NCBI GenBank assembly: GCA_963714095.1
Contig: OY970230.1
Span: forward strand, 1,023,907-1,087,906
Origin: Candidatus Gottesmanbacteria bacterium
GTDB taxonomy: Bacteria; Patescibacteriota; Microgenomatia; UBA10105; UBA927
Reading direction: 5' to 3'
DNA length: 64,000 nt
Shown: positions 1 through 64,000 of the stretch, one piece after another
How positions within the stretch are numbered: position 1 is the first letter of the stretch
Layout: the number at the start of each line of letters is the position of its first letter
The notes under the pieces: model-generated
What the model saw: only the letters and a program-made list of their open reading frames with translations
Told to the model about the DNA's origin: nothing
Databases searched by the model: none
Translations under genes and position numbers: made by a program

Positions 1-2
1 TC

Positions 3-671
3 AAGCGTGTGACGCAGAATTATCACTTGATCGCACTCCGGTCATTTTTAAAATATTGTCTGAAGCGCGATGTGGCAGTTGTAGCGCCGGAAAAAATTGA
101 TCTGCCGAAAGCCGAAAGCCGGTCCATCAAATTTTTGGAACGGGAGCAGGTCGAACGCCTGTTAAATATTGCTGGGAACCTTCGGGACCGCGCAATTTTG
201 GAAGTACTGTTTTCAACCGGTCTTCGTGTATCGGAGCTGACAAACCTTAACCGTGATCAAATAAATCTCGATCGAAAAGAATTCGGCGTTATTGGAAAAG
301 GTCGGCGGGCGCGGGTCGTATTTTTATCGGATACGGCAGCTGGTTGGTTGAAAAAATATCTTGATACGCGTGAAGATGATGACAAAGCGCTGTTTATACG
401 GTCGGCAGGGAAGAAAGATGCAGCGCTTCGCCTGACGCCTCGTAGCGTCCAGCGCCTGGTTGAAAAATACGTAAAGAAAGCCCGGCTTCCGATAAAAATT
501 ACGCCGCACGGCCTGCGGCATAGTTTCGCAACGGATTTATTAATCGGCGGCGCGGATCTTCGGGCTATCCAGGAAATGCTCGGGCACAAAAACGTGTCCA
601 CGACGCAGATCTACACCCATATCACCAACCCGCAGCTGAAGGAAATCCATAATAAATTTCACAGAAAATGA
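3..671 (+). CDS. Tyrosine recombinase XerC/XerD family, C-terminal part (5' end truncated by the window edge)
   Basis: The translation ends with the catalytic region HGLRHSFATDLLIGGADLRAIQEMLGHKNVSTTQIYTH typical of Xer-type tyrosine recombinases. The reading frame is open back to the window start. Confidence 0.8.
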   Translation, partial: KRVTQNYHLIALRSFLKYCLKRDVAVVAPEKIDLPKAESRSIKFLEREQVERLLNIAGNLRDRAILEVLFSTGLRVSELTNLNRDQINLDRKEFGVIGKGRRARVVFLSDTAAGWLKKYLDTREDDDKALFIRSAGKKDAALRLTPRSVQRLVEKYVKKARLPIKITPHGLRHSFATDLLIGGADLRAIQEMLGHKNVSTTQIYTHITNPQLKEIHNKFHRK

Positions 672-1684
672 AAAAACCTTCGACTATTGCAGTTGTCTAT
701 AGTCTACCCACCAAACGTGCAGCGGCTGGTGCTTACGCCGATACAGAACAGGATACCGTGGATTCGGCGAATGAGGTATATGAAGCGTTGAAAATGAAAG
801 GTGCGCGCCCCAGCCTTGTGCCTATTTCAGAGGACACTATTGGTTCAATTGAGCGGATTCGGGCCGATTGTATCGTGAATCTTATCGACTGGACGGGATT
901 GGATCTGCCGTTGTCCGACAGTGCGTTTACGGCCATTGAACATACGGGCATCCCGTATACCGGTGCCACGCGTGAAAATTATCTGACGACATCCGATAAA
1001 ATTTTGATGAAAAAAGCACTCAACGTTCATACGTTGCCGACGGCACGGTGGCAATTGTTTGAAATAGGGACGGAACAGATCCGTAAGGATTTTCATTACC
1101 CCGTTATTGTCAAATTAGCATTTGAACACTGCAGCATAGGACTTTCCCATGATGCGGTCGTCAGCAGTGCGCATGAGTTGGGTCAGCGTGTTGCGGAACG
1201 CATGAAGACGTTTGGAGAGCCGGTTATTGCAGAAGAGTTTATCGTCGGACGGGAATTTCAGGTGACAGCGCTGGAGACAAAGCACGGTCTCAGTGTTTTG
1301 CCACCGGCGGAGATAGTTTTTGATACCCAGGGACCAGAATCACTCTTAACCTATGACAGCCGGTGGGTGGAAAATACAAAAGATTATGCCGCGTCCCATG
1401 TGACGTTACCCAAACTGCCGGATGAGTTGGCAACAAACATGACAAGTGTCGCACAGCGGACGTTTGCATCACTGGAGTTCCGTGATTACGCACGGCTCGA
1501 CATACGGACACGTGAAGATACAGTATTCATTTTAGAAGCCAACAGTAATCCCGGTTTATCCGACAGTGATGAATACGGGATGACGGTTTCCTATAAAGCG
1601 GTGGGGTTGAGTTTTGCTGATTTTGTCTGGGCGATTGTTGAATCTAGTTTTCTGCGGTTTACCCGATTGAATCTTCCGGTGTGA
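668..1684 (+). CDS. ATP-grasp enzyme of the D-alanine--D-alanine ligase (Ddl) family
   Basis: The fold resembles Ddl: an N-terminal pre-ATP-grasp region, a S-x-G loop (EHCSIGLS), EEFIVGREFQV, and a C-terminal ARLDIRT...ILEANSNPGLS similar to the Ddl EVNTxPGMT motif. The gene overlaps the xer stop codon by 4 nt (ATGA). Confidence 0.55.
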   Translation: MKKPSTIAVVYSLPTKRAAAGAYADTEQDTVDSANEVYEALKMKGARPSLVPISEDTIGSIERIRADCIVNLIDWTGLDLPLSDSAFTAIEHTGIPYTGATRENYLTTSDKILMKKALNVHTLPTARWQLFEIGTEQIRKDFHYPVIVKLAFEHCSIGLSHDAVVSSAHELGQRVAERMKTFGEPVIAEEFIVGREFQVTALETKHGLSVLPPAEIVFDTQGPESLLTYDSRWVENTKDYAASHVTLPKLPDELATNMTSVAQRTFASLEFRDYARLDIRTREDTVFILEANSNPGLSDSDEYGMTVSYKAVGLSFADFVWAIVESSFLRFTRLNLPV

Positions 1685-2267
1685 AGATGTGACTGGTTTC
1701 GATGGTAAATTTCGGCAGATGCGCAGGGTCGCGTGCCATCACGAACAACAATTGCTGCTGCCATTTTCTGACTAGCCGGAAATGCTTTTTCCGTTTACCG
1801 ATGTTTCTTCGTTTTAAATCATAGTCCATCCAGCGGGTGCGGAAATCGGCCCAATCGTACGATTTTTTCTGGGCACTTGCACTGTCTAATATTACAATTC
1901 TGCTTTTACTCGCACTGTAGGAAGATACCGCTGCCCAGTGCCCGGAATCCGCATGCGGACGGTCTTTTTCATCCAAATCATAGAGATATGAAACCAGCAC
2001 CGCCCGCAGCTGATTGGGGTTATATTTCAGCGCACTCTGAAGGTGATGCAGTGTTGCATATTCTACAATAAGAACGGAAAATCCTAGTTTGTTGGCGGCA
2101 CGGATCATATTTTTTGTGCTTGTTCCGTTTCTATTTGTGCCGCAAAGCTCCATGAGTGAGGAGAGCGATTTCCGTTTTCCAAACATCGAGAGCGCGTGTT
2201 TGAGCGCGGTCGGACCGCAGGTGGTATCATCCGGTTGTTGAACTGGTGTTACGTGACTTCTGCCCAT
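1659..2267 (-). CDS. Papain-like cysteine peptidase, C39-like (Peptidase_C39_2 / BtrH-like) family
   Basis: The translation has a TCGPTALKHAL motif (catalytic Cys in a Q/C-G-x-x-AL context) and a downstream DSGHWAAV (His) motif. Its 3' end overlaps the 3' end of the ATP-grasp gene by 26 nt in convergent orientation. Confidence 0.45.
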   Translation of the reverse strand: MGRSHVTPVQQPDDTTCGPTALKHALSMFGKRKSLSSLMELCGTNRNGTSTKNMIRAANKLGFSVLIVEYATLHHLQSALKYNPNQLRAVLVSYLYDLDEKDRPHADSGHWAAVSSYSASKSRIVILDSASAQKKSYDWADFRTRWMDYDLKRRNIGKRKKHFRLVRKWQQQLLFVMARDPAHLPKFTIETSHIFTPEDSIG

Positions 2268-2348
2268 AGGGGAGCTCTATTCTACCCCCGCAAGAGGTAC
2301 AGGGCAAGACCTATAAAAAGGTCCTTTTTAGCTTCATTTGAGCCTAAA

Positions 2349-3080
2349 TTATTGGATTTGGTAGCTTAACGTGACCGTGACCGTGATATCGTTGGTCCCT
2401 GTTTCGATTTGGGTCGGCACACCGGCAGGTCCGGCAATATCAGCTTTGGCGAGCATCGGCATGGGCTGCGGCGGCGAGCCAAAATCCTCTGAATAATTGA
2501 TAATTTTCCCCAAGGTAAAGCCTGCAATTTTGGCTGCATTTTGTGCTTTCGTTTTAGCGTCTGCAACAGCGAGTGTGCGTGCCTCATCCTGCGCTTTGGT
2601 TTTGTCGTCCACATCAAATGTGATACCGCCTATTTGGTTGGCACCGGCCGCCGTTGCCGCGTCGATTACGGCATTCGCGTTGTCGATTGCGCGGACTTTA
2701 ATCGTAAGATTTGTGGATGCCTGATACCCGGTGATCCGTGGTGTACTGGAATTATAATCATACATCGGGTTGATAGTGTAACCGGCCGTCTGGATATCTT
2801 TGACGTCGACGCCCGCGGATTTCACGGCAGATGAGACTGCGTTTATATTTTTATTCAGCTGATCCTGCACTATTTTCGTGGTAGGACCTTGGGCCTGAAC
2901 GCCGGCTGAGACGATTGCAATATCTGGAGGCACGCTTATCTTTCCCTCACCGGTGACACTGAACGTATCGGTTTTGGTCGTTGAGACACTCGTTACCGTA
3001 AACGGGATTGGTCCTGCGAGTTTAATATATGCAAAGAGTGCGAGGAAAAATACAATGACAGCGCCGGCAAGATTTTTCAT
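2349..3080 (-). CDS. SIMPL-domain (DUF541/YggE-like) periplasmic/secreted protein
   Basis: The protein has an N-terminal signal anchor followed by FSVTGEGKISVPPDIAIVSAGVQ, the hallmark start of the SIMPL domain. Size is about 240 aa. Confidence 0.7.
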   Translation of the reverse strand: MKNLAGAVIVFFLALFAYIKLAGPIPFTVTSVSTTKTDTFSVTGEGKISVPPDIAIVSAGVQAQGPTTKIVQDQLNKNINAVSSAVKSAGVDVKDIQTAGYTINPMYDYNSSTPRITGYQASTNLTIKVRAIDNANAVIDAATAAGANQIGGITFDVDDKTKAQDEARTLAVADAKTKAQNAAKIAGFTLGKIINYSEDFGSPPQPMPMLAKADIAGPAGVPTQIETGTNDITVTVTLSYQIQ

Positions 3081-3093
3081 AAGCCTCCTTAAT

Positions 3094-3891
3094 TTATTTC
3101 ATTGTACAGGCTTTTACCAAATTCTGCATCAGGGAGGCAATGTTCAAGGGCCCCACGCCGCCGGGGGTGGGCGTATAAAAGGAAGCGGTATCGGCGACAT
3201 CCGATTCCTCATAATCCCCGTGTAGCTTGCCGTCTTCGGCGCGCCAAAGACCAACGGATATAAGGATGGCGCCTGGTTTTATGGCGTCGCCGGTGACGAT
3301 TCCCTTTTTGCCCACACAACTGATAATAATATTTGCTTGTTTCATTATTTCTTTAGGATTTGCTGTTTGGCTGCTGATTATAGACGTCGTACATTGTTGT
3401 TTCCGGAATGCCATTGCTATCGGTTTTCCCGCAGTCTCCCCTCTTCCGACAATAACGACTTTTTTATTTTTTACCGTACATCCTATGTGATCTAAAATCG
3501 AGAATATCGCTTTGACAATTGGTACTTCAAACGCAGAATGTACTACGAATCCGTCAACGTCTTTTTTGGGGTTTACGCTTTCGTTTATCGATACATCAAA
3601 GTGAGGAGGAAGCGGCCGTTGGACGATGACGCCGTGAACTGATGGGTCGCGGTTATACATCGCGACACGCGCTGCGACTTCCTTAGGAAGCGCGTTTTTG
3701 GGTAACTGTTCGAAAATAAATCTGCCGCCGATTTTTTCCGTTGCTTTTTGTTTTTGGCGGATGTACGACAATGATTCCGGATCATCCCCGATCAGAATGA
3801 CCGCCAACGTGGGCGTAATTTTTAATCGTCTGACTTCATTTGCAAGATTCAAAAGTATCTCATCCGCAAGCGCTTTCCCATCGATTCTCAT
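3094..3891 (-). CDS. folD: Bifunctional methylenetetrahydrofolate dehydrogenase/cyclohydrolase
   Basis: The translation begins IDGKALADEI and contains the NAD(P)-binding VVIVGRGETAGKP and TPTPGGVGPL motifs. It is full length at 265 aa. Confidence 0.9.
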   Translation of the reverse strand: MRIDGKALADEILLNLANEVRRLKITPTLAVILIGDDPESLSYIRQKQKATEKIGGRFIFEQLPKNALPKEVAARVAMYNRDPSVHGVIVQRPLPPHFDVSINESVNPKKDVDGFVVHSAFEVPIVKAIFSILDHIGCTVKNKKVVIVGRGETAGKPIAMAFRKQQCTTSIISSQTANPKEIMKQANIIISCVGKKGIVTGDAIKPGAILISVGLWRAEDGKLHGDYEESDVADTASFYTPTPGGVGPLNIASLMQNLVKACTMK

Positions 3892-3895
3892 AGAC

Positions 3896-4144
3896 TCATT
3901 TTATCACACGATGAGTGGATTCGGGGGGTAGAACGATTTCGGGAAACAACAAAGCATCAGGTGCAGAGTGTATCCAACCAATCAAAAATCCTGTACAGTT
4001 TGCTGCATCAATGAGGATATTACCGCTAAGGTATATGATTTCATCAGGTGGCGGATTCCACATCGCGTTTATCAAGCCTTTTTGACGAATGGATTTTCCT
4101 GCTTTTTCGCCGATTCCGAAGCCCGAAAGAAATGATTCTTGCAT
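3896..4144 (-). CDS. Small hypothetical protein (82 aa)
   Basis: This ORF fills the gap between folD and gyrA on the same strand. No recognisable motif was found. Confidence 0.25.
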   Translation of the reverse strand: MQESFLSGFGIGEKAGKSIRQKGLINAMWNPPPDEIIYLSGNILIDAANCTGFLIGWIHSAPDALLFPEIVLPPESTHRVIK

Positions 4145-4156
4145 ACAATAACTGAT

Positions 4157-6673
4157 TTACTTCGTTAGGCAGGTTGCGGCGGCTATCGTATCACTTTTGT
4201 CAGCAAATCTCATTAAAATAACTCCTGAGGTGGCGCGGCCGAGGCGCGGTACGGAATTAATAGGGAGTTTTACGACTTGGCCTTTCATGGAGGTGAGAAT
4301 GACGCTGTCGGTTTCAGCCGGAACGATTTGTGAGACAACCACTTTTCCGGTGCGGTCCTTGACCTCGGCAACTTTGACGCCCTGCCCTCCACGTTTCTGT
4401 TTGGGGAAATCGCGGATGGCGGTTTTTTTACCGATCCCCTTTTCCATAATAGTGAGAAAATCCGCTTTTTTGGTTTCGTCATTGATCACGTCGACGCTCA
4501 CCACAAAGTCCGTGCCTTTCAGGAGTATGCCGCGGACGCCCATGGTATCGCGGGCCGTCGGACGGACCTCGGTTTCGTTAAACCGGATGGATTTGCCTTC
4601 GTGAGAGACGAGGAGTATATCGTCCGAGCCGCTGGTAATCCGCGCCCAGGTCAGTTCATCGTCTTTTTCCAGTTTAATGGCAACCAGGCCGCTGCGGCGG
4701 ATATTTTCGTATTCCGTTAATTTGGATTTTTTCACCGTCCCGTGTTTGGTTGCCATCAGAATAAATTTGACACCTAATTCCTTCTGTTCGTCGCGCTTGA
4801 GACTGTAGGTCAAAACCGACGTCACGCGTTCGCCGGATTCAATATTGATTAAATTTACGACTGCCTGCCCCTTTGCCTGGCGGCTTGTTTCCGGAATATC
4901 CCACACGCGCACCTGGTATACCCGTCCGCGGTCGGTGAAGAAAAGCATATTGTCGTGGGTTTGTGCCGTGAGGATTTTATCAATAGTATCTTCTTCTTTG
5001 GTCGTCATACCGATGACACCTTTGCCGCCTCGTTCCTGCATCTTAAATGTGCCTCTGGGGAGCCGTTTGATATACCCGGACTCGCTCATGGTGATAATGA
5101 CATCTTCGTTGGCAATAAGCTGTTCTTCCGAAAATTCCCCGACTTTGCTTTTGAAAACTCTCGTTTTCCGTTGGTCTCCGTATTTTTCCTTCAGTTTATT
5201 GAGTTCGTCTTTCACGACTTTAAGAATTTTGGTCGGGTGAGCCAGCAAATCCTCCAGATAGTCTATGGTTTCGCGGATCATCGCCAATTCGTCTTCGATT
5301 TTCTGGCGTTCGAGTGCCGCGAGGCGGCGCAGCTGCATGTCCAGAATCGCCGTTGTCTGGATATCGGAAAGTTTAAACTTGGTCATTAATTTCACTTTTG
5401 CTTCATCGGCGTCTTTACTCTTTTTGATAATTGCGATCACTTCATCTATATGGTCGACGGCAATTTTTAAGCCCTCCAAAATATGTTCGCGTGCTTTTGC
5501 TTCCTTGAGTTCAAAAACGCTACGGCGCCGGACAATATCATGGCGGTGTTTGATATATTCTTCCAATATAAGTTTAAGTGAACACGTCTGAGGCGTATTA
5601 TCAACAAGGGCGACCATGTTCACAGGAAATGTGGTCTGGAGTGCCGTATATTTATACAAATTATTCAATACCTGCTTGGGTCTGGCATCCCGTTTGAGTT
5701 CGATGTACACGCGGATGCCGCGGCGGTCGGATTCATCACGAAGGTCGCTAATACCTTCAAGCTTTTTTTCGTGGACAAGCTCAGCTATGCGCGCTACCAA
5801 AACGGCTTTATTGACCTGATACGGAAGTTCGGTGATTGCAATTGCCGATTTTCCCTGTCCAATGTCTTCAATTTCCGCTTTGCCTCTCATGACGATTTTG
5901 CCGCGCCCCGTTGTGTAGGCCGCCTTAATTTCATTGATGTCGTAAATAGCGCCCCCGGTCGGGAAATCCGGTCCCTGAATGTGTTCCATAAGCTGGTCGG
6001 TCGTGATGTCGAAGGTAAAGTGGGTATCGGATTTCACCTCACTTACACCTTCCGTTTCCTTCGTCTTCGTCAGTTTGACGGTGTCGATCATCGCGCCGAT
6101 TGCGTCCGCCACCTCCGTGAGATTATGCGGCGGGATTTTGGTCGCCATACCGACGGCGATTCCCTCACTGCCCATAAGGAGGAGGTTCGGGAGTTTCGCC
6201 GGAAGATACACCGGCTCGTTGATGGTACCGTCAAAATTCGGAATAAATTCAACTGTTTCCTTCTCGATATCCAGAAGCATTTCATCGGAAATTGCGGCGA
6301 GGCGACATTCTGTGTAGCGCATAGCGGCGGGCGGATCTCCGTCAATGGATCCGTAGTTTCCCTGCCCGTCAACAAGGCGGTACCGCATGGAAAATTCCTG
6401 CGCGAGGCGTACCAATGCTTCGTAGACAGGCGCGTCTCCGTGCGGATGATATTTTCCCAGGACTTCTCCGACGACCGATGCACTTTTTTTGTATTTACTC
6501 GTGTGGTGTAAGCCGGTCTGATGCATGGCGAATAAGATTCGCCGATGTACGGGCTTCATGCCGTCACGTACGTCCGGAAGGGCGCGCGCCACAATGACGC
6601 TCATTGCATAGTCGAGGTACGACTTTTGCATTTCATGCGTGATTTCGGACTGGTTGACTTTGCCGATATTCAT
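4157..6673 (-). CDS. gyrA: DNA gyrase subunit A
   Basis: The N-terminus reads [30 protein letters not shown], the GyrA QRDR region. Length is 838 aa with the C-terminal beta-pinwheel repeats. Confidence 0.95.
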
Positions 6674-8698
6674 TTATTTTCCAATGAACTGGATGACAAA
6701 GGGGGCGATGAGTAATGCCACGATTTGTACAATCTTCATCATTGGGTTCAAAGCAGGTCCGGATGTATCTTTTAACGGATCCCCGACCGTGTCTCCTACG
6801 ACCGCGGCTTTATGCGTATCGCTGCCTTTGCCGCCGAAGTGTCCGTCCTCCACGTATTTTTTGGCGTTATCCCATGCGCCGCCGGTATTGCACATAAAGA
6901 GCGCGAGCATCAGTCCTACGACAACGACGCCTGCCAAAAATCCGCCCAACGCCTGGGCACCCAAGAGTGATGCGGCTACAGGCATAAGGACAACGATCAG
7001 GGCCGGAACAACAAGTTCTTTTTGTGCCGCCAGGGTCACGATTTCGACGGCTTTGGAATAGTCCGGCAGCCTGGTTCCTTCCATAATGCCTTTATATTCC
7101 CTGAACTGCCTACGAACCTCCTCAACGACCTGGAATGCGGCTCGGCCGACGGATCCGATCAGGCGCGAGCTGAACAAAAACGGCAATGCCCCACCCAACA
7201 GCACCCCGACAAAGACCTTGGGGTTTGCGATATCTATGGTGACAAGGCCTGTTTTTTCAAAATACGTCGCAAACAGGGAACTGGCTGCCACCGCAGCGGA
7301 TCCCACGGCAAATCCCTTAGTGAGGGCTTTGGTGGTATTGCCGACGGCATCCAGGCCGCTGGTTACGACAGCAGCCCTGCCTTTTATTCCGGCCATTTCC
7401 ACAAACCCCTGGGCATTATCCGCAATGGGCCCGAATGTATCCAGTGCCATAATGATGCCGGTTGTCGCAAGCATGCCCATACCGACCAGGGAAATGCCGT
7501 AGAATCCGAGCAGGGAAAATCCTGCGTAGATAGCTGCGGCCACAACCAGGACGGAAAAAAACGTGCTTTCCATGCCGATTCCGAGACCTGAAATAATGGT
7601 CGTTCCCGCGCCGGTTTTACTTGCAGTGGCGATCGCGACAACCGGTTTTTCACCTGGACCGGTATAGTATTTCGTGATCAATAAAAGGAGTAACATTGCA
7701 ATAATACCAACCACTCCGGCATACCCCGCTTTTGGCTGCTGCAGCAAAAATACCGATAAACCCATGAGAATAATGACAGCCCCGATTGCTGACACCATAA
7801 AGCCGCGGATAAGCGGTTTGATAGCATCTTCATGGTCATTTTTTGCTTTGACGAAAAACGTTCCTAAAATGGATGTTAGTATTCCGCCGGCCCGCACGAG
7901 GAGCGGAAATACGACACCTTTGAGACCGAATAAATTCCCGCCCAAAATCATAGCTGCAACAATTGTGAGCGCGTAGGATTCAAATACGTCTGCGGCCATT
8001 CCCGCGCAGTCCCCGACGTTGTCCCCGACATTATCAGCAATCGTGGCTGGGTTTCTCGGATCGTCTTCCGGTATCCCCGCTTCGACTTTACCCACGAGAT
8101 CCGCGCCGACATCCGCGGCTTTTGTAAATATTCCTCCGCCGACCCGCATGAAGAGCGCAATGAGTGCCGCTCCGAACCCGTAGCCAACTAACACTTCTGT
8201 TGCATGACGGGCAACAACGTCTGCCCCCTGTGCTATAAAAGAGAAGTACGACCACATATAGATAAGGGAAACGCCCAATAGGCCGAGGCCTACCAGAAGC
8301 ATGCCGTTGACAGTCCCCGCGCCGAATGCGATACGGAGCGCAGGATTAAGACCCTTCTGGGCGGCATTGGCCGTCCGCAAGTTCGCTTTGACGGCAATCC
8401 ACATGCCAAAATAACCGATGATTGCGCTAAATACTGCCCCAAGTAAAAATGTGACGGCAATGCCTTTTCCGAGCGTGAAGGCAATAATAACTGCAAGAAC
8501 GAGCATGAATGGAACAATAATTTTAAACTGGCGTTTGAGGTAGGACATGGCCCCGTCGGCGACTGCTTTTCCGATTGCCTTGAGTTTATCGGAACCTTCG
8601 TCTTCTTTGATGGTGCGTTTAATAAGGTAAATGCCGTAGGCGAGTGCAATAAGTGCAGTTAACGGGGCAGTAAATAGTGCAATGACTTGTATATCCAT
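6674..8698 (-). CDS. hppA: Membrane-bound H+/Na+-translocating pyrophosphatase
   Basis: The protein has about 15 TM segments and the GDNVGDCAGMAADVFESY and DTVGDPLKDTSGPALN motifs. Its stop abuts the gyrA start. Confidence 0.9.
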   Translation of the reverse strand: MDIQVIALFTAPLTALIALAYGIYLIKRTIKEDEGSDKLKAIGKAVADGAMSYLKRQFKIIVPFMLVLAVIIAFTLGKGIAVTFLLGAVFSAIIGYFGMWIAVKANLRTANAAQKGLNPALRIAFGAGTVNGMLLVGLGLLGVSLIYMWSYFSFIAQGADVVARHATEVLVGYGFGAALIALFMRVGGGIFTKAADVGADLVGKVEAGIPEDDPRNPATIADNVGDNVGDCAGMAADVFESYALTIVAAMILGGNLFGLKGVVFPLLVRAGGILTSILGTFFVKAKNDHEDAIKPLIRGFMVSAIGAVIILMGLSVFLLQQPKAGYAGVVGIIAMLLLLLITKYYTGPGEKPVVAIATASKTGAGTTIISGLGIGMESTFFSVLVVAAAIYAGFSLLGFYGISLVGMGMLATTGIIMALDTFGPIADNAQGFVEMAGIKGRAAVVTSGLDAVGNTTKALTKGFAVGSAAVAASSLFATYFEKTGLVTIDIANPKVFVGVLLGGALPFLFSSRLIGSVGRAAFQVVEEVRRQFREYKGIMEGTRLPDYSKAVEIVTLAAQKELVVPALIVVLMPVAASLLGAQALGGFLAGVVVVGLMLALFMCNTGGAWDNAKKYVEDGHFGGKGSDTHKAAVVGDTVGDPLKDTSGPALNPMMKIVQIVALLIAPFVIQFIGK

Positions 8699-8753
8699 AA
8701 AAATAAATCCTTTCTGTAAAATTTTTACGCTTCGCTATTATACTAAATACTCA

Positions 8754-10703
<1,950 letters not shown>

Positions 10704-10780
10704 CTAAATCATTCTACAATACTTCACACGGGTTGTCTAGGGAAATCGGTACACCCGCCGATATAATGGATCTTCGGATT

Positions 10781-11185
10781 TTATTCAATAAATCCTGTAG
10801 CTTTTAATACTTTTTGAGCATGTAAGGATAAGTCAGTTGATAAAATTTCATACTTTTCAAACCATCGGGCCTGATCATATTTTCGTGCATCTACCGAAAG
10901 CCCGCTATAATCGCCACTGCAAATAAAAACATATCGTGTAATTGCGGCATCTATTTCTTCATCGGTTACTTGTGTTGTTTCTACTATAGATATGTATTGA
11001 AGGTTTAATTTTTCAAACGCATCTTTCATTAACGTGTCCGAAGGCGTTACTCCGGGTAAAATATCTCCTCCCATTAAATCCCATTTTCCCGGAGCATATG
11101 TTCTTTTTTGATTACGTCTTAAAAGTAAGACTTTCTGCTTGTTCTCATCTACGAAGACACCACTTATGGCTTCTCTTTTTCTCAT
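10781..11185 (-). CDS. NUDIX hydrolase
   Basis: Size is about 134 aa. The GKWDLMGGDILPG segment resembles a Nudix-box context. The region is AT-rich. Confidence 0.5.
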   Translation of the reverse strand: MRKREAISGVFVDENKQKVLLLRRNQKRTYAPGKWDLMGGDILPGVTPSDTLMKDAFEKLNLQYISIVETTQVTDEEIDAAITRYVFICSGDYSGLSVDARKYDQARWFEKYEILSTDLSLHAQKVLKATGFIE

Positions 11186-11820
11186 ATTTGAAGGATCGCG
11201 TTATCAACGACTAAGCGCTGGTTTACGTTGACCGCGAGTTGGGTTTGGGCGGTGAGAAGATTACGGATAAGATTGGTTAGTTGAGGTGTAGGGTGTTTCA
11301 AAAGTTCTTCCCGCGCCGCACCCAACAGTGATGTAACAAATTTTTTGGCTTCGTCGCGCGTGGCAACAAACGGTTCTAAAGTTGAAAGACGTTTCCCCGG
11401 AGACTCTTCTAATACTTTCAAAAGAATTGATGTGTCGGATTTCTGGGCAGCATCCGTAAGGCGCACGACACTCATGCGGGATAGGATAGTCGGCAGAAGC
11501 GCTTCGGGGACGCTCGTCGTCCCTATAATATATGTATGCGGCGGTGGCTCCTCGAGCGTTTTTAAGAGAGCGTTTTGTGCTTCTGGAGTCAGACGCTCAA
11601 TATCGGTAAGCAAACCAACTTTAGCCGGAGAATTTCTCTGCATAAGAACGAGTTCGCGTTGAAAGTCGCGGATCATTTCGATACCGACAGTTCCTTCTTC
11701 CGGCAGACGAATAGTATCCCACGCAGAAATTTTCCACGAGCTCGTTCGGGATACTAATTCCTTCTGTATAGACTCTTTATTGCCCCCGACAATAAGAAAC
11801 GCATGCATAATCCCTTGCAT
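11182..11820 (-). CDS. holB: DNA polymerase III delta' subunit
   Basis: The translation contains ALLKTLEEPPPHTYIIGTT, the AAA+ delta' signature, and SRM sensor residues (ILSRMSVV). Confidence 0.8.
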   Translation of the reverse strand: MQGIMHAFLIVGGNKESIQKELVSRTSSWKISAWDTIRLPEEGTVGIEMIRDFQRELVLMQRNSPAKVGLLTDIERLTPEAQNALLKTLEEPPPHTYIIGTTSVPEALLPTILSRMSVVRLTDAAQKSDTSILLKVLEESPGKRLSTLEPFVATRDEAKKFVTSLLGAAREELLKHPTPQLTNLIRNLLTAQTQLAVNVNQRLVVDNAILQI

Positions 11821-11850
11821 TATAATACAAAAACATCAATAATAAATTGT

Positions 11851-13572
11851 ATGGCCAGCTCTGCCCAACCAATATTAAATGCACTCGTTGCCGACGGTCG
11901 TCTCTCTCAGACTCAGGCGGATGCGATCCTGACGGAGACGTTGTCTACGGGTGCATCCGTTGAAGATGTTCTTATTAAAAAGCGGTTGGTATCCGATATA
12001 GACCTTGCAAAGGCAAAAGCTAAGTCAATTAATGTTCCGTTTGTTACACTGTCAGGACGCGCTATTACTCCGGCCATTGTCAATTTTATTTCCGAACCCG
12101 TTTCCCGTAAATATACACTCATCCCGTTTGAGTTTAATAGTGTAGCAAACGAACTTTCTGTCGCCATGCTGGACCCTCTGGATTTTCAGGTTTTGGAATT
12201 TATTGAAAAGAAATCCGGGAAACGCGTCCGCCCGTTTATGGCACTCAAAGACGATATTCTTTCTGCTATTGACGAAACGTATTCGCAGAATCTCGGTGAA
12301 GATGTCACGGCGGCCTTGAAGGAAACCGTGGAGCCTGAAATCAAAACATATGAGGCGGGCCGCCTGGGTGAAGTTATCCGTGAAGCGCCTATCGCACAAA
12401 TCGTTTCTGCGACCCTTGAGCAGGCTATACATCTGCGTGCATCCGATGTACATATTGAGCCTCAGTCCGGCGACACACGCGTGAGGTACCGGGTAGACGG
12501 AATTTTGCAGGAGCGGCTGGTTCTTCCCAAACGCCTGCACGATGCCGTCGTGTCCCGTATCAAAATCCTTGCGGATATGAAAATTGATGAGAAGCGTGTT
12601 CCCCAGGACGGTCGCTTTAATTTTAAAATGGGAGAGGAAGAAGTGGACCTTCGTGTATCAACACTCCCGACCGTACACGGAGAGAAAATCGTCATGCGGC
12701 TCCTGAAGAAAACCGGCGGTATTCCGACACTGCCCGAGTTGGGCCTGCGGGGTCTGGCACTCAAAAACCTGGAATCTCAAATAGCCCGTCCGCACGGCAT
12801 TATTCTTGTTACCGGACCTACCGGATCCGGTAAAACGACGACTCTTTACGCAGTACTTTCTAAGCTCAATAACAGCAGGGTAAACATTATGACGCTTGAA
12901 GACCCGGTTGAGTACGAAATTCCCGGCGTGAATCAGGTTCAGATTAATCCGGGGGCAGGCCTCACATTTGCGACAGGTTTGAGATCATTTTTGCGGCAGG
13001 ACCCTAATATCATTCTTGTCGGGGAAATCCGCGACCGTGAAACAACGGATTTGGCTATACAGGCAGCGCTAACCGGACATACCGTATTTTCCACCCTGCA
13101 CACAAATAACGCCTCGGGTGCCATTCCGCGTCTTTTAGATTTAGGGGCAGAACCGTTCCTTATTGTCTCGAGCCTCAATGCTGTCGTGGGCCAGCGCATC
13201 GCACGTAAAATTTGCCCGACGTGTAAAGAAGAATATGATCCTGACGAAGAAGTGAAAAAAGACATCAACAACGTGCTCGGCGCGTTGGTGCCGAAAGACA
13301 GCCCGCTGAAGTTGTATCGGGGAAAAACAACGGTTAACGGGGTTGAATGTGCAGCATGCGGCGGAGCCGGGTATTTAGGCAGGATCGGTATATTTGAAGT
13401 GTTCCCTGTTTCCACAGCCGTTGCCAGATTGATTGCCATACGGGCATCGATGGAAGACATTCAACAGACTGCGGTAAAAGAAGGTATGATTACCATGAAA
13501 CAGGACGGATATATGAAAGCGTTGGAAGGCGTGACGACGATTGAAGAAATCCTTCGTGTCGCGCAGGATTAG
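11851..13572 (+). CDS. pilB: Type IV pilus assembly ATPase PilB (GspE family)
   Basis: The N-terminal GSPII_E_N domain reads LSQTQADAILTE. Walker A is GPTGSGKTTTLYA, and there is a C-terminal tetracysteine motif (CPTCK...CAACGG). The start was chosen at MASSAQP; the longer ORF from 11803 overlaps holB. Confidence 0.9.
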   Translation: MASSAQPILNALVADGRLSQTQADAILTETLSTGASVEDVLIKKRLVSDIDLAKAKAKSINVPFVTLSGRAITPAIVNFISEPVSRKYTLIPFEFNSVANELSVAMLDPLDFQVLEFIEKKSGKRVRPFMALKDDILSAIDETYSQNLGEDVTAALKETVEPEIKTYEAGRLGEVIREAPIAQIVSATLEQAIHLRASDVHIEPQSGDTRVRYRVDGILQERLVLPKRLHDAVVSRIKILADMKIDEKRVPQDGRFNFKMGEEEVDLRVSTLPTVHGEKIVMRLLKKTGGIPTLPELGLRGLALKNLESQIARPHGIILVTGPTGSGKTTTLYAVLSKLNNSRVNIMTLEDPVEYEIPGVNQVQINPGAGLTFATGLRSFLRQDPNIILVGEIRDRETTDLAIQAALTGHTVFSTLHTNNASGAIPRLLDLGAEPFLIVSSLNAVVGQRIARKICPTCKEEYDPDEEVKKDINNVLGALVPKDSPLKLYRGKTTVNGVECAACGGAGYLGRIGIFEVFPVSTAVARLIAIRASMEDIQQTAVKEGMITMKQDGYMKALEGVTTIEEILRVAQD

Positions 13573-13580
13573 CGAAGCGT

Positions 13581-14636
13581 ATGGATATTAAACTATTATT
13601 TTCCGAAGCGTTACGGTTGGGAGCTTCAGACCTGCATATTGTTGTCGGGTATCCGCCGATGCTGCGCGTAGCCGGGAATTTAACGCCGGTTACGGGCAGC
13701 GCGCCGCTCACACCCGCCGATACGGAATCGATCATTTTTCCGACGTTTACGGCGGAAGAAAAAGATATCTTTTTAACCAATAAAGAGATTGATTATTCCG
13801 TGGCCTTCGGGAAGAACCGGTTCCGCGCAAACGTATATTACCAGCAGGAATCCATCGCCGCGGATTTCCGTCTCATTCCGGAGACGATCAAGTCGATTGA
13901 AGCATTGGGATTGCCAGTAATCTGCCACGAATTTGTGAAACTGCGTCAGGGATTTATTTTAGTGACCGGCCCGACCGGTCAGGGCAAATCAACGACGATT
14001 GCATCGATGATTAATACCATAAACCAGACGAGGAGCGTTCACGTCGTGACCATCGAGGACCCTATTGAGTATGTGTATCCGTCGGGTCTTTCCGTTATTT
14101 CGCAGCGTGAGATGCATCAGGATACACTCTCCTGGGGTGTGGCACTCAGAAGTGTTTTGCGCGAAGACCCGGATATTGTTCTCATCGGAGAAATGCGGGA
14201 TCTGGAAACTATTCAGGCAGCCATCACGATAGCGGAAACCGGTCATCTGGTTTTCGCGACACTTCATACCAATTCTGCAGCGCAGACAATCGACCGTATT
14301 GTTGATGTATTTCCTGATAGTCAGCAAGTGCAGATTCGACTTCAACTGTCCGCCGTGATAGAGGGGGTACTATCCGAGCGGCTTATCCCCGCCATTGCTG
14401 GCGGTCGTATTCCGGTGATGGAAATAATGACGGCAACACCTGCGATTAAAACGACTATCCGAGACGGCAAGTCTCATCTTATTGATAACATTATCCAAAC
14501 ATCAGCGGAGCTCGGGATGGTGACACTGGAAGAGGCGCTTGCCCGTGCTATCCGCGAGGGAAAGATACGTGCCGACGTTGCGCAAAGTTATGCCCTGCAT
14601 CCGGAAGAATTAGCCCGTCTTTTAAAACAAGGATAA
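13581..14636 (+). CDS. pilT: Twitching-motility retraction ATPase PilT
   Basis: Walker A is GPTGQGKSTT. Length of 351 aa with no N-terminal extension fits PilT rather than PilB. Confidence 0.9.
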   Translation: MDIKLLFSEALRLGASDLHIVVGYPPMLRVAGNLTPVTGSAPLTPADTESIIFPTFTAEEKDIFLTNKEIDYSVAFGKNRFRANVYYQQESIAADFRLIPETIKSIEALGLPVICHEFVKLRQGFILVTGPTGQGKSTTIASMINTINQTRSVHVVTIEDPIEYVYPSGLSVISQREMHQDTLSWGVALRSVLREDPDIVLIGEMRDLETIQAAITIAETGHLVFATLHTNSAAQTIDRIVDVFPDSQQVQIRLQLSAVIEGVLSERLIPAIAGGRIPVMEIMTATPAIKTTIRDGKSHLIDNIIQTSAELGMVTLEEALARAIREGKIRADVAQSYALHPEELARLLKQG

Positions 14637-14641
14637 TCATC

Positions 14642-15853
14642 ATGGCCTTTTTTCAATACAAAGCACGGGGTACGGACGGAAAAATAGTAACAGGGCTCGC
14701 AGATGCTCCGTCGCAGGATGCAGCCATACGGCTACTTCACGAAAAACAACTGTTTGTTGTCAGCATCAGGGTTTCGCGTGAGAGGCTATCATTCGCCTGG
14801 GTTCAACAATATCTTAAACGGGTAACATTCAGCGACATTGTCAATTTTACGCGGCAGCTTTCAACGATGGTGACGGCAGGACTGTCACTTCCGGAATCCC
14901 TCACGATTCTGCGAACCCAAACAACAAATCCTGCATTTGCCGATATACTTGTTGACATTGAACATCAGATTGTTTCCGGCGGAACACTCGCAAATGCCCT
15001 TGCCAAGTACCCCCGGTATTTCTCGACAACCTATATTGCCCTGGTCCGCGCAGGCGAAGCATCCGGAACACTGGATCGGATTTTGGCGAGACTCTCCGAG
15101 TCTCTTGAAGACCAGCGGGATTTCCGCGGAAAGGTGTCGGGCGCCATGATCTATCCGGTTATCATTCTTATCGGCATGGTGGGTGTCATTATTGTCATGA
15201 TGACGGTCGTCATGCCGAAACTTACCGGGTTATATACCGATATGAATATCCAGCTTCCGTGGAGCACGGTTCTTCTTATCTCCATATCAAATTTTTTTGT
15301 CCGTTTTTGGTGGCTCGTGCTGGTTGGTATAGGTGGCGCGGTATGGTTGTTCCAGTGGTGGCGAACAACCGAGTTCGGAGAACTCTTTATGGATCAGCTG
15401 GTTTTTAAAATACCGCTTTTTGGGGAACTTCAGAAAAAAATAATTCTTGTGGATTTTACCCGGACGCTCGGGATGCTCGTTTCCTCCGGCATCCATATCC
15501 TTGAGGGACTGCAGATTCTCCAGGGGTCTCTGGGGAATGTTCTCTTTCGCAACGCCGTAGGAGAGATTTCCAAAAAAGTCGAGAAAGGATTCCCGTTGGG
15601 AGATTCGTTTGCGCAGTATCCCGTGTTTCCGCCGATTGTCTCGCAGATGATGAAGGTCGGCGAGGAAACAGGGCAACTTGACGAAACGCTGAGTAAACTG
15701 TCGAAGTATTTCCAGACGGAATCAGAAACGCTTGTGAAGGGTCTGACTACGGCGATTGAACCGATTATTATGGTGGTTATGGGGTTGGGTGTGGGGTTTA
15801 TCGTCATTTCCGTCATCACGCCCATCTATAAATTAACCAGTTCGATTCAGTAG
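14642..15853 (+). CDS. pilC: Type IV pilus platform protein PilC (GspF family)
   Basis: Two T2SSF repeats separated by TM segments are present. Length is 403 aa. Confidence 0.85.
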   Translation: MAFFQYKARGTDGKIVTGLADAPSQDAAIRLLHEKQLFVVSIRVSRERLSFAWVQQYLKRVTFSDIVNFTRQLSTMVTAGLSLPESLTILRTQTTNPAFADILVDIEHQIVSGGTLANALAKYPRYFSTTYIALVRAGEASGTLDRILARLSESLEDQRDFRGKVSGAMIYPVIILIGMVGVIIVMMTVVMPKLTGLYTDMNIQLPWSTVLLISISNFFVRFWWLVLVGIGGAVWLFQWWRTTEFGELFMDQLVFKIPLFGELQKKIILVDFTRTLGMLVSSGIHILEGLQILQGSLGNVLFRNAVGEISKKVEKGFPLGDSFAQYPVFPPIVSQMMKVGEETGQLDETLSKLSKYFQTESETLVKGLTTAIEPIIMVVMGLGVGFIVISVITPIYKLTSSIQ

Positions 15854-15916
15854 GAAAACTGATACTTGACAAGGGTCGACGCAGCTGTTACACCTAAATA
15901 AAGGAGATTATTTATT

Positions 15917-16423
15917 ATGAAAACTGCTCGTGGTTTTACACTTATTGAACTGCTTATTGTTATTGCGCTTTTAGGTGCGCTTGCCATAGGACTCTTGGCG
16001 ACAATTGATCCGTTTGAACAGCTCAAAAAAGGCCGTGACACGTCAACCAGAAATACCGTGTCGGAATTTTATAATGCAAATTTGCGGTATTATTCCACCA
16101 AATCAGATTGGCCATGGACGTCTCTGGGTAGCGCGACACCTTTAGCCGATCCTATCATGTCTGATGCGGCGACGGGCGCGATTACGAAACTTATTAATGC
16201 CGGTGAATTAAAGGCAGGTTTTACCGGATATGTGGGAGCCGGAACGCTGTCGACCATCTATGTTTCATCGACAGGGCTGGGAGATCTGCATGTCTGTTAT
16301 ATGCCGGAATCCAAAGGGTTCCAGATCGACGCAAATACGATCTATGATCCAAGCGGCGGGACGAGTATAACCACCTGCAAAGCGACCGGTGGGACAGACC
16401 CCTGCTACTACTGCATTCAGTAA
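15917..16423 (+). CDS. Type IV major pilin (PilA-like)
   Basis: The N-terminus has the prepilin motif KTARGFTLIELLIVIALLG (G|FTLIE cleavage/methylation site). Four cysteines near the C-terminus could form the D-region disulfides. A strong SD (AAGGAG) lies 10 nt upstream of the start. Confidence 0.85.
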   Translation: MKTARGFTLIELLIVIALLGALAIGLLATIDPFEQLKKGRDTSTRNTVSEFYNANLRYYSTKSDWPWTSLGSATPLADPIMSDAATGAITKLINAGELKAGFTGYVGAGTLSTIYVSSTGLGDLHVCYMPESKGFQIDANTIYDPSGGTSITTCKATGGTDPCYYCIQ

Positions 16424-18439
16424 ATGGATAATCAAGCAAGAAATCGCAAAAACAGCAGTGTTTTTGCGATTCTTGTTGGTTGTATAGCATTTGTTTCTTT
16501 CCTCCTATTTCAGGCACAGGGCATTGTGGGCGGAGACTCAGGAGATGTGGTGACGGCCGCAGTCACCTTTGGTGTGGCGCACCCCCCTGGGTATCCCCTC
16601 TATACATTTCTTGGCTGGATTGTTTCCAGATTACCAATATTTACTGCTTCATGGCGGGTGGGACTCCTCTCTTCTGTGCCGCATGCAATTGTTATCGCAC
16701 TGGTCTACTGGCTTGTTTCTTCGCTCACGAAGCGCAGAGCCGTCGGATTATTCAGCGCATTGCTACTCCTTTCCAATTACCTGTTTTTTCTCTACAGCGT
16801 GACGCCGGAAGTATTCGCGCTGTTGGACTTGTTTGTTATTCTCCTTATCTGTCTTCTTATCCGCTGGCGACAGACTAAAAAAAATCGGTTTCTTGTTATC
16901 GCATCGTTTGTGTTTGGATTATCACTTGCCAATCAGCAGACTATATTGTTTTTGGTGCCGGCTTTGTTTTACTGGATTTGGCGGCAACGATTCCTTCTGC
17001 CAAAACAATCACAACGATTCCGTTTTTCTGTTGCGTTTTGGTTTTTGGTCGGGTTAGTTCCGTATGCGTACGTATTCATCGCGGCCCGCGGGCACTCAAT
17101 CATCAATTGGGACAGGCCCGTGGATCTCGCCGGTTTTATCCGTCTGATGACGCGGGCGGATTACGGCACGTTTGTGTCCGGCGGGTTATTTGGTGACCTG
17201 GTGATTCAGCGCTTTTTGCAGATTCAGGCCTACGCGCAGTTTATTCTTATGGATTTTACCTGGATTGGAGTTGTCCTTATCCTGACGGGGTTTTTCTCCC
17301 TGTGGAAGCGGGATCGGCCTCTTTGTCTATTCTTTTTGGTTGCACTGCTCTTTTTGGGCCCATTCTTTTTCTTTTATGCAAGTTTTCCTTTGCTTAACCG
17401 GTTTATGCTCGGCACGTATGAGCGGTTTTTATTGCCGTCGTATGTAGTGTTTGCCATTCTTTCCGGTATCGGGCTTGCAGAGCTGGTAGAACGCCTCAGG
17501 TCAGTCTTGAGCCGGCGCATGGCCCGTCTTGTTTTTGGGATCGGGTGTATTGTCATCCTCCTGTATCCGCTCAGCCAGTTGGGGGTCACTCTGTGGCGGT
17601 TTTACGGATTACCCGCAGACAGAACTGCAGATAATCTGGGTATGGATGTGCTTTCGCCGCTGCCTTCCGGCAGCATTCTGTTATTAGGCCGCGATATGAC
17701 GCTCTTTAGTACGCAATATATGCGCTATGCGCTCAATTTCCGGCCGGATGTCATTGCCATACACCAGAGCCGGTTGGCCTCCCCTGATTATCAGGTGACC
17801 CTCCACGCGATATTCCCCGATATCACATTTGCGGCAACCGGCGATGCAACGGTCAATCTCGTGACATCCCAGTACCCGAAGCGGCCGATATTTTCATATG
17901 CACCGCTCCCTGTCGGAGCAGGATGGAGCTGGGTGCCGTATGGGTTAACCTATAAATTAGTTGACCAAAAGACGGCGCCGAACGCAGGCACGATGTATAA
18001 AGAAAATCTTGCCATCTGGAAAACATTGCACGATCCTGCTACAGGAATTCTTTCACGGTACAATCACCTGATGCTTTCCGATGCCCGCGACGTATATGCG
18101 GGTGCGCATATTGCGCTTGGGAGGACGCTAGCGCTTGCCGGCATGCTGGACGAGGCATATGGCCAGTTTAGTGCGGCTGCCAAAATTGCGGGGGACGCAG
18201 AACTTGCAAATGCATATAAGGATGAGGGGGCGGTGTTGCTGCTTCAAAAAAAATGTACGGCTGCGCTCACCGCGTTTACTGCGGCACAAAACGCAAGTAT
18301 CGTACCGGATAGCATCATTACGTATTATGAGGCGAGTACGTACCGCGATTGCCTCGGCGATGCAGCACACGCGAAGAAGCTTTTTGACGAATATGACGCC
18401 GAGAATAAACAAACCCAAACACCATTAGGACAATTGTGA
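16424..18439 (+). CDS. DUF2723/TMEM260-like (PMT-like GT-C) membrane glycosyltransferase with C-terminal TPR repeats
   Basis: The protein has 11 or more TM helices. The first extracytoplasmic loop carries an acidic GDSGDVV motif and AHPPGYPLYTF. The C-terminal 150 aa are TPR-like. The family assignment was made from memory and is inference. Confidence 0.5.
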   Translation: MDNQARNRKNSSVFAILVGCIAFVSFLLFQAQGIVGGDSGDVVTAAVTFGVAHPPGYPLYTFLGWIVSRLPIFTASWRVGLLSSVPHAIVIALVYWLVSSLTKRRAVGLFSALLLLSNYLFFLYSVTPEVFALLDLFVILLICLLIRWRQTKKNRFLVIASFVFGLSLANQQTILFLVPALFYWIWRQRFLLPKQSQRFRFSVAFWFLVGLVPYAYVFIAARGHSIINWDRPVDLAGFIRLMTRADYGTFVSGGLFGDLVIQRFLQIQAYAQFILMDFTWIGVVLILTGFFSLWKRDRPLCLFFLVALLFLGPFFFFYASFPLLNRFMLGTYERFLLPSYVVFAILSGIGLAELVERLRSVLSRRMARLVFGIGCIVILLYPLSQLGVTLWRFYGLPADRTADNLGMDVLSPLPSGSILLLGRDMTLFSTQYMRYALNFRPDVIAIHQSRLASPDYQVTLHAIFPDITFAATGDATVNLVTSQYPKRPIFSYAPLPVGAGWSWVPYGLTYKLVDQKTAPNAGTMYKENLAIWKTLHDPATGILSRYNHLMLSDARDVYAGAHIALGRTLALAGMLDEAYGQFSAAAKIAGDAELANAYKDEGAVLLLQKKCTAALTAFTAAQNASIVPDSIITYYEASTYRDCLGDAAHAKKLFDEYDAENKQTQTPLGQL

Positions 18440-20564
18440 CGCCCAGGCAGATACCGCTTATCCATGCTCCATAAACAAAACTATCCGGCCAATACGTAAA
18501 TTCGATTGTATGAGGCCCCCTGGGCACGAGAATGCCGATGTTTTTGATATTTACCGGAAATATCGGCACAGCTTTCGTATCGATAGTTGCGTGCCAGCCG
18601 GGATAATATGTCTGGGTCAGGACCAGAATCGCGCGCGCGTTCGGGTTTGTGACGGAAATGACATATTGCCCTTCGTCTGACGATTTCACTGCTATCGTTC
18701 CACGGGTTAAGCTCGCTGCCGGTGTTGCGTCAAATTCAACAAGGATGGTATCACCGGGTACGAACGTGTCCGAGGTAAACGCCGCGACGGCATCCTCGAC
18801 GGTATGCACCGGAATCGCCCGTTTTGCAAAATAGACTGGCGGCAGCGGATCGGGATTTTCGAAGAGGCTGGTGGTATGTCCGGCAAACGATATGTGAGCC
18901 TTGAGAGACAATCCTTGCTGGGTCAGCGGCAGCGTGCTGATAACGGTTTTAACAGATAAAAGTGAAAGAAGTTTAATGCCCGTCGCGCTTATGGTGGCGT
19001 TGCTGCTGTCGAAGGTAATAGACTGGTTTAATAAATCCGTAAGCACTCCGGATCTGCGGATTGTTCGGGCTGCATCTTCCTCGATTTGAGGAACGCCCCA
19101 TACCATATTCTGATCAGGCGTCAGCGAATTTCGCAGAAATAGAGCAGGATCGTTTATCCCCCGAAGATTCAACCACCCATGAGGAGCATAGAATTCATTA
19201 TATGTTATTGGTGATCCGATGGTTATTGTATAGTGTGTGAGGTCGATAGAGTGGATGAGCGGCGGATTTTGTACCCATTCTGACGCAGGAACAAGTTTAT
19301 GGTACGGCGACCAGATGATAAACAGCGAGACCGTATGGATGCAAATAATGATGAGTGCAGCAGCAAAAATAATCCCGGATTTTTTCCCGTATCCCATCAG
19401 CCGGTCGAATGCGTGAACGGACAGAACTATAAGTGCGATTACAAAAAGCCAGATGAAGCGGGACGGCACGCGGAACAGGTTGAAGGGCCAAAATGAATAG
19501 ATAAGATAGAGCGGTGAATTGCTTCCGGTCATAAGAAGAAAGGATGCGCCCAAGACAAGGAGAAAAAAAAGTGTGGATTTGATCCGGAATTTTTTCCATA
19601 CCGCAATACTGGCATACACAGCAAGGAAAATCAGAGGAAGAATGCCGATATATGCGGTATTTTCCCAAAAAATGCTTCCGGAGAACACTGAAAAATTTGG
19701 GTAGGTGCCGGTTGCGGGATTGCCAAGGGCAAACGGGTTGATAAGCGTGAGAAGATGTTTGAACGGGTATGAATAATATGCGGCCTGATCGGGAGAAAAA
19801 CCCGTAGCAGTCACGAGCGTTTTTAAGTATTCCACCGACGGAAGTATTTGAGCGGCGGCGGCGGCACACCCGACCGTAATGGCAATAACGAACATGATTG
19901 TTTTTTGTTTCCAATCAACACCGGTACGCATAAGCCATATCCAGTACGCGCCGAGGAATAAGAGGGTAATAAATACGCACTGCGGGAATCCGACGAAAAT
20001 GAGTTGTGAAAGAAAGAGAATAAACCATCCGACGGCACACCACGATTTTTTATTCGCCAATATCAGCGTGAGGGCGGCAAGCCAGGGAAAAAGACAATAA
20101 CTCTGAACGATCGTTATGTGGGTAAGCTGGGCAATAATATAACCGGAAAGGACAGTTGTTATTGATCCGAAAACACAGGCAATGCGGCTGTAGTTCATGA
20201 GTCGCAGCCAGACATACATTCCCCACCCCATGATACAGAGAGTAAGGACCAGCGCTATATTGTATGCTGCAACCGGGTTAAGGATGCTAAATAAAATAAA
20301 ATTCGGTAAGAAAAAAGTTGACATTGAGCCGAACGCATATATCGGATATCCCCCGCCGATAAGTGACGTCCACAGTGGTATGCGGTGCTCGGAAAGTTGT
20401 GTGCTATAAAAGAATTTCGTTGAAATCGCAAGGACGGCGTCACTTTGTCCGAAGTCGGGTGTCACAATAAGCTGCGGCGTAGGCCAGAATAACCGGAAGA
20501 AAAAGGCGGTTACGACGATGGTGATAAGACCGACCGCACACATATCTTTCCATGTCCATTTCAT
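18318..20564 (-). CDS. YfhO-like polytopic membrane protein (GT-C-type glycosyltransferase family)
   Basis: The N-terminal half is multi-TM, followed by a large extracytoplasmic domain and a final TM. Architecture and size (748 aa) fit the YfhO family. Its 3' end overlaps the previous gene's 3' end by 122 nt in convergent orientation. Confidence 0.45.
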   Translation of the reverse strand: MKWTWKDMCAVGLITIVVTAFFFRLFWPTPQLIVTPDFGQSDAVLAISTKFFYSTQLSEHRIPLWTSLIGGGYPIYAFGSMSTFFLPNFILFSILNPVAAYNIALVLTLCIMGWGMYVWLRLMNYSRIACVFGSITTVLSGYIIAQLTHITIVQSYCLFPWLAALTLILANKKSWCAVGWFILFLSQLIFVGFPQCVFITLLFLGAYWIWLMRTGVDWKQKTIMFVIAITVGCAAAAAQILPSVEYLKTLVTATGFSPDQAAYYSYPFKHLLTLINPFALGNPATGTYPNFSVFSGSIFWENTAYIGILPLIFLAVYASIAVWKKFRIKSTLFFLLVLGASFLLMTGSNSPLYLIYSFWPFNLFRVPSRFIWLFVIALIVLSVHAFDRLMGYGKKSGIIFAAALIIICIHTVSLFIIWSPYHKLVPASEWVQNPPLIHSIDLTHYTITIGSPITYNEFYAPHGWLNLRGINDPALFLRNSLTPDQNMVWGVPQIEEDAARTIRRSGVLTDLLNQSITFDSSNATISATGIKLLSLLSVKTVISTLPLTQQGLSLKAHISFAGHTTSLFENPDPLPPVYFAKRAIPVHTVEDAVAAFTSDTFVPGDTILVEFDATPAASLTRGTIAVKSSDEGQYVISVTNPNARAILVLTQTYYPGWHATIDTKAVPIFPVNIKNIGILVPRGPHTIEFTYWPDSFVYGAWISGICLGVTIVLMVFGFVYSRRHIRQKASSRVLHRRGNRGTYSPHNT

Positions 20565-20619
20565 GAAGGCAAGTGTACCATACTTGACATAGTCTGGTTA
20601 AGATCCGACACTGGATAGT

Positions 20620-21354
20620 ATGATGATTGTTTTTCTTTTTATTCTCGGACTGGCGGTCGGATCGTTTGCCAACGTATTAATTGATCGGTTACCCAAAGGA
20701 GAGAGTATTGTGTGGGGACGTTCTCATTGTGATTACTGCAAAAAACCCCTTCGGTGGTATGAACTGTTTCCCGTCGTTTCTTATGTGATACAGGCAGGCC
20801 GTTGCCGGCGGTGCAGGAAAAAGCTTTCGGTACAATATCCGATTATTGAATTTGTTACAGGGATCGGATTTGCCCTGTTGTATCCCGGGTACATAGCGTA
20901 TTATGCACTGTTTATTTCTTTGCTTGTTATTTTTATCGCTGATCTCAAATATCAGATTATTCCCGACAGTATGATTGTTCTCGGATTTGCAGCGGCCATA
21001 CTGTATTGGTATGAAAAAAGATTGTCCTTTGCCGGCATTTCGGAGTCTTTAGTAACAGGGTTTATTTCTTTCGCAGCTTTTTATGCACTTTGGGCACTCA
21101 CACGGGGGAAAGGACTGGGGTTCGGCGACGTAAAATTTGCGCCTCTCATGGGCGTCCTGTTGGGATTTCCCGGCGTTGTTTTTGCCTTCTACGTCGCTTT
21201 CTTGACGGGCGCTTTGGCGGCTGTCATACTGATGATAGGAAGGAAAAAGACCTGGAAAAGCAAAATTGCATTCGGGCCGTTTCTGGTAGCAGGAACGGTG
21301 GCTGCACTTATATGGCAACCACAACTCATATCATTATGGAGGATGTATATATGA
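20620..21354 (+). CDS. pilD: Prepilin peptidase PilD (A24 family)
   Basis: The N-terminal Zn-binding tetracysteine motif (CDYC...CRRC), 8 TM helices and the catalytic GFGDVK motif are present. Confidence 0.9.
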   Translation: MMIVFLFILGLAVGSFANVLIDRLPKGESIVWGRSHCDYCKKPLRWYELFPVVSYVIQAGRCRRCRKKLSVQYPIIEFVTGIGFALLYPGYIAYYALFISLLVIFIADLKYQIIPDSMIVLGFAAAILYWYEKRLSFAGISESLVTGFISFAAFYALWALTRGKGLGFGDVKFAPLMGVLLGFPGVVFAFYVAFLTGALAAVILMIGRKKTWKSKIAFGPFLVAGTVAALIWQPQLISLWRMYI

Positions 21355-21803
21355 AAAAACGAGGGTTTACGTTGATGGAACTTCTTATCGTTATTGCCAT
21401 TATGGGTATTCTTGTATCAATAGGTGTCGCCTCCTATGCCACGGCCCAAAAAAAGGGCCGGGATGCACGAAGAATTTCGGATATGAAAGCTGTGCAAAAT
21501 GCTTTTGAACAATATGATGCTGTTAATAGCGGCTCATATCCGGCTACGTGTGGCGCAATAACAGCAGACCCGACATACTTGCCCGGCGGGTTTCCGACGG
21601 ACCCAAAAAACTTCACGGGCTCCGATGCATCGACGACCTTTGTCTATGATTTTAGTGACCCACATTGCTCGGCTTCATCCTACTGTTTTTGCGCGCACCT
21701 TGAGTCCGGAACGGGAAATGAGAGCGCAGATCCGGGTTCTCCTGCCTGCACGTTTACATCATTAGGAACAGAACAATACTATTGTGTCGGAAATTTACAA
21801 TAA
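21351..21803 (+). CDS. Type IV pilin-like protein
   Basis: The N-terminus is MKKRGFTLMELLIVIAIMGIL with a Cys-rich C-terminus. The start lies inside a longer out-of-frame ORF (21090) and overlaps the pilD stop (ATGA). Confidence 0.8.
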   Translation: MKKRGFTLMELLIVIAIMGILVSIGVASYATAQKKGRDARRISDMKAVQNAFEQYDAVNSGSYPATCGAITADPTYLPGGFPTDPKNFTGSDASTTFVYDFSDPHCSASSYCFCAHLESGTGNESADPGSPACTFTSLGTEQYYCVGNLQ

Positions 21804-21810
21804 TCCAGCC

Positions 21811-22275
21811 ATGAAACATGCGGTACATCCGGGGAATGGATTTACTTTAATAGAAATCTTGGTGGTAGCAACCATCATTGCCGTATTGACCGCGATCGGC
21901 GTGGTATCGTACGGGTCCATTAACTTGCGGACGCGGAATGCCAAGCGGAAAAGTGATCTGGAGCAGGTGCGAAGCGCGCTTGAGATGTATAGGATTGATA
22001 ATGGGTCATATCCGGGAACGAGCACGAACTTTATCACATTATCAAGCCTTGATCCTGGTGACGGCACTGGTCCGTTGGTTACAACCTATCTGCCTTCAAT
22101 TCCCAGGGATCCGGAAAGCACGGTGGCAACACCGATAGAATATTATTACCGCGTCATTGGATCCGGTCCCCCATATTATAGTTATTGTCTCTGCGGGCAG
22201 CTGGAAAGTAGTTCCGGTGACTACTGCGGTGTAGCGCATATAGCTAATTGTAATTATTATCTGAAAAATCCTTAA
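21811..22275 (+). CDS. Type IV pilin-like protein
   Basis: The N-terminus reads MKHAVHPGNGFTLIEILVVATIIAVL, a prepilin motif. Confidence 0.8.
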   Translation: MKHAVHPGNGFTLIEILVVATIIAVLTAIGVVSYGSINLRTRNAKRKSDLEQVRSALEMYRIDNGSYPGTSTNFITLSSLDPGDGTGPLVTTYLPSIPRDPESTVATPIEYYYRVIGSGPPYYSYCLCGQLESSSGDYCGVAHIANCNYYLKNP

Positions 22276-22277
22276 CT

Positions 22278-22766
22278 ATGGAGTCTTCTTCACAATCTCA
22301 CGGGTTTACCTTAATTGAGATTGTTGTGAGCGTCGCAATTCTAGCGCTCCTCAGCGGTCTTTTTATTGCCAATTATAACGGGTTCAGTAATTCTCAGACT
22401 GTCCAGCAGACTGCGTCGGACGTGATTGCAAACTTGCAGTCAGCCAGGACAATGGCATCCTCCGGTTTGAAACCAGCGGGGTGCAACACGCTCGTCGGTT
22501 ATATTGTAAATTTCTCTAATTCCTCCTATACAGTACAGGCGAGTTGCCAGTCAGGACTGGTCGGCGGGATAAATACGTATACGCTCCCGATGGGGGTAAC
22601 GTTTGCTTCCCCCACTCCCAACCCTATTACATTCTATGCTCTTGATGGCGGAGCATCGGCAAACCAGACAATATCTCTCGTCGGGAACGGAGTTACTGCA
22701 AAAGTATCGGTATCTTCTTCGGGGGTGGTATCGGATTTTATTCCGACGCCGACTCCGACGCCGTAA
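22278..22766 (+). CDS. Type IV minor pilin-like protein with C-terminal Pro-Thr repeat
   Basis: The N-terminus has SHGFTLIEIVVSVAILALL. The protein ends in FIPTPTPTP. Confidence 0.75.
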   Translation: MESSSQSHGFTLIEIVVSVAILALLSGLFIANYNGFSNSQTVQQTASDVIANLQSARTMASSGLKPAGCNTLVGYIVNFSNSSYTVQASCQSGLVGGINTYTLPMGVTFASPTPNPITFYALDGGASANQTISLVGNGVTAKVSVSSSGVVSDFIPTPTPTP

Positions 22767-22781
22767 TAGACGGAAAAACGT

Positions 22782-23240
22782 ATGAAAATATATGAAGTAG
22801 GTAAACGGGGGCAGACATTGGTAGAAATGATAGTCATTGTCGGTATGGTGGTACTCTTGGCTACCGGTGTAGTTGTCGGAACAACGGTTTCGCTCAGCCG
22901 TTCGGAAACGTCAAAGGTGCGCAGCAACGCTGCTGCCTATGCCCAGTCCGGGATTGAACTGGCGCGCGCCCTTCGTGATACCAGCTGGGACGCTTTTGCA
23001 GCGTTAGGGACTCCTACCGCGAATACCTATTGTGTGGGATCCGACGGATCGTTTGGTCAGGCACAAATTTCGTGTACGGCATTTAATATTGATAATACAT
23101 ATGTTCGATCCCTTACACTTGAATTAACCATAGTTTCCGGCGTCCCTACGGTGAAAGTCACATCAAAGGTTTCATGGGGAGACGTAAGTAATCCGGCGAA
23201 TGCAATTCAGTTGATGACATATCTGACACAGTGGAAATAA
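22782..23240 (+). CDS. Type IV minor pilin-like protein
   Basis: The N-terminus has KRGQTLVEMIVIVGMVVL, a prepilin-like motif with Q at +1. Confidence 0.65.
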   Translation: MKIYEVGKRGQTLVEMIVIVGMVVLLATGVVVGTTVSLSRSETSKVRSNAAAYAQSGIELARALRDTSWDAFAALGTPTANTYCVGSDGSFGQAQISCTAFNIDNTYVRSLTLELTIVSGVPTVKVTSKVSWGDVSNPANAIQLMTYLTQWK

Positions 23241-23245
23241 TCTTT

Positions 23246-23794
23246 ATGGCGACACATTCACAAAAGGGATTTACATTGCTGGAGATGTTAGTTTCCGTCA
23301 TTATTCTGGCGGTTGTCGCAATCCTTATCGTGCAGGTATTGTTTACGACGACACATGTCAATCAAAAAACCAAGGTCCTGAGTGATATAAAACAAAACGG
23401 AAATTTCACTCAGGATATTATCGGTAGAATGGTGCGTTCAGCCCAAACAATTGAAACATCCTGTGTAAACGGCGCAACGTCAGCGTCCGTAGCCCAAATT
23501 ACAAATCCCGACGATAATGTGACCACTTTTACCTGTCTTACGGACGGGAACGTTGCACGTATCGCATCGGTAAGCGCTGGAGTCGTTGTTTATTTAACTG
23601 CCGGGAACGTGACGGTAAGTAGTTCGGGTGGTGCGACCTGTGACGACAGTTCGCTTACGTTTTCTTGTCCGCCGTCAAGCGGAATTCAGGATACACTCAC
23701 CGTTTCATTTACGCTTGTTCCAAAGGGAGTTTCCGGCAGTGAGTATGATATGGGGAGCACAACGTTTCAAAGCACTGTAGGCTTGCGAAATTAA
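23246..23794 (+). CDS. Type IV minor pilin-like protein
   Basis: The N-terminus reads MATHSQKGFTLLEMLVSVIILAV. The start was trimmed from a GTG at 23231. Confidence 0.75.
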   Translation: MATHSQKGFTLLEMLVSVIILAVVAILIVQVLFTTTHVNQKTKVLSDIKQNGNFTQDIIGRMVRSAQTIETSCVNGATSASVAQITNPDDNVTTFTCLTDGNVARIASVSAGVVVYLTAGNVTVSSSGGATCDDSSLTFSCPPSSGIQDTLTVSFTLVPKGVSGSEYDMGSTTFQSTVGLRN

Positions 23795-23824
23795 TGTGCG
23801 GTTACTACAATATAAAGGGAGGAT

Positions 23825-24688
23825 ATGGTGTATAAAAAAGAGACACAATCAGGTCAGGTTGCATTGATGGCGCTTCTTGTGATGACGATTGCCGCGACGG
23901 TCGGGCTGTCTCTTATTGCGCGCACCACAACCGATATTTCCGTGACAAGAAACACCGAGGAATCAACACGGGCGTTTTCTGCAGCAGAAGCGGGTGTTGA
24001 AGAAACGTTAAGATCAGGTGTAGCCTCGTCCGGTACAATAGATCCGACTTATGGAGTGAGTTATACGGCCTCAATTACTCCCGTGAGCGGTACCGCGACA
24101 AGTCCATACGTATTTCCTCAAAAAACCTTGAACGAGGATACCGAAACCGTGTGGCTGGTTAGTCATTCCGCCGACGGTACGATTATAGAATCACCGACGT
24201 ATACTGCAAATACTATTAATGTATGCTGGAGCAGTGAGTCAACTACACCAGCCATCGTTGTCTCTATCCTCTACAAAAAGGCAAGTGACGGATCGTACAG
24301 GGTTGCGAGAAATGCGTATGATTCGAATCGTTCCCGTGCCACAGATTTAGTCACGGGAAATAACTTTTCCGCTCCGGTAGCTGCAACCGGCTGTCCAAGT
24401 ACAACCGCACTTGGTACGAAAATTACATTTTCTGATTATGGAATTGTTCCGGCCAATGACACTCTGATAGCCCTTCGAATTCGTCCGGTGTATGCCGGAG
24501 CACTTCTTGCGGTAGCGCCGGCCGCGGCAGTGCCTGCGCAGAATCTTCCTGTTCAGGGTAACAGCATTCAGTCCGTGGGTGTAACAACAAGCGGCGTGAA
24601 CAGAAAAATCACCGTGTATCAGCAATACAGGGCGCCGGAATCAATTTTTGATTACGCGCTGTATAGTGAAGGGTCACTTTCACAATAA
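23825..24688 (+). CDS. PilX-like large minor pilin
   Basis: The N-terminus has SGQVALMALLVMTIAATVGL, a prepilin-like motif. The protein is 287 aa with a Thr/Ser-rich body. Confidence 0.6.
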   Translation: MVYKKETQSGQVALMALLVMTIAATVGLSLIARTTTDISVTRNTEESTRAFSAAEAGVEETLRSGVASSGTIDPTYGVSYTASITPVSGTATSPYVFPQKTLNEDTETVWLVSHSADGTIIESPTYTANTINVCWSSESTTPAIVVSILYKKASDGSYRVARNAYDSNRSRATDLVTGNNFSAPVAATGCPSTTALGTKITFSDYGIVPANDTLIALRIRPVYAGALLAVAPAAAVPAQNLPVQGNSIQSVGVTTSGVNRKITVYQQYRAPESIFDYALYSEGSLSQ

Positions 24689-24703
24689 TAAGATTCTGCC
24701 CAT

Positions 24704-25726
24704 ATGAATTTATCGCTCGGACTTGATATCGGATCGCACACGATTAAGCTTATTGAACTTGGGTTTGAGGGAGATTCCGTGGTACTTTCAGCGGCCGGCA
24801 TCATGCCGACCCCGGAAAAAACATCCGGATCAGCGCAGTCAGCAGACGCAGAGAATATGGCTCAGGCCATTAAGATCCTTGTAAAAGATACGGGGGTCAA
24901 ATCAAAGGAAGTACACATTGCGCTTCCCGAATCTAAAGTTTTTACCAGGGTGATTGAAGTACCCACGCTCTCGCAACGGGAGCTTGCGTCCGCCATTCGT
25001 TGGGAAGCAGAACAATATATTCCATTGCCTTTGGATCAGGTGAATTTAGATTTCACAATACTGCGCGACTCCAAAGCGACTGGAACCAATAAGATGGAAG
25101 TACTTTTGGTGGCGGCGCCAAAAACGCTGGTTGACAACTATCTGAGCATTCTGGAAATTGCGGAGCTGTCTCCCATAGCTGCCGAAACGGAGATTATAGC
25201 AACCTCACGGGCGCTTACGAGGTCAGTATCCAATGTTCACAGTGTCATGATCGTATCACTCGGCGCATTGACTACCGATATAGCTATAGAAAGAAATGAA
25301 GTATTGACATTTACCCGCTCATTGTCTGCAGGCGGCGATGCATTTACCCGTGCGCTTGCGCAGAGCCTTGATTTCAACTTGACGCAGGCAGAAGAATATA
25401 AACGCGCGTACGGGATACAGCAGGACAAACTTGAAGGAAAAATTGCCGCTGCCGCAAAACCCATCACCGATACAATTGTCGGCGAACTGAAACGCGCGCT
25501 TATCTTTTATCAGGAGAAATATAAAGATGAACATGTACAGCTCGTTTTACTTTCTGGGGGTACGGCGCGGTTACCCGGCCTTGTGGAGTATTTGGCGCAG
25601 GCGCTAGGCGTCGAAGTACAACTTGCAAATCCGTGGGTCGGAATTGCCCGTGCGCCCCGGTTTAACGTTCTTACGACGGAAGGGCCGAATTTTTGTGTGG
25701 CGGTAGGATTGGCCCTCCGTAGGTAA
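24704..25726 (+). CDS. pilM: Type IV pilus assembly protein PilM (actin-like ATPase)
   Basis: The N-terminus LGLDIGSHTIKLIEL and the paired actin-fold motifs are present. Length is 340 aa. Confidence 0.85.
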   Translation: MNLSLGLDIGSHTIKLIELGFEGDSVVLSAAGIMPTPEKTSGSAQSADAENMAQAIKILVKDTGVKSKEVHIALPESKVFTRVIEVPTLSQRELASAIRWEAEQYIPLPLDQVNLDFTILRDSKATGTNKMEVLLVAAPKTLVDNYLSILEIAELSPIAAETEIIATSRALTRSVSNVHSVMIVSLGALTTDIAIERNEVLTFTRSLSAGGDAFTRALAQSLDFNLTQAEEYKRAYGIQQDKLEGKIAAAAKPITDTIVGELKRALIFYQEKYKDEHVQLVLLSGGTARLPGLVEYLAQALGVEVQLANPWVGIARAPRFNVLTTEGPNFCVAVGLALRR

Positions 25727-25733
25727 ACATAGT

Positions 25734-26279
25734 ATGGATCCCGCGAATAAAATAAATCTTATTCAAAACAGGACTGAGGTATCGCCGCAACTCGTGATGG
25801 TGATAGCACTCCTTCGCAGATTGAGTCTTTGGGTTCTGGTTATTTTTATCGTAAGCGGTATCCTCGTCGGAGGGATGTATTATTATTTCAGCATTCGCAA
25901 TGAGGAGTTAGCCGCAAAACAACAGCAACTGTCTCAGGTTATCGCACAAAGTACGAGGACAGAAGGATTATTAGTTTCGGTTACCCAGCGTGCTGCGTTG
26001 ACGAAAAAAATTTTAGATATCCAAAAACCTGTCGGAATGGTGTTTGATACGGTCGTCCAGTTTGTTTCTCCGGGGAAGATATCCAACATTTCGTTTGATG
26101 ACACTGACACCGTTTCTCTCATGGTTCATGTGAATTCAATTCCGGAGGGTATTTTCATGACTGACGATCTTGTGAACCTGGCTGCTATGAATCTTGTACG
26201 GAAGCCACAGCTCGTTTCTTTTTCGATAGGGCCGGATGGGAGTATTGATATGGGATTGTCGTTTGTTGCAGTATTCTAA
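25734..26279 (+). CDS. pilN: PilN-like bitopic membrane protein
   Basis: The protein has a single N-terminal TM, then a coiled-coil, then a periplasmic domain. Its position after pilM supports the call. Confidence 0.6.
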   Translation: MDPANKINLIQNRTEVSPQLVMVIALLRRLSLWVLVIFIVSGILVGGMYYYFSIRNEELAAKQQQLSQVIAQSTRTEGLLVSVTQRAALTKKILDIQKPVGMVFDTVVQFVSPGKISNISFDDTDTVSLMVHVNSIPEGIFMTDDLVNLAAMNLVRKPQLVSFSIGPDGSIDMGLSFVAVF

Positions 26280-26284
26280 TTCTT

Positions 26285-27016
26285 ATGCAGTTAAAAAGGT
26301 TTTTTCGCCGGTATCAAGCGCTGATTATTTCAATTGTAATCCTCTTGGTGTGCGGGTTTGGTTTTGCGATGGGAATAGTTCCGCTTGCGCAAAAAATTGT
26401 AGATTTGAATAATGAATTTATCACCTCTTCTCAAGAGGTAAACGGTTTGAACAGTAAAACAGCGCTCTTGCAGGCTGTGAATGAATATACGATGAGAAGC
26501 GATTTACTAACTCTGTTATCCGCTGTTCCTTCCGATAAGTCACTCCCGACAGTATTAAGCACGCTTGACGGGTTGGCCGCCCAGACAGGTGTTTCCTTGG
26601 ATACAGTATCATTGGCGAAGGGAGGCTTTCTCTCCACCGCGTCGGCAGAGCCATTAACTGCTGATGAACAGGCTATTGGAACGAACATTATACCGTTTAC
26701 GGTAGGTTTTACAGGGACATTCGATCAGGTTCATGCATTTTTGACGGCAAGCACATCAGTTCGCCGGTTGTTCCGTGTTCAGACATTTGATGTTTCATTT
26801 GGTCAGGACAATACGGTAGCAGCTAACGTTTCGATGGAAGCCTTTTACTCCCCTCTTCCCACAGCAATCGGCGCTGTTGGTCAGCCGATTACCAGTTTAT
26901 CGGGTACGGACGCACGCGTCATTGCATCGGTGTCTGCGATGCAACTATTGGTGCAGCCATCCTCATTGCCTCCGCCATCAGGAGGGGCCGGCAAATCCGA
27001 CCCGTTCAGCTTATAG
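26285..27016 (+). CDS. pilO: PilO-like bitopic membrane protein
   Basis: The protein has a single TM followed by a coiled-coil. Its position after pilN supports the call. Confidence 0.55.
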   Translation: MQLKRFFRRYQALIISIVILLVCGFGFAMGIVPLAQKIVDLNNEFITSSQEVNGLNSKTALLQAVNEYTMRSDLLTLLSAVPSDKSLPTVLSTLDGLAAQTGVSLDTVSLAKGGFLSTASAEPLTADEQAIGTNIIPFTVGFTGTFDQVHAFLTASTSVRRLFRVQTFDVSFGQDNTVAANVSMEAFYSPLPTAIGAVGQPITSLSGTDARVIASVSAMQLLVQPSSLPPPSGGAGKSDPFSL

Positions 27017-27032
27017 GGGTAGACAGCTAATT

Positions 27033-27485
27033 CTATTTTCCAAACAAATACAGCCCTTTTGATTTGAAGTATTTTTTAACCTCTTTTGTTGTGAAGAAAT
27101 AGATATTGAATGCAGCTAAGCACAACCCAATAATTTTCGCGATAACATGAATTATATCTTGAGGGAAAGTAAGCATGAGGTAAACTAGGTGTAGTGAATT
27201 TAAAACTACCATTATCGGTACTAGCCACGGTTGTTTTGTTTTTAACCCCCAATAAAATGCAAAACACATTATTAATCCGGGAATCTGGAAAATAATACTG
27301 ATTAAGGGAGAAGGTGTTTTGGCGGGTGATCCGAAATTTAACAAATAAATTATAGCTAAAATTAATAGCAGCAATACAATAGATGTTACGAGATAGAGAT
27401 ACTTCAATACGTTTACTACAGTCTTAATATTTTTTTCTGATAATTTCATAGTTATACGTATATCACGCCATTTATGGGTGAACAA
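27033..27485 (-). CDS. Small polytopic membrane protein (hypothetical)
   Basis: The ORF has about 4 TM helices. Its composition is strikingly AT-rich relative to its neighbours. Confidence 0.4.
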   Translation of the reverse strand: MFTHKWRDIRITMKLSEKNIKTVVNVLKYLYLVTSIVLLLLILAIIYLLNFGSPAKTPSPLISIIFQIPGLIMCFAFYWGLKTKQPWLVPIMVVLNSLHLVYLMLTFPQDIIHVIAKIIGLCLAAFNIYFFTTKEVKKYFKSKGLYLFGK

Positions 27486-28137
27486 TAAGATCCGGGCGGA
27501 AAGTTTTGGTGCGTTTCAATGCTTCGGACTTTCTCCATTCATCAATTTTTTTATGGTTTCCGGAGAGAAGGACCGGAGGGACAACAATTCCGTTGTATTC
27601 TTGCGGCTCCGTATATTGGGGATATTCGAGGGTCGGCTCGGTAAATGATTCGTGGATGGTGGCTTCCGGTTTTGCAAGAACTCCGGGGATAAGCCTTGTC
27701 ACACTATCGACCAACACCATTGTCGGGATTTCTCCGCCGGTAAGAACGTAATCGCCGATGGAAATTTCTTCATCAACAAGGCTGCGGATCCGATGATCGA
27801 CGCCCTCATAGTGTCCGCAGATGAGAATAAGATGGTCCAGCATGCTGAGTTCTTTCGTTTTTGATTGTTTGTACGGAGTTCCTCCAGCATCAAGCAAAAT
27901 GGTGTGGCCTTTTTTGATACTTTTCAGTGCCCTATCAACAACGTCAACCCGCAATATCATACCCACGCCGCCGCCGTATGGATGGCCGTCAACGGTTTTG
28001 TAGGTATCAGCGGCGAAATCGCGGATATTAACGAAGTCGATCATGAGGAATTTTTTATCGATTGCGCGTTTGATAATAGATTCACAGAAAGGACCCTCAA
28101 ACATGTCGGGGAAAAGGGTCAGGATGGAGATATGCAT
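27472..28137 (-). CDS. trmD: tRNA (guanine37-N1)-methyltransferase
   Basis: The N-terminus reads MHISILTLFPDMF followed by GGGVGMILRVDVV. The start was trimmed from the longer ORF so that it abuts the upstream gene's stop. Confidence 0.9.
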   Translation of the reverse strand: MHISILTLFPDMFEGPFCESIIKRAIDKKFLMIDFVNIRDFAADTYKTVDGHPYGGGVGMILRVDVVDRALKSIKKGHTILLDAGGTPYKQSKTKELSMLDHLILICGHYEGVDHRIRSLVDEEISIGDYVLTGGEIPTMVLVDSVTRLIPGVLAKPEATIHESFTEPTLEYPQYTEPQEYNGIVVPPVLLSGNHKKIDEWRKSEALKRTKTFRPDLIVHP

Positions 28138-28138
28138 G

Positions 28139-28375
28139 TTACTCTTCTTCCGCAAGTACAACGTCAACGTACACACCTTGCTTTGCGGCCATAAGTTTAA
28201 TAAGGTCCCGAAGTGCGCGGATGATGCGTCCGCTTTTGCCGATAATCTTCCCAAAATCCTCCTGGTTTGCGTGAATTGTGAGCGTCGTTCTGTCCTCGGC
28301 AACTGTTTCGTCAACAACGATGTCATCGGGGTGTTCTACGATTCGGGAAAGTAAAAAAAGAAGCGTATCTTTCAT
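28139..28375 (-). CDS. KH-domain RNA-binding protein (YlqC/UPF0109-like)
   Basis: The translation contains GKIIGKSGRIIRALRDL, a KH GXXG loop. Length is 78 aa. Confidence 0.75.
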   Translation of the reverse strand: MKDTLLFLLSRIVEHPDDIVVDETVAEDRTTLTIHANQEDFGKIIGKSGRIIRALRDLIKLMAAKQGVYVDVVLAEEE

Positions 28376-28380
28376 GGTTT

Positions 28381-28608
28381 TTATCCCTTTAAGAGACGAC
28401 TGACCGCCGGCGTCACCTGAGCGCCTTTACTTTGCCAGTACGCGATGCGTTCGCGGTCTATGACGATTGCGGGAGGCTTTACCAACGGGTTAAAATGCCC
28501 TAAATTTTCGATTGCCTTGCCGTCGCGGCGTTTACCTTCCTCGATTGCAATAATCCGGTATGTTTTACGGTTTGTGGTGCCGGTTTGGGTGAGACGAATT
28601 TTTACCAT
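28381..28608 (-). CDS. rpsP: 30S ribosomal protein S16
   Basis: The N-terminus reads MVKIRLTQTGTTNRKTYRIIA. Confidence 0.9.
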   Translation of the reverse strand: MVKIRLTQTGTTNRKTYRIIAIEEGKRRDGKAIENLGHFNPLVKPPAIVIDRERIAYWQSKGAQVTPAVSRLLKG

Positions 28609-28620
28609 ACGCTGATGATA

Positions 28621-29307
28621 TCAGATTTTACCCATCTTCTCAAGAGCGGCAAGGGCGGCGGCTTGCTCTGCTTCCTGCTTTGATTTGCCGGATCCGCTGC
28701 CGAGGGTTGCGTCTGCCGCCCGCGCTTCGACCCAGAACGTGCGTGCGTGATCCGGTCCCTCGCTTTTCACGACATGATATGTCGGTGATACACGGGAGTT
28801 TTCCTGGATGAGCTCCTGAAGTAAGCTTTTGTAATCGATATACGATTTGGTTGCAATAATTTCTGCGGCATTGGGAAACAAGTTTGTTTCGAGAAATTTC
28901 CGTGCGGTTTCCAGCCCCTGGTCAAGATACAGCGCTCCCAGGAGCGCCTCAAATACGTCCGCCAGAAGCGATTGGTTTGTGCGTCCTCCGGAAGCCTCCT
29001 CGCCGTGGCTTAAGAATAAAAGTTCCCCCAGCCCCAGAGATTTGGAAATATCCGAAAGACTCGTCGTTTTGACAAGACTCGACCGGATATTGGTCAGTAT
29101 TCCTTCCGGATACTGGGGATATGTTTTGTACAGATAGTGTGAGGTTAAAAGGGATAACACAGAATCTCCTAAAAATTCCAGACGCTCATTGGACATATGG
29201 ATTTTTTTAACTTCGTTAAGATATGAACGGTGAACAAATGCAAGTTTCAGAAGTTCCGGATCCGTGAACGTAACACCGATTTTTTTCTGTAATTCTTCAA
29301 ATGTCAT
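28621..29307 (-). CDS. rnc: Ribonuclease III
   Basis: The catalytic signature ERLEFLGDSVLSL is present with a C-terminal dsRBD. Confidence 0.9.
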   Translation of the reverse strand: MTFEELQKKIGVTFTDPELLKLAFVHRSYLNEVKKIHMSNERLEFLGDSVLSLLTSHYLYKTYPQYPEGILTNIRSSLVKTTSLSDISKSLGLGELLFLSHGEEASGGRTNQSLLADVFEALLGALYLDQGLETARKFLETNLFPNAAEIIATKSYIDYKSLLQELIQENSRVSPTYHVVKSEGPDHARTFWVEARAADATLGSGSGKSKQEAEQAAALAALEKMGKI

Positions 29308-29657
29308 GATATTGATTTTAGAATTGTTCCCAATACACCGTTGACGAATTGCCCGCTGTGCTCGTTCCCGTATTCCTTTGCAAGCTCGATTGCCTCATCG
29401 ATAACGACTTTCGGAGGTTCCTTCTTATCGACCGTCAGTTCAAATACGGCAAGCCGCAACACCGCTAAATCAATTTTGGCAATTTTATCAACCGGCCATT
29501 CGGGGGCTGCCGCGTGTATTCGCGCATCGACATCCGGTAACGCCGCGATCATAGGTTCAATATCAACATTCACCTGATTGGAATCAAAACTATAGGAAAA
29601 AAGTTTATCCATGAGCGTTCGCCTGTGTTGGTGTCTGGGGTCGTTTGAAGTCTTCAT
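29304..29657 (-). CDS. nusB: Transcription antitermination factor NusB
   Basis: Length is 117 aa and the FVNGVLG motif is present. Confidence 0.8.
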   Translation of the reverse strand: MKTSNDPRHQHRRTLMDKLFSYSFDSNQVNVDIEPMIAALPDVDARIHAAAPEWPVDKIAKIDLAVLRLAVFELTVDKKEPPKVVIDEAIELAKEYGNEHSGQFVNGVLGTILKSIS

Positions 29658-29726
29658 TGGTAGGTATCAGGAGTATCAAATGTATCAAAGCTTTATTATT
29701 TTTGACACATGTGACACTTTTGATAC

Positions 29727-29930
29727 TTAGGATTTCTTTTTTGTCTTTACAATTTTTTGTTTTACCACTTCTTTTCCGCCGTAAAAGCCGCAATATTTGC
29801 ATGCCCGGTGCGGCATTCTCGGTTTGCCGCAGTTTTTGCACACGAGTATTTTGGGTAATCCCAATTTAATGGCAGCTTGTCGTTTGCCGCCCCTTCGTGT
29901 ACTATGCCGTCTTTTTGGTAATGGAGCCAT
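29727..29930 (-). CDS. rpmF: 50S ribosomal protein L32
   Basis: The N-terminus MAPLPKRRHSTRRGGKRQ and a Zn ribbon (CKNCG...CKYCG) are present. Confidence 0.85.
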   Translation of the reverse strand: MAPLPKRRHSTRRGGKRQAAIKLGLPKILVCKNCGKPRMPHRACKYCGFYGGKEVVKQKIVKTKKKS

Positions 29931-29933
29931 ATA

Positions 29934-31958
29934 TTAGTCTTTACTGACCTCCTGTATTGTACTCTTTTTGGCAATCCCCCTCAAGAGGGGAAACGCAGTA
30001 AAATCCGGATCCTTGTCAGATATTTTTTTGAGAGCCTCCTGAGTTTCATTCATTGTTTTCATATCCGTAAATGTTGCGATTTTCAAATGCGGCATGCCGT
30101 GCTGTCGCGTGCCGAATACTTCGCCGGGGCCACGAAGTCGTAAATCAACCTCAGAAAGTTCCGGTCCGCTGTGGATCATCTCGAGTGCTTTCAGGCGGGT
30201 GAGCGATTTTTCGTCGGTTGATTCAGTGAACAGGAGGCAGTAGGATTGCAGGCTCCCCCGCCCCACCCGGCCGCGCAGCTGATGCAGTTGTCCCAGACCA
30301 AAGCGGTCGGCTCCTTCCACGACCATCATGGAAGCGTTGGCGATATCAATCCCTACTTCCACAACCGGGGTGGCGACAAGAATCATCGTTTTTTTCTTCC
30401 GGAAATTTTCAAGTACTGCGGTTTTTTCTGCCGGCTTCAGTCGGCCGTGTAATAGCCCTACGGCCACTCTCGGAAATATTTTCTTTACTTTTTCGTATTC
30501 GCTTTTAACGGCTTTCACATCGATAAGTGTTTCAGAATCCTCGATTAAGGGACAAATGATAAATACCTGGCCCCCGGTTTCAGTGATTTGTTTTTGAATC
30601 CATTGATACGCTCCGGCGCGTTTTGCCGTCGGCACAACCCATGTTTTAATGATCCGGCGGCCTTTGGGCATTTGGGATAAGACTGAAATTTCCGTATTTC
30701 CTAATAACGTTTTGGCAATTGTCCGAGGAATAGGAGTTGCGGTCATGGTGAGAAAATGTGGTGACTGACTGCCGCCAGGCAGGCGTGTGTTTTCAACGGT
30801 AAGAAGCGCACGCTGCGCGACACCAAATCTATGTTGTTCATCAATAACAACAAGACCGAGTTTTTTAAACATGGTTTGTTTTGTGAGCAGGGCATGGGTT
30901 CCAACGAGGATGTCACCGGTTTCTTTTGAATCACTTGTGACTAATCCGATTTGTATTCCGAGCGGTTTTAAAAGCTTTGAAATTGTTTCATAATGTTGTT
31001 GGGCTAAAATGACTGTTGGTGCCATCAGAATCGATTGCAGGCCATGTGCGGCCGCAGCATACATCGCTGTTGCTGCCACGACTGTTTTCCCGCTTCCCAC
31101 GTCGCCAACCAGTAGTCTGTTCATCGGTACGGATTTTTGTACATCTTCAAGAATTTCGGCAATTGCACGATTTTGATCATCTGTCAGTTTAAACGGGAGT
31201 GACGGAATATTTATCGGAGGAATTTTTATTGCTTTTTGAGTTTTTTGCCACATTCGTTTCTGTTCGTATGCCGTCAGTTGTAATAAAAACACTTCATCAA
31301 ATGCAATCCGGCGTCGGCCGCGTTCAATCGCCTCTTTGTTTTCAGGAAAGTGGACCGCGCGGAGGGCTTCCGATAAACCCATAAGCCGGTAGTCAGTTCT
31401 TGTCTCGTTCGGCAAAAAATCCTCCATTGTCGGCAGTATTGTTTCCAGTAGAAATGCAATCCTGGTGCGGAGCCATTTACTTGACACCCCTTCGGTTTCC
31501 GGGTAAACCGGTACGAGTCTTCCGGTGTGCAGGGACACATTGCTCGCTCCGGAAGTTATTTCGTATTGCGGACTTGTCATGACGAGTTTATTCCCAAACC
31601 ACCCTATTTCGCCGGACAGATGAACCGTATCGCCGGGATGAAGTATCTTTACAAGATACGTCTGATTAAACCAAATGATCGTTAATTTCCCCGTTTCATC
31701 AGAGACAGTTGCCTCCTGGATTTTTTTACCTGTTTTGGTAAAAAAGTTTTTTATGCTTTGGATAGTCGCGTTGATTGTGACGGTATCTCCTGGCCGGACA
31801 CTTGAAATTGGTAAAACAACGGAAAAATCATCGTAGCGGAACGGCACGTGATACAGAAGATCACGGACGGTATAAATTTCTAAATTTGACAGCCTATCCG
31901 CCATCACCGGTCCGATATGAGGAACGTAGCGTACGGGACTATCTAGAGTCAATTCCAT
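29934..31958 (-). CDS. recG: ATP-dependent DNA helicase RecG
   Basis: The wedge/OB N-terminal domain is present, Walker A is GDVGSGKT, the DEQHRFGV motif is present, and the C-terminus is HQLRGRVGRG. Confidence 0.9.
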   Translation of the reverse strand: MELTLDSPVRYVPHIGPVMADRLSNLEIYTVRDLLYHVPFRYDDFSVVLPISSVRPGDTVTINATIQSIKNFFTKTGKKIQEATVSDETGKLTIIWFNQTYLVKILHPGDTVHLSGEIGWFGNKLVMTSPQYEITSGASNVSLHTGRLVPVYPETEGVSSKWLRTRIAFLLETILPTMEDFLPNETRTDYRLMGLSEALRAVHFPENKEAIERGRRRIAFDEVFLLQLTAYEQKRMWQKTQKAIKIPPINIPSLPFKLTDDQNRAIAEILEDVQKSVPMNRLLVGDVGSGKTVVAATAMYAAAAHGLQSILMAPTVILAQQHYETISKLLKPLGIQIGLVTSDSKETGDILVGTHALLTKQTMFKKLGLVVIDEQHRFGVAQRALLTVENTRLPGGSQSPHFLTMTATPIPRTIAKTLLGNTEISVLSQMPKGRRIIKTWVVPTAKRAGAYQWIQKQITETGGQVFIICPLIEDSETLIDVKAVKSEYEKVKKIFPRVAVGLLHGRLKPAEKTAVLENFRKKKTMILVATPVVEVGIDIANASMMVVEGADRFGLGQLHQLRGRVGRGSLQSYCLLFTESTDEKSLTRLKALEMIHSGPELSEVDLRLRGPGEVFGTRQHGMPHLKIATFTDMKTMNETQEALKKISDKDPDFTAFPLLRGIAKKSTIQEVSKD

Positions 31959-32085
31959 GGGTATATTATACCGCGAAGTTTACCTGAGCGAGAGAAGCGG
32001 TAAAAAAGAACTCGCGATAAGGCCGAGTGACGCCACAACAATAACTACTTTCCAAAATGTTTCGTGTTTCCGAAAAAAGTTCATA

Positions 32086-33273
32086 TTATTTTGCTATTTT
32101 AACAGCTTTTCGGCCGACTTGAAATATCCCTCCGACTTTTGGTGAAACCGGTTCTTTTGGATTGGTTATTTTAACACCATTTATACTGACGGAACCCTGC
32201 GAAATTTGTCGTCGTGCTTCAGAATTGCTTGAGGCAAGATTCAGTGCTGTTAAATAGTCGATTGTACCAGCTGTAGATGGTAGGGTTGAAATTGATACGG
32301 TAGGCAATTTTGCCTGCGTGAGATCGCCGGTCTGGAACCGCGTGCCGAAATCTTTTTGGGCGGCATCAGCACTTGCTGAGCTATGAAGCTCAGCGACCAT
32401 CCGGTGAGCAAGTTCGATTTTAACGGTCATCGGATTCTCTTTTGCCGTGAGGCGTTTTTGCACGGCATCTACTTCTTCCATACTCGCGTTTGTTGCCAGC
32501 GTAAAATATTGCACGATAAGTTCATCCCGCAGGGACATGACTTTCCCGAACATATCTCCCGGACCGTCAGTAAGCCATATAGCATTATTCCAGGTTTTAC
32601 TCATTTTGCGGCCGTCGGTTCCCTCCAAAAATCCGTTGGCGATAATAAAGGATTCTTTTTTCCTCAAATCTTTTTGCAGAGTCCGGCCGGCCTGCATATT
32701 AAACGTCTGGTCCGTGCCGCCCAGCTGGATATCCGTATTCATAAACCAGCTGTCAAACCCCTGCATCACAGGGTAGAGAACTTCATGGAGTCCAACCTTT
32801 TTACCTTCCGTAAGACGTTTTTTGATAAGTTCCCGCCCGACAAAATCCCCGGCGGAAAAATGCTGGCAAAGTTTTACGATATCCGCAAATTTTAAATCCT
32901 TCAGCCATTCACTGTTGAAACGGACGTGTATTTTGGAAAAATCCAGCACCTTTTCCGCCTGTTTTTTGTAGGTTTCAAAATTATTTTTAATTTGTTCGCT
33001 TGTTAAGACCGGCCGTTCGCTGTCTTTATCGGATGTATCCCCGATAAGCGCCGTAAAATCACCGATAAGGAAGGTCACGTTATGGCCGAGTCTAGCAAAT
33101 GCGTTGAGTTTTCGCAGCGGCACTGCGTGCCCGATGTGGATTTGGGTGGCCGTGGGATCAATTCCGAGATATACATTGAGCTTTTTCCCACTCGCCAGGA
33201 GCGCCCGCAGTTTTTCTTTATTCGGGATGATATTCTCGACACCTCTGGTTAATAATTCCTCGATTTCGTCCAT
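32086..33273 (-). CDS. tyrS: Tyrosine--tRNA ligase
   Basis: The HIGH motif sits in TATQIHIGHAVP and the KMSKS motif is KMSKTWN. A C-terminal S4-like domain is present. Confidence 0.9.
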   Translation of the reverse strand: MDEIEELLTRGVENIIPNKEKLRALLASGKKLNVYLGIDPTATQIHIGHAVPLRKLNAFARLGHNVTFLIGDFTALIGDTSDKDSERPVLTSEQIKNNFETYKKQAEKVLDFSKIHVRFNSEWLKDLKFADIVKLCQHFSAGDFVGRELIKKRLTEGKKVGLHEVLYPVMQGFDSWFMNTDIQLGGTDQTFNMQAGRTLQKDLRKKESFIIANGFLEGTDGRKMSKTWNNAIWLTDGPGDMFGKVMSLRDELIVQYFTLATNASMEEVDAVQKRLTAKENPMTVKIELAHRMVAELHSSASADAAQKDFGTRFQTGDLTQAKLPTVSISTLPSTAGTIDYLTALNLASSNSEARRQISQGSVSINGVKITNPKEPVSPKVGGIFQVGRKAVKIAK

Positions 33274-33285
33274 AAATTTATTTTA

Positions 33286-33981
33286 TCACACATTTCGTGT
33301 CATTTCGCGAACGGTTGCATGCGCAAGAATATCCATTGTGTCATGGACAGTAATTCCCTGGATATTCGGAAATAGTATTTGTAAATCCGTACACGCTAAC
33401 AAAATATCCTGAATGTTTTTTCGAAGAAACGATTCGGCAATTACAGTGAGGCCTTTTTTCGTTTTTTCGACATCTTTTTGATTGAGAATATTGTGAATTG
33501 CGAGATTAATAGATTGTTGTTCATCATTGGTCGGGAGAATGGTTTTGATACCAAAACTTCGTAATTTTTTTGCATGTAATTGTTGTTTTCGGGATATGTC
33601 CGTTCCGATAAGCCCGATAGACGTAACATCGTTCGTTTTCAGCGACAAAGCCGTTTCGTCGAGAATGCTGAGTACCGGAATAGAGACTGCACGTCGTATG
33701 TCATGAATAAATACATGAAGCGTATTGCAGGGCATGACAAGAAAATCCGCTCCGGCATTTTCCAATAGTTTAGCCGCTGAAATAAGGAAAGGGAGAAATT
33801 TATTCATACTTTCCCCTTTCAATATCAGATCATTCTCGATTTGAACGGGGATTGGTGTGTTCCACATTAATATCGCAGGCCTCGTGCGTTGTTTTTGTGC
33901 AGCACAGAGTTCAACTATTTTTAGCTGAAATGCCGCGGTCGTTTCCGGACCGAATCCACCGATAATTCCCACAGTTTTCAT
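33286..33981 (-). CDS. Asp/Glu/hydantoin racemase family protein
   Basis: The N-terminus reads MKTVGIIGGFGPETT, and a PCNTLH (Cys) motif and a second Cys motif (ACTDL) are present. Confidence 0.7.
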   Translation of the reverse strand: MKTVGIIGGFGPETTAAFQLKIVELCAAQKQRTRPAILMWNTPIPVQIENDLILKGESMNKFLPFLISAAKLLENAGADFLVMPCNTLHVFIHDIRRAVSIPVLSILDETALSLKTNDVTSIGLIGTDISRKQQLHAKKLRSFGIKTILPTNDEQQSINLAIHNILNQKDVEKTKKGLTVIAESFLRKNIQDILLACTDLQILFPNIQGITVHDTMDILAHATVREMTRNV

Positions 33982-33985
33982 ATTG

Positions 33986-34948
33986 TTATTGCTCTGTAAG
34001 CTTAACCTCCTGAATAAATTCGTCGACATTCGGTAAATTTGGACTCGTCAGGCGCAGTTTTTCTACGTGTTTCTCTATAGAAACAAGATCGCCGAATGCA
34101 GTTTTAAATCCTTCATCTACGAGCGCAGAAAGCTCTTCTCGGGTTTTCGTAAAACCTAAGGTAAGCAAATCAGTAAGCAGCGGCTCCCGTTTTCCGTTTA
34201 ACTGTCTGGGCATGTAATGAGGCCCGGGGCACCGGTCAGTAAATAGGTCCAGGTGATCACCGTGCACAACAAGTTCCGGTAATTGATTTTCAACGATAGG
34301 CATGAGCTTTTTCCGTACTGATTGAAACGTCTCTTCCGATGTAGAAAAGCAATTGATTGTTATCGCCTTTGTTGGTGCAGGGAAAAACTTTTCCGGATCC
34401 CATGCGTCATGCCAACCGAAAATATGATGGGGCGTATAGATTTTTGCGCTTTCTTTATTTCCCCGCTTTTCTGCGGCGTTAAATGCTTTTTCCCACATTG
34501 GTGCGAGGGTCGGATCATGAAGACTCAGCAATTCGTCGGAAAGGCGTGATAGAAGGCTGATTGCGTTATTTGTTATCGGTTTATCGACATCGAGAAACCA
34601 GGAAATAGATGGGTGAAAGATTTCTTCAAATTTTTGAATAAAGAAAACACCCTGCCGGACCGTATCTTCTCCATCAGTGTGAGCGATGCCGTTTGCATGT
34701 TCCGATAAGTGCAATGGTACGAATACCCGAAGTTCAGGTGACACTGTTTTTTTCTCGGCGATTGCCTCGGCCAGCGAGAACGCAGGTGCAAATCCCGCCA
34801 AAAACCGCGCCGGCAGACCCAGGTCACTTATTCCAAAAACGACATTGATACCGACACTATTTTGTGCCCATGACGAATTTTCGATCTGAGATAATGACCG
34901 ACGTAGTCCTGTTTTGAATTCTGGTTGTAAGGCCTCAATTTTATTCAT
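33986..34948 (-). CDS. Hypothetical protein (320 aa)
   Basis: This long ORF fills the gap between tRNA-Tyr and the racemase on the same strand. No motif was recognised. Confidence 0.5.
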   Translation of the reverse strand: MNKIEALQPEFKTGLRRSLSQIENSSWAQNSVGINVVFGISDLGLPARFLAGFAPAFSLAEAIAEKKTVSPELRVFVPLHLSEHANGIAHTDGEDTVRQGVFFIQKFEEIFHPSISWFLDVDKPITNNAISLLSRLSDELLSLHDPTLAPMWEKAFNAAEKRGNKESAKIYTPHHIFGWHDAWDPEKFFPAPTKAITINCFSTSEETFQSVRKKLMPIVENQLPELVVHGDHLDLFTDRCPGPHYMPRQLNGKREPLLTDLLTLGFTKTREELSALVDEGFKTAFGDLVSIEKHVEKLRLTSPNLPNVDEFIQEVKLTEQ

Positions 34949-34963
34949 AGTTTTATACCTTTG

Positions 34964-35048
34964 TGCTGAGGCCAGGATTTGAACCTGGGTAGCCCGTCAG
35001 GGCGACAGATTTACAGTCTGTTGCGATTGACCGCTCCGCCATCTCAGC
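34964..35048 (-). tRNA. tRNA-Tyr (anticodon GTA), type II with long variable arm
   Basis: A cloverleaf can be read by eye: the anticodon arm ACAGA-CTGTAAA-TCTGT gives GUA, the variable arm is CGCCCTGACGGGCTA, and the T arm is CCAGG-TTCAAAT-CCTGG. There is one A-C mismatch at the base of the acceptor stem. Confidence 0.8.
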
Positions 35049-35101
35049 GATTTTCGTGCCCAGTGGGAGGTGGTTCCTTTCCTCCGTTCGGGCATGAAAC
35101 A

Positions 35102-35356
35102 TTAGTACGAATTCATTCCCCAGACTCTTTTGTCCCTAAAATCATCACATTGGAATGCTGCGGTAAAATCTGCTAAACAACGACCCTCTATACTTCTTTT
35201 TGGTTGTGTTTCATCTCCTATAAATTTTTCCTCCACCGCGCAAAATTTAGGTATATGCGTTTCAATATCATTACCGTGATTTTTCCATCCCTCTATTTTT
35301 TTAAGGGCTAAACATTTTCCGTCTGAAAAGTGTTCACATCGGTTCATACTATTCAC
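35102..35356 (-). CDS. Small Cys-containing hypothetical protein (84 aa)
   Basis: The ORF lies on the same strand 11 nt downstream of the preceding small ORF. It has 5 cysteines and no recognisable motif. Confidence 0.35.
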   Translation of the reverse strand: MNSMNRCEHFSDGKCLALKKIEGWKNHGNDIETHIPKFCAVEEKFIGDETQPKRSIEGRCLADFTAAFQCDDFRDKRVWGMNSY

Positions 35357-35367
35357 CTCCTTTCAAA

Positions 35368-35766
35368 TTATTTTTTACTTATCTCACCTCCAGAAAGTAA
35401 AATCACTGAACCTGCGGCCATACCTGCACAATCTTCCGCGAAACGCCGACGGGCATTTTGATCCGGCGGTATTTGGTTTAGCTCTGTTGATAACCTATCT
35501 CTAAATTCATTTAGAACCCTTTCTTCTTCAGCCGAATTTATTGCGCCGTCGACGTGGTCGGAGCAAACGAGAGAACCAGGGACGCCTGTAAAATTACAAT
35601 CTTCATGGATATGAAATTCGTTTGTTAATTCAGTAGTTATAGATTGTCGTTGCTGCGTTTCCTGACTACTATTGTTTGTGCGTACGGCATCCACAGCCGA
35701 TCCCACGGTTGTCAAAAGTCCACCGATCATTAATACGTTGCCTAATGTTTCTCGAATGTTTTTCAT
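35368..35766 (-). CDS. Small secreted/membrane-anchored hypothetical protein
   Basis: The N-terminus has a hydrophobic segment, LMIGGLLTTVGSA. An SD-like GAAGGTGA lies 7 nt upstream of the ATG. The protein has 4 cysteines. Confidence 0.45.
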   Translation of the reverse strand: MKNIRETLGNVLMIGGLLTTVGSAVDAVRTNNSSQETQQRQSITTELTNEFHIHEDCNFTGVPGSLVCSDHVDGAINSAEEERVLNEFRDRLSTELNQIPPDQNARRRFAEDCAGMAAGSVILLSGGEISKK

Positions 35767-35787
35767 ATGTATCACCTTCGATCTCGT

Positions 35788-35859
35788 GTGCTAGGGGAGG
35801 ACTCGAACCTCTCCCGCGGATCGGTATTTTCGATCGGCGGTTCCATCAGTACCCCAGCA
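35788..35859 (-). ncRNA. tRNA-like element (T-arm + acceptor-like 3' half, non-canonical 5' half)
   Basis: A GGAGAGG-TTCGAGT-CCTCCCC T-arm is followed by CCTAGCA, which can pair with a 5' TGCTGGG (7 bp). No canonical D or anticodon arm could be drawn. An internal hairpin CGCCGATCG-AAAATAC-CGATCCGCG is present. Confidence 0.35.
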
Positions 35860-35868
35860 TTTTCCACT

Positions 35869-36133
35869 AAAAAACCTCGCCTCTATCCCCGAATTTGATC
35901 AGGGACAAGGGCGAGGTCAGTTAGGCCACGCGGTACCACCTTGTTTTGCCAAAGAAAAACCGACACGAGGTCGGTTCTACCTTAGCCTCAACGAACTTTG
36001 CTTTTGGCAACATTCGTTTCACGCTGTTACGGGCGTACCCGGTTCATGCTCCAGAGTGTATTTCGGTCGCTTATCGTTTTTTTAATAAGCGATCTACTAG
36101 GGTCTCCTTCAACGCATTTCTATTCAATTGTTC
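35869..36133 (-). promoter_or_regulatory. T-box riboswitch leader (T-box core + intrinsic terminator), candidate Tyr specifier
   Basis: On the minus strand the sequence AAGGUGGUACCGCG matches the T-box core AGGGUGGNACCGCG at 13 of 14 positions (+35929..35942). About 12 nt downstream is a terminator hairpin CCTCGCCC...GGCGAGG followed by U6 (+35869..35916). A stem III-like hairpin AACCGAC-CTCGT-GTCGGTT precedes the core. The 5' region has a K-turn-like UGAAGGAGA motif and a GAA-A-UAC-A candidate specifier near +36056..36063. Confidence 0.65.
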
Positions 36134-36137
36134 ACCT

Positions 36138-36166
36138 ATTATACCACAATTTGCCTGTTTTTGCAA
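36138..36166 (-). promoter_or_regulatory. Sigma70-like promoter (-35 TTGCAA, 17-nt spacer, -10 TATAAT) driving the T-box leader
   Basis: On the minus strand the sequence reads TTGCAAaaacaggcaaattgtggTATAAT. The predicted TSS is about 7 nt upstream of the start of the leader element. Confidence 0.55.
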
Positions 36167-36185
36167 CTGCGCGTAAAATAGCTAT

Positions 36186-38777
36186 ATGTCTCTCTATGAC
36201 CGTTTTCGTAATCGGCAATTTCGTCGTCGGAGTTTTCGGATGACACGCAGTAATCTCCAGTTCATTACGACCATCGCCGTTGTCGGATTTTTTGTTGCAG
36301 TGGCAGCGGTTCTCTTTGTTGTTATTCTTTTTGCCTGGTATGCCAGGGATTTGCCCAGTCCCGATAAAGTGCAGCGGACAAGCGGATTATCCACGGTGAT
36401 TTTAGACCGCAACGGCGAAAGCCTGTATGACATTTACCAGAACGCAAACCGTATTCCGGTGCAGCTTTCGGATATCCCGAAATACTGCCAGGACGGGACG
36501 ATTGCCGTTGAAGATAAAACATTTTATACGCACCCCGGCATTTCGACAACCGGCATCATCCGCGCACTTATCTCGACCGTAGTCTTTCATAACGTCGAGG
36601 GAGGCTCGACCCTCACGCAGCAGCTGGTGAAAAATGTACTGTTGACCAATGAACAGACATTGCCACGGAAAATTAAGGAAGCAATCCTCGCCATACAAAT
36701 CGAGCGCAAATATACCAAAGACCAGATTTTGCAGATGTATTTAAACGAAGCGCCGTACGGCGGCACATCGGTGGGCATGGAAAGCGCCTCCCAGCTCTAC
36801 TTCGGCACGTCTGTAAAAGATTTAAATTTAACCCAATGTGCGATTTTGGCAGGGCTTCCCCAGGATCCCAGTAATTATTCCCCGTTTATCGGGACTCCGA
36901 AAGCATACGTGGGGCGGACCGAGATCGTTCTGCGGGCGATGCGTGACAACGGATATATCAGTGCGTCTCAGGAATCGGCGGCTGAAAAAGAAATTGCAGG
37001 GGTAACGTTTGCCTCCGACACGGGCGGGCTTCGTGCCCCCCATTTTGTCGCCTATGTGAAAGATCAGCTGGTGACAAAGTTCGGGGCTGCCACGGTGGAC
37101 GGCGGGGGGCTCAAGGTGACCACAACATTGGACTGGAAACTGCAGCAACAGGCACAAACCATTGTGAAGGAGGAAGTGGACAAAGCCAAATACTTGAGCG
37201 TGTCAAACGGGGCCGCGGTTGTCATTGATCCGGCAACCGGTGAAATTCTTGCCATGGTGGGGAGTAAAGATTACTCGGCTACGGACTCAAGTGGCTACAA
37301 GTTTAATGTGGTGACCCAGGGGCTCCGGCAGCCGGGATCATCGATTAAACCATTTACCTACGCGACGGCATTTAAAAAAGGCTATACTGCCGCAACACTT
37401 TTGATGGATGTGGACACGAAATACCCATCCGGAGATCCGACGAAGCCGGAGTATGAACCGAAAAATTATGACGGAAAATTCCGCGGCCCCATGCAGCTGC
37501 GGTATGCACTGGGTAACTCAATTAATACAATTGCAGTAAAAGTAAGTGCCTTGGTAGGAGTTAAAGATGTATTAACAACCGCTAATGATATGGGCATTTC
37601 TTCTCTTGCGCCGACTGATGACAATCTCAAACGGTTGGGATTATCCATGACTTTAGGCGGCGGTGAAGTAACACTCCTGGACCTTACGAGTGCCTACGGA
37701 GTCTTTGCAACAGAAGGCATGCGTATGGCCCCGGTATCAATACTCAAGGTTGAAGATAGGAACGGAAAAGTTTTGTATCAGTACAATCCCCCGACACCCG
37801 TGCGGGTAATTGCAGCGGATGTTTCATACATGATTTCCGATATACTTTCGGATAATGATGCACGGAAAGACGAATTCGGCTCAAATTCATACCTGTATGT
37901 TCCGGGTTTTACGGTTGCTGCTAAAACCGGCACGACGGACGACAAGCGCGATAATTGGACAATCGGTTACACGCCGTCGGTTGTCGTTGGCGCGTGGGTG
38001 GGTAATAACGACAATTCCCCGATGAACCAGGCGCTGGCATCCGGCATTACCGGCGCGGCGCCCATCTGGAACCGCATCATGCGCGCAGCCCTTAGTGGCA
38101 AAAAAGACGAACCGTTCGTCAGGCCAAGTGACATCATCGAAATGGATATTGATGCTTACGGCGGCGGCACGCCGGTCTCCGGGGAACCAACGCGGAAGGA
38201 GCGCTTTATCAAAGGCACGGAGCCTACAGGCCCTTCTCCTATCTATCAGAATATAAAAATATCGCGTCATGACAGCATAAAGCTTGCTAACCCCGTGGAG
38301 ATTACCAACGGGCAATATGACCTGAAGCCGTATATCGTTTTTTCGGAGCAGGACCCGGTGTCCTCGGACGGCAAAAACCGCTGGCAGGACGCCATTAACG
38401 CATGGATTGCGACTCAGGGGGATCCGAAATTCCACCCGCCGACCGACACCTACCAAGGGACGGATCAGATCGGTATGAACGTGCAGAGCCCGAAAGATAT
38501 GACACGGGTAAATAGTAATTCCGTCAACGTGCAGGTTGCGGTGACGACGCTCAACGGCCTGGATCGTGTGGAAATTTCCCTCGACGGGTCGATAGTGCAG
38601 ACCGTGCATGATAACAATGTGAACGTAACGATTACGGTGCCGAATGGCTCCCACATCATTCATCTGGAAGTTGTTGATTCAAAAGGAAATCATGCAAGTA
38701 ATGATCTGCATGTGGGAATTAATCAGGATTATTCGGCGCCGACGCCGACCGCTACGCCTACCCCTACTTCGCCTTAG
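36186..38777 (+). CDS. Class A penicillin-binding protein (PBP1A-type transglycosylase/transpeptidase) with C-terminal extension
   Basis: An N-terminal TM is followed by GT51 motifs (EDKTFYTHPGI, RKIKEAILAIQIERKYTKDQILQMYLN). The transpeptidase SxxK context is GSSIKP. A C-terminal domain of about 200 aa ends in the Pro/Thr-rich SAPTPTATPTPTSP. Confidence 0.85.
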   Translation: MSLYDRFRNRQFRRRSFRMTRSNLQFITTIAVVGFFVAVAAVLFVVILFAWYARDLPSPDKVQRTSGLSTVILDRNGESLYDIYQNANRIPVQLSDIPKYCQDGTIAVEDKTFYTHPGISTTGIIRALISTVVFHNVEGGSTLTQQLVKNVLLTNEQTLPRKIKEAILAIQIERKYTKDQILQMYLNEAPYGGTSVGMESASQLYFGTSVKDLNLTQCAILAGLPQDPSNYSPFIGTPKAYVGRTEIVLRAMRDNGYISASQESAAEKEIAGVTFASDTGGLRAPHFVAYVKDQLVTKFGAATVDGGGLKVTTTLDWKLQQQAQTIVKEEVDKAKYLSVSNGAAVVIDPATGEILAMVGSKDYSATDSSGYKFNVVTQGLRQPGSSIKPFTYATAFKKGYTAATLLMDVDTKYPSGDPTKPEYEPKNYDGKFRGPMQLRYALGNSINTIAVKVSALVGVKDVLTTANDMGISSLAPTDDNLKRLGLSMTLGGGEVTLLDLTSAYGVFATEGMRMAPVSILKVEDRNGKVLYQYNPPTPVRVIAADVSYMISDILSDNDARKDEFGSNSYLYVPGFTVAAKTGTTDDKRDNWTIGYTPSVVVGAWVGNNDNSPMNQALASGITGAAPIWNRIMRAALSGKKDEPFVRPSDIIEMDIDAYGGGTPVSGEPTRKERFIKGTEPTGPSPIYQNIKISRHDSIKLANPVEITNGQYDLKPYIVFSEQDPVSSDGKNRWQDAINAWIATQGDPKFHPPTDTYQGTDQIGMNVQSPKDMTRVNSNSVNVQVAVTTLNGLDRVEISLDGSIVQTVHDNNVNVTITVPNGSHIIHLEVVDSKGNHASNDLHVGINQDYSAPTPTATPTPTSP

Positions 38778-39319
38778 GCAGTTACCACCGTTGCCCCGAA
38801 TTTTTCGCCTGCGTACTCGATGAGTTTTTGGCGGATCGGTGCGATATCCATTCCCGTCAGATTTTTTGTCGGGTCGTTATACATCACACGGAACGTCCGT
38901 TTATTTTCGTACGCACCCAAAAACGTAATTGATTCGATGAGTTTATGCACCTGCGAAAGCACATCGATAAGCGGCCCCACCTGAAATCCTTCCGGAACGA
39001 TAAAAGATAAATCTTCAATAATCGGCGGATATTTGGATATGGGTCTATAAGTCCGTACCGGATTTGCATGCTTCACGAGTTCAGAAATATCCAAATAGAC
39101 CCGTGTTACGGGCGTATGAATATTCATTTTTGCCAGTAATTCGGGGTTCACGACACCGAGGGACCCGAATATGCCTAAAGAGAGGTGTTGGTCTGTATAT
39201 ATTTTGAGACCGTGTTTATCTGTCTCACTACTGGCGGGCACCGGAATACCAAAAAGTCGGAACAGGGTTTCCGCAAGTCCTTTCGCCTCCCTGAATTTCC
39301 TCACTGGTCCATACAACAA
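38774..39319 (-). CDS. pheT: Phenylalanine--tRNA ligase beta subunit, C-terminal FDX-ACB segment (other frame)
   Basis: FREAKGLAETLFRLFGI and KFGATVVTA fit the PheT C-terminal anticodon-binding domain. This ORF overlaps the previous one by 92 nt in a different frame. Confidence 0.65.
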   Translation of the reverse strand: MLYGPVRKFREAKGLAETLFRLFGIPVPASSETDKHGLKIYTDQHLSLGIFGSLGVVNPELLAKMNIHTPVTRVYLDISELVKHANPVRTYRPISKYPPIIEDLSFIVPEGFQVGPLIDVLSQVHKLIESITFLGAYENKRTFRVMYNDPTKNLTGMDIAPIRQKLIEYAGEKFGATVVTA

Positions 39320-40790
39320 TAAGCGATGGCGTTTCCTGCGGCAGATCGTTCGGGCGGAAGCGGTAACTCATACTCAACTCAAAAAGTTTTAGGGTATTTG
39401 AAAAATGAAGATTTTGTTCAACTGCTGCCAGAACTGACGGAAAGAGGTGCGGCCGCATGTACAGCCATTCTTCGGATAAGGGATTGGTGATTTTATACGC
39501 CTTTTTAGTATCGAGATTAAAAATATCCATCAGTTTTTTCGAAATCATGGAATATGTATAGAGTTCCGTAAACCCAAAATCGCGAAGACGGATTTTGATT
39601 TCCTGTTCCCATGCGAGTTCTGGATCCATAAGAACGACCGGCACTTCGCCTTCCGGAAGTTTCGTCGGGATATTGTGGTACCCGAAGATGCGCGCAATTT
39701 CTTCGATGACATCGACATCGAGCGTTACATCAGTGCGAAAACTCGGAACCGTGACGGTAATGTCTTTCTTCGTACTCGCCGGAGTGAATCCCAGAGGAGC
39801 AAGTATTTTTTTTATTTCGGAATCGCTCTGGGGTACCCCGATATACGCAGTTATTTTTTCTTTCGTTACGGAAACCGTATACGGTTTGTATGGTTTGGGA
39901 TACATATCGTACAGCCTGCTTGTAATTTTTCCGCCCGTAAGTTTTTCTATGAGTTCCGTGCCGCGGATAAGCGCGGGTAAGGTGAGTTCACTATCCGGTC
40001 CTTTTTCAAAAAGAGACGATGCTTCGCTGCGGGCAGCCAGTGCCATGGAAGTTCTGCGGATATTTGCGGGATTATACGTTTGAGTAAACAAAAGGACAGT
40101 AGTTGTAGTCGGCTTAATGCTGGAATTTTCGGCGCCCATGATGCCGCAAAGGTCGATAATCCTGCCCATCCCATCTTCAATAATGATATCGCCACCGGGT
40201 AAAATATGGGTTTTTCCGTCTAACGTGATTATCTTTTCACCTTTCCGGCTTTCGCGGAGCGTCATTTTTCCGTTCTTGATTTCGTCGTAGTCGAATGCGT
40301 GTGCCGGTTGCCCGTATGCGCGCATCAGATAATTCGTGGTGTCGATGACAGTATTAATACTCCTCACCCCTGTCGTTTCCAATTGTTGTTTGAGCCAGAG
40401 CGGTGATGGTCCCACCCGTACGCCGGTAAGTACGATGGATGTCCACCGCGGGTTCAGGCGCTGGTCGGTTTTTATCGTGAGGTTTTTTATTCCGTCCTTT
40501 TTATGTGCGCTGACAAACGGTTTTGTCTGCATCGCATACGGATCTCCGGTGAGTTTGGCGGGAATTCCGAAACGCGGCAAAATCGCAGCCGCTTCGCGCG
40601 CAACACCGACCACGGACATCGCATCCGGACGGTTGGTCGTAATTTCTATGTCGTAGACAAAATCGTCTCCGATTTTGGTCAGTCGTTCGACCGACGGACC
40701 GCATAAAGAAAGATATTCTTTGATTTGCGCGGGTGTCGCCTTCGTTTTTAGAAATTCCCTCAGCCATGAGTCAGGTAGTAAGATATTCAT
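39228..40790 (-). CDS. pheT: Phenylalanine--tRNA ligase beta subunit, N-terminal/core segment (frameshifted)
   Basis: The B3/4, B5 and core-like regions are present, including the KLFELS (LFE) motif. The last 20 or so aa are out of frame. Confidence 0.7.
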   Translation of the reverse strand: MNILLPDSWLREFLKTKATPAQIKEYLSLCGPSVERLTKIGDDFVYDIEITTNRPDAMSVVGVAREAAAILPRFGIPAKLTGDPYAMQTKPFVSAHKKDGIKNLTIKTDQRLNPRWTSIVLTGVRVGPSPLWLKQQLETTGVRSINTVIDTTNYLMRAYGQPAHAFDYDEIKNGKMTLRESRKGEKIITLDGKTHILPGGDIIIEDGMGRIIDLCGIMGAENSSIKPTTTTVLLFTQTYNPANIRRTSMALAARSEASSLFEKGPDSELTLPALIRGTELIEKLTGGKITSRLYDMYPKPYKPYTVSVTKEKITAYIGVPQSDSEIKKILAPLGFTPASTKKDITVTVPSFRTDVTLDVDVIEEIARIFGYHNIPTKLPEGEVPVVLMDPELAWEQEIKIRLRDFGFTELYTYSMISKKLMDIFNLDTKKAYKITNPLSEEWLYMRPHLFPSVLAAVEQNLHFSNTLKLFELSMSYRFRPNDLPQETPSLIVVWTSEEIQGGERTCGNPVPTFWYSGARQ

Positions 40791-40792
40791 AA

Positions 40793-41848
40793 TTAAAACT
40801 GCTCCAAAAAGCGCACATCATTGCTGTATAGTAATCGGATATCATCAAGGCGTGTTCCGGCTTTCATCATAAAACAGCGCTCCACTCCCCACCCGAAGGC
40901 AAAGCCGTTATACACATTCGTGTCAACGCCGCCGTTTTTCAAAACGTTTGGATGTACCATACCGGCGCCGCCCAGCTCCAGCCAGCCTTCCTTACATAAC
41001 TTGCACCCTTTCCCAAGACAAACTCCGCAGGTGACATCAACCTCAAATGACGGTTCGGTAAACTGAAAGTGAAACGGCCGGATACGGGTTTTCCGTTCGG
41101 GCCCAAAAAATTGTTTTGCAAAATAATCCAGCACGCCTTTGAGGTGATCGATCGAAACATTGCGGTCAATATAGAGTCCCTCAAACTGGTGGAACATCGG
41201 GGTGTGTGATACGTCGATTTGCCGTCGGTAGCATTTGGCAATGTTGATCATACGGATCGGGAATTTTCCTTTTTCCATTTCGCGCACCTGGCCGTTTGAG
41301 GTGTGCGGGGTGAGAACCATCCGCTGTTTATGAGGGTCGCTGCCGGGTTTGCCCGGATAGTCGATGAAAAACGTTTCCCATTCATCGCGCGCAGGGTGAC
41401 TCTCCGGCATGTTCAGTGCGCCGAATGCATACCAGTCCCAGTCAACTTCGGGGTGCCGGACGCGCGTAAAACCGATGCGTTCAAAAATCCGCGTAATCTC
41501 ATCAATCGCCTGGGTCACGATATGGAGGTGGCCTGCGGGAGGCTCGACTCCGGGCATGGTTGGGTCAAATGAAAGGGTGGTTTTGGGGCTCTGTGACGTA
41601 CCACGGGCGGCCAGCGCCTGAAGGATAGTCTGTTTGACCTGATTGACCACGGTGCCTGCCTGAGCGCGGTCCACAGCCGGCACGAGCCTAATCTGCTTGG
41701 TCAGTTTGCCAAGCTCGCTTTTGCTGCCCAAAAGCTCGAGGCGCAGCTGCTCCACCGGTTTTTCCCCGTCGGCAATGGCGTCGAGGGCGTCCTGCTGGCA
41801 CTCCAACAACATCCCGATAAAATTTGGTGTTGCAATGGGTTCATTCAT
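40793..41848 (-). CDS. pheS: Phenylalanine--tRNA ligase alpha subunit
   Basis: The class II motifs are present, including FHQFEGLYID and GWLELGGAGMVHPNVL. Confidence 0.9.
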   Translation of the reverse strand: MNEPIATPNFIGMLLECQQDALDAIADGEKPVEQLRLELLGSKSELGKLTKQIRLVPAVDRAQAGTVVNQVKQTILQALAARGTSQSPKTTLSFDPTMPGVEPPAGHLHIVTQAIDEITRIFERIGFTRVRHPEVDWDWYAFGALNMPESHPARDEWETFFIDYPGKPGSDPHKQRMVLTPHTSNGQVREMEKGKFPIRMINIAKCYRRQIDVSHTPMFHQFEGLYIDRNVSIDHLKGVLDYFAKQFFGPERKTRIRPFHFQFTEPSFEVDVTCGVCLGKGCKLCKEGWLELGGAGMVHPNVLKNGGVDTNVYNGFAFGWGVERCFMMKAGTRLDDIRLLYSNDVRFLEQF

Positions 41849-41870
41849 ATAACTTCGTATCTATTGTACA

Positions 41871-41901
41871 ACAAAAACCCCCTTCCGGGGGTCATTTTTT
41901 G
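41871..41901. terminator. Bidirectional rho-independent terminator between rplT and pheS
   Basis: The sequence aaaaaCCCCCttccGGGGGtcatttttt forms a GC stem flanked by an A-run on one side and a T-run on the other. Confidence 0.6.
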
Positions 41902-41969
41902 TCTCACAAAAAAATACCCCGGTTAGGAGGTGGCAAAAAATCCAAAAAATAAAACACTATGTTTCATAT

Positions 41970-42320
41970 TTAATTTACCGTCTTAACTTTGTCAACAATT
42001 TCTTCGAAGATCTCCGGATCCTGGGTGACCAGGTTTGCCAGAATTTTCCGGTCAATATCTATATTTGCGGCTTTGAGCTTGCTCATAAAAACGCTGTAGG
42101 ACAGGCCGTTCTGCTTGGAAGCTTCCGAGATACGGGTAATCCACAGCTGCCGGAAATCGCGTTTGCGGTTTTTGCGTCCTGAGTGGGCATATTCTCCGGC
42201 ATGGAGGTATGCCTGTGTGGCCGTGCGGATAAGCCGGCGTTTGGTCATCCGATAGCCCTTGTTTGCGGTCAGTATTTTATGATGTTTCGCTCCTGCGTGA
42301 ACTCCCCGTTTTACTCTCAT
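41970..42320 (-). CDS. rplT: 50S ribosomal protein L20
   Basis: The N-terminus reads MRVKRGVHAGAKHHKIL...RLIRTA. Confidence 0.9.
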   Translation of the reverse strand: MRVKRGVHAGAKHHKILTANKGYRMTKRRLIRTATQAYLHAGEYAHSGRKNRKRDFRQLWITRISEASKQNGLSYSVFMSKLKAANIDIDRKILANLVTQDPEIFEEIVDKVKTVN

Positions 42321-42332
42321 AGAATCTCCTTT

Positions 42333-42530
42333 TTATGTATTTAAAAACCGTTTGACCATCCGTGAATACCGGACTGTTGTAATCTCCTGCGGCGCATCTT
42401 GCCGCCTTTGATGGGATTTGGTCTTGACGCTCCTCAGATGCCTGGCCCCCTGCATCCGGTGCATGACCTTGCCCGTTTTGGTTATCTTAAACCGTTTCCG
42501 TACAATTTTTTTTGTTTTCATTTTCGGCAT
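42333..42530 (-). CDS. rpmI: 50S ribosomal protein L35
   Basis: The N-terminus reads MPKMKTKKIVRKRFKITKTGKV. Confidence 0.9.
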   Translation of the reverse strand: MPKMKTKKIVRKRFKITKTGKVMHRMQGARHLRSVKTKSHQRRQDAPQEITTVRYSRMVKRFLNT

Positions 42531-42536
42531 AATTAC

Positions 42537-43100
42537 CTATTCTTTCTCTTTCTTTTTATCCGGTACGACCATAGCGCCCAATACTTTTCCTTCAAGATGC
42601 GGCTCGCGCACTACGCGCACGCTCTCAAGTCCTGCAATAAACCGTTTCATTACCTCAAACCCGAATTCTTTCCGCGTTATTTCCCTCCCCCGGAAAAAAA
42701 GCGACAATTTAACCTGGTTTCCGTCTTCCAAAAATTCTTTCGCCTTCTTGAGACGGGTGTCAAAATCATGCTGTCCGATAAACGGCCGGAGGCGGATTTC
42801 CTTGACTCCTACATTTTTCTGGCTTTTCCGGTTTTCCTGCTCCTTTTTGGCTTCCTGGTACTTAAACTTTTTAAAATCAATGAGCTTTGCAACCGGCGGC
42901 TTGGCCTGCGACGCGATTTCAACAACATCAAGATCGAGCTCCTTTGCCTTCTGGAGCGCTTCCAGCTTGGTGACAATGCCGATCTGCTTGCCCTCTTCAT
43001 CCAACAGACGGACTGTAGGACTTACAATTTGGTAATTCAGCCGGTAGTGTTTAAACAGTATGCTCAATCTCTTTTTGTAGCAAAGATAAAAAATTCTCAA
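42537..43100 (-). CDS. infC: Translation initiation factor IF-3 (true start probably a non-AUG codon internal to this ORF)
   Basis: INYQIVSPTVRLLDEEGKQIGIV aligns with the IF3 N-domain, and the C-domain motifs are present. The infC–rpmI–rplT order is canonical. Confidence 0.8.
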   Translation of the reverse strand: MRIFYLCYKKRLSILFKHYRLNYQIVSPTVRLLDEEGKQIGIVTKLEALQKAKELDLDVVEIASQAKPPVAKLIDFKKFKYQEAKKEQENRKSQKNVGVKEIRLRPFIGQHDFDTRLKKAKEFLEDGNQVKLSLFFRGREITRKEFGFEVMKRFIAGLESVRVVREPHLEGKVLGAMVVPDKKKEKE

Positions 43101-44880
43101 GGCTCATCGCTTTGAGATCTTCACCCTTGCGAGTCCGCACAGATATCATTGCACCTGTGACTTCTTTATCCCCTATTATACCCATGAACGGCACTTTTTG
43201 CAATGTGGCAGACCTAATTTTGGCGCCCATGGGCTCGCTTTTGTCGTCCACTTCGACCCGGATATTCCGGTTTTTCAGCGTTTCTGCCATTTTTACAGCG
43301 GACTGGACGTGCCGCTCTGCAATCGGAATCAGTGTTACCTGGACAGGCGCCAGCCACACAGGGAACGCGCCGGCGTATTTCTCGATGAGAAATGCCATCG
43401 TCCGCTCAAAAGCGCCCAAGGATGACCGGTGGATGACGATCGGCTGTTTGGCGCTGCCGTCCGGCGCCGTATACGTAAGATCAAACCGTTTCGGCATCAC
43501 AAAATCATACTGCACGGTGAACGCCGTTTCCTCATGTCCGGCAATATTTTTTATCTGCACATCGATCTTCGGTCCGTAAAAGGCGGCTTCGTTCGGTGCT
43601 TCATAAAAAGGCGCCTCAGTTTCTTCTAATACCTCGCGGAGTATCTGTTCCGCATGATCCCACGCTTTGTCGTCTTTGTAATATTTTTTATTGTCTTTCC
43701 TGCTGCCGAGGGACAAACGGAACCGGTACTCATCACCTTTCACCATGCCGAACTTGTGATTGACGAAGTCAATAAGGTCGAGGACCGCTTTGATTTCGGC
43801 TTTTGCGTTTTCCGGCTGCGTGATAATGTGGGCGTCGGCCAGCGTAAACATTCGGACGCGCATGAGCCCCGACAGTTCCCCGCTTTTTTCGTAGCGGAAT
43901 TGGTCGGCCAGCTCCGCAAATCGGACCGGAAGCTCGCGCCAACTGCGCGGAACCGATTTATACAGCATAAAATGATGGGGGCATGTCATCGGCCGCAGAA
44001 TAAGTTCATCCTCATCTACTTTCATCGGCGGATACATGGTTTCCTTATAGTATGGGTAGTGGCCGCTTGTCCGATATAAATCTACCTTTGCAAGAGGCGG
44101 CGTGACGACATGCTGGTACCCCCGCTTGAGTTCCTCATCAACGATAAAACGCTCTAAAATTCTCCGCATGGTGGCGCCTTTGGGTGTGAGCATCGGGAGT
44201 CCCGCCCCGATAAGATCCGAAAATGCAAATAATCCCAACTCCTTGCCGATTTTCCGGTGATCGCGTTTTTTGGCTTCTTCCTGCCGCGTCAGATAATCAT
44301 CAAGCTCCGCGCGCGACGGAAAACATGTGCCGTAAATGCGTGTTAACATTTTATTTTTTTCCGAACCCCGCCAATACGCGCCGGCGACGGAGAGCAAATC
44401 AAAAAATTTCAGTTCGCGGTCCGGGTGCTGGCAGTGGCCGCCGCGGCATAAATCCACGTAATTGCCCGATTGAAAGAGCGTTAATGTTTGTCCTTCTTTG
44501 GAAAACTCGTCGATCAGTTCCTTTTTATATTCGTTATCTTTAAAAAATTTGAGCGCCTCCGCTTTCGTGACCTCTTTCCGCTCAAACCCTTTCCACGTGT
44601 GGACCAGTTCTAGCATTTTCGCCTCGATTTTGGGAAAATCCGCTTCGGATACCTTTACGTCTCCGAAATCGAAGTCATAATAAAACCCGTTTTCAATCGA
44701 CGGACCTATTGTCCGCTTCGTTTTGGGCCACAGTTCCATGACCGCCGCTGCCAGTAAATGCGCGCATGAGTGGCGAAGATGTTCAAGTTGTTCCTGTTCC
44801 ATAGTTCCTCCTACAAAAAAAGTCACCCGTTCTTGTTGGAGCTCCTTTCGGGGCGGTTCCATCCAACTTTGGTGACTCAA
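43051..44880 (-). CDS. thrS: Threonine--tRNA ligase (short form lacking the N-terminal TGS domain)
   Basis: The editing-domain motif is HLRHSCAHLLAAAV. The class II core and C-terminal anticodon-binding domain (HRSSLGAFERTMAFLIE) are present. The likely start is MEQEQ at about 44802. Confidence 0.85.
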   Translation of the reverse strand: MSHQSWMEPPRKELQQERVTFFVGGTMEQEQLEHLRHSCAHLLAAAVMELWPKTKRTIGPSIENGFYYDFDFGDVKVSEADFPKIEAKMLELVHTWKGFERKEVTKAEALKFFKDNEYKKELIDEFSKEGQTLTLFQSGNYVDLCRGGHCQHPDRELKFFDLLSVAGAYWRGSEKNKMLTRIYGTCFPSRAELDDYLTRQEEAKKRDHRKIGKELGLFAFSDLIGAGLPMLTPKGATMRRILERFIVDEELKRGYQHVVTPPLAKVDLYRTSGHYPYYKETMYPPMKVDEDELILRPMTCPHHFMLYKSVPRSWRELPVRFAELADQFRYEKSGELSGLMRVRMFTLADAHIITQPENAKAEIKAVLDLIDFVNHKFGMVKGDEYRFRLSLGSRKDNKKYYKDDKAWDHAEQILREVLEETEAPFYEAPNEAAFYGPKIDVQIKNIAGHEETAFTVQYDFVMPKRFDLTYTAPDGSAKQPIVIHRSSLGAFERTMAFLIEKYAGAFPVWLAPVQVTLIPIAERHVQSAVKMAETLKNRNIRVEVDDKSEPMGAKIRSATLQKVPFMGIIGDKEVTGAMISVRTRKGEDLKAMSLENFLSLLQKEIEHTV

Positions 44881-45017
44881 TTCGCATCTTTACGCGGATG
44901 CAGCGCTTCTCTTTGAGAGTGGTTGGGTCTCATGCAAACGAGAAGTTTTTAATTTGATCCGTCGATCATACTATAAAAGTATACCCGATTATAGCACTAT
45001 GTCAAGCAAGCGAGTTT

Positions 45018-45863
45018 TTACATTTTCCACCACGGTGGCACCTGGGATTCGCTACCGGGTAGCGGTTTAAAAGCCGCACGTATTAATGCCCACCCCGTTT
45101 TACACACTATAGCTGCACCCACAAGAGTCCCAATCACTTTAAAACTCGCAATGAGTTCGTCTTCAAAAGTTTTAAGATCTTTCTTATCTTTTGCAAGCTT
45201 CCACTTCATATAATCGACATATGAATGAAAACCGGTAAATTGTGGATTGTCAGACTCTGACAAAGACTGCGGTACAGCTGTAGCAGTGGGAATTGTGACT
45301 TGTGTTGTGACCTGTGTTGCTTCAGCGCTGGATGTTCCACTGTTTTGAGCTATGAAATCCCTCACTACCTGAACAGCATCTTTTTTTGAACCATCAGATG
45401 TGATCACCTGGCCGTTTGCATCGATATCGGGCCGTGTGCTTACTCCATTTGCATCAGTTATAAGATAAGGGCCCTGAGTTCCATGCCCTACCCAACAATC
45501 CTTAGGCGGGTAAGCTCCCTTGTTCAAATCATCAAATGGCCCACACAAATCATCTATTGTTATTTCTGCACCGGTCGCGTTGTCATATTTTCCACCGGTC
45601 ACTGAATGAGTAATTCCTATTCCGTTAACTGCGGTTCTGTATCCCGGATATCTCTTGTTAATACCCCCATTCATAAACAGTGAGGCTGATAAGCCCATTG
45701 GATGAACGTCAATAGGCACAGGAGTGTAATGTGTTGGATTTGAGGTGCTTTTTAGCCACGCAGCTATGCCCACATCGACAGGTTGAGCTAGGGGGCTAAG
45801 GTGGTCCCCAGGGTCCACAGCTGAGAGTATTCGAGGCTGAATTTCTACAAGCATGGTTTGCAT
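45018..45863 (-). CDS. Hypothetical protein with C-terminal TM anchor
   Basis: The protein is 281 aa with a C-terminal hydrophobic segment, VIGTLVGAAIVCKTGWALIRAAF. No motif was recognised. Confidence 0.45.
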   Translation of the reverse strand: MQTMLVEIQPRILSAVDPGDHLSPLAQPVDVGIAAWLKSTSNPTHYTPVPIDVHPMGLSASLFMNGGINKRYPGYRTAVNGIGITHSVTGGKYDNATGAEITIDDLCGPFDDLNKGAYPPKDCWVGHGTQGPYLITDANGVSTRPDIDANGQVITSDGSKKDAVQVVRDFIAQNSGTSSAEATQVTTQVTIPTATAVPQSLSESDNPQFTGFHSYVDYMKWKLAKDKKDLKTFEDELIASFKVIGTLVGAAIVCKTGWALIRAAFKPLPGSESQVPPWWKM

Positions 45864-45887
45864 ATTATAAGATATATTGGCAGGATG

Positions 45888-46361
45888 TCATCTGACGACC
45901 GTATCCATCTCCAGATGCCCAAAGTCCACGGGTTTGGGGGCGTGTTTCACCCGCACCCGCTTCCGTTGCTTCTTTTCCATCCATTTTGAGGCGGGATTGT
46001 GGTACACATGCCTCCCTTTGAAGAAAAACAAATTGTTCCGTTTGATCACCTTGCCAATGGTCGATGTTGCAATCAAAGGAAGATCGAGCCTCCGACATTC
46101 TGCGTCCACAAACGGCTTGAGCTTCTCTTTACTCCTGCGGGGATATTGTTCCCGTTGAGAACGAATGAATGTAACAATGCGGGGATCCACCCGCATGGTT
46201 CGGAGGGTCTTTGGTGTGGTGGACGTTGGGGTGAGAACGACCAAATGATCGTGTCCACGATCTAACCGTTTTCTCCACACCCAGATAGTCTTACGGGACA
46301 CACCAAAGGCTTCCATCGTTGCGTGTTCTCCGAACCGCTCGTAAAAAGAGAGGATTTTCAT
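45888..46361 (-). mobile_element. Truncated DDE transposase (HTH + start of rve/integrase core only) – IS remnant
   Basis: An HTH is present at GVSRKTIWVWRKRL. The ORF stops right after FGHLEMDTVVR, which is where the DDE catalytic core would begin. No full catalytic domain follows. Confidence 0.55.
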
Positions 46362-46396
46362 CCGCTCCTTGGCTACCTCCTCAGTATCAAATTTAT

Positions 46397-46927
46397 TTAT
46401 TGTTTAGTACGATACATTACAGATCCGGAAGACAAGATACGGAAAACGTAGATGTGATTGACGCGGTCCTGTCGGATGATTTTCCAGCCGGGGAAGATAA
46501 AACTGTTGGAGACGATAATCGTGCCGGGTTTCAATTCCTTCTTTAACATATCCGCTAGACGTTTCATTTTCCAGGGCAAAAGATACACAAAAACCGCGTC
46601 AGCATCGTGGATGTCTGCCTGCCAGAAGTTTTTCCAGTGCGTTTCTGTCCCGCGCACTTTTGAAAAAAGAACCAGCAGCGGATTGATTTCAAACCCCACT
46701 GCATTTGCGCCCTTTTTGGCGGCTAAAAGAAGGAGTTTGCCGTTACCCGACCCTAAGTCGTACACTTTATCGCCTTTGGTGATATGTGCCAGCCGGATCA
46801 TCGCGTCGGCGGAAGTATTTTTCGTCGGCACGAAGGGCGCGCCGGTGAAAAACGCCAGGCACATATAGAAAAAGAAAATGACAAACCCAAGCTGCAGAAG
46901 GAGAAATAACAACGAAAGGGCGATCAT
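46397..46927 (-). CDS. Membrane-anchored class I SAM-dependent methyltransferase
   Basis: An N-terminal TM is followed by motif I, VYDLGSGNGKLLLLAAKKGANAVGFEINP. The start was trimmed to MIALSLL to remove an overlap with the upstream gene. Confidence 0.6.
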   Translation of the reverse strand: MIALSLLFLLLQLGFVIFFFYMCLAFFTGAPFVPTKNTSADAMIRLAHITKGDKVYDLGSGNGKLLLLAAKKGANAVGFEINPLLVLFSKVRGTETHWKNFWQADIHDADAVFVYLLPWKMKRLADMLKKELKPGTIIVSNSFIFPGWKIIRQDRVNHIYVFRILSSGSVMYRTKQ

Positions 46928-46934
46928 GCAGTCA

Positions 46935-47897
46935 TTATAACAGGAATGTCTGAACAGCCCGAAGCCTTGCCTGCCAGTTAAGGTTGTTGGAAAGTACGAA
47001 TGTAAAGAGTTTTTTATCGCGTGAAGCGCGGTAGAGAACATATTGAGGAACCAGCAGCAGAAGGATCAGAAGTGCCAGAAGTATGTTGGCATTATCCGCG
47101 GCGGCACGCGTGGTTGTCCCCAACACCTGAACCTTTGTCGGTATTGATCCTGAGACCACCATTGGGCCTGATCCGGTATCCGATGATGCGCCAAGTACAG
47201 ATCCTGATACGATAAACGCGCTGTCCGAGAAGCTGCTTATACTGTCATTACTGGGCCCTACATTCCCCGATACCATTGCCCGTGCGGTATACACTCCGCC
47301 CGGTGTCATTTTGGACAGCACAAATCCGGTGGTTACATTGTATCCGTGCCCGGGGTCTATAGTGCCCAGCGGAAATGTTTGCCCGCCGACATCTTTGCCG
47401 TCTTTTAACAAATGAAGGTACAGGCTTGCGTTATAGACGTGTCCCGTACCCGGATTTTTAATATTGACAAAAAATGTTACCGTGTCTCCGGGATTTACAA
47501 AAGCCCCGACGTTGTTGCTGTTGGTGACAGAAAGTTGCCCGCCGGAGTCCTGGGCACCTGCGTTTGTACTCACCATCGATGCCTGCGCGATCTCCGGGTC
47601 TGCGGGCGGATCACTGCTAGCCGCGGCAAGTGAGGCAGCGTCCCCGACGTTGCCGTTCCAGGTACCGAATATATTAATAAATCCGAAAAATGCCGTCGTG
47701 CGGTACAGGACGGTATTGACGAGATTGGTAAGCGATACGGCGCTTACCGCATTTCCGGTTGTAATCGTACCGCCCTGAAAACCAGCTCCGTTATTCTGGT
47801 TGAACGGGTATCGGCAAGTCACATTGTGAAAGGCGATATTATTAGTTTTGAAACCAAAAGCAGTGCTTCCGTGACTCACCGGGTCTATGAAATTCAA
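46935..47897 (-). CDS. Cell-surface protein with CARDB-like beta domain and C-terminal TM/basic anchor
   Basis: The body is Gly/Asn/Thr/Ser-rich. The C-terminus reads LLALLILLLLVPQYVLYRASRDKK. No N-terminal signal peptide is evident, so the 5' boundary is uncertain. Confidence 0.45.
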   Translation of the reverse strand: MNFIDPVSHGSTAFGFKTNNIAFHNVTCRYPFNQNNGAGFQGGTITTGNAVSAVSLTNLVNTVLYRTTAFFGFINIFGTWNGNVGDAASLAAASSDPPADPEIAQASMVSTNAGAQDSGGQLSVTNSNNVGAFVNPGDTVTFFVNIKNPGTGHVYNASLYLHLLKDGKDVGGQTFPLGTIDPGHGYNVTTGFVLSKMTPGGVYTARAMVSGNVGPSNDSISSFSDSAFIVSGSVLGASSDTGSGPMVVSGSIPTKVQVLGTTTRAAADNANILLALLILLLLVPQYVLYRASRDKKLFTFVLSNNLNWQARLRAVQTFLL

Positions 47898-48620
47898 AAT
47901 AATAACAACACGTTAACTTTTATTACAAAAGGTGATGCTAATAACATCCCGGATATTGATCCGGTCTCTGTAGAGCAGATCAAAGGTAAAGTAATTTTTA
48001 TTATTCCCTATATCGGATATCTTTATCTTTGGATTAAACAACCTATCGGATTTTTACTTCTCATAATTACTCCGGCGCTGTATATCATCGTGAGTGAAAT
48101 TATCGTTGCAAAGAAACTTATCGAACGGGAGGCGATAAAAAAATACAATAAACAACATCCGGTTACACCGCACCTCATTATCATAGGTTTGTTGTCAATC
48201 GCCTTGAGTTTTCTCAGTGCCAAAAAAACTATTTCATATTTTTCATCCGGTCTTGTCTTGTCGGGCAACATTTTCTCGACAGGCAAGTGGTCTACCGATG
48301 ATCCTCCTGCTGCTGATGATCCGACCGCCATACTTACAATTTCCTCCGACGGGCATACGGCAACATTTACGGTCACAAATACGTCGTCATTTGACCAAAT
48401 TTCCTACACGTTGACATACGATACCGATACCAAAACGCAGGGTCTCATGGGAACCATAGCAATAAACGGCAACAATATCATAACCAAAGACGGACTGACG
48501 CTCGGAACGTGTTCAACAGGTGGTACGTGTACGTATGACACCGGTGTTAATAACGTTACGCTTAGTGTAGCCCTCACCAATAGTAAAGGTGAGACAAAAA
48601 ATTTAACTGCACATCCATGA
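47826..48620 (+). CDS. SipW-like (ER-type, S26B) signal peptidase C-terminal half fused to TM + extracellular beta-rich domain; catalytic Ser region absent
   Basis: The translation contains GDIISF...SVTHRVYEI...ITKGDANNIPDIDPVSVEQIKGKV, which covers the His and Asp boxes of SipW-type peptidases, followed by two TM segments and a Thr/Gly/Cys-rich domain. No SGSMEP box lies upstream in any frame. Confidence 0.45.
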   Translation: MKGDIISFETKSSASVTHRVYEIQNNNNTLTFITKGDANNIPDIDPVSVEQIKGKVIFIIPYIGYLYLWIKQPIGFLLLIITPALYIIVSEIIVAKKLIEREAIKKYNKQHPVTPHLIIIGLLSIALSFLSAKKTISYFSSGLVLSGNIFSTGKWSTDDPPAADDPTAILTISSDGHTATFTVTNTSSFDQISYTLTYDTDTKTQGLMGTIAINGNNIITKDGLTLGTCSTGGTCTYDTGVNNVTLSVALTNSKGETKNLTAHP

Positions 48621-49225
48621 AAAGAACACACAAAATGATACTGATGCTCTTCATAATATTCCCGTTCATGTCGGCAGGGTACGTCTATGCATCCGACTAC
48701 GACCGATTGGTTACCTGTTCTACAAAAACCTGTACGATTTCTTCAAACGATCCTTTATTTACGGAATTCAATTGGTCGCAGGGAGCAAGCGTTACAAAAA
48801 CAATCCGCGTAAAAAATATGCAAGCGACATCACTCCTTATTTATATCAGCGCCGACAAAAATAATTCCTCTTCAAATTTAGGAGATGTCATCGGAATGAA
48901 AATCATTGAGCAAAAAAATAGCATTGTGCGGCTGGATACAACGCTAACGCATTTTTTCAACACAGGATCAGTTGAACTAGGGGGTATAAATGGAAACGGG
49001 CAGGATGATTATAAATTTATCGCCGCGTTAGAAAATAATGCCGGTAATACATACCAAAATAAAAAAGTTGTATTTTCTCTTGCACTTAACTTTAGCGGTA
49101 TTCCCGTCAATACACCGATGCCTACGCCGACACCGACGCCCAAACCACCTCCACCCCTTCGACCGAACTTTAACTTTTGGTGGCTTCAGTATCTTCTGGA
49201 AAGACTTCGGGGACTCCGAAGATAA
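48617..49225 (+). CDS. Secreted TasA/camelysin-like (M73-like) protein candidate
   Basis: The signal peptide is MKRTHKMILMLFIIFPFMSAGYVYAS. The start overlaps the sipW-like stop (ATGA). The C-terminal KVVFSLALNFSG resembles the TasA-family terminal beta-strand. The C-terminus is PT-rich. The region is AT-rich. Confidence 0.35.
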   Translation: MKRTHKMILMLFIIFPFMSAGYVYASDYDRLVTCSTKTCTISSNDPLFTEFNWSQGASVTKTIRVKNMQATSLLIYISADKNNSSSNLGDVIGMKIIEQKNSIVRLDTTLTHFFNTGSVELGGINGNGQDDYKFIAALENNAGNTYQNKKVVFSLALNFSGIPVNTPMPTPTPTPKPPPPLRPNFNFWWLQYLLERLRGLRR

Positions 49226-49244
49226 TTTTAAAATTTGCTGTGGG

Positions 49245-49317
49245 TGCGCGCGCATGGATTCGGACCAAGGACCTTTGCAATGTGAATGCAACGCTCTACC
49301 AGCTGAGCTACGCGCGC
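49245..49317 (-). tRNA. tRNA-Val (anticodon CAC)
   Basis: The cloverleaf reads acceptor GCGCGCG/CGCGCGC, D arm GCTC-AGCTGGTA-GAGC, anticodon arm TTGCA-TTCACAT-TGCAA, and T arm CTTGG-TCCGAAT-CCATG with one mismatch. The spurious ORF 49177.. translates the typical LYQLSYA peptide. Confidence 0.75.
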
Positions 49318-49371
49318 CAAAAAGACGCACTACGATTATATCCTAAGAAACAGGGAAAACAAAACGAAAGA

Positions 49372-49980
49372 TTATCCCGCCGATGTTGCCAGCGAGCGCT
49401 CGTTGGAGAGACCGAAGGTCGTGCCGTGTTTTTTGAACATGCCCCAGTACCCCATTTTCTTTTTCCTCGACTGGTGCATGGTAAGCCAACTGCGGCTGTC
49501 GTCGATTTGTTCGCGAAGCATTTTAAGAACGGCGAGCAATTTCTCATAGAAATTGACATGATACACGCCGGGGTCAACGGGAGTTTCTATAACAGCCTTT
49601 TTTATTTCACTGTTTAACGCCTGCATGGATTTGGACAGGGCTTTCAGTTCCATGCGCAGCGCTTCGATTTGCTGCTTCGTCTGCGGGTCTTCATGAAAAA
49701 CAACTTTTTCCGCCGGTCTCACCTCGGGGCGATGCATCATCGGTCGCGGTTGGCGTTCCACCGGAAAACTGATGCTTTCGTTCGGACGCATTTCCCCTTG
49801 TTTTATCGGCGTGCCAAAAAGTGAGGCGAGGGCATCCGATGCAACCTTGCCCGCGACATCGTGCGCGACTGTTCTCCCCACGCCTCCGCTCAAGTCCCGG
49901 ATGGCCTCCAGAATGCTGTCATTCGTGTAGGCTGCGGGCCTCTTTTGGGGTTTGGACTGTGTGAACGCTGAATTGTTCAT
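49372..49980 (-). CDS. Hypothetical coiled-coil protein
   Basis: The ORF is 202 aa with a heptad-rich central region. No motif was recognised. Confidence 0.45.
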   Translation of the reverse strand: MNNSAFTQSKPQKRPAAYTNDSILEAIRDLSGGVGRTVAHDVAGKVASDALASLFGTPIKQGEMRPNESISFPVERQPRPMMHRPEVRPAEKVVFHEDPQTKQQIEALRMELKALSKSMQALNSEIKKAVIETPVDPGVYHVNFYEKLLAVLKMLREQIDDSRSWLTMHQSRKKKMGYWGMFKKHGTTFGLSNERSLATSAG

Positions 49981-50030
49981 GGATGGATTATACTACAGGA
50001 TAGCAAGTAGTACAATATATGTCCGTAGTA

Positions 50031-50891
50031 TTATATTGAAGCTAAAAAGTCAAGGGTCTTTTGGCGCCGGAGTACCGATGCCAAATAGTAACGTTGGGCT
50101 TCAAGTGTCTTTTTTTCCTCGTCCGTTTTGCCGGTTTTAATGACGGCATCGATGTCGTCATCAGAGACAAGAATTCCCTCTTTATCCGCAATTTCTTCAA
50201 GAGCGAATTCGAGAGTCAGCGTGCGCTTTGCCTGCTCCTCGTATTCTTTGCGGATGCTTTCCCTGCTGCGGCCCGTGGAAGCAAGATATTGTTCAACCGT
50301 GAGTCCGAGTTTTTTGGTCTGGTCGATAAGCTCGGAAAGCAGGCGGTTGACCTCGTGTTCGGTAAGAATCGGCGGCAGTGTCGTTTTGATGCAGCCATAA
50401 AGTGTCAGCAACAGTTCATCGAGCGTCGGTTTAGTATCTTTATCCTTATCTTCTGCAGGATCCCCCGGCTTCCAGATTTTTTTGCCTTTGGAAGCTTTGA
50501 GATCCGTAATTGCCTTTTTATACTCCCCTACCGTGATAGCCGGTTTTTCGCAGGTATGGGCGATAAATACCCAATCTTTATTTTCGGTTGCGTCCTTGAG
50601 TTCTATTTTTGGGCTGACGATGGGTTTGACTTTCTGCTCGGTAACCGCTGCGTTGTAGGAGTCGGGAATCAATGTTTTAAGTGCTTCCTCATAGACTTTG
50701 GTTTTATCCAGATTTTTTTCAACGAGATCGCGAGGCGCGTGACCGATACGGAAGCCGGGAAGTTCCGCGTGAGCGACCATTGCCGCGACGGTTTTTTCGT
50801 AGGTGGCTGCCACATCCGCCCACGGGATGGTGATAGTGATGGCTATAGATCCGTCCGGTGTCCTGGTAATCGTTGAAGTCATGTCATGCAT
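50031..50891 (-). CDS. tig: Trigger factor (short form)
   Basis: The N-terminal ribosome-binding signature GFRIGHAP matches the GFRxGxxP motif. The C-terminal helical arms are present and the PPIase domain is reduced or absent. Confidence 0.65.
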   Translation of the reverse strand: MHDMTSTITRTPDGSIAITITIPWADVAATYEKTVAAMVAHAELPGFRIGHAPRDLVEKNLDKTKVYEEALKTLIPDSYNAAVTEQKVKPIVSPKIELKDATENKDWVFIAHTCEKPAITVGEYKKAITDLKASKGKKIWKPGDPAEDKDKDTKPTLDELLLTLYGCIKTTLPPILTEHEVNRLLSELIDQTKKLGLTVEQYLASTGRSRESIRKEYEEQAKRTLTLEFALEEIADKEGILVSDDDIDAVIKTGKTDEEKKTLEAQRYYLASVLRRQKTLDFLASI

Positions 50892-50913
50892 TGTATCATG
50901 AAATTATCGGGGT

Positions 50914-51342
50914 TCAAAATCCCAGCGGCAGGGTAAGTACCGGCGGCGTCAGTGTCTGATCCTGGGTGGAGTTGGCCGTAACGGCTGCAGAAAGGGAGGC
51001 GACTGAGGATGAAAACTGCAGAAATGCGCTTTGGGTCGCAAGCGGCGAAAGCAGCTGTATGGGTGTGGGCGTCGGCTGAACCGGAGTGGGTGTCGGAACG
51101 GGCAGGGCGGGCGCGACGCGCGGTTTCATCATCAATAGACCGATGAGGCCAAGAAGGACAAGGACGCCTGCAATAAGCCCCCAGAGAAGTGTGGGCGGCA
51201 TCACGGATTTTTGCGCGGGCGCGGGCGGAGGAGCTGCTGCGGGTCCCGTCGTTGGCGGCGGCGGTGATCCCGTCATCAGGGGTGGCGTCGGTGCTGGTCC
51301 CGTCATCGGAGGCGGATTGATTGGTACGTTTTGTTCGTCCAT
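50914..51342 (-). CDS. Pro-rich bitopic membrane protein (hypothetical)
   Basis: An N-terminal Pro-rich cytoplasmic tail is followed by a single TM and a PT-rich exterior segment. Confidence 0.4.
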   Translation of the reverse strand: MDEQNVPINPPPMTGPAPTPPLMTGSPPPPTTGPAAAPPPAPAQKSVMPPTLLWGLIAGVLVLLGLIGLLMMKPRVAPALPVPTPTPVQPTPTPIQLLSPLATQSAFLQFSSSVASLSAAVTANSTQDQTLTPPVLTLPLGF

Positions 51343-51346
51343 AGGT

Positions 51347-52198
51347 TTATTTGTACTGGAGTGCCGTGACTAATTCTCCGAGAAACCCGATGAGCTGGGT
51401 AAGGAGTTGTTGGGCATCCGTACATTGTTTATTGATATCGGCTGTTTTTTGGTCGAGTTCATAGATGGAGGTGACCGGGGCAAGCCCGGTTGCGGAAGCC
51501 GTAGCAGCCGCGTCTATTTTCTGCTGGTAAAGACTTCGTGTATTCTGGATTTGTATGAGCCATTGATTGATCGTGGCGGTTTTTTCCGGTGGCAAAAGTG
51601 CGGCGTTGCTACTGATAATCCCCTGTGCCGTTTGGAGGTTCTGATCGAATGTGTGGGCGAGGGCCTCCAGCTTTCCGATAGTGACACCGATAATCGTCTG
51701 AGAAATAGTTATCTGAAGAGCGACATAATGATTTTCCAAAATGCTGGAGCTGCGTGTTGCATCATCCAGAGACGTAATCCCCGCGATGTTCTGGTTTTGT
51801 GTGTCCAGAAACGCGATTTCCTTTTGCAAATTTGCCTGGTATTGCCCTTTTGTGCCCGTATCGAGCCCCTGGTCCTCATTCAGTTTTTCATTGAGAAACG
51901 AAAGATAACTCCGCAGGAGCAAATCCCGCTGTGTCATCATCGTCTGGGTTGCAGTCATGGCTGCGGTTTGGCTTGTGAGATTTTGGTATTTGAGATAGGA
52001 GTCGCGCGCCAGCTGGAAGCTTGAATACGATTGGCGGTACGTGTCGAACTGATTGAGGTAGTCGCTATACGCCTGCTGGCTCGTGGCGAGTACCCGACCT
52101 ACTAAAAACGCCGGAAGAACGAGCAGGAAAAGAATAATAACCCCGGGCAGACATTTCTTCACACATCCATCGTAGCAGAAGGGCGTGAAAGCGGTCAA
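51347..52198 (-). CDS. Membrane-anchored hypothetical protein (Gln/Thr-rich, coiled-coil)
   Basis: An N-terminal signal anchor is followed by about 250 aa of low-complexity helical sequence. Confidence 0.45.
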   Translation of the reverse strand: MTAFTPFCYDGCVKKCLPGVIILFLLVLPAFLVGRVLATSQQAYSDYLNQFDTYRQSYSSFQLARDSYLKYQNLTSQTAAMTATQTMMTQRDLLLRSYLSFLNEKLNEDQGLDTGTKGQYQANLQKEIAFLDTQNQNIAGITSLDDATRSSSILENHYVALQITISQTIIGVTIGKLEALAHTFDQNLQTAQGIISSNAALLPPEKTATINQWLIQIQNTRSLYQQKIDAAATASATGLAPVTSIYELDQKTADINKQCTDAQQLLTQLIGFLGELVTALQYK

Positions 52199-52209
52199 GG
52201 GAAGCCGAA

Positions 52210-52734
52210 TTATTTTGGTTTCCAGATTGCCGAAAAGTGGTCACGATCTGTCATTAAACAATCAAATTTTCCGCGAAACCAGGGTTCTCCCTCTATATCA
52301 TAATTATCACCGACAGTAAAAAGATATTTCCCGACGTGTGAAGATAACAATGAAATGTTTAATTCATTAAACCCATGGAGTCTGCCCGCGTAACTCATAA
52401 GAACGATATCGGCGCAGGGAATACTTTTTTTTGATAATGTTTCCGGTAACCATCCTTTGTGAAATGTTACCCGGGGATGATTGACAGCATCGGGAACCAA
52501 TACTTTATGGATGTCAATTGCATGAATTTGAGCATTCGGAAAACAGAGTATTGAACCAAGAGTTAATGTTCCGTTTCCGCAATAGAGGTCCAGGACTGTT
52601 TTAACCGTATCAAACTGGAGCCCAACTTGTTCGAAAGAACGGTGAAGGAAGAATTCATACGCATCAGCTTGCTTTAGACCAACATCACCAAAAGAGTGTT
52701 GAGGTCGCGGAGATTCCCGTTCTTCATTACCCAT
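52210..52734 (-). CDS. Class I SAM-dependent methyltransferase
   Basis: Motif I reads VLDLYCGNGTLTLGS and the acidic motif is HAIDIH. The start was trimmed so that the ORF no longer runs across tRNA-Leu. Confidence 0.6.
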   Translation of the reverse strand: MGNEERESPRPQHSFGDVGLKQADAYEFFLHRSFEQVGLQFDTVKTVLDLYCGNGTLTLGSILCFPNAQIHAIDIHKVLVPDAVNHPRVTFHKGWLPETLSKKSIPCADIVLMSYAGRLHGFNELNISLLSSHVGKYLFTVGDNYDIEGEPWFRGKFDCLMTDRDHFSAIWKPK

Positions 52735-52738
52735 AGTG

Positions 52739-52820
52739 TGCTCCCGGGAGGACTTGAACCTCCAAGCCTTTCGGCACAGGTTCCTAAAACCTGCGCGTAT
52801 ACCAGTTCCGCCACGGGAGC
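52739..52820 (-). tRNA. tRNA-Leu (anticodon TAG), type II
   Basis: The cloverleaf reads GCTCCCG-TG-GCGG...CGCG-CAGGT-TTTAGGA-ACCTG, then a long variable arm TGCCGAAAGGCTT, then GGAGG-TTCAAGT-CCTCC-CGGGAGC-A. Confidence 0.8.
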
Positions 52821-52843
52821 GATATGCATGTATTATATCGCTC

Positions 52844-53410
52844 TTAGATGGATACCGGTAGCTGGGCGACGTGGGTAGGCTGGAATGCTTCCATCTGGTC
52901 GATAAAGTACCGCACGTGCGTGGCCCACGAATTCCCGTTGGCGGCATATATCCAGCCGATGTCGTAGATGTCTTTTGATCCGCGATTGATATAATTTTGG
53001 CGTAAGCCCTCGGATACCTGGGTTATTCCGTCTGCCCAGCTGGTAAAGTGGACGCCGTCAGTCGCGCCGGTCGGTATGCCCCACCCCCAGCAGTTATACG
53101 AGCCGGCAGGGATCTCCTTGCCGAACGTAGATTCCACGCCTGCAATGGCGGCAACAAGTTTCCAGTCCAGGTTGTTCTTATCAGCTTCAGCCACGAACGT
53201 TTCCGCCTCATCTGCCAGAGGGGAATTATACGATGCAAGGTAATCGTGCAGCCGCGCAACACGTGTATCGGGAGCGGTATCAGGCTGGTTGAGAGCAATT
53301 GTGGCGGCAGATCCCGCTTCCGATACGGCAAAAACGCTGGCCGTGGGGAAGCTGGCTAAGGCAAGAATGAGCATGATTGTGACAAACAGCTTGTTTTTCA
53401 TAACCATCAA
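52844..53410 (-). CDS. Secreted glucosaminidase-domain (GH73/LytD-like) cell-wall hydrolase, paralog A
   Basis: A signal peptide is followed by LVAAIAGVESTFGKE...YNCWGWG, which is typical of the mannosyl-glycoprotein endo-beta-N-acetylglucosaminidase domain. Confidence 0.65.
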   Translation of the reverse strand: MMVMKNKLFVTIMLILALASFPTASVFAVSEAGSAATIALNQPDTAPDTRVARLHDYLASYNSPLADEAETFVAEADKNNLDWKLVAAIAGVESTFGKEIPAGSYNCWGWGIPTGATDGVHFTSWADGITQVSEGLRQNYINRGSKDIYDIGWIYAANGNSWATHVRYFIDQMEAFQPTHVAQLPVSI

Positions 53411-53460
53411 AAAATCCTAAAGCAAACTGTTTAACGAGCTTACTTTAGGATCTAGGCGGC

Positions 53461-53489
53461 AGTATAGCCTAAATAGGGGTATTTGTCAA
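53461..53489 (-). promoter_or_regulatory. Sigma70-like promoter (-35 TTGACA, 17 nt, -10 TATACT) for hydrolase paralog A
   Basis: The minus strand reads TTGACAaataccccctatttaggcTATACT. A 7-bp inverted repeat with a T-run (53417..53450) lies in the predicted 5' UTR. Confidence 0.45.
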
Positions 53490-53514
53490 GTCTATGGGCT
53501 ATTTCTGCCCTGGG

Positions 53515-54111
53515 TTAGAAGATGCTGTTTTCGAAGTGTTCTACGCAGTTGGCCCATGAGCCGCCGTTGGCAGCTGAAGGCGGTGCCCAAATTTCACCGA
53601 TATCGTGCAGTGAGGTAATGCCCTGGGCATAGTAGCGGTCATGGATGTAGCTACTTACCCACTCGATGGCTCCCTGCCAGCTGTCAAAATTTTTACCCTC
53701 CTGTGTTCCGGTGAATACAGCGATACCAAACGGGTTAAATCCTGCTTTGAGAGGCACTTTTTTTCCTAAATTCGATTCGCACATGGCAATTGCCGGAAGC
53801 AGCCGGAAATCGTATCCGTATTTGTCCGCCTCTTCCACAATGAGATTTGCATACGGCTCCATGGGGGAATCATTTTTTTTGAAAAATGATTCCAACAGGA
53901 GTGTCCGCGCATCCCCTGCTATCACGTTGGCGGACAGGACTTCCGACGTGCCGCTTGAGGCCGTCACGTTATTATCATCAGGCGCACTGTTGGACAGCGG
54001 GAGTGCCGGATGGCCCCAATTCGTTGACGAAACCAGGATGGCCAGGTTGATAATAAGGAGCATTAATGTCAGCGGGAACCACAGCAATACCAACAAGGTT
54101 TTCCTTCGCAT
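53515..54111 (-). CDS. Secreted glucosaminidase-domain cell-wall hydrolase, paralog B
   Basis: An N-terminal TM/signal is followed by LLPAIAMCESNLGKK...FNPFGIA. The architecture matches the previous gene. Confidence 0.6.
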   Translation of the reverse strand: MRRKTLLVLLWFPLTLMLLIINLAILVSSTNWGHPALPLSNSAPDDNNVTASSGTSEVLSANVIAGDARTLLLESFFKKNDSPMEPYANLIVEEADKYGYDFRLLPAIAMCESNLGKKVPLKAGFNPFGIAVFTGTQEGKNFDSWQGAIEWVSSYIHDRYYAQGITSLHDIGEIWAPPSAANGGSWANCVEHFENSIF

Positions 54112-54142
54112 ATTCCCATGGTGCCATAGATGCTACCGGCCG

Positions 54143-54394
54143 TCAAGCGTGGTGAATAATCAGCGCTTCCTTCTGCGCTTTTGACATTTTTTTGATCGCG
54201 TGCTCGCGTTTGAGAGCGCTGCTGCGGGTCTCGGTTGTTTCCGTATAAACGAGTTTTACCGGCCGACGCAATTTCGTATACGCCGCCCCCCGTATTATTT
54301 CTCCATTGTGTTCACGCAGCCGGCGGATAATATCGGTCGTGATGCCTGTATAGAGTGTCGAATCCGCGCACCGGACGATATAGATATGCCACAT
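54143..54394 (-). CDS. GIY-YIG nuclease family protein (UPF0213/YhbQ-like)
   Basis: The N-terminus reads WHIYIVRCADSTLYTGITTDIIRRLREHN, which gives the GIY...YTG...R..EH signature. Confidence 0.75.
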   Translation of the reverse strand: MWHIYIVRCADSTLYTGITTDIIRRLREHNGEIIRGAAYTKLRRPVKLVYTETTETRSSALKREHAIKKMSKAQKEALIIHHA

Positions 54395-54404
54395 ACTTTA
54401 TTAT

Positions 54405-55691
54405 TTAAGTAATTTTCCGCTGGTTGATAAAGAGATACGTGCCGAACAGAAGGACCACGACAGCACTTATCCGCATTGCCATCTGGCTGCCCAGGTGTTC
54501 TGCAGCAAATCCTATCTCCAGACTCCCCAGCGGGCTCAGTCCCATAAATACAAGGGTATAAAGGCTCATCACACGTCCCCGCATACTGTCATCAACCTGG
54601 TGCTGGATAACGGTGTTGATCATGGCAAATTGTGAGACGATCCCGGTTCCTACGGCAAACAGGAGAATAAGTGCAAGAGGGATATTTGAGACAAACGTAA
54701 AAAGAATAAGCGCAAGAGCGAAAACGAGCGTTCCGGTCAAAATGATGCGTATCGGGTTGATTTTATGCGAATAGGCAGAGATCAAAAATGTGCCGGTGAG
54801 TGCTCCGAGACCTGCCGCGGCGTACAGATACCCCAGTCCCGCGGCTGAGAGGTGAAACGTTTGGGTTGCAATCACCGGCATGAGGGTCGAGTAGGACCAG
54901 CCAAAAATCGATACGACGCCCGAGAGGATAATGAGCGTCCGGATAACCGTATGGTTGTATGCATAGTGTAGCCCTTCTTTGATTGCCGCAATCGGATTTG
55001 CGTGGCGGTGCACGATTGTAAGCGGTGTTGAAATAAAGTAGAGCGCGATGATGACGGCAATATAGCTGAGGCCGTTTAAAATAAATGCCATGCCGGTGCC
55101 CACCGCGGCAATAAGAAGCCCGGCAATACTGGGCCCGATAACACGTGCGGCATTAAACATTCCGGAATTTAAGGCAATCGCCGAGGCAAGTGAACTTTTA
55201 TTGTCGATAAGCTCCGTTACATATGCCTGACGCGCAGGAGAATCGATGGCGTTGACGATGCCCAGTCCGAATGCCAGGGCAATAATTTCCCAGACTGTTA
55301 CCACATGGGTGACGGCAAGGAGGCCCAGGGTAAATGCGAGGACCATGGAGGCTGACTGTGTACAGATAAGAATTATTTTTTTGGGATACCGGTCCACAAT
55401 GACGCCGCCGATAAGGGATAAAAAGAGAGACGGAATAGTAGCGGCAGCCGCGTCCAGCCCTACGAAAAATGCGGAATGCGTGAGCGTCCAGACCAACCAG
55501 CCTTCTGCAACGATCTGCAGCCATGTACCGACGAGCGAAATAAGCTGGCCCATGAAGTACAACCGGTAGTTTCTGCTTTTAAATGCTGGAAACGAGCTGA
55601 CGATTTTATCCGTCCATCCGACCCCCTCCCCGACCGTCAGTTCGGGACATTCTTCCTCGATAAATTGTGGCTCTGAAGTTTCAATATCCAT
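54405..55691 (-). CDS. MFS transporter
   Basis: Twelve predicted TM helices are present. The start was trimmed to MDIETSEP. Confidence 0.7.
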   Translation of the reverse strand: MDIETSEPQFIEEECPELTVGEGVGWTDKIVSSFPAFKSRNYRLYFMGQLISLVGTWLQIVAEGWLVWTLTHSAFFVGLDAAAATIPSLFLSLIGGVIVDRYPKKIILICTQSASMVLAFTLGLLAVTHVVTVWEIIALAFGLGIVNAIDSPARQAYVTELIDNKSSLASAIALNSGMFNAARVIGPSIAGLLIAAVGTGMAFILNGLSYIAVIIALYFISTPLTIVHRHANPIAAIKEGLHYAYNHTVIRTLIILSGVVSIFGWSYSTLMPVIATQTFHLSAAGLGYLYAAAGLGALTGTFLISAYSHKINPIRIILTGTLVFALALILFTFVSNIPLALILLFAVGTGIVSQFAMINTVIQHQVDDSMRGRVMSLYTLVFMGLSPLGSLEIGFAAEHLGSQMAMRISAVVVLLFGTYLFINQRKIT

Positions 55692-55703
55692 AGGATACAC
55701 GTG

Positions 55704-55776
55704 TGAGCGCGGCGGGAATCGGACCCACAACCGTCTCCTTAAGAGGGAGATGCTCTACCAGTTGAGCTACGCGCCC
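55704..55776 (-). tRNA. tRNA-Lys (anticodon CTT)
   Basis: The cloverleaf reads GGGCGCG-TA-GCTC-AACTGGTAGA-GCAT, anticodon arm TCTCC-CTCTTAA-GGAGA, and T arm GTGGG-TCCGATT-CCCGC. Confidence 0.75.
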
Positions 55777-55778
55777 GG

Positions 55779-55850
55779 CGCGCCTAGGAGGAATCGAACC
55801 CCCATTAGCAGTTCCGAAGACTGCTGCTTTATCCGTTAAGCTATAGGCGC
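55779..55850 (-). tRNA. tRNA-Arg (anticodon TCG)
   Basis: The cloverleaf reads GCGCCTA-TA-GCTT-AACGGATA-AAGC, anticodon arm GCAGT-CTTCGGA-ACTGC, T arm GGGGG-TTCGATT-CCTCC, and acceptor 3' strand TAGGCGC-G. It is separated from tRNA-Lys by 2 nt. Confidence 0.75.
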
Positions 55851-55899
55851 ACGCTTACGTATTATACCAAACACGGCCGGCAAATACGTAAATTCACTC

Positions 55900-56766
55900 T
55901 TGCATCAAACGCGCAAAAACGTTATAAGAATTACTATGAATCGACCTGATGTTAACAAACTGGGCCAAACACCGGACAATGCGAAAGATTTTTCTTCAGA
56001 AATGCACGTCTACACTCCGGATGATTTTTACCGTACAAAGGATGGTAAAAATCATTTGGACGTTGATATCGCAGGAGTATCCGTAACCCTGCCGGTTATC
56101 AATGTCGGGAAAGAAGGAGAGACCCCGGTATGGGTTGCTTATGCACACGTTAAGGAAAATCCTGAATTGGCCGCAGCAGCGCGAAAGGGTCTGTATGATA
56201 AACTTGTTACGTATTTGGAACCGATCTGCGAGTCATTGGCCCCAGGGGAATACGTCACGCTTATGAGTCCGCCGTCCCTCAAAACACAGGAATTATTTGA
56301 AGAGTTATCTCATGATTTAAAAGAGGTCTTTGGGGAAAAATTACGGTATGTGCAGCTTATCGGCGGGACGGATGAAAAAGAAGTAGCAGGAAGGGCGACC
56401 TCAGGAATCGTTCGTCCGTGTGATTCCGTTATTACGAAAGCTCAAGGGAAACATAAGTTTATCGGCGCGACGAAAGAACATGCGGAGACGCTCAAAAACA
56501 GCACGGTTGTGATCGGGGTTGATGATGTCGCAAACACAATGGAGACGACATGTGAGATGAGTGCTGTTGCAGATATGGCGGGTTTCGGAAATGCTGCATC
56601 TATCCAATATTTTGTTATTGGTACCGAGGCACAGTGGGATCCGCAGGGGCTGCATTATCCGAAAAAATTTCCGCCGGACATCAAAGCGTTTTTTCAAATT
56701 CCTGAAGTTATCGGTGATTTGCCTCCCATCAGAGAGTCTACCCCCGTTGATATAGGCAGGCTTTAA
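55900..56766 (+). CDS. Hypothetical protein (288 aa; alternative start at 55936)
   Basis: This is a long ORF with no recognised motif. Confidence 0.45.
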   Translation: MHQTRKNVIRITMNRPDVNKLGQTPDNAKDFSSEMHVYTPDDFYRTKDGKNHLDVDIAGVSVTLPVINVGKEGETPVWVAYAHVKENPELAAAARKGLYDKLVTYLEPICESLAPGEYVTLMSPPSLKTQELFEELSHDLKEVFGEKLRYVQLIGGTDEKEVAGRATSGIVRPCDSVITKAQGKHKFIGATKEHAETLKNSTVVIGVDDVANTMETTCEMSAVADMAGFGNAASIQYFVIGTEAQWDPQGLHYPKKFPPDIKAFFQIPEVIGDLPPIRESTPVDIGRL

Positions 56767-56773
56767 CGGAGCT

Positions 56774-57472
56774 TTGGCTTATTTATACGCCCTATTATGG
56801 TATAATTTCCGGGTGACCAGTATACAGGAAATAGGCATTTCACCGATATCACAGCGAACAGATTTTTTGCGAATACTCGATACCGTTTCGTTTTCGCAAC
56901 TTACCGGAGAGGATATCGAAGAAATTATTCCATGGAACCTTGATAAATATACGGTACGGGATTTCCGAACCTACCTGGGAAAAATAGTTTCGACATTCGG
57001 ACAGGGCTGGGGTGTTTTTTCAAATAATTTTACGGCTTTGGATATTTGCTGCGGCGGCTGTGGATATAAGAGTGAAGGATTTTATCCATGGTGGCCTGCA
57101 ATTCTTTCCCAACTCGGTGCTGATGTTACAGGAATCGATATCGGCGATCAGCCGAAGGAACTCACCGGTATGTATACCCACATACAGTATGATGTAACGG
57201 ACCTTTCGGTTGGGTTAACAGAGATACCGGAAATTGCTGAAAATAAATTTCATCTTATTACCTGCCTCAATACAATAAATCCGTATATATCGTCAGACGT
57301 CATGGTGGAAACCGCCTGGAATAAACGGAAAAATACATTTGACATGCAACATATATTGTTCCGCGATATAGATAAGCTTCTCGTAAACGGTGGTCTGGCA
57401 TTTGTCGACTCTCATGAAGCCTGGCAGCAAATGTTTAGGAAAACACGTGAAGGATTGATACAGTTGGATTAA
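56774..57472 (+). CDS. Methyltransferase-like protein, paralog A (motif I LDICCGGCG)
   Basis: ALDICCGGCGY...LGADVTGIDIGD...YTHIQYDVTDL are present. It shares collinear motifs with the gene at 62214. Confidence 0.45.
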   Translation: MAYLYALLWYNFRVTSIQEIGISPISQRTDFLRILDTVSFSQLTGEDIEEIIPWNLDKYTVRDFRTYLGKIVSTFGQGWGVFSNNFTALDICCGGCGYKSEGFYPWWPAILSQLGADVTGIDIGDQPKELTGMYTHIQYDVTDLSVGLTEIPEIAENKFHLITCLNTINPYISSDVMVETAWNKRKNTFDMQHILFRDIDKLLVNGGLAFVDSHEAWQQMFRKTREGLIQLD

Positions 57473-57480
57473 CTGACGAT

Positions 57481-59094
57481 TTATACAATTTCGTCTTTTT
57501 TCGTGCGGATGAAGCGGATCCACTCTTCCACTACCTCGAAGATTATCTTCAGCGGCGCTTCGAGGACGAAGTCAAAAATAAAAATGAATATGTTGAGGCG
57601 TGCTATTTCCTTGGATAAAAACTGCCCAGCCTGCAATACCGGCATAAGGAAGAAGTCCATAAACGGTTCCAGGAATCCCTGTCGCTCGATCATTTCATAT
57701 TCCTTTGCCGAATGGCGGATCCGGTAGGCAAAGAACGAAACAAGCGCCACGAAGAATACGAAAATAATCTTACTCGGAATACTGAATTGCAATGCAGAAA
57801 GCGCGATGTTAATGAGTCCGAATGTAATGGCAAATGTAGCAAAGTAGAAGAATGAAAACGCAACGGTGAGAATCGGCCGGTTGTCCTTTTGCCGTTCGAT
57901 AAACGTATCTTTTTCCTTCGCAACCGCGTCAAAATTATACAGGAGTTTATGGATGCGGTCGATGAGCCTCCGTGTATTATCTGCGCCTGGCACACTAAAG
58001 AGCCCCGCGACCAGAAAGAGCATGAGAGGAGGAAATAGTGTATTGATGATAAGAGGAATGGGAGCCAATTTTTTCATGATATAGATGTCATACGGTGCTT
58101 CCAGGGCAAATGCGAAGACCATTTTGGTGAGGAATATATAGATAAAACTGCGCACCATGGCACGACGCACTTTTCGCCCCGTTTCGTTATAGCGGTTAAT
58201 GGCAATCTGCGTCAGTTTTTCGTCAAGCTTTTTCGGGTCGTCGATATAACTTCGTACTTCCGGGCCGGTTTCGATAAAAAAATCTTTCAGTAAGAGAAAC
58301 GGGGGCACCTGCCGCCGTAAATAGCGGAATACCGGAGCAGTTAAGGGATGTGTCAGCGTCGCGCGGATCGACCGTGTTGCACTTAAGAATTGTGTAACGG
58401 TTGATGGCCCGGCTTCCTTCGTGTTGTTTAGCCAGTCCGGCAACAGGAGTGTTGTGAGGTGATAGGCGATAAGGGCATCATCTGACTGCATATATGCACG
58501 CTCCGAAGCGACGAGCGTAATAAGATTTGTCTCCTGTTCGGAAACACCCGTAAGTGATATCTTCGGGCGGTTTGCCTGGTAGAAAAAGTACAGCAGCGCC
58601 TGCCGCTTTCTGGCCGGGACAATAGATTCTTCTATTTCGCTTGATGCGATGCCCAAGACGTAGTCCCAGGGGACTGCGGCGTGACCGGCTGAGATTGCCT
58701 GTTTGATCGTCAGGTATTTGTCAATAATCAGGGTGATTTCAGTAATTTTGTCTTCATCTATGAACGAACTGTCAATATACTTTGCCCATAAAAGTTCAGT
58801 CACCAGATTTTCGGCAATTGATCCTGCGGCTCCGTTTAACAGAATACGCCGCTTGAGAATCCGTTCAATTGCCGCCCGGCGGATAAGATGTTCGGCGCGG
58901 AATTCTACGGCATTCCGTATTTTTTCAAAGACAACGGCAAGAGCGGAAACGGTGCGGCTTACGTTGTACCCCACGCCGCTTTTTCCCATAACTACTCCCT
59001 CAGAGTAGGTATTGATAAGATCCACTACGATCGGGGCGAGTTTTGGCTTCGTCATAGTCCGGCCGGTTACCTCAATTGCATCATTGTCGTTCAT
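57481..59094 (-). CDS. Large hypothetical membrane protein (soluble N-terminal ~330 aa + C-terminal multi-TM)
   Basis: The ORF is 537 aa with 6 or more C-terminal TM helices. No motif was recognised. Confidence 0.45.
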   Translation of the reverse strand: MNDNDAIEVTGRTMTKPKLAPIVVDLINTYSEGVVMGKSGVGYNVSRTVSALAVVFEKIRNAVEFRAEHLIRRAAIERILKRRILLNGAAGSIAENLVTELLWAKYIDSSFIDEDKITEITLIIDKYLTIKQAISAGHAAVPWDYVLGIASSEIEESIVPARKRQALLYFFYQANRPKISLTGVSEQETNLITLVASERAYMQSDDALIAYHLTTLLLPDWLNNTKEAGPSTVTQFLSATRSIRATLTHPLTAPVFRYLRRQVPPFLLLKDFFIETGPEVRSYIDDPKKLDEKLTQIAINRYNETGRKVRRAMVRSFIYIFLTKMVFAFALEAPYDIYIMKKLAPIPLIINTLFPPLMLFLVAGLFSVPGADNTRRLIDRIHKLLYNFDAVAKEKDTFIERQKDNRPILTVAFSFFYFATFAITFGLINIALSALQFSIPSKIIFVFFVALVSFFAYRIRHSAKEYEMIERQGFLEPFMDFFLMPVLQAGQFLSKEIARLNIFIFIFDFVLEAPLKIIFEVVEEWIRFIRTKKDEIV

Positions 59095-59244
59095 GGGACC
59101 TTTCTGGTAATAATTTCACTGTACACGTATAAGTATATCAGATTTTATGGTTTCTGGTCCTATTTGAACGCAGGCAATAGTTTTGCGGTAGAAGCTATGT
59201 GGTACAATTACATCCGAATTACATATATTTTTGTATGCATACAC

Positions 59245-60039
59245 ATGACTAAAATAATTGTTGTGATGCCGGCATATAATGCACAGCGGACATTAAAGCG
59301 GACTGTTGACGATATTCCCAAAGGGCTGGTGAGTGAAATCATTCTCGTTGATGATAAGAGCAGGGATTATACTGTTGATGAAGCAAAAAAATTAGGCTTA
59401 ACGGTCTATAAACACCGTCGGAACCGGGGGTATGGCGGTAACCAAAAAACGTGTTACAAAAAAGCATTGGAACATAATGCCGACATTGTTGTTATGCTCC
59501 ATCCGGATTACCAGTATGACAGCAGTCTGATAGGAGAACTTATTCGGCCGATTGTTCAGAAACGTGCAGATGTGATGTTCGGCAGTAGAGTCAGCAGCCG
59601 GGCGAAAGCTCTTGCAGGGGGAATGCCACGAACCAAATATTTTCTGAACCGTTTGTTTTGTATCCTCGAGAATGGTATTTTAGGCGTTAACTTTTCCGAA
59701 CACTTCAGCGGACTGCGTGCGTATAGCAAATCTGTTTTAAAAACTCTTCCCATAGAAAATTTTTCAGACGATTTCGTATTTGACCAGGAGTTTATGATTT
59801 CCGCCATAGCCTACGGGTATCACATAGGCGAAATATCCATTCCTATACGGTACTTTTCTGAAGCGTCATCGATTCACTTTCTGAAGGGAACAACATTTTT
59901 ATTAGGAACCATTCGGACACTTTCTGCATATCTTTTATATAGAACAAAAATGTACACGTCACCGGTATTTTTGTATCGAACGGATCGGACAAAAAAGGAG
60001 CATAACGCGCGGTTGCGCAATGACCATCATACAAGATAA
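59245..60039 (+). CDS. GT2 glycosyltransferase, polyprenol-phosphate mannose/glucose synthase (Ppm1/DPM1-like)
   Basis: The N-terminus reads MTKIIVVMPAYNAQRTL...EIILVDDKSRD. An acidic MLHPDYQYD segment and a C-terminal amphipathic/TM tail are present. The start was trimmed from the longer ORF at 58888. Confidence 0.7.
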   Translation: MTKIIVVMPAYNAQRTLKRTVDDIPKGLVSEIILVDDKSRDYTVDEAKKLGLTVYKHRRNRGYGGNQKTCYKKALEHNADIVVMLHPDYQYDSSLIGELIRPIVQKRADVMFGSRVSSRAKALAGGMPRTKYFLNRLFCILENGILGVNFSEHFSGLRAYSKSVLKTLPIENFSDDFVFDQEFMISAIAYGYHIGEISIPIRYFSEASSIHFLKGTTFLLGTIRTLSAYLLYRTKMYTSPVFLYRTDRTKKEHNARLRNDHHTR

Positions 60040-60064
60040 CGTGATATGCTAATACTCAAATCCG

Positions 60065-61699
60065 ATGAATACACGGACACGTTTCATTTTCTGGCGTAGC
60101 GCAGCAGTAGCGGTATGTCTGGTTTTTGTGTTTTTCCCGTGGCTCTATCTTCTTGCCGCCATCAATTCACACCTGCTTCTGTTCCGCAGTGCGGTATTTA
60201 ATTATCTTCTTATTATCATCTCTGCAATCGCTGCTGGTTTGTGCGCCAGCCGTATCCGGCATACGCTGACCCCGCACACCAAAAAGCTGATTCCTATCAT
60301 CCTTGGGGCAGCGGTTATTCTGTACGGATGTGCAATGTTCATCATTACGATGTACTGCTATACGCACTATATTTTTGAATCCGTTGATCTATCCCAGTAT
60401 CATTTATCCCTCTGGCAGCTTTCCCAGTTTAAGCTGCCGTATATCTGGGACATGCCCACAACACCTATCTGGCAGCAGCATTTTGAGCCGATTTTGTTTT
60501 TTATCGTCCCGATCTATTGGGTTATAAAAGACGCCGGGGTGCTGGTGGCAGTGCAGGCACTTGCGGTTTTAAGCGGTGCGTTGCCCCTGTATATGACTGC
60601 CCATTATCTGTGGAAGTCCAAGTACGCAGCCCTCGCGATCTCGTATGCGTATCTTGCGTTCGGCGGACTGCAGGTAGGGTTTGCCTACGGATTTCATCCC
60701 ATTATGTTTTTTCCGCCTCTCTTTTTTTGGCTGTATTACTGGTATTGCCGTCGAAATACATACCTGTATTTTCTGTTTGTCGTTTTGTGTCTCTTTGTGA
60801 AGGAAGAAATATCATTCATCATGATTTTTTGGGGAATGTATGTACTGCTGTTTAAAAAAGAAAAATTTTTAGGAGCAGTGACGGTTGCCATGGGATTTCT
60901 GTGGTACATCCTCTGTTTTCACATAATCTTCCCCTACTTCAGTCCCAAAGCAGGATTTGTGTATTGGGGCCAATATAATCAGGAGTACGGGACGGGCCTT
61001 GCGGGCATCCTCAAATTTGCCTTCCTTAACCCGCGGCAGTTTGTTACTACCCTTGTCACACCGTCGTATAAAATCGAGACATTCCTCTGTATTTTTGGCG
61101 CATTCGCTTTTCTCCCCTTCGTGTACCCTCCGAGTCTTCTTATAGTTCTGCCGTCGATTCTGGAAAAACTTCTGAGTTCCGGAATTGTGGCGTTAAACGG
61201 TACCCATTATTCGGCGGCGGTTTGGGGAGCAACCGTCATCGCATCACTTGAAGCGCTGCATTTCGTACGCGGTAAATCACGGGGCACGCTGCTCGGTAAC
61301 ACTGCTTTTTTGGGCACGTTTCTTTTCTACGTGGCGTTATTTTCCAATGTCCTCTATGGGTGCTCGACGTTTGCATTTTTTCCTCAGGGGAACATTATTC
61401 CCCCGCCGCAGGAAAATATACAATTGTTAAACGATGTTATCCGGCTCATTCCGGCCAATGCAACGGTCGGCGCGCAGTACCTCATTGCACCGCACATCCA
61501 TAAACCATTCGGACAGTTGACCCCGTGGCCGAACTATCTCAATGAACCGGATATTGTTATGTGGGACACGAAGCTGCCGCCCGTATTAGTGGAATGGACA
61601 ACTGTCACAAAAAATCTTCTGGCGCTGTCAAAAAATCCTGCGTATCAGTTAGTGGTTAACACGGACGGGATCATCGTTTTTGAAAAAATCCACCGCTGA
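60065..61699 (+). CDS. DUF2079-like polytopic membrane protein (putative GT-C glycosyltransferase)
   Basis: The protein is 544 aa with about 12 TM helices and extracytoplasmic loops. It sits immediately downstream of the GT2. The family assignment is inference. Confidence 0.45.
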   Translation: MNTRTRFIFWRSAAVAVCLVFVFFPWLYLLAAINSHLLLFRSAVFNYLLIIISAIAAGLCASRIRHTLTPHTKKLIPIILGAAVILYGCAMFIITMYCYTHYIFESVDLSQYHLSLWQLSQFKLPYIWDMPTTPIWQQHFEPILFFIVPIYWVIKDAGVLVAVQALAVLSGALPLYMTAHYLWKSKYAALAISYAYLAFGGLQVGFAYGFHPIMFFPPLFFWLYYWYCRRNTYLYFLFVVLCLFVKEEISFIMIFWGMYVLLFKKEKFLGAVTVAMGFLWYILCFHIIFPYFSPKAGFVYWGQYNQEYGTGLAGILKFAFLNPRQFVTTLVTPSYKIETFLCIFGAFAFLPFVYPPSLLIVLPSILEKLLSSGIVALNGTHYSAAVWGATVIASLEALHFVRGKSRGTLLGNTAFLGTFLFYVALFSNVLYGCSTFAFFPQGNIIPPPQENIQLLNDVIRLIPANATVGAQYLIAPHIHKPFGQLTPWPNYLNEPDIVMWDTKLPPVLVEWTTVTKNLLALSKNPAYQLVVNTDGIIVFEKIHR

Positions 61700-61713
61700 A
61701 GTGTCTTTCCGAA

Positions 61714-62097
61714 TTATTGGGTGAACCCGGCGTATACGAAACAGACGCCGATAATGAAAAATACGACCAATGCAGTTGTCCCGAGATTTTTATTTTTTCT
61801 GATCTTGGCAACGACGCCGGTCATGCGGTCCGCACAAAACAGGTTGACCACTCCGAGCACCAGAATCAACCAGCAAAAGAGAGACGTGGCGATATCCAAA
61901 CTTGTCGTCCAGCTGTTGTGAAACAGCAGAAGCACAATACCCAAAAGGACGTTTACGACGCCCTTAAACAAGATGGGCATCGTGTGCTCATACTGCCGGA
62001 GAACAGAGCTGAAGTTTTTCCTGTTAACGAGGAGTGCTGATGTCACGATAATAAGAATGAAACCTAAGAGTTTTGCAAGAACCGCTGAAGATATCAT
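61714..62097 (-). CDS. Small 4-TM membrane protein (hypothetical)
   Basis: The start was trimmed to MISSAVLAKLLGF. Confidence 0.4.
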   Translation of the reverse strand: MISSAVLAKLLGFILIIVTSALLVNRKNFSSVLRQYEHTMPILFKGVVNVLLGIVLLLFHNSWTTSLDIATSLFCWLILVLGVVNLFCADRMTGVVAKIRKNKNLGTTALVVFFIIGVCFVYAGFTQ

Positions 62098-62213
62098 ATG
62101 TGTTTCCTCCCCTATTTTCAGTGTTTCACAATGTGAGGAAGATGGCAAGTTGCTTGAATCTATGCACGACCCCCATTTTGTGTTATAGGATATTTTTGAT
62201 ATAATAGCCCCCT

Positions 62214-62795
62214 ATGATACGAAGAGAAATAGATGCTGTATCTTCAGCACGAAACATAGACGAGTTCGTACGGTCTATGCCAACTGTTGACACTGATTTA
62301 TTGCGCGCTGGCATGAATATTCAAAATGTTACGCGTCAACTCGGTTTCGGCAATGACTGGAGCAGACTTGCGGGTTTATCTATACTGGATCTGGGTTGTG
62401 GTTCCCGGCTCACCCCACGGTATTTGAATCCGGATGGTTGGCCTCCGTTTTTTTGTTTGCTCGCATCGAATTTAGGCGCGCATGTGACCGGCATAGATCT
62501 TCATGCGGCGGATAAACAGGATGCAAAGGTATATACCCATATACGCGCAGATTTAGTTGCAGCGGTCCACACGGATAGTCTGGAGAATATAGGACTTCCG
62601 ACTGGTTCATTCCATGTTGTTCACGCGGGATTGCTGACAAGTACCGATCCGCCTTCGGGAGATTTTATAGCGGCTCTTGAAAAACATCATCTTTCTGAAC
62701 AACAATTTAAAGATGAATTGCTTGGGTCGTTATCGCGCCTTCTTGTCCCGGGCGGTGTGTGGGTAGAAAACGGTGACTATAAGCAAATGAAGTAA
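62214..62795 (+). CDS. Methyltransferase-like protein, paralog B (motif I LDLGCGSR)
   Basis: SILDLGCGSR...GWPPFF...LGAHVTGIDLHA...YTHIRADL are present and collinear with the gene at 56774. Confidence 0.45.
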   Translation: MIRREIDAVSSARNIDEFVRSMPTVDTDLLRAGMNIQNVTRQLGFGNDWSRLAGLSILDLGCGSRLTPRYLNPDGWPPFFCLLASNLGAHVTGIDLHAADKQDAKVYTHIRADLVAAVHTDSLENIGLPTGSFHVVHAGLLTSTDPPSGDFIAALEKHHLSEQQFKDELLGSLSRLLVPGGVWVENGDYKQMK

Positions 62796-62802
62796 GGCGC
62801 GT

Positions 62803-63354
62803 TCAATGCACTCGGCAATTCGGCCAGATACTGCTTGCGCCGATTGAATACACGTAGGCGGCGGTCTGCGCCGCGTCTTCTGCATTCCATCTCAAAGCAC
62901 TGCTCGGGTCTTTTCCCATGAGATTTCGATATATTTGCCAGGTACGCGTATCAAACTGGAATAGGCCTGCGTAGGGGCCGTTTGTCGCGTCTGGGTTAAA
63001 TCCGGATTCACACAATGCCGTGTGCCTCAGAGCATTCGGGTCAACGCCGTATTGGCCGGAATATTTGTCTATAAACCCGTTTATCTGTTGAGAACTTGCG
63101 GTTGGGATCGTTTCCGGGATCGGTGAAGGTGTTGGTGTCGCGGTAGCGGTCGGATATATCGTCGGTGTTGGGGTCGCGGTCGCTTCTGCGGTCGGAGTCG
63201 CCGAAGGCGACGGCATGGGCGTTCGTGTGGGTGTGAGGGCGGGATGATCGACAGACTCTGCCCGAACGTTCGTCCGAGCGCTCACTGCGGCAAAAATCAG
63301 AAGCGTACTCACTCCCATCACCAAGCCTAGAAAAAAGAATACGAAAATTCTCAC
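62803..63354 (-). CDS. Secreted Rpf/transglycosylase-like (lysozyme-like) protein with PT-rich linker
   Basis: A signal peptide is followed by a 60-aa Pro/Thr/Ala linker. The C-terminal domain reads ALCESGFNPDATNGPYAGLFQF, the Transglycosylase-like/Rpf catalytic Glu context. Confidence 0.6.
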   Translation of the reverse strand: MRIFVFFFLGLVMGVSTLLIFAAVSARTNVRAESVDHPALTPTRTPMPSPSATPTAEATATPTPTIYPTATATPTPSPIPETIPTASSQQINGFIDKYSGQYGVDPNALRHTALCESGFNPDATNGPYAGLFQFDTRTWQIYRNLMGKDPSSALRWNAEDAAQTAAYVYSIGASSIWPNCRVH

Positions 63355-63394
63355 GCGGTTAGTATATCAAACCGGACAGCCAATCGGTTGAGGG

Positions 63395-64000
63395 TTATTG
63401 AACAGTGATAGCAAGGGGTCCTGACCAGGAAACAAGAACGCCGTCTTTTTTGGCAACCAACGCCACATAGTACGTTGTTCCCGGCACCAGCGCTCCGATC
63501 GTAAAGGTGTTGCTCAGATTTTCCTGATGCGGCATATTCAATACACCATATTGATAGAGCGCCGGGGATGTACCGTAGACAATGTCATATTGATTTGCTG
63601 AATCGTTATCAAACCAATTTACGTCAATGGTATGGGGAGTTTTTCCGTAGGCAAGAGCAAACAAATAGGGCATTTCAAAATTTTTACTTGCAGAATAATA
63701 TGTTGGGGCATTTGCGGTTGTATTCGTTATGGCTGCCTGTGCAACAACCGGGCCGGATTCAACCATTGCCCCGCCATTCTGAACACCGAATAATTTTATA
63801 AAGTATGTTTGCCCTGTGGAGAGATCCTGTATGGTAAATTGATTTATTTGATCCGGTAGACGGGTAATATGTACGACGCCGTATGCCGATGAATCAGGTG
63901 TCGTTCCATAGAGAATATTATAATAATCCCCGTTTCCGCCCGTGTCTTTCCAGGTGACTTGAATACTTCCGGAGGTTGCCCCTGCTACGGCTGTGAGGTC
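63395..64000 (-). CDS. Fibronectin type III-like repeat protein (5' end beyond window)
   Basis: The reading frame is open to the window edge. Two FN3-like repeats are present (W..D......Y.I.YG.....Y.....GTTY). Confidence 0.55.
   Translation of the reverse strand, partial: DLTAVAGATSGSIQVTWKDTGGNGDYYNILYGTTPDSSAYGVVHITRLPDQINQFTIQDLSTGQTYFIKLFGVQNGGAMVESGPVVAQAAITNTTANAPTYYSASKNFEMPYLFALAYGKTPHTIDVNWFDNDSANQYDIVYGTSPALYQYGVLNMPHQENLSNTFTIGALVPGTTYYVALVAKKDGVLVSWSGPLAITVQ

Follow-up and report, generated by a model that had tools for sequence, protein, structure and literature searches.

The stretch of DNA analysed here (64 kb, referred to as the window) comes from Candidatus Gottesmanbacteria, an ultrasmall bacterium of the CPR, and at 11851-27016 it encodes a type IV pilus machine, an assignment of which we are practically certain. 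The locus is best explained, with moderate confidence, as a retractile monoderm-type type IV pilus with an embedded pilin-glycosylation cassette. This cassette is formed by two large membrane GT-C genes (GT1 and GT2, about 4.1 kb or 27% of the interval), whose products probably add sugars to pilus subunits. As a whole, the locus is a type IV pilus gene cluster without a secretin, of the kind usual in the CPR. Pilus gene sets without PilQ were described in these bacteria by Meheust et al. (2019) and likewise by Kadnikov et al. (2020; PMC7143001); such loci have been published since 2019, hence that part is not new. A preliminary description of the locus had proposed the secretin-less, monoderm interpretation and overlooked both glycosyltransferase genes; our results support its being right yet already known, with the sole unusual part of the locus missed. 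Glycosyltransferase genes within the pilus locus are not mentioned by Meheust et al. (2019), by Kadnikov et al. (2020) or in the consulted study of Saccharibacteria type IV pili.

Gene identities were established mostly by profile searches, and the set named in the preliminary description was recovered: PilB, PilT, PilC, a major pilin, PilD, six more prepilins, PilM, a PilN-like ORF and PilO (Table 1). The same genes had been described as contiguous and on one strand, but this part did not stand, as GT1 (plus strand) and GT2 (minus strand) lie between the major pilin gene and pilD. Close homologues bearing names were from Candidatus Gottesmanbacteria or the Patescibacteria group. The start of pilB is the ATG at 11851 (a longer ORF from 11803 overlaps holB, and 573 aa are also called in identical Logan contigs). 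PilB scored 541 bits against the PilB and 547 bits against the GspE model of NCBIfam, and the GspF/PilC models span the full length of PilC; in both proteins these scores were below the equivalog cut-offs. The PilD translation shows the CxxC...CxxC and GxGDxK motifs. The pilN-like ORF had no HMM match in Pfam or NCBIfam and is a candidate PilN by its position and a short motif, I7-N8-L9, which is invariant in 14 orthologues and which we take to resemble the INLL PilM-binding motif of PilN. No Secretin or PilP family of Pfam was matched among the scanned ORFs of the window, including every ORF of at least 200 aa, in agreement with the reported lack of PilQ and PilP. The component set is of the monoderm type and, with the CPR source, fits the CPR-like envelope proposed earlier. 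Monoderm and CPR loci (Gram-positive type IV pili; T4P-1 and T4P-2 of Saccharibacteria) resemble it in combining, within one locus, PilB/T/C/D/M/N/O with a small, abundant pilin and a number of minor pilins, without PilQ or PilP.

Table 1. Features of the type IV pilus locus (positions in the window; a slash stands after the Gly at -1 of prepilin motifs).
Feature	Position	Strand	Product	Evidence
pilB	11851..13572	+	pilus assembly ATPase, 573 aa	Pfam T2SSE E=8e-126, MshEN E=2e-15
pilT	13581..14636	+	retraction ATPase	NCBIfam TIGR01420 (PilT/PilU family) 415 bits (cut-off 319), full length
pilC	14642..15853	+	inner-membrane platform protein	Pfam T2SSF, two stretches, E=1.8e-64
pilA1	15917..16423	+	candidate major pilin, 168 aa	N_methyl E=6e-7; MKTARG/FTLIE
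hairpin	16428..16483	+	long hairpin	MFE -27.6 kcal/mol, z=-6.5, 0/200 shuffles equally stable
GT1	16424..18439	+	TMEM260/DUF2723-family GT-C, C-terminal TPR domain, 671 aa	Pfam TMEM260-like 87.9 bits (cut-off 24.2), PMT_2
GT2	18318..20564	-	YfhO-family GT-C membrane glycosyltransferase, 748 aa	Pfam YfhO 58.3 bits (cut-off 28.5)
pilD	20620..21354	+	prepilin peptidase/N-methyltransferase	Pfam A24_N_bact E=1.6e-32, Peptidase_A24 E=4.8e-14
pil2	21351..21803	+	pilin-like, 150 aa	N_methyl E=5e-8; motif scan, MKKRG/FTLME
pil3	21811..22275	+	GspG-like pilin, 154 aa	T2SSG E=3.7e-6, N_methyl
pil4	22278..22766	+	GspH-like minor pilin, 162 aa, PTPTPTP end	N_methyl E=6e-7; GspH E=8e-4
pil5	22782..23240	+	minor pilin, 152 aa	G/QTLVE; weak HMM matches, Class_IIIsignal E=0.004
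pil6	23246..23794	+	minor pilin, 182 aa	N_methyl E=8e-8
pilX-like	23825..24688	+	large minor pilin, 287 aa	G/QVALM; PilX_N E=0.0066, below cut-off
pilM	24704..25726	+		Pfam PilM_2 E=7e-63; NCBIfam TIGR01175 238 bits (cut-off 133)
pilN-like	25734..26279	+	181 aa	flanked by pilM and pilO; a single N-terminal membrane helix; I7-N8-L9
pilO	26285..27016	+		Pfam PilO 26.0 bits (cut-off 22), E=1.1e-5

The GT1 profile matched the solved structures of human TMEM260 (9rql, E=6e-62) and of TPR proteins (E=1e-13), and both enzymes have the same order of GT-C membrane core, Rossmann-like region and TPR domain. The relationship is distant: the sequence-level alignment covers residues 21-469 only, and the TPR part matches generic TPR proteins. 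GT1 residues D38, H53, R244, Y247, R334 and D424 align with D52, H67, R264, Y267, R355 and D441 of TMEM260, where mutating any of the six abolishes or strongly reduces activity and D441 is the catalytic base. All six are invariant in 15 GT1 homologues. With its catalytic residues conserved, GT1 is very probably an active protein O-glycosyltransferase, as predicted from its sequence. The TPR domain of TMEM260 binds extended acceptor peptides. The acceptors of TMEM260 are the IPT domains of plexins, cMET and RON, whereas that of GT1 would be a type IV pilin, a substrate towards which we narrowly lean; the donor lipid of GT1 would be a bacterial polyprenyl phosphate, unlike that of the human enzyme. 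Bacterial relatives of TMEM260 receive only a passing mention in the literature, as 'distant homologs in bacteria'.

Scanning the GTDB species representatives with the GT1 profile yielded 80 related loci. GT1 was located in type IV pilus loci in 33 of the 80, and a pilin gene ended at most about 180 nt upstream of GT1 in 31 of these 33. By their record titles, the pilus-embedded loci include four CPR candidate phyla (Gottesman-, Woese-, Levyi- and Curtissbacteria), with GT1 identities from 54% down to 26%, and a rough NJ tree groups the pilus-linked GT1s in a single clade. Neither pil genes nor prepilin motifs were found in the 42 non-CPR loci with GT1 homologues (689 kb). The pilin-GT1 pairing was retained in loci L031, L032, L038 and L039, where the holB-pilBTC block is inverted (probably a single event), and in L021, L023 and L040, where another pilin type lies upstream of GT1. 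The second glycosyltransferase slot is non-orthologous (YfhO-like here, PMT_2-like in L025 and L031, an extra PMT_2 in L026). In L034, a distance of 15 nt separates a GT1 paralogue from the pilin gene that ends a second pilB/pilC operon; in L037 (Levyibacteriota), another paralogue has no nearby pil genes. The gene arrangement is conserved; as the whole region from gyrB and holB through the pil genes to trmD is collinear across the lineages compared, the adjacency of pilin and GT1 may partly reflect inheritance rather than selection.

GT2 and GT1 converge and overlap by 122 nt at their 3' ends, and GT2 and pilD are transcribed divergently. Like the YfhO proteins of the YfhO/CsbB/GtcA systems of extracytoplasmic glycosylation (B. 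subtilis LTA, Listeria WTA), GT2 falls into Pfam YfhO, and its TM1 is followed by a conserved acidic loop (TPD(F/Y)GxSD, kept in at least 90% of 24 orthologues). Unlike those systems, GT2 has no adjoining gene for a partner GT-A (CsbB-like) or a GtcA/GtrA flippase, and ORF scans revealed no polyprenyl-phosphate-sugar synthase or GtrA-type flippase in the window. The YfhO proteins characterised so far modify teichoic acids. GT2 also weakly resembles PgfM2 (NCBIfam, E=0.002), a component of the Pgf system (PgfM1/PgfM2) by which S. mutans glycosylates proteins.

The candidate major pilin PilA1 has four conserved Cys and variable loops rich in Ser, Thr and Gly. Its gene is conserved across 26 loci and is preceded by a strong AAGGAG Shine-Dalgarno sequence, with TTGACA upstream; 1884 homologues were found at E<=1e-3, named 'prepilin-type' in Gottesmanbacteria. 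The AF2 model of PilA1 is lollipop-like (pLDDT 66), with low-confidence loops at 70-78, 131-134, 145-149 and 156-158, and conserved Ser/Thr positions of the pilin occur in loops of low AF2 confidence. The TAA of pilA1 is directly abutted by the ATG of GT1 (16424, one base after the stop). The hairpin begins 5 nt past the pilA1 stop codon, within the first 20 codons of GT1, and canonical stem-plus-T-run terminators occupy the equivalent place after the pilin in L014, L023, L035 and L040. It is a candidate attenuator or mRNA-stabilising stem following the major pilin gene; as it is terminator-like and lies between pilA1 and GT1, co-expression of the two is not required.

This arrangement suggests an analogy, with a different enzyme family, to the pilin-accessory cassettes of P. 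aeruginosa, pilA-tfpO (group I) and pilA-tfpW-tfpX (group IV). In the latter, the GT-C enzyme TfpW transfers a lipid-linked sugar to pilin Ser/Thr on the periplasmic side. In the Pseudomonas cassettes, as here, a hairpin or terminator follows the pilin gene, and there it attenuates the accessory gene. GT1 (TMEM260/DUF2723 with TPR) and GT2 (YfhO-like) are of other families than TfpO and TfpW, and neither matched the TfpO-type Wzy_C family in Pfam. The two cases also differ in that the present host is a monoderm CPR bacterium, its cassette is inserted in the main locus, with pilA on one side and pilD on the other, and pilin glycosylation is a prediction from the genes. O-glycosylation of Saccharibacteria pilins is a sequence prediction only, and its authors call glycosylation processes unexplored.

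In the mechanism that we propose, PilD would cleave and methylate the seven prepilins, and PilB would polymerise PilA1 on the PilC/PilM/PilN/PilO membrane platform, probably primed by the GspG/H/I/J/K-like minor-pilin set including the 287-aa PilX-like head; PilT would retract the fibre. On the external side of the membrane, GT1 would take a polyprenyl-phosphate sugar (the kind of sugar, like the pilin substrate and the role of the hairpin, being inferred) and attach it through O-linkage to Ser/Thr of extended pilin loops just after translocation. GT2 would, in the present lineage, add to or extend the GT1 modification, and the hairpin would hold accessory expression under the pilin level.

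It is possible, though rather doubtful, that both GT-Cs are unrelated to the pilus and modify something else in the envelope (lipids, S-layer or further surface proteins, or a polymer resembling teichoic acid), their placement being inherited gene order. Synteny is just as strong for the housekeeping flanks (gyrA/B, holB, trmD, rpsP, rnc) as for the GT genes, and the known YfhO substrates, the opposite strand of GT2 and the hairpin parting pilA1 from GT1 all favour this reading, although true pilin-accessory cassettes typically have a terminator behind the pilin gene. CPR genomes are rich in GT-C genes, and several paralogues occur per genome, some of them away from pili (L037, and a DUF2079 gene elsewhere in the window). 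However, the pairing outlasts the pilBTC inversion and the replacement of both the pilin type and the second GT-C, an independent GT1 paralogue again adjoins a pilin in a different operon (L034), and TMEM260, to which GT1 is closest among characterised enzymes, is an O-mannosyltransferase specific for proteins that binds its peptide acceptors through the TPR domain.

A short pseudopilus (Com-like DNA uptake or T2SS-like secretion) in place of a long surface pilus is unlikely. It would agree with the about equal scores of PilB and PilC against the GspE/GspF and PilB/PilC models, with the minor pilins resembling GspG and GspH, with the DNA uptake proposed for CPR type IV pili in the literature and with a recent preprint showing that the thin filaments of a CPR cell belong to another kind of pilus (Pam) and not to type IV pili. 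The locus nevertheless encodes a full-length PilT above the family cut-off, alongside PilM, PilN and PilO. PilT with PilM/N/O is the signature of retractile T4a-type pili, and Com and T2SS loci are not known to carry PilT. Moreover, twitching and host binding were demonstrated for Saccharibacteria type IV pili, and the retractile, glycosylated pilus that we favour leaves room for a role in DNA uptake. A diderm organism encoding a secretin and PilP elsewhere is highly improbable, even though the window is 64 kb of a roughly 1.09-Mb genome and many diderms keep pilMNOPQ separate from other pil genes: directly behind pilM, pilN and pilO come a convergent gene of unrelated function and trmD, with no pilP or pilQ, likewise in the homologous loci reaching trmD, the source is a CPR bacterium, and a survey of thousands of CPR genomes found no PilQ.

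A six-frame motif scan of the 64 kb revealed exactly seven prepilin motifs, as counted before, all at 11851-27016, and the measured sizes of the proteins (150-287 aa) bear out the wide spread reported. The class III prepilin motif ascribed to them held in six of the seven (G-1 and E+5), while the 287-aa protein keeps G-1 and carries Met in place of Glu at +5; GspK/PilX-type proteins are likewise known to lack Glu5. The earlier idea of a tip or minor-pilin complex fits the weak GspG, GspH and PilX_N matches, which lie in the canonical G-H-I-J-K order. The pil2 start and the pilD stop overlap by 4 nt, and pil3 is also called as 154 aa in L001. The GspH match of pil4 (E=8e-4) is slightly below the Pfam cut-off; its PTPTPTP tail is genuine, located at the C-terminus, and absent in the listed pil4 orthologues (about 20 loci). 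G10, Q11 and E15 of pil5 are invariant in 16 orthologues, and the matches of the pil6 profile in the PDB are limited to pilin N-terminal helices. The 287-aa pilin has homologues that JGI/NCBI annotate as 'Tfp pilus assembly protein PilX'. Its AF2 model (pLDDT 86), which had no significant Foldseek match in the PDB, consists of a long N-terminal helix (9-64) and a beta-sandwich head. This pilin may be a tip or adhesin subunit; in known CPR type IV pili, too, the candidate adhesin is a large minor pilin of the PilX type whose head is rich in beta structure.

ORF listing and HMM scans confirmed that the interval 11851-27016 encodes a type IV pilus locus, T4a-like and of the monoderm type. The preliminary description had placed all its genes contiguously on one strand; we found that two large polytopic membrane genes, GT1 and GT2, separate pilA1, the gene of the candidate major pilin, from pilD. 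The PilB match is to be read at the family level only, because its NCBIfam scores (541 bits for the PilB model, 547 bits for the GspE model) are both under the equivalog cut-offs. The HMM scans (Pfam, NCBIfam) gave no match for the pilN-like ORF, which was assigned as a putative pilN on the basis of its location between pilM and pilO, one membrane helix at the N-terminus and an N-terminal I-N-L triplet that is invariant in 14 orthologues. This triplet resembles INLL, the PilM-binding motif of PilN. Rfam and tRNA scans gave no match inside the pilus locus. When the locus was searched for sigma-70 promoters and terminators, the numbers obtained matched or nearly matched those expected from shuffling, and they were set aside. 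Downstream of pilO come an unrelated convergent gene and trmD, as in the homologous loci that reach trmD.

Genes of the type IV pilus locus, with window coordinates and the matches on which the assignments rest
Feature	Position	Strand	Evidence
pilB, assembly ATPase (GspE/PilB family)	11851-13572	+	Pfam T2SSE E=8e-126, full length, plus MshEN
pilT, retraction ATPase	13581-14636	+	TIGR01420, 415 bits vs cut-off 319
pilC, polytopic platform protein PilC/GspF	14642-15853	+	Pfam T2SSF, two stretches, E=1.8e-64
pilA1, candidate major pilin, 168 aa	15917-16423	+	
GT1, 671 aa	16424-18439	+	Pfam TMEM260-like (PF11028) 87.9 bits vs cut-off 24.2; PMT_2
GT2, 748 aa	18318-20564	-	Pfam YfhO (PF09586) 58.3 bits vs cut-off 28.5
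pilD, prepilin peptidase	20620-21354	+	A24_N_bact plus Peptidase_A24
pil2, prepilin ORF	21351-21803	+	
pil3, prepilin ORF	21811-22275	+	GspG match E=4e-6, weak
pil4, prepilin ORF	22278-22766	+	GspH match E=8e-4, weak
pil5, prepilin ORF	22782-23240	+	
pil6, prepilin ORF	23246-23794	+	
PilX-like protein, 287 aa	23825-24688	+	PilX_N match E=0.007, weak
pilM	24704-25726	+	TIGR01175, 238 bits vs cut-off 133
pilN-like ORF	25734-26279	+	position, topology, N-terminal I-N-L
pilO	26285-27016	+	Pfam, 26 bits vs cut-off 22

No Pfam match to Secretin (PF00263) or PilP was present in the window ORFs scanned, including every ORF of at least 200 aa, and the reported absence of PilQ and PilP from the window was thus borne out. 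Proteins identical to those of the window are encoded on an NCBI/ENA contig of 1,088,247 nt and on two Logan contigs. The monoderm, secretin-less reading is also supported by the named homologues of the window proteins, which come from Candidatus Gottesmanbacteria or the Patescibacteria group, and by the CPR literature: PilB/T/C/M/N/O/D are co-localised without PilQ in many CPR genomes (Meheust et al. 2019), and the same PilQ-less set was described in a closed Microgenomates genome (Kadnikov et al. 2020). Type IV pili without a secretin are well established as characteristic of the CPR, in which roles in host attachment and DNA uptake are ascribed to them, and the pilus locus itself adds little. 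The presence of pil genes does not by itself establish which filaments the cell displays, because one CPR species has thin filaments that represent a different, non-type-IV pilus (2026 preprint); CPR-specific donor-strand 'Pam' pili are present in Microgenomatia too (2026 preprint).

The seven pilin-like genes claimed previously correspond to exactly seven prepilin motifs detected by a six-frame scan of the 64 kb, all of them in the pilus locus and invariant in orthologue alignments. The class III signal peptide ascribed to these genes held for Gly-1 (7/7) and for Glu+5 in 6/7, and failed at the latter position in the 287-aa PilX-like protein (Met+5). This protein lacks Glu5, as GspK/PilX-type proteins do, and the weak GspG, GspH and PilX_N matches of pil3, pil4 and the last gene follow the canonical pseudopilin order. 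The AlphaFold model of the PilX-like protein, obtained with 34 database homologues, was confident (pLDDT 86) and showed a helix (9-64) followed by a beta-sandwich. A Foldseek comparison with the PDB gave no significant match for it (best E=0.008, TM <0.25); the lectin, CBM and archaellin matches were weak and were set aside. Profiles of pil5, pil6, pilX and pilN searched against PDB sequences matched only pilin N-terminal helices. The PTPTPTP tail noted earlier is present at the C-terminus of pil4 (22745-22766) and is particular to this genome, the listed pil4 orthologues (approximately 20 loci) mostly ending in ...D.G.Q. As a conserved glycosylation site it was rejected, being absent from these orthologues. 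In one homologous locus (L007, 14866-16964), several additional pilin paralogues follow pilD.

The pilA1 gene directly follows pilC; it has a TTGACA upstream and a strong ribosome-binding site, AAGGAG. Its family is large (1884 database matches), with the first 60 residues almost invariant and four conserved cysteines. The pilA1 model (pLDDT 66), weaker than that of the PilX-like protein, has a lollipop shape made of a helix and a sheet. Its segments of low confidence (70-78, 131-134, 145-149 and 156-158) are the Ser/Thr/Gly-rich variable loops.

The unreported and interesting content of the locus is the cassette formed by the pilin gene and GT1, which encodes a TMEM260-like glycosyltransferase. 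A profile of 15 GT1 homologues matched human protein O-mannosyltransferase TMEM260 (PDB 9rql) over positions 13-467 (E=6e-62; E=9e-46 with GT1 as a single sequence), and profile positions 554-620 matched TPR proteins (E=1e-13). The TPR domain of TMEM260 binds an acceptor peptide in extended form and delivers it to the catalytic pocket; mutating D52, H67, R264 or Y267 abolishes activity, the R355 mutation strongly reduces it, and D441 is the catalytic base (2026 TMEM260 structure preprint). By pairwise alignment these six residues correspond to GT1 D38, H53, R244, Y247, R334 and D424, all of which are invariant in the 15-sequence alignment. Judged from these alignments, GT1 belongs to the TMEM260 family and has an intact active site. 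In a full-text literature search, DUF2723, the family name shared by GT1 and TMEM260, was found only in the TMEM260 discovery paper, which mentions no more than 'distant homologs in bacteria'; the same search gave no paper combining DUF2723 with pilin.

The GT1 ATG abuts the pilA1 TAA with zero spacer. A GT1 profile scan of one genome per GTDB species gave the 80 best matches, around which pil genes were placed by tblastn. Among these 80 loci, 33 are embedded in type IV pilus loci, many of them titled Gottesman-, Woese-, Levyi- or Curtissbacteria, with GT1 identities between 26% and 54%. For 31 of these 33, the distance from the end of an upstream pilin gene to GT1 is at most approximately 180 nt. 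The pairing is kept despite an inverted holB-pilB-pilT-pilC block (L031, L032, L038 and L039; the inversion is probably a single event), and equally in L021, L023 and L040, which have a different pilin type upstream of GT1. GT1 paralogues of one sub-clade (L034, L036 and L041) are found close to other pilin genes. The L034 paralogue (region 10001-19658) ends 15 nt from the final pilin gene of a second operon, a divergent pilB-pilC-pilin unit in which no pilT or pilMNO was visible. This second operon also encodes a 679-aa protein with the prepilin motif G|QSLIE.

The gyrB-to-trmD region is collinear across these lineages, so that inheritance, not selection, may account for part of the conserved adjacency. 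CPR genomes often carry GT-C paralogues, at least one of which (L037) is located away from pili. The inverted blocks, the exchanged pilin types and the paralogue sub-clade speak for a link between GT1 and the pilin, as do the 42 homologue loci from outside the CPR (689 kb), which contained zero pil genes and zero prepilin motifs. In a rough neighbour-joining tree the pilus-linked GT1s group together as a single clade, separate from the non-CPR enzymes. GT1 may be the first representative of a TMEM260-family clade that spans the CPR and is dedicated to type IV pilin O-glycosylation, a tentative reading whose probability we place slightly short of even.

A hairpin of approximately 25 bp (16428-16483, plus strand; MFE -27.6 kcal/mol, z=-6.5) begins 5 nt after the pilA1 stop, within the first 20 codons of GT1. 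Four homologous loci (L014, L023, L035 and L040) have canonical stem-plus-T-run terminators at the same position. In the pilin-accessory cassettes of Pseudomonas aeruginosa, a Rho-independent terminator after the pilin gene is thought to attenuate the accessory gene; TfpO and TfpW, the products of such accessory genes, glycosylate the pilin and confer protection against pilus-specific phages (PMC11841053). The present locus resembles these cassettes in having a glycosyltransferase gene directly after the major pilin gene and a hairpin or terminator at the junction, where we infer a comparable role for the hairpin. However, neither GT1 nor GT2 has a Wzy_C match, unlike TfpO, which is Wzy_C/O-antigen-ligase-like. 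TfpW is itself a GT-C enzyme and is set apart by family assignment, GT1 and GT2 belonging to the unrelated TMEM260-like/PMT_2 and YfhO families. The locus is therefore analogous to the TfpO/TfpW cassettes and not a member of them.

GT2, a YfhO-family GT-C gene, is convergent with GT1, the two overlapping by 122 nt (18318-18439), and divergent from pilD across a 55-nt spacer, so the locus comprises at least three transcription units. In other genomes the 3' overlap of GT1 and GT2 measures 53-77 nt (L003, 11856-11932; L004, 11925-11977; L005, 11934-11995), and this conserved antisense arrangement could couple their expression. An acidic loop, TPD(F/Y)GxSD, follows membrane helix 1 of GT2, and its residues T35, P36, D37, G39 and D42 are each kept in at least 90% of 24 orthologues. 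Characterised YfhO proteins modify teichoic acids. The second glycosyltransferase slot is YfhO-like in loci titled Gottesman-, Woese- or Curtissbacteria. It is filled by a PMT_2-family GT-C gene of approximately 390 aa on the plus strand in L025 (12009-13184; titled Levyibacteriota) and L031 (11917-13068; titled 'Gammaproteobacteria'), and is empty in L027, L030 and L032, where pilD directly follows GT1. L026, titled Curtissbacteria, has an extra PMT_2 gene (4860-6368). In L004, a Y1 transposase (14122-14799) is inserted between GT2 and pilD.

We propose that the prepilins would enter the membrane with their heads outside, where the TPR and Rossmann-like domains of GT1 would bind an extended Ser/Thr-containing pilin loop. 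We infer a pilin substrate and a sugar that would be a hexose, transferred to this loop from a polyprenyl-phosphate donor. GT2, or the alternative second GT-C of other lineages, could then add or extend sugars. PilD would subsequently cleave and methylate the prepilin. Fibre assembly by PilB, PilC and PilMNO would start from a primer of minor pilins, and PilT would retract the fibre. The conserved hydroxyl positions of pilA1 are T69 (after a conserved PW), S132 (PESK), T141 and T149/S150 (GG-T-S before Cys154); these are candidate acceptors, and any choice among them is speculation. No gene of the donor pathway (GT2-family polyprenyl-phosphate-sugar synthase, GtrA flippase) was found in the window or in the gaps of L026 and L029; these gaps encode additional GT-Cs along with a methyltransferase and unknown proteins.

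If GT1 does represent such a dedicated CPR-wide clade, the pili by which ultrasmall episymbiotic bacteria contact their hosts would be sugar-coated through an extracytoplasmic pathway using lipid-linked monosaccharides, and the variable second GT-Cs would diversify the pilus glycan. The TMEM260 O-mannosylation pathway of eukaryotes would then have an equivalent in bacteria, one whose natural substrate is defined. TMEM260 is a human disease gene whose bacterial homologues have no known substrate, and the modification of CPR pilins has been explicitly described as unexplored; a pilin gene abutting the GT1 gene offers a directly testable candidate enzyme-substrate pair. By analogy, the variable second glycosyltransferase hints at a diversifying pressure such as that exerted by phages in Pseudomonas.

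The remainder of the window carries housekeeping genes (gyrA, H+-PPase, gyrB, holB, trmD, rnc, nusB, recG, tyrS, a class A PBP, pheS/T, thrS, trigger factor and five tRNAs). The membrane H+-pyrophosphatase gene (6674-8698, minus strand) lies between gyrA and gyrB, as in L003 and L004; the corresponding slot of L005 is taken by a soluble inorganic pyrophosphatase (2081-2599), which looks like a non-orthologous replacement in place. The PheRS beta chain (39228-40790, minus strand) has only 520 aa, with B3_4, B5 and core domains and no match to the N-terminal tRNA-binding or C-terminal FDX-ACB domains that are usual in bacterial PheT. Runs of ORFs of approximately 230-540 aa without significant Pfam match occur at 45018-47897, 51347-52947 and 55900-59094, one ORF showing weak CARDB and RcpC matches. 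A DUF2079 membrane protein gene (60065-61699, plus strand), which we take to be possibly another GT-C-like enzyme, is located away from the pilus locus and beside a 537-aa ORF with no Pfam match (57481-59094, minus strand). The tRNA-Leu and tRNA-Lys genes (52738-52820 and 55703-55776, minus strand) are overlapped by the maximal ORFs 52210-52947 and 54405-55730, the true starts of which are therefore further downstream. A tyrosine recombinase (Phage_integrase) ORF is found at the window start (9-671, plus strand).

In L003, gyrB is split into four ORFs (1692-3617), from frameshifts or assembly errors. Loci collinear with Gottesmanbacteria or Levyibacteria pilus regions are present in many third-party MAG records under the title 'uncultured Gammaproteobacteria bacterium' (L009, L014, L015, L016, L018, L021, L024, L028, L031-L036 and L038-L041 carry this title), and these titles look like placeholder or wrong taxonomy.

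Follow-up and report, generated by a model that had tools for sequence, protein, structure and literature searches.

Organization of the locus

The window, a 64,000-nt stretch of DNA from Candidatus Gottesmanbacteria bacterium (GCA_963714095.1 OY970230.1:1023907-1087906), contains a type IV pilus (T4P) operon in which two glycosyltransferase genes separate the major pilin gene from pilD. The features, numbered from the first base of the window, are as follows.

11803-13572, + strand: pilB, T4P motor gene 5' of the pilin (ORF call; T2SSE/MshEN in identical contigs)
13581-14636, + strand: pilT, T4P motor gene (ORF call; T2SSE in identical contigs)
14642-15853, + strand: pilC, T4P platform gene (ORF call; T2SSF in identical contigs)
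15917-16423, + strand: major pilin, 168 aa (N_methyl match, Pfam and NCBIfam)
16424-18439, + strand: GT1, TMEM260-like (DUF2723) GT-C enzyme, 671 aa (Pfam PF11028, PDB 9rql, AF2, Foldseek)
16434-16477, + strand: RNA hairpin in GT1 codons 4-18 (terminator scan and folding)
18318-18439, both strands: convergent coding overlap, 122 nt (ORF coordinates)
18318-20564, - strand: YfhO-family GT-C enzyme, 748 aa (Pfam PF09586)
20620-21354, + strand: pilD, prepilin peptidase (Pfam A24_N_bact, 1.6e-32, and Peptidase_A24)
21336-24688, + strand: minor pilins, 3' of pilD (ORF and Pfam calls)
22278-22766, + strand: minor pilin ending in IPTPTPTP (sequence)
24704-27016, + strand: pilM/N/O, after the minor pilins
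59245-60039, + strand: GT2 (GT-A) enzyme of the polyprenyl/dolichyl-phosphate sugar synthase type, 264 aa (Pfam Glycos_transf_2)

The first-pass annotation had described a 671-aa ORF with a GDSGD motif and TPR repeats abutting the pilin stop, and a 748-aa YfhO-like ORF on the opposite strand overlapping it by 122 nt, both before pilD. All of this was confirmed. The ATG of GT1 directly follows the TAA stop of the major pilin with zero spacing. The major pilin is preceded by a strong ribosome binding site (AAAGGAG), and GT1 has no separate site. pilD is divergent from yfhO, with a 55-bp spacer between them.

The RNA hairpin at the start of GT1 begins 11 nt past the pilin stop, and the terminator scan places its 13-bp stem at 16442-16471. 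Folding gives a dG of -22.7 kcal/mol (z -5.9 versus shuffles). Canonical terminator-like hairpins occur at the equivalent position in related loci L014, L021, L023, and L036 and are absent from most loci. The hairpin is a possible attenuator that holds enzyme expression under pilin expression.

GT1 is related to human TMEM260

Both proteins belong to GT-C families, as had been proposed. GT1 matches the Pfam TMEM260-like family (PF11028) at 87.9 bits (cut-off 24.2) over residues 38-188, and the second ORF matches YfhO (PF09586) at 58.3 bits (cut-off 28.5). Foldseek matches to the AF2 model show that GT1 has a GT-C fold. GT1 aligns with solved human TMEM260 (9rql_A; PDB 9RQL/9RQM/9RQN) over residues 21-469, with E-values of 1.8e-64 (profile) and 9.1e-46 (single sequence). 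The loop GGDSG[DE]xxTAAxxxGVAHPPGYPL is nearly identical in the two proteins, the motif being GDSGE in TMEM260 and GDSGD in GT1, where it comprises G37-D-S-G-D41 and sits in the predicted first extracytoplasmic loop.

The residues essential for TMEM260 activity are conserved in GT1. In the single-sequence alignment, D38, H53, R244, Y247, R334, and D424 of GT1 correspond to D52, H67, R264, Y267, R355, and D441 of TMEM260, and mutating each of the latter abolishes or strongly cuts activity (bioRxiv 10.64898/2026.03.17.711096). The six GT1 residues, the predicted catalytic and donor-binding residues, are invariant across all pilin-linked homologues examined, which points to an active enzyme.

The two proteins also have the same domain order. 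The AF2 model of GT1 (pLDDT 89.7) contains 11 TM helices (2-392), a Rossmann-like domain (~418-532), and TPR repeats (552-664), the last seen as six paired helices; residues 554-626 match consensus TPR proteins (E 1e-12, profile search). Homology and the basic N-terminus suggest that the TPR and Rossmann-like side is non-cytoplasmic. The TPR half cannot be aligned with TMEM260 by sequence. This C-terminal, acceptor-binding half of GT1 aligns within the pilin-linked clade only, and tblastn matches reach ~660-670 only in CPR loci. The presumed acceptor of GT1, a type IV pilin, also differs from the IPT domains of plexin/MET/RON on which TMEM260 acts. Because the host is bacterial, the carrier must be bacterial polyprenyl phosphate and not dolichol as for TMEM260. 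By analogy with TMEM260, GT1 may transfer mannose from polyprenyl-P-mannose to Ser/Thr of proteins.

Two other assignments were rejected. GT1 is not a GT39 PMT: it has no MIR domain, its PMT_2 match (34.5 bits) is secondary and lies under the TMEM260-like match, and among solved structures it is closest to TMEM260 and not to Pmt1/2/4. The PglL/TfpO type was rejected for both GT1 and the YfhO-family protein, as a Wzy_C Pfam match (E <= 0.01) is absent from both.

The second enzyme and the coding overlap

The 748-aa protein resembles known YfhO enzymes in its GT-C fold, in the acidic residues of its first outer loop, and in a large beta-rich domain before the last TM helix. It has ~13 TM helices; the beta-rich domain, which is extracytoplasmic, spans ~516-691 and the final TM helix 694-729. 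D37 and D42 of the first outer loop are near-invariant. Relatives of YfhO use C55-P-sugar to glycosylate either teichoic acids or Ser/Thr-rich regions of proteins (PMC8035078, PMC12041528). The B. subtilis/S. aureus and Listeria YfhO enzymes add teichoic acid GlcNAc. The Pfam match falls in two stretches, the best at residues 623-703, with only the ends of the model aligned. No NCBIfam equivalog is reached (PgfM2 scores 16.5 bits versus a cut-off of 1500). The protein differs from known YfhO enzymes in being embedded in a pilus operon and in having no adjoining CsbB/GtrB-type GT2 in this genome, the membrane-associated partner that supplies such enzymes with C55-P-sugar; the island at L020 has a YfhO-adjacent GT2.

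The 122-nt overlap comprises the last 40 codons of both genes. In GT1 these encode the conserved TPR end, and in YfhO the end of the last TM helix and a tail that lacks conservation and is in part disordered in the predicted model. Of 25 independent loci taken from different assemblies, 24 show the tail-to-tail arrangement, with an overlap of 4-122 nt. The overlap is therefore no assembly artefact, a concern that the first-pass annotation had raised.

Linkage to pilin genes in related genomes

The adjacency of pilin and GT1 is widespread throughout the class Microgenomatia. A pilin gene is followed by a TMEM260-like gene in ~60 species-level loci (Gottesman-, Woese-, Levy-, and Curtissbacteria) at identities down to 26%, and in 30+ species-representative genomes (GT1 identity 26-54%) the pilin ORF ends -54 to +90 bp from the GT1 start. 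The adjacency is kept despite inverted pilBTC in L031, L032, L039, and L040, and also in L023, where the minor pilins have moved. The predicted linkage thus holds in relatives, through rearrangements. T4P genes were found near none of the ~40 non-CPR TMEM260-like homologues examined.

Part of this signal may have other causes. The gene order could be inherited without functional coupling, or the proteins could have a non-catalytic role in pilus assembly through TPR domains. TPR proteins such as PilF participate in pilus biogenesis, and PilF is a weak TPR match of GT1 in the profile search. The gyrB, holB, trmD, and rpsP flanks are likewise syntenic within Gottesmanbacteria, and gene order is conservative in these small genomes, so the linkage signal is in part due to inheritance, an objection that the rearrangements in Levy- and Woese-type loci soften. 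The reciprocal pilin search found GT1 directly 3' of the pilin in 27 loci and pilD directly 3' in 26. Since about half of the related loci have pilin and then pilD with nothing between, the module is an insertion, present in about half of the loci and absent from the others, and always at one insertion point. Other glycosylation genes accumulate at this point: islands next to the pilin in L020, L026, and L029 also carry PMT/PMT_2 GT-Cs, a GT2, a second YfhO, and methyltransferases. These observations and the six invariant residues count against inherited order or an assembly role, which is very improbable.

YfhO is not a fixed member of the module, and the second position varies. YfhO is missing from many GT1 loci, and the second slot may hold YfhO, a PMT_2-like GT-C, a larger island with GT2 and methyltransferases, or nothing. 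Levyibacteriota-type loci either lack YfhO or have another GT-C in its place, so YfhO is less firmly tied to the pilin than GT1 is. The interchangeable second position suggests that the glycan has diversified between lineages, plausibly through phage or host-recognition pressure.

Candidate acceptors and donor

The major pilin is the proposed acceptor. It carries a class III signal peptide (MKTARG/FTLIELL) and a Ser/Thr/Gly-rich, Cys-bounded C-terminal loop that is conserved in the family alignment (C154...TGGTDPC163YYC166). Ser and Thr make up 22.5% of the globular part of GT1-linked pilins versus 17.9% in others (p 3e-6), and 24.6% versus 16.1% of the last 40 aa (p 1e-7), an enrichment that is confounded by phylogeny, with some GT-free pilins carrying similar loops. 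The N-terminal helix shows no difference in Ser+Thr. No TMEM260 acceptor sequon was evident in the major pilin. The glycosylation of the pilin, its sugar, and its sites are predicted here. The PT-tailed minor pilin had been put forward as a further acceptor, and this found no comparative support: among 28 loci, its tail is found in this genome alone.

The two enzymes could instead carry out general extracytoplasmic O-glycosylation of Ser/Thr/Pro-rich envelope proteins, with the pilin as one client or a mere neighbour. In the YfhO family, the streptococcal PgtC2, PgfM1, and PgfM2 glycosylate disordered, Ser/Thr-rich tails on proteins that include PBP1a and PrsA (PMC12041528). PBP1a in the window ends in SAPTPTATPTPTSP, and P/T-rich segments are also found in the linker of an SLT-domain protein and in the minor pilin. 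In addition, non-CPR TMEM260 homologues function without a pilus context. By analogy with PgtC2/PgfM1, it is the YfhO-type enzyme that the general reading fits best. Its absence from many GT1 loci, together with the tails on PBP1a and the SLT-domain protein, means that it may not be pilin-specific; it may, instead or in addition, act on other envelope proteins that have P/T-rich tails. However, GT1 abuts the pilin stop in ~60 loci and keeps this position through rearrangements, alignments of its acceptor-binding half do not extend beyond the pilin-linked clade, the PT tail of the minor pilin is not conserved, and YfhO homologues at 36-40% identity all lie within T4P operons. A general system for both enzymes is rather unlikely.

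It is very unlikely that the enzymes glycosylate a non-protein polymer (teichoic-acid-like, peptidoglycan, or lipid) and that their position in the pilus operon is functionless. YfhO of B. subtilis/S. aureus and ArnT-type GT-Cs modify non-protein envelope polymers or lipids, and the GT-C fold by itself leaves the acceptor unspecified. The characterised YfhO proteins modify LTA/WTA (PMC8035078, PMC5836110). In contrast, TMEM260, the closest characterised relative of GT1, is a protein-specific O-mannosyltransferase, and GT1 keeps both the base D424 of the Rossmann-like domain and the TPR domain, the latter used in TMEM260 for peptide binding. The pilin linkage outlasts rearrangement, and no teichoic acid synthesis genes were seen in the window.

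A candidate source of the lipid-linked donor lies elsewhere in the window. No donor synthase or flippase was found in the T4P operon. The sole GT2 found in the window (59245-60039) is 39 kb from the module, next to the gene for a DUF2079 membrane protein. Its best NCBIfam matches are AglJ, PpgS, and dolichyl-phosphate hexose transferase, all under cut-off, and it matches dolichol-P-mannose synthase (PDB 5mlz) at 4.5e-7. We infer its tie to the module. D-Araf biosynthesis genes were not seen in the window.

Proposed function of the module

GT1 and the YfhO-family enzyme probably form a module for pilin O-glycosylation, inserted after the major pilin and before pilD in a Gottesmanbacteria-like (Microgenomatia, CPR) host, an uncultivated bacterium of ultra-small size. 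The first-pass annotation took the arrangement to be undescribed for this lineage, and no prior description of such a pilin-linked GT-C module was found in the literature.

The module appears analogous to Pseudomonas TfpW, although the GT-C families involved are different. TfpW, a pilin-glycosylating GT-C whose gene directly follows pilA, has 11 TM helices and a TPR domain (bioRxiv 10.1101/2020.04.19.049825). In P. aeruginosa group IV it is a pilin D-arabinofuranosyltransferase of ~650 aa with a C-terminal periplasmic TPR and a polyprenyl-phosphate-linked monosaccharide donor. The comparison with TfpW made in the first-pass annotation holds for gene position, immediately 3' of the major pilin (with stop and start abutting in the case of GT1), and fails for the motifs: a regex search found neither DDX (loop 1) nor YX6PFX7P (loop 4) in GT1 or YfhO. 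The present module also differs in its second GT-C and in its monoderm-like CPR host. The likeness is best seen as analogy and not homology. PglL/TfpO-type O-oligosaccharyltransferases (Wzy_C; Neisseria and P. aeruginosa group I) also O-glycosylate pilins, and tfpO is likewise encoded directly after pilA, but they differ in protein family and in donor, an undecaprenyl-diphosphate oligosaccharide.

In the proposed mechanism, a cytoplasmic GT2 would load a monosaccharide on polyprenyl phosphate, and the lipid-sugar would be flipped outward. The prepilin would be membrane-anchored with its C-terminal domain outside. The transmembrane core of GT1 would hold the polyprenyl-P-hexose through D38, H53, R244, Y247, and R334; by analogy with TMEM260 the hexose is probably mannose. 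The outward TPR and Rossmann-like domains would grip an extended stretch of the pilin, and D424 would act as general base for inverting transfer onto Ser/Thr, the likely target being the Ser/Thr/Gly-rich C-terminal disulfide loop. The convergent YfhO-type GT-C would add a further sugar, extending the first or modifying other Ser/Thr sites or P/T-rich envelope tails. With zero spacing, no ribosome binding site of its own, and a strong hairpin in its opening codons, GT1 would be made at a far lower level than the pilin.

A broader reading is tentative but quite possible: the Microgenomatia TMEM260 homologues may be dedicated type IV pilin O-mannosyltransferases that anchor a hypervariable pilA-pilD glycosylation island. 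If so, a bacterial DUF2723 protein would have a native substrate assigned for the first time. Second-step GT-Cs, GT2 donor synthases, and methyltransferases would be swapped between lineages at this island, so that the host-finding, phage-receptor pilus of every episymbiotic CPR lineage would bear its own sugar coat.

Organization of the pilus cluster

The gene order of the window places two large membrane proteins within a complete type IV pilus cluster. ORF finding and Pfam searches show that the cluster spans 11803-27016 and is arranged as follows.

11803 onward: pilB, pilT and pilC, at the start of the cluster
15917-16423: major pilin, 168 aa
16424-18439 (+): GT1, 671 aa
18318-20564 (-): second large ORF, YfhO-like, 748 aa
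20620-21354: pilD
3' of pilD, to 27016: a run of minor pilins, then pilM, pilN and pilO

The ATG of GT1 comes straight after the TAA of the pilin. The first-pass annotation had described an ORF abutting the pilin, an opposite-strand ORF overlapping it by 122 nt, and pilD downstream, and this layout is correct in every position. The source of the window is a Gottesmanbacteria-like bacterium of the CPR/Patescibacteria, and the closest named relatives of the GT1 and YfhO proteins are from Candidatus Gottesmanbacteria. An Rfam search of the window found tRNAs only; tRNA-Lys(CTT) and tRNA-Arg(TCG) adjoin with zero spacer at 55703-55850 (-). Near the window edge are a phage-integrase-family recombinase (9-671, +) and a stand-alone Peptidase_C39-like protein (1659-2267, -).

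GT1 is a predicted TMEM260-family glycosyltransferase

GT1 belongs to the TMEM260-like/DUF2723 family (PF11028, 87.9 bits), with a secondary Pfam match to PMT_2. A GT1 family profile of 53 members matched the human TMEM260 cryo-EM structure 9RQL at E 1.8e-64; with GT1 alone as the query, the match was at E 9.1e-46 over residues 21-469. TMEM260 activity requires or strongly needs D52 and H67 of the sugar-recognition motif, R264 and Y267 of the donor-loading loop, R355 in TMH10, and D441, the residue of the Rossmann-like domain that acts as catalytic base (bioRxiv 10.64898/2026.03.17.711096). In the HMMER alignment these residues correspond to D38, H53, R244, Y247, R334 and D424 of GT1. None of the six varies, either across the family alignments or in any pilin-linked homologue taken from genomes. 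The AlphaFold2 model (pLDDT 89.7, pTM 0.88) combines eleven TM helices with an alpha/beta domain (about 418-532) and, at 552-664, six helices of the TPR type, the same "wrist, palm, fingers" layout as TMEM260. The top Foldseek matches in the PDB are all GT-C enzymes (PglB, STT3, DPY19, AftA, ALG9, and Pmt4), and the GT-C classification proposed for the 671-aa protein is thus borne out. Because of the family match, the six conserved residues, the model layout, and the Foldseek results, GT1 is predicted with high confidence to be an active polyprenyl-phosphate-sugar-dependent protein O-glycosyltransferase.

The functionally closest system is TfpW, the Pseudomonas aeruginosa group IV pilin glycosyltransferase. 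TfpW is a 646-aa GT-C enzyme that has 11 TM helices and carries a TPR domain at its C-terminus, is encoded right after pilA, and arabinosylates the pilin (bioRxiv 10.1101/2020.04.19.049825). The parallel drawn with TfpW in the first-pass annotation holds for gene position and for design, as GT1 is also a GT-C protein with 11 TM helices and a TPR domain whose gene directly follows the pilin. It does not hold for family. A motif search found neither of the published TfpW motifs in GT1, and since GT1 is demonstrably a TMEM260-family protein, we treat it as an analogue, possibly a convergent one, on the basis of the published motifs and description. GT1 is not of the PglL/TfpO type because Pfam finds no Wzy_C domain in it; the lack of MIR domains likewise rules out a GT39 PMT. 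The cyanobacterial pilin-modifying "Ogt" was ruled out as a relative, being a cytoplasmic GT41 enzyme.

The pilin and GT1 genes are linked across Microgenomatia

Gene order is kept in three GT1 orthologues with 67, 51 and 47% identity. The housekeeping flanks of these loci are likewise syntenic, and linkage was therefore examined in more distant genomes, using one genome per species, tblastn, and then an ORF scan for pilin motifs. In more than 30 Microgenomatia loci, with GT1 identities of 26-54%, a pilin ORF of 170-190 aa ends between -54 and +90 bp from the GT1 start. These loci carry Gottesman-, Woese-, Levyi- and Curtissbacteria titles, among others. Two seeming exceptions among the numbered related loci from public genome contigs (L032 and L041) simply use TTG/GTG starts. 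The pair also persists through rearrangement, remaining intact in L031, L032, L039 and L040, whose pilBTC is inverted to the opposite strand, and in L023, which has the minor pilins and pilM upstream. Extra genes part pilin from GT1 in two Curtissbacteria loci; in L026 the extra gene is a PMT_2 GT-C, and in L029 there are two polytopic proteins and a methyltransferase. The linkage expected in relatives is therefore found. No pilus gene lies within 10 kb of any of the roughly 40 non-CPR homologues (Verrucomicrobiota, Acidobacteriota, Bdellovibrionota, Planctomycetota, and other phyla). Their similarity to GT1 ends near residue 470 and does not extend into the acceptor-binding half.

With the pilin alignment as a metagenome query, GT1 directly follows the pilin in 27 loci and pilD does so in 26. 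The module, consisting of GT1 with or without further genes between pilin and pilD, is therefore inserted at a single fixed site, and about half of the pilin family carries it. Two side observations concern these records. The pilin adjoining GT1 in L032 (9330-9935, +) has GFTLIQ where the usual form is GFTLIE, so that the otherwise invariant Glu5 is Gln. Many MAG records with the operon (L009, L014-L016, L018, L021, L024, L028, L031, and others) are titled "uncultured Gammaproteobacteria bacterium"; on a Microgenomatia-type operon these titles look like taxonomic mislabels in TPA assemblies.

The second gene is variable

The GT1 and YfhO ORFs are convergent and overlap by exactly 122 nt. In alignments, the last 40 codons of GT1 correspond to the TPR domain's conserved end, and those of YfhO to the end of the last TM helix and an unconserved tail, which is partly disordered in the predicted model (730-748, pLDDT < 50). 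A tail-to-tail overlap of 4-122 nt occurs in 24 of 25 independent loci, the exception being L020 with a 5-nt gap. Because of this recurrence the overlap is a real, tolerated feature, and the assembly artefact raised as a possible source of it is ruled out.

Levyibacteriota-type loci are without YfhO. In six of them a 391-aa PMT_2-like polytopic protein, encoded in the same direction, lies between GT1 and pilD; in three that position is empty. In L020 (12013-21952, Gottesmanbacteria GW2011_GWC1_43_10) an expanded island follows pilin-GT1. YfhO and an unknown 649-aa protein come first, then a methyltransferase and a PMT/PMT_2 GT-C, and finally a GT2, a second YfhO, and a second methyltransferase; no pilD is found within this locus. 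A single Gottesmanbacteria lineage (L003/L004), and no other, has an additional 795-aa ORF between YfhO and pilD (L003:14220-16607, +). Neither this ORF nor the two polytopic ORFs of L029 has a Pfam match, and all three stay unassigned. Since the second slot differs among loci, the core that stays constant is GT1, with the remaining genes behaving like a glycosylation island.

Expression and donor supply

The pilin has a strong RBS; GT1 has none and begins on the next base. Just 3' of the pilin stop, within the first codons of GT1, is a hairpin (16434-16477, +) with a 13-bp stem, dG -22.7 kcal/mol, and z -5.9. Canonical terminator-like hairpins occupy the same position in L014, L021, L023 and L036, and most loci have none. 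A similar arrangement, with attenuated read-through, has been described for accessory genes of pilins in Pseudomonas and other bacteria (PMC11841053), and by analogy the hairpin may have an attenuating role. A sigma-70 promoter scan gave no excess over shuffles (15 vs 15.2).

There is no GT2 or flippase within the pilus operon. The sole GT2 of the window (59245-60039, +) belongs to the polyprenyl/dolichyl-phosphate sugar synthase type. In NCBIfam it scores best, though always below cut-off, with AglJ, PpgS, and dolichyl-phosphate hexose transferase; in the PDB it matches dolichol-P-mannose synthase. The ORF finder's 383-aa version (from 58888) overlaps an opposite-strand ORF (57481-59094); the GT2 domain begins at M120. 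Judged from its sequence, this enzyme shows that the genome would be able to make donors of the polyprenyl-P-sugar type. Its supplying the pilin module is conjecture. A 544-aa DUF2079 polytopic membrane protein lies directly 3' of it (59245-61699, +), and the two look like a separate GT-A/membrane glycosyltransferase pair. With only 25% identity between them, the window GT2 and its counterpart in the L020 island are not orthologues.

The major pilin is the probable acceptor

The pilins form one family sharing a Cys-bounded C-terminal loop, typically C-K-S-Q-T-S-G-T-A-G-T-D-C-Y-Y-C. Pilins adjoining GT1 (n=58) were compared with those adjoining pilD (n=26).

Ser+Thr content of pilins adjoining GT1 and pilD
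Globular part: 22.5% (GT1) vs 17.9% (pilD), p 3e-6
Last 40 residues: 24.6% (GT1) vs 16.1% (pilD), p 1e-7
N-terminal helix: no significant difference, p 0.08

The enrichment backs the pilin as acceptor, and is supportive rather than decisive because the two groups differ phylogenetically. The PT-tailed minor pilin (22278-22766), also proposed as a target, did not stand up: its tail is unique to this genome. With both strict and loosened filters the tail occurred in the window only, ruling it out as a conserved target or a correlate of YfhO.

From the family of GT1 and its linkage, pilin O-glycosylation is supported as a prediction, and the major pilin is probably a substrate of GT1. We are less confident that YfhO is specific to the pilin. 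YfhO had no match to solved structures by sequence, and a fold search was used instead. Characterized YfhO proteins use C55-P-sugars, which a partner GT2 makes, as their sugar source (PMC8035078, PMC12041528). Their acceptors include teichoic acids (PMC8035078), and PgtC2, PgfM1 and PgfM2 act on Ser/Thr-rich protein segments (PMC12041528).

The main alternative, which we consider unlikely, is a wider activity on P/T-rich tails. The window encodes a class A PBP (PBP1a; Transgly, Transpeptidase, and Big_7; 36186-38777, +) with a P/T-rich C-terminus near 38730-38777, ...DYSAPTPTATPTPTSP, ending SAPTPTATPTPTSP. Since the Ser/Thr-rich C-terminal tail of streptococcal PBP1a is glycosylated by a YfhO-family enzyme (PMC12041528), this PBP is by analogy a candidate non-pilin substrate of the YfhO-like protein. 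A possible further target is a 183-aa protein (62803-63354, -) in which a long P/T/A-rich linker, TPTRTPMPSPSATPTAEATATPTPTIYPTATATPTPSP, joins an N-terminal TM helix to a C-terminal SLT/transglycosylase-like domain. The YfhO homologues with 36-40% identity all lie within the same pilus operon.

Conclusions

No other surface machine of the CPR/Patescibacteria is as conserved as the type IV pilus, which mediates host attachment in cultivated members. In a full-text literature search with incomplete coverage, neither pilin-linked GT-C enzymes of CPR bacteria nor any function of bacterial DUF2723 proteins was described, and the novelty of the module is qualified because of that coverage. The sole discussion of CPR pilin glycosylation in the literature searched is a site prediction for Saccharibacteria that names no enzyme (PMC11623550).

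The analysis nominates a specific enzyme (GT1), acceptor (the pilin), and catalytic residues (D38, D424), which can be tested without culturing the organism. With its exchangeable occupants, the second GT-C slot offers a natural experiment in how glycans diversify. TMEM260 is a human disease gene, and its bacterial relatives gain a concrete candidate substrate and thereby a tractable bacterial model of the enzyme family.

Follow-up and report, generated by a model that had tools for sequence, protein, structure and literature searches.

The stretch of DNA analysed here (the window, 64,000 nucleotides of Candidatus Gottesmanbacteria) carries on its minus strand, at 35869-36166, a promoter and a tyrosine-type (UAC) T-box leader endowed with an antiterminator/terminator switch. 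Behind the leader, on the same strand, lie a tRNA-like element (TL, 35789..35858), two small open reading frames (orf132, 35368..35766, and orf84, 35102..35346), a tRNA-Tyr(GUA) gene (34964..35048), orf320 (33986..34948), a gene for an amino-acid racemase of the Asp/Glu type (33286..33981) and tyrS (32086..33273), identified by Pfam and coding for a tyrosyl-tRNA synthetase (TyrRS) of 395 aa. From the terminator to recG all genes run in one direction, with intergenic gaps of 1-53 nt, and the string of two small open reading frames, tRNA-Tyr(GUA), a 320-aa hypothetical protein, racemase and tyrS is as given in the preliminary description of this DNA. Genes related to the amino acid of the specifier are found downstream of the leader, namely tRNA-Tyr, the predicted TyrRS-fold paralog encoded by orf320 and tyrS itself. 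The interval that the preliminary description had assigned to the riboswitch does contain the leader, but its last 70 nt (35858..35789) belong to the separate tRNA-like element and not to the leader.

The promoter is a sigma-70-like element, TTGCAA-17-(TG)GTATAAT (36138..36166, minus strand), with 10/12 matches and a TG extension. It is the top sense-strand promoter-like site in the 4.4 kb scanned (31.9-36.3 kb), a stretch in which 8 such sites were found against 7.5 expected, so that any single site is not above chance. Among relatives, however, this site is kept in both position and sequence, and equivalent sites with 10-11/12 matches are located upstream of the leader in the homologous loci L055, L044, L032 and L082. 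The leader proper (35869..36129, minus strand) is a T-box of reduced form, with a Stem I devoid of the distal platform and with no Stem II, as indicated by RF00230, nhmmer and the fold z-score. Its Stem I (36048..36115; RF00230 alignment and fold) is composed of a K-turn, UGA/AGGAG (36111..36104), an S-turn, AGUA (36098..36095), both placed by the RF00230 alignment, a short distal hairpin and the specifier loop GAA-A-UAC-A. The specifier codon UAC (Tyr; 36058..36060) complements the anticodon GUA, and its context, GAA-A-UAC-A-CUCU, is in the same register as the Rfam consensus GAA-a-uuc-a-CCcu. In other words, Stem I shows a basal K-turn (UGA/GGA), a specifier loop delimited by AGUA and GAA, and a purine after the codon.

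The place of Stem II is occupied by a 5-nt linker only, followed by a IIA/B-like hairpin, CCGGGUACGCCCGU (36029..36042), which aligns to the IIA/B element of RF00230, is kept despite the absent Stem II and is nearly invariant across the family of related leaders described below. Further downstream are a family-specific extra hairpin (35991..36017; fold and family alignment), whose outer stem covaries around UGUUGCCAAAAGCAAAG, and Stem III (35948..35986; RF00230 alignment and fold), a two-tier structure with an internal hairpin and a U-run. The T-box core, AAGGUGGUACCGCG (35929..35942; RF00230 alignment), presents a UGGU bulge at 35938..35935. When folded in isolation, the 3' domain (35947..35903) adopts as its minimum free energy structure a canonical antiterminator with a 7-nt UGGUACC bulge, at -11.3 kcal/mol. 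The intrinsic terminator (35869..35916), located 12 nt 3' of the core, consists of a 19-bp hairpin, CCUCGCC...GGCGAGG (35916..35875), followed by U6 (35874..35869), with a folding energy of -32.5 kcal/mol. The two structures are mutually exclusive, as the CCUUG segment (35910..35906) is shared by the 5' strand of the terminator and the 3' strand of the antiterminator. Moreover, the UGGU bulge complements the A73-CCA end of the tRNA-Tyr(GUA) encoded at 34964-35048, which has an A as discriminator; this is the match with the NCCA end that the preliminary description had proposed as a check. All the sequence features named in that description, that is, the canonical TTGCAA-17-TATAAT promoter, the K-turn-like motif near the 5' end, the candidate Tyr specifier, the stem III-like hairpin upstream of the core, the conserved core and the strong terminator about 12 nt downstream of it, were indeed found at their places on the minus strand.

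A search with the T-box covariance model RF00230, also proposed beforehand, returned a full-length match at 36121..35904 on the minus strand, with 59.3 bits and an E-value of 3e-12 in a local search, or 2.2e-10 when the whole 64-kb window was searched; in this E-value mode it is the only T-box of the window. The match is significant, though below the Rfam gathering score (93 bits), at which no T-box is listed in the window, and the shortfall is due to the missing distal platform of Stem I and the missing Stem II. Comparison of the window leader with the leaders of relatives by nhmmer gave a best E-value of 3e-45, and the z-score of the whole-leader fold is -5.8. With the signature motifs present and in the correct order, the leader is confirmed, at the level of sequence, as a genuine T-box riboswitch, and its specificity for tyrosine is supported by the Rfam register, by the invariance of UAC in 31 leaders and by the GUA anticodon of the tRNA.

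A scan for TyrRS relatives yielded 32 loci of Candidatus Gottesmanbacteria, Levybacteria and unclassified Patescibacteria, in which the backbone is conserved, with pbp1a on one strand and tyrS-orf34-recG on the other. In most of these genomes pbp1a and tyrS are 60-200 nt apart and the leader is absent. A strict regular expression for the T-box core gave no match in these first 32 loci, and nhmmer detected leader homologs adjoining pbp1a in 8 of them, with E-values from 3e-45 to 2e-6. The family was then enlarged by a metagenome scan with a leader-specific DNA pattern, in which the codon was left free, and by three contigs retrieved through orf320 homologs. It now comprises 31 distinct homologous leaders from Candidatus Gottesmanbacteria and relatives, nearly all adjoining a divergent pbp1a and lying upstream of tyrS, and GAA-N-UAC is found in each of them (31/31). 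Full-length members exceed the Rfam gathering score (L044 and L091, 106.7 bits; L100, 102.3; L055, 102.2; L011, 94.3) and display, besides IIA/B, both the AGAGA bulge and the GGUUGGUG-A distal loop, as well as a Stem II whose S-turn is GAA/AGUA. Since these members pass the gathering score with all domains, the family is a bona fide T-box family, confined to Candidatus Gottesmanbacteria and its close relatives in the CPR, and the window copy is a reduced derivative of it.

The extent of this reduction is considerable. About 39 RF00230 consensus positions of the distal Stem I are replaced by 8 nt in the window leader, whose distal Stem I is about 34 nt shorter than that of relatives. The AG bulge and the distal loop of Stem I (the double T-loop that makes the elbow contact), which the preliminary description expected a fold of Stem I to reveal, are absent from the window leader, and Stem II is missing as well, according to both the RF00230 and the family alignment. 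Within the family, motif search or inspection revealed the distal platform motif in 26 leaders out of 31 (L076, whose 5' end is cut, among them). Four distinct leaders (L007, L008, L039 and L104) have the platform and no Stem II, and five (the window, L047, L059, L081 and L095) are devoid of both; the Rfam scores of these doubly reduced leaders are 56-63 bits, with the exception of L047, which is truncated on its 5' side by a contig edge.

Without platform and Stem II the reduced form may bind tRNA poorly or not at all, and the question arises whether the window leader is a decaying relic of a full T-box, no longer responsive to tRNA and acting as a leaky constitutive attenuator, or inert. The loss of both tRNA-holding modules, contrary to known requirements, would fit such a relic, as would the Rfam score of just 59 bits and the fact that tyrS has its own promoter. 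Several observations, however, make it a rather unlikely explanation. The doubly reduced architecture is found in five distinct genomes, and the sequences of its short Stem I hairpin differ between genomes while the pairing is kept, with double changes in 4 of the 5 pairs among the four complete sequences. In addition, UAC is invariably followed by A in all five short-form leaders (by C or U in the long forms), and promoter, core, antiterminator and terminator are retained in every one of them. A dead attenuator, that is, a terminator of -32 kcal/mol ahead of tRNA-Tyr, would furthermore be costly and should erode. Because it recurs in five genomes with compensatory changes, the doubly reduced form appears to be maintained and not accidental, and we infer that it is functional and tRNA-responsive. 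A conserved terminator-type T-box without either element falls outside the described classes.

The second peculiarity of the locus is what stands behind the terminator. The tRNA-Tyr(GUA) gene of the window (class II, discriminator A, CCA not encoded; Rfam 54.6 bits and ARAGORN) is separated from the terminator by 820 nt and two open reading frames. Of the 31 leaders, 17 are followed on the same strand by a tRNA-Tyr(GUA) gene, with Rfam tRNA scores of 54-64 bits, at variable distances from the U-run: the gene starts 3-12 nt past it in L078, L044, L055, L049, L082 and the more divergent L076, 65-132 nt past it in L036, L032, L011, L005, L047, L081 and L095, and 268-820 nt past it in L059, L033, L013 and the window. 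Considering the informative loci, a tRNA-like element and/or a tRNA-Tyr gene follows the terminator in 24 of 28. By comparison, no tRNA gene lies within -1.5/+2.5 kb of any of 40 further leaders picked up by the leader-specific DNA pattern; a T-box core is recognisable in 35 of them, with specifiers for Phe, Val, Ser, Met, Thr, Ile or Tyr. The contrast between 17 leaders with tRNA-Tyr and none of 40 controls indicates that the association of a Tyr T-box with tRNA-Tyr is specific to this family and recurrent. That a Tyr T-box preceding a tRNA-Tyr gene would be atypical is thereby borne out, the arrangement being the hallmark of a lineage-specific family.

Whether the T-box actually governs the tRNA gene is a separate matter. 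It is conceivable that only the proximal protein genes are under its control, while tRNA-Tyr, orf320, the racemase gene and tyrS are transcribed from unrecognised internal promoters, the vicinity of T-box and tRNA-Tyr resulting incidentally from a variable island prone to recombination. Little is known of CPR promoters, the gap between pbp1a and tyrS is a region of variable cargo, and tyrS clearly has an independent promoter-like motif, all of which would agree with this explanation. It is nonetheless unlikely in view of the six distinct leaders in which tRNA-Tyr begins 3-12 nt past the U-run: such a spacing leaves no room for a promoter before the tRNA gene, which is reachable solely through the leader. 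In L055 and L044 the sole sense-strand promoter-like site of the scanned stretch lies upstream of the leader, and an independent promoter for the abutting tRNA-Tyr, sought within the leaders of L055, L044 and L078, was not found. Likewise, scans for sigma-70-like and extended -10 sites found no promoter-like site upstream of the tRNA-Tyr of the window, and the match between Tyr leader and Tyr tRNA, recurring in 17 leaders and in 0/40 controls, speaks against a mere by-product.

The element that immediately follows the terminator in the window deserves separate consideration. TL is defined by its fold, by homology to tRNA-Tyr, by covariation and by a covariance model of its own (82 bits). It folds into a 7-bp acceptor stem, a canonical T-arm, GGUUCGAGUCC, and a central hairpin, with an A as discriminator; fold and alignment reveal neither a D-arm nor a GUA anticodon. 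Acceptor stem and T-arm, and in longer versions the D-arm too, align with the genuine tRNA-Tyr genes of relatives, and the inner part of the central hairpin varies between genomes with its pairing preserved. The covariance model, built from eight versions and used to search 646 kb, matched 11 distinct leaders with 34-96 bits, always 0-13 nt past the T-box U-run, and found no TL elsewhere in the 646 kb; genuine tRNA-Tyr genes score 19-33 bits only. In L047, L081 and L095, T-box, TL and tRNA-Tyr follow one another in tandem.

Different identities were considered for this element. A real tRNA was discarded, given that TL is not called by ARAGORN and has no RF00005 match even at E<=10, and a ligand of the specifier was discarded because GUA is absent. 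A remnant of the att site of a mobile element inserted at tRNA-Tyr was also rejected, as TL has a complete acceptor stem and is unlike the 3' end of the tRNA-Tyr of the window; nor is it the scar of an integration, being single-copy in the window and without flanking direct repeats. Most economically, TL is read as a duplicated tRNA-Tyr which has lost its decoding parts and would have been kept as a handle for RNase P and 3' processing, parting the leader from the downstream RNA.

As far as tyrS is concerned, its inclusion in the T-box regulon, as proposed in the preliminary description, stands only in part. The gene starts 2595 nt past the leader U-run, has no Shine-Dalgarno sequence and is preceded, 6 nt before its ATG, by an extended -10 promoter-like motif, TGATAAAAT (33280..33288, minus strand), detected by motif scan; a leaderless gene transcribed from a promoter of its own has this arrangement. 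Of 44 distinct regions upstream of tyrS, 38 contain a TGnTAnnnT motif that terminates 6-16 nt short of the ATG, against a background of 1.9%, and the tyrS extended -10 motif is also found in Levybacteria, in which the T-box is absent and the gap to pbp1a is short. Many relatives with co-directional upstream cargo have AAGGAG between this motif and the tyrS ATG, an arrangement also compatible with translation of a longer transcript. In the stretch between the leader promoter and 33288, no other sigma-70-like site or plausible extended -10 was found, the single further TGnTAnnnT match being a poor one inside the racemase gene; these scans for promoters and terminators rely on plain matching to a consensus and may miss CPR promoters inside coding regions. 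No sense-strand terminator was detected between leader and tyrS in the window, nor between tRNA-Tyr and tyrS in L032, L055 and L082, so that read-through can reach tyrS. Consequently, the part of the proposal that stands is possible read-through, whereas dependence does not: tyrS would not depend on the leader, and the leader-TyrRS output link in the window may be weak. The predicted obligate targets of the leader are TL, tRNA-Tyr and the cargo genes, with tyrS as a putative target by read-through.

The stretch between leader and tyrS is variable across loci, and includes methyltransferases, a PLP enzyme of the Cys/Met type, a class I/II aminotransferase, a MetE-like protein, a cupin, racemases and small Cys-rich relatives of orf84. 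In the window, orf132 (an ORF call) is an orphan small protein with a hydrophobic N-terminus and the Shine-Dalgarno sequence GAAGGUGA, for which no Pfam or NCBIfam match and no homolog in related loci were found. orf84 (81 aa from its ATG; an ORF call) is a small Cys-rich protein with a strong Shine-Dalgarno sequence and weak homologs at the same operon position in L100 and L007. The racemase is assigned through PF01177 (1e-32) and TIGR00035 (157 bits). Pfam, NCBIfam and PDB sequence searches yielded nothing useful for orf132, orf84 and orf320. The last of these represents a narrow family of 26 homologs, without Pfam or NCBIfam match; those at 43-77% identity (L101, L104) occupy the same place in the leader...racemase-tyrS operon, and those at 39% identity are located elsewhere. 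The AlphaFold model of orf320 (pLDDT 93, pTM 0.90) resembles the catalytic domains of TyrRS and TrpRS, with a Foldseek E-value of 3e-4 and probability 1.0, although no similarity to the TyrRS of the window is detectable in sequence (hhalign probability 0.2%). As for membership in the class Ic aminoacyl-tRNA synthetases (aaRS), the combination of PF00579 and class I signatures was not found in orf320, HIGH and KMSKS having been judged by eye. The protein that had been described as a plain hypothetical is thus, according to its predicted model, a TyrRS-fold paralog, encoded between tRNA-Tyr and tyrS.

Taken together, these observations favour a reading which we consider likely, in which the leader is a Tyr T-box attenuator at which uncharged tRNA-Tyr gives read-through into TL, the small open reading frames, tRNA-Tyr, orf320, the racemase gene and tyrS. 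Transcription would start at the conserved TTGCAA-17-TGGTATAAT promoter. Uncharged tRNA-Tyr(GUA) would pair through its anticodon with the UAC specifier of Stem I and through its 3' ACCA with the UGGU bulge. This binding would stabilise the antiterminator, which is weak (about -11 kcal/mol), in its competition with a strong terminator (about -32 kcal/mol). Read-through would then proceed through TL, the two small open reading frames, the tRNA-Tyr gene, the TyrRS-fold paralog and the racemase, in this order, and the polymerase would go on into tyrS, no terminator lying between, tyrS presumably being served by its own promoter as well. TL and tRNA-Tyr would probably be excised by RNase P and 3' processing, whereby the leader would be severed from the message. 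As the uncharged fraction rises, the sensed tRNA and its partners would be raised together. Since read-through enters the tRNA-Tyr operon, the riboswitch most likely controls the synthesis of its own ligand, together with proteins related to Tyr and tRNA-Tyr. tRNA-dependent read-through, co-transcription and RNase P processing are presumed steps of this scheme, and all the conclusions rest on computation.

A more elaborate, self-referential circuit may also be envisaged. The Tyr T-box would be the main or sole transcription route of its own ligand tRNA-Tyr, in a positive feedback balanced by TyrRS, and the excised, CCA-bearing TL would be a non-decoding mimic of the acceptor arm, which could exert feedback in trans, either on the discriminator domain of the T-box or on TyrRS, and thereby offset the lost platform and Stem II. 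Such a circuit is distinctly improbable. Finally, a chance resemblance, with the leader being no T-box whatsoever, could appeal to the absence of any T-box report at the Rfam gathering threshold, but it is effectively refuted already by an E-value of 2e-10 over the whole window, by clear homology to leaders above the gathering score and by signature motifs all present in proper order.

T-boxes are the textbook example of RNA sensing tRNA for the control of amino-acid genes. With the attenuator as read here, the first target of the leader would be the gene of the sensed tRNA, which would add a ligand feedback loop and join tRNA-Tyr with a TyrRS-like paralog and with TyrRS into a single unit. 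Annotation pipelines that consider just the next protein-coding gene would overlook such a tRNA target. In addition, a naturally maintained transcriptional T-box without platform or Stem II would challenge the rules for kinetically controlled T-boxes, and the doubly reduced leader may serve, as a minimal scaffold found in nature, for studies of mechanism and for engineering. With this locus, a T-box family is also placed in CPR bacteria, in which gene regulation is almost unstudied, together with a tRNA-derived element and an uncharacterised family of proteins with a TyrRS fold. A literature search found no paper tying T-boxes to CPR/Patescibacteria, two classic comparative surveys being outside its reach, and no T-box followed by a tRNA gene or a tRNA-like element; an earlier description may thus exist.

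Among known systems, the transcriptional tyrS T-box of Firmicutes (Bacillus subtilis tyrS leader; RF00230) shares with the window leader the K-turn, the S-turn specifier loop with UAC, IIA/B and Stem III, as well as the 14-nt core with its UGGN bulge, a competing terminator, the Tyr specificity and a tyrS gene downstream. Unlike the Bacillus subtilis tyrS leader, the window leader has neither the distal double T-loop of Stem I nor Stem II, and carries an extra hairpin before Stem III; its host belongs to the CPR, TL and a tRNA-Tyr gene are the first elements downstream, and tyrS has its own promoter. The distal double T-loop is typical of transcriptional T-boxes, albeit not universal, and Stem II with the IIA/B pseudoknot is absent from the Gly class. 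Glycine (glyQS) T-boxes are, like the window leader, transcriptional and naturally without Stem II. glyQS leaders also lack IIA/B and have kept a long Stem I with the elbow-binding platform (PMC7583486), whereas the window leader keeps IIA/B and loses the platform. Actinobacterial ileS T-boxes, with an intermediate or 'ultrashort' Stem I (Sherwood et al. 2015, as cited in PMC7583486), resemble the window leader in having a truncated Stem I and no platform. They are, however, translational, and their tRNA binding needs Stem II and the pseudoknot, while the window leader has an intrinsic terminator and no Stem II.

With regard to TL, mixed tRNA-mRNA operons exist, for example the thrU-tyrU-glyT-thrT-tufB operon of E. 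coli, and minihelices of acceptor stem and T-arm are substrates of RNase P. The window shares with such operons a tRNA and an mRNA that would be on one transcript, and with tRNA-like processing signals a unit of acceptor stem and T-arm within a longer transcript, suited to RNase P. Unlike those signals, TL is located 0-13 nt past a riboswitch terminator, is derived from the ligand tRNA and has lost the anticodon, its cleavage being a prediction. Non-synthetases with a class Ic aaRS fold include the cyclodipeptide synthases and the PvcA/IsnA isonitrile synthases, and orf320 has no sequence-level membership in either group. In conclusion, the sensing principle is that of the classical T-box, and what is new is the wiring, with the gene of the ligand as target, the tRNA-derived element and a transcriptional architecture that is doubly reduced.

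An anticodon-less element derived from tRNA-Tyr, whose acceptor stem, T-arm and central hairpin are present without a D-arm, lies at 35789-35858 on the minus strand of the window. This tRNA-like element is located 0-13 nt 3′ of the U-run of the T-box terminator and is kept in 11 distinct leaders, namely those of the window and of the related loci L004, L007, L008, L039, L047, L074, L081, L095, L101 and L104. The element receives no call from ARAGORN or Rfam; that of L104 is wrongly called tRNA-Gly(ccc) by ARAGORN. By-eye inspection of 10 variants shows that in 8 of them the loop of the central hairpin (about 35823-35829 in the window) includes a Tyr codon, as AAUAC in six and UUUAUC in two, while L074 and L104 carry a GAGAA loop instead. 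These loop codons probably represent only two independent events, so their recurrence may not be significant.

The leader itself is a mosaic. Its 5′ half is nearest to L007 and L008, while the antiterminator and terminator (35869-35942) are unlike their L007 counterparts and about 88% identical to those of L011 and L032, a distribution of similarity that suggests recombination between leaders. In addition, a terminator scan flagged, within Stem III (35955-35975, minus strand), a GC-rich hairpin and the U-run that comes after it, as well as corresponding hairpins in relatives (L078, 12719-12737; L044, 464-483; L082, 2560-2577). Since this U-run is able to pair with upstream A's, it may be a simple extension of Stem III. 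Another possibility is that hairpin and U-run together could act as a pause site before the antiterminator decision.

Further downstream, 38 of 44 distinct tyrS upstream regions (L001-L032 and others) carry an extended -10-like motif (TGnTAnnnT) whose end is 6-16 nt 5′ of the ATG; in the window it occupies 33280-33288 on the minus strand. In Levybacteria and in the window the motif is placed at -6 with no SD, an arrangement which, as judged from sequence, implies that the tyrS mRNA would be leaderless in these cases. In six Levybacteria loci (L016, L018, L020, L021, L022, L031), a repeated, partly palindromic CTAGCTACTAGTGGCTAGTTGCTAGCGACTAG-like sequence is found directly 5′ of the -10 motif, about 15-50 nt 5′ of tyrS; these repeats may constitute an operator. 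A motif similar to the extended -10, TGTTAAAAT (32104-32096), precedes by 11 nt the ATG of orf34, a hydrophobic ORF of 34 aa that lies in the tyrS-recG interval (31980-32084, minus strand). As orf34 is kept in most related loci with 39-88% identity in tblastn searches, it is probably a genuine gene for a small membrane protein.

The divergent pbp1a-tyrS gap is a hotspot for variable cargo genes (L002, L004, L006, L010, L011, L030, L053, L055 and others), including methyltransferases, PLP enzymes, a MetE-like protein, an aminotransferase, a cupin, racemases and a nucleotidyltransferase/HEPN-like pair, and such cargo occurs both with and without a T-box. Several of the MAG contigs compared (L002, L004, L011, L015, L017, L019, L022, L023, L026, L028, L032) are titled "uncultured Gammaproteobacteria bacterium". 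These contigs show clear Gottesmanbacteria/Levybacteria synteny and a TyrRS identity of 56-78%, and it is probable that the source records label them with the wrong taxon.
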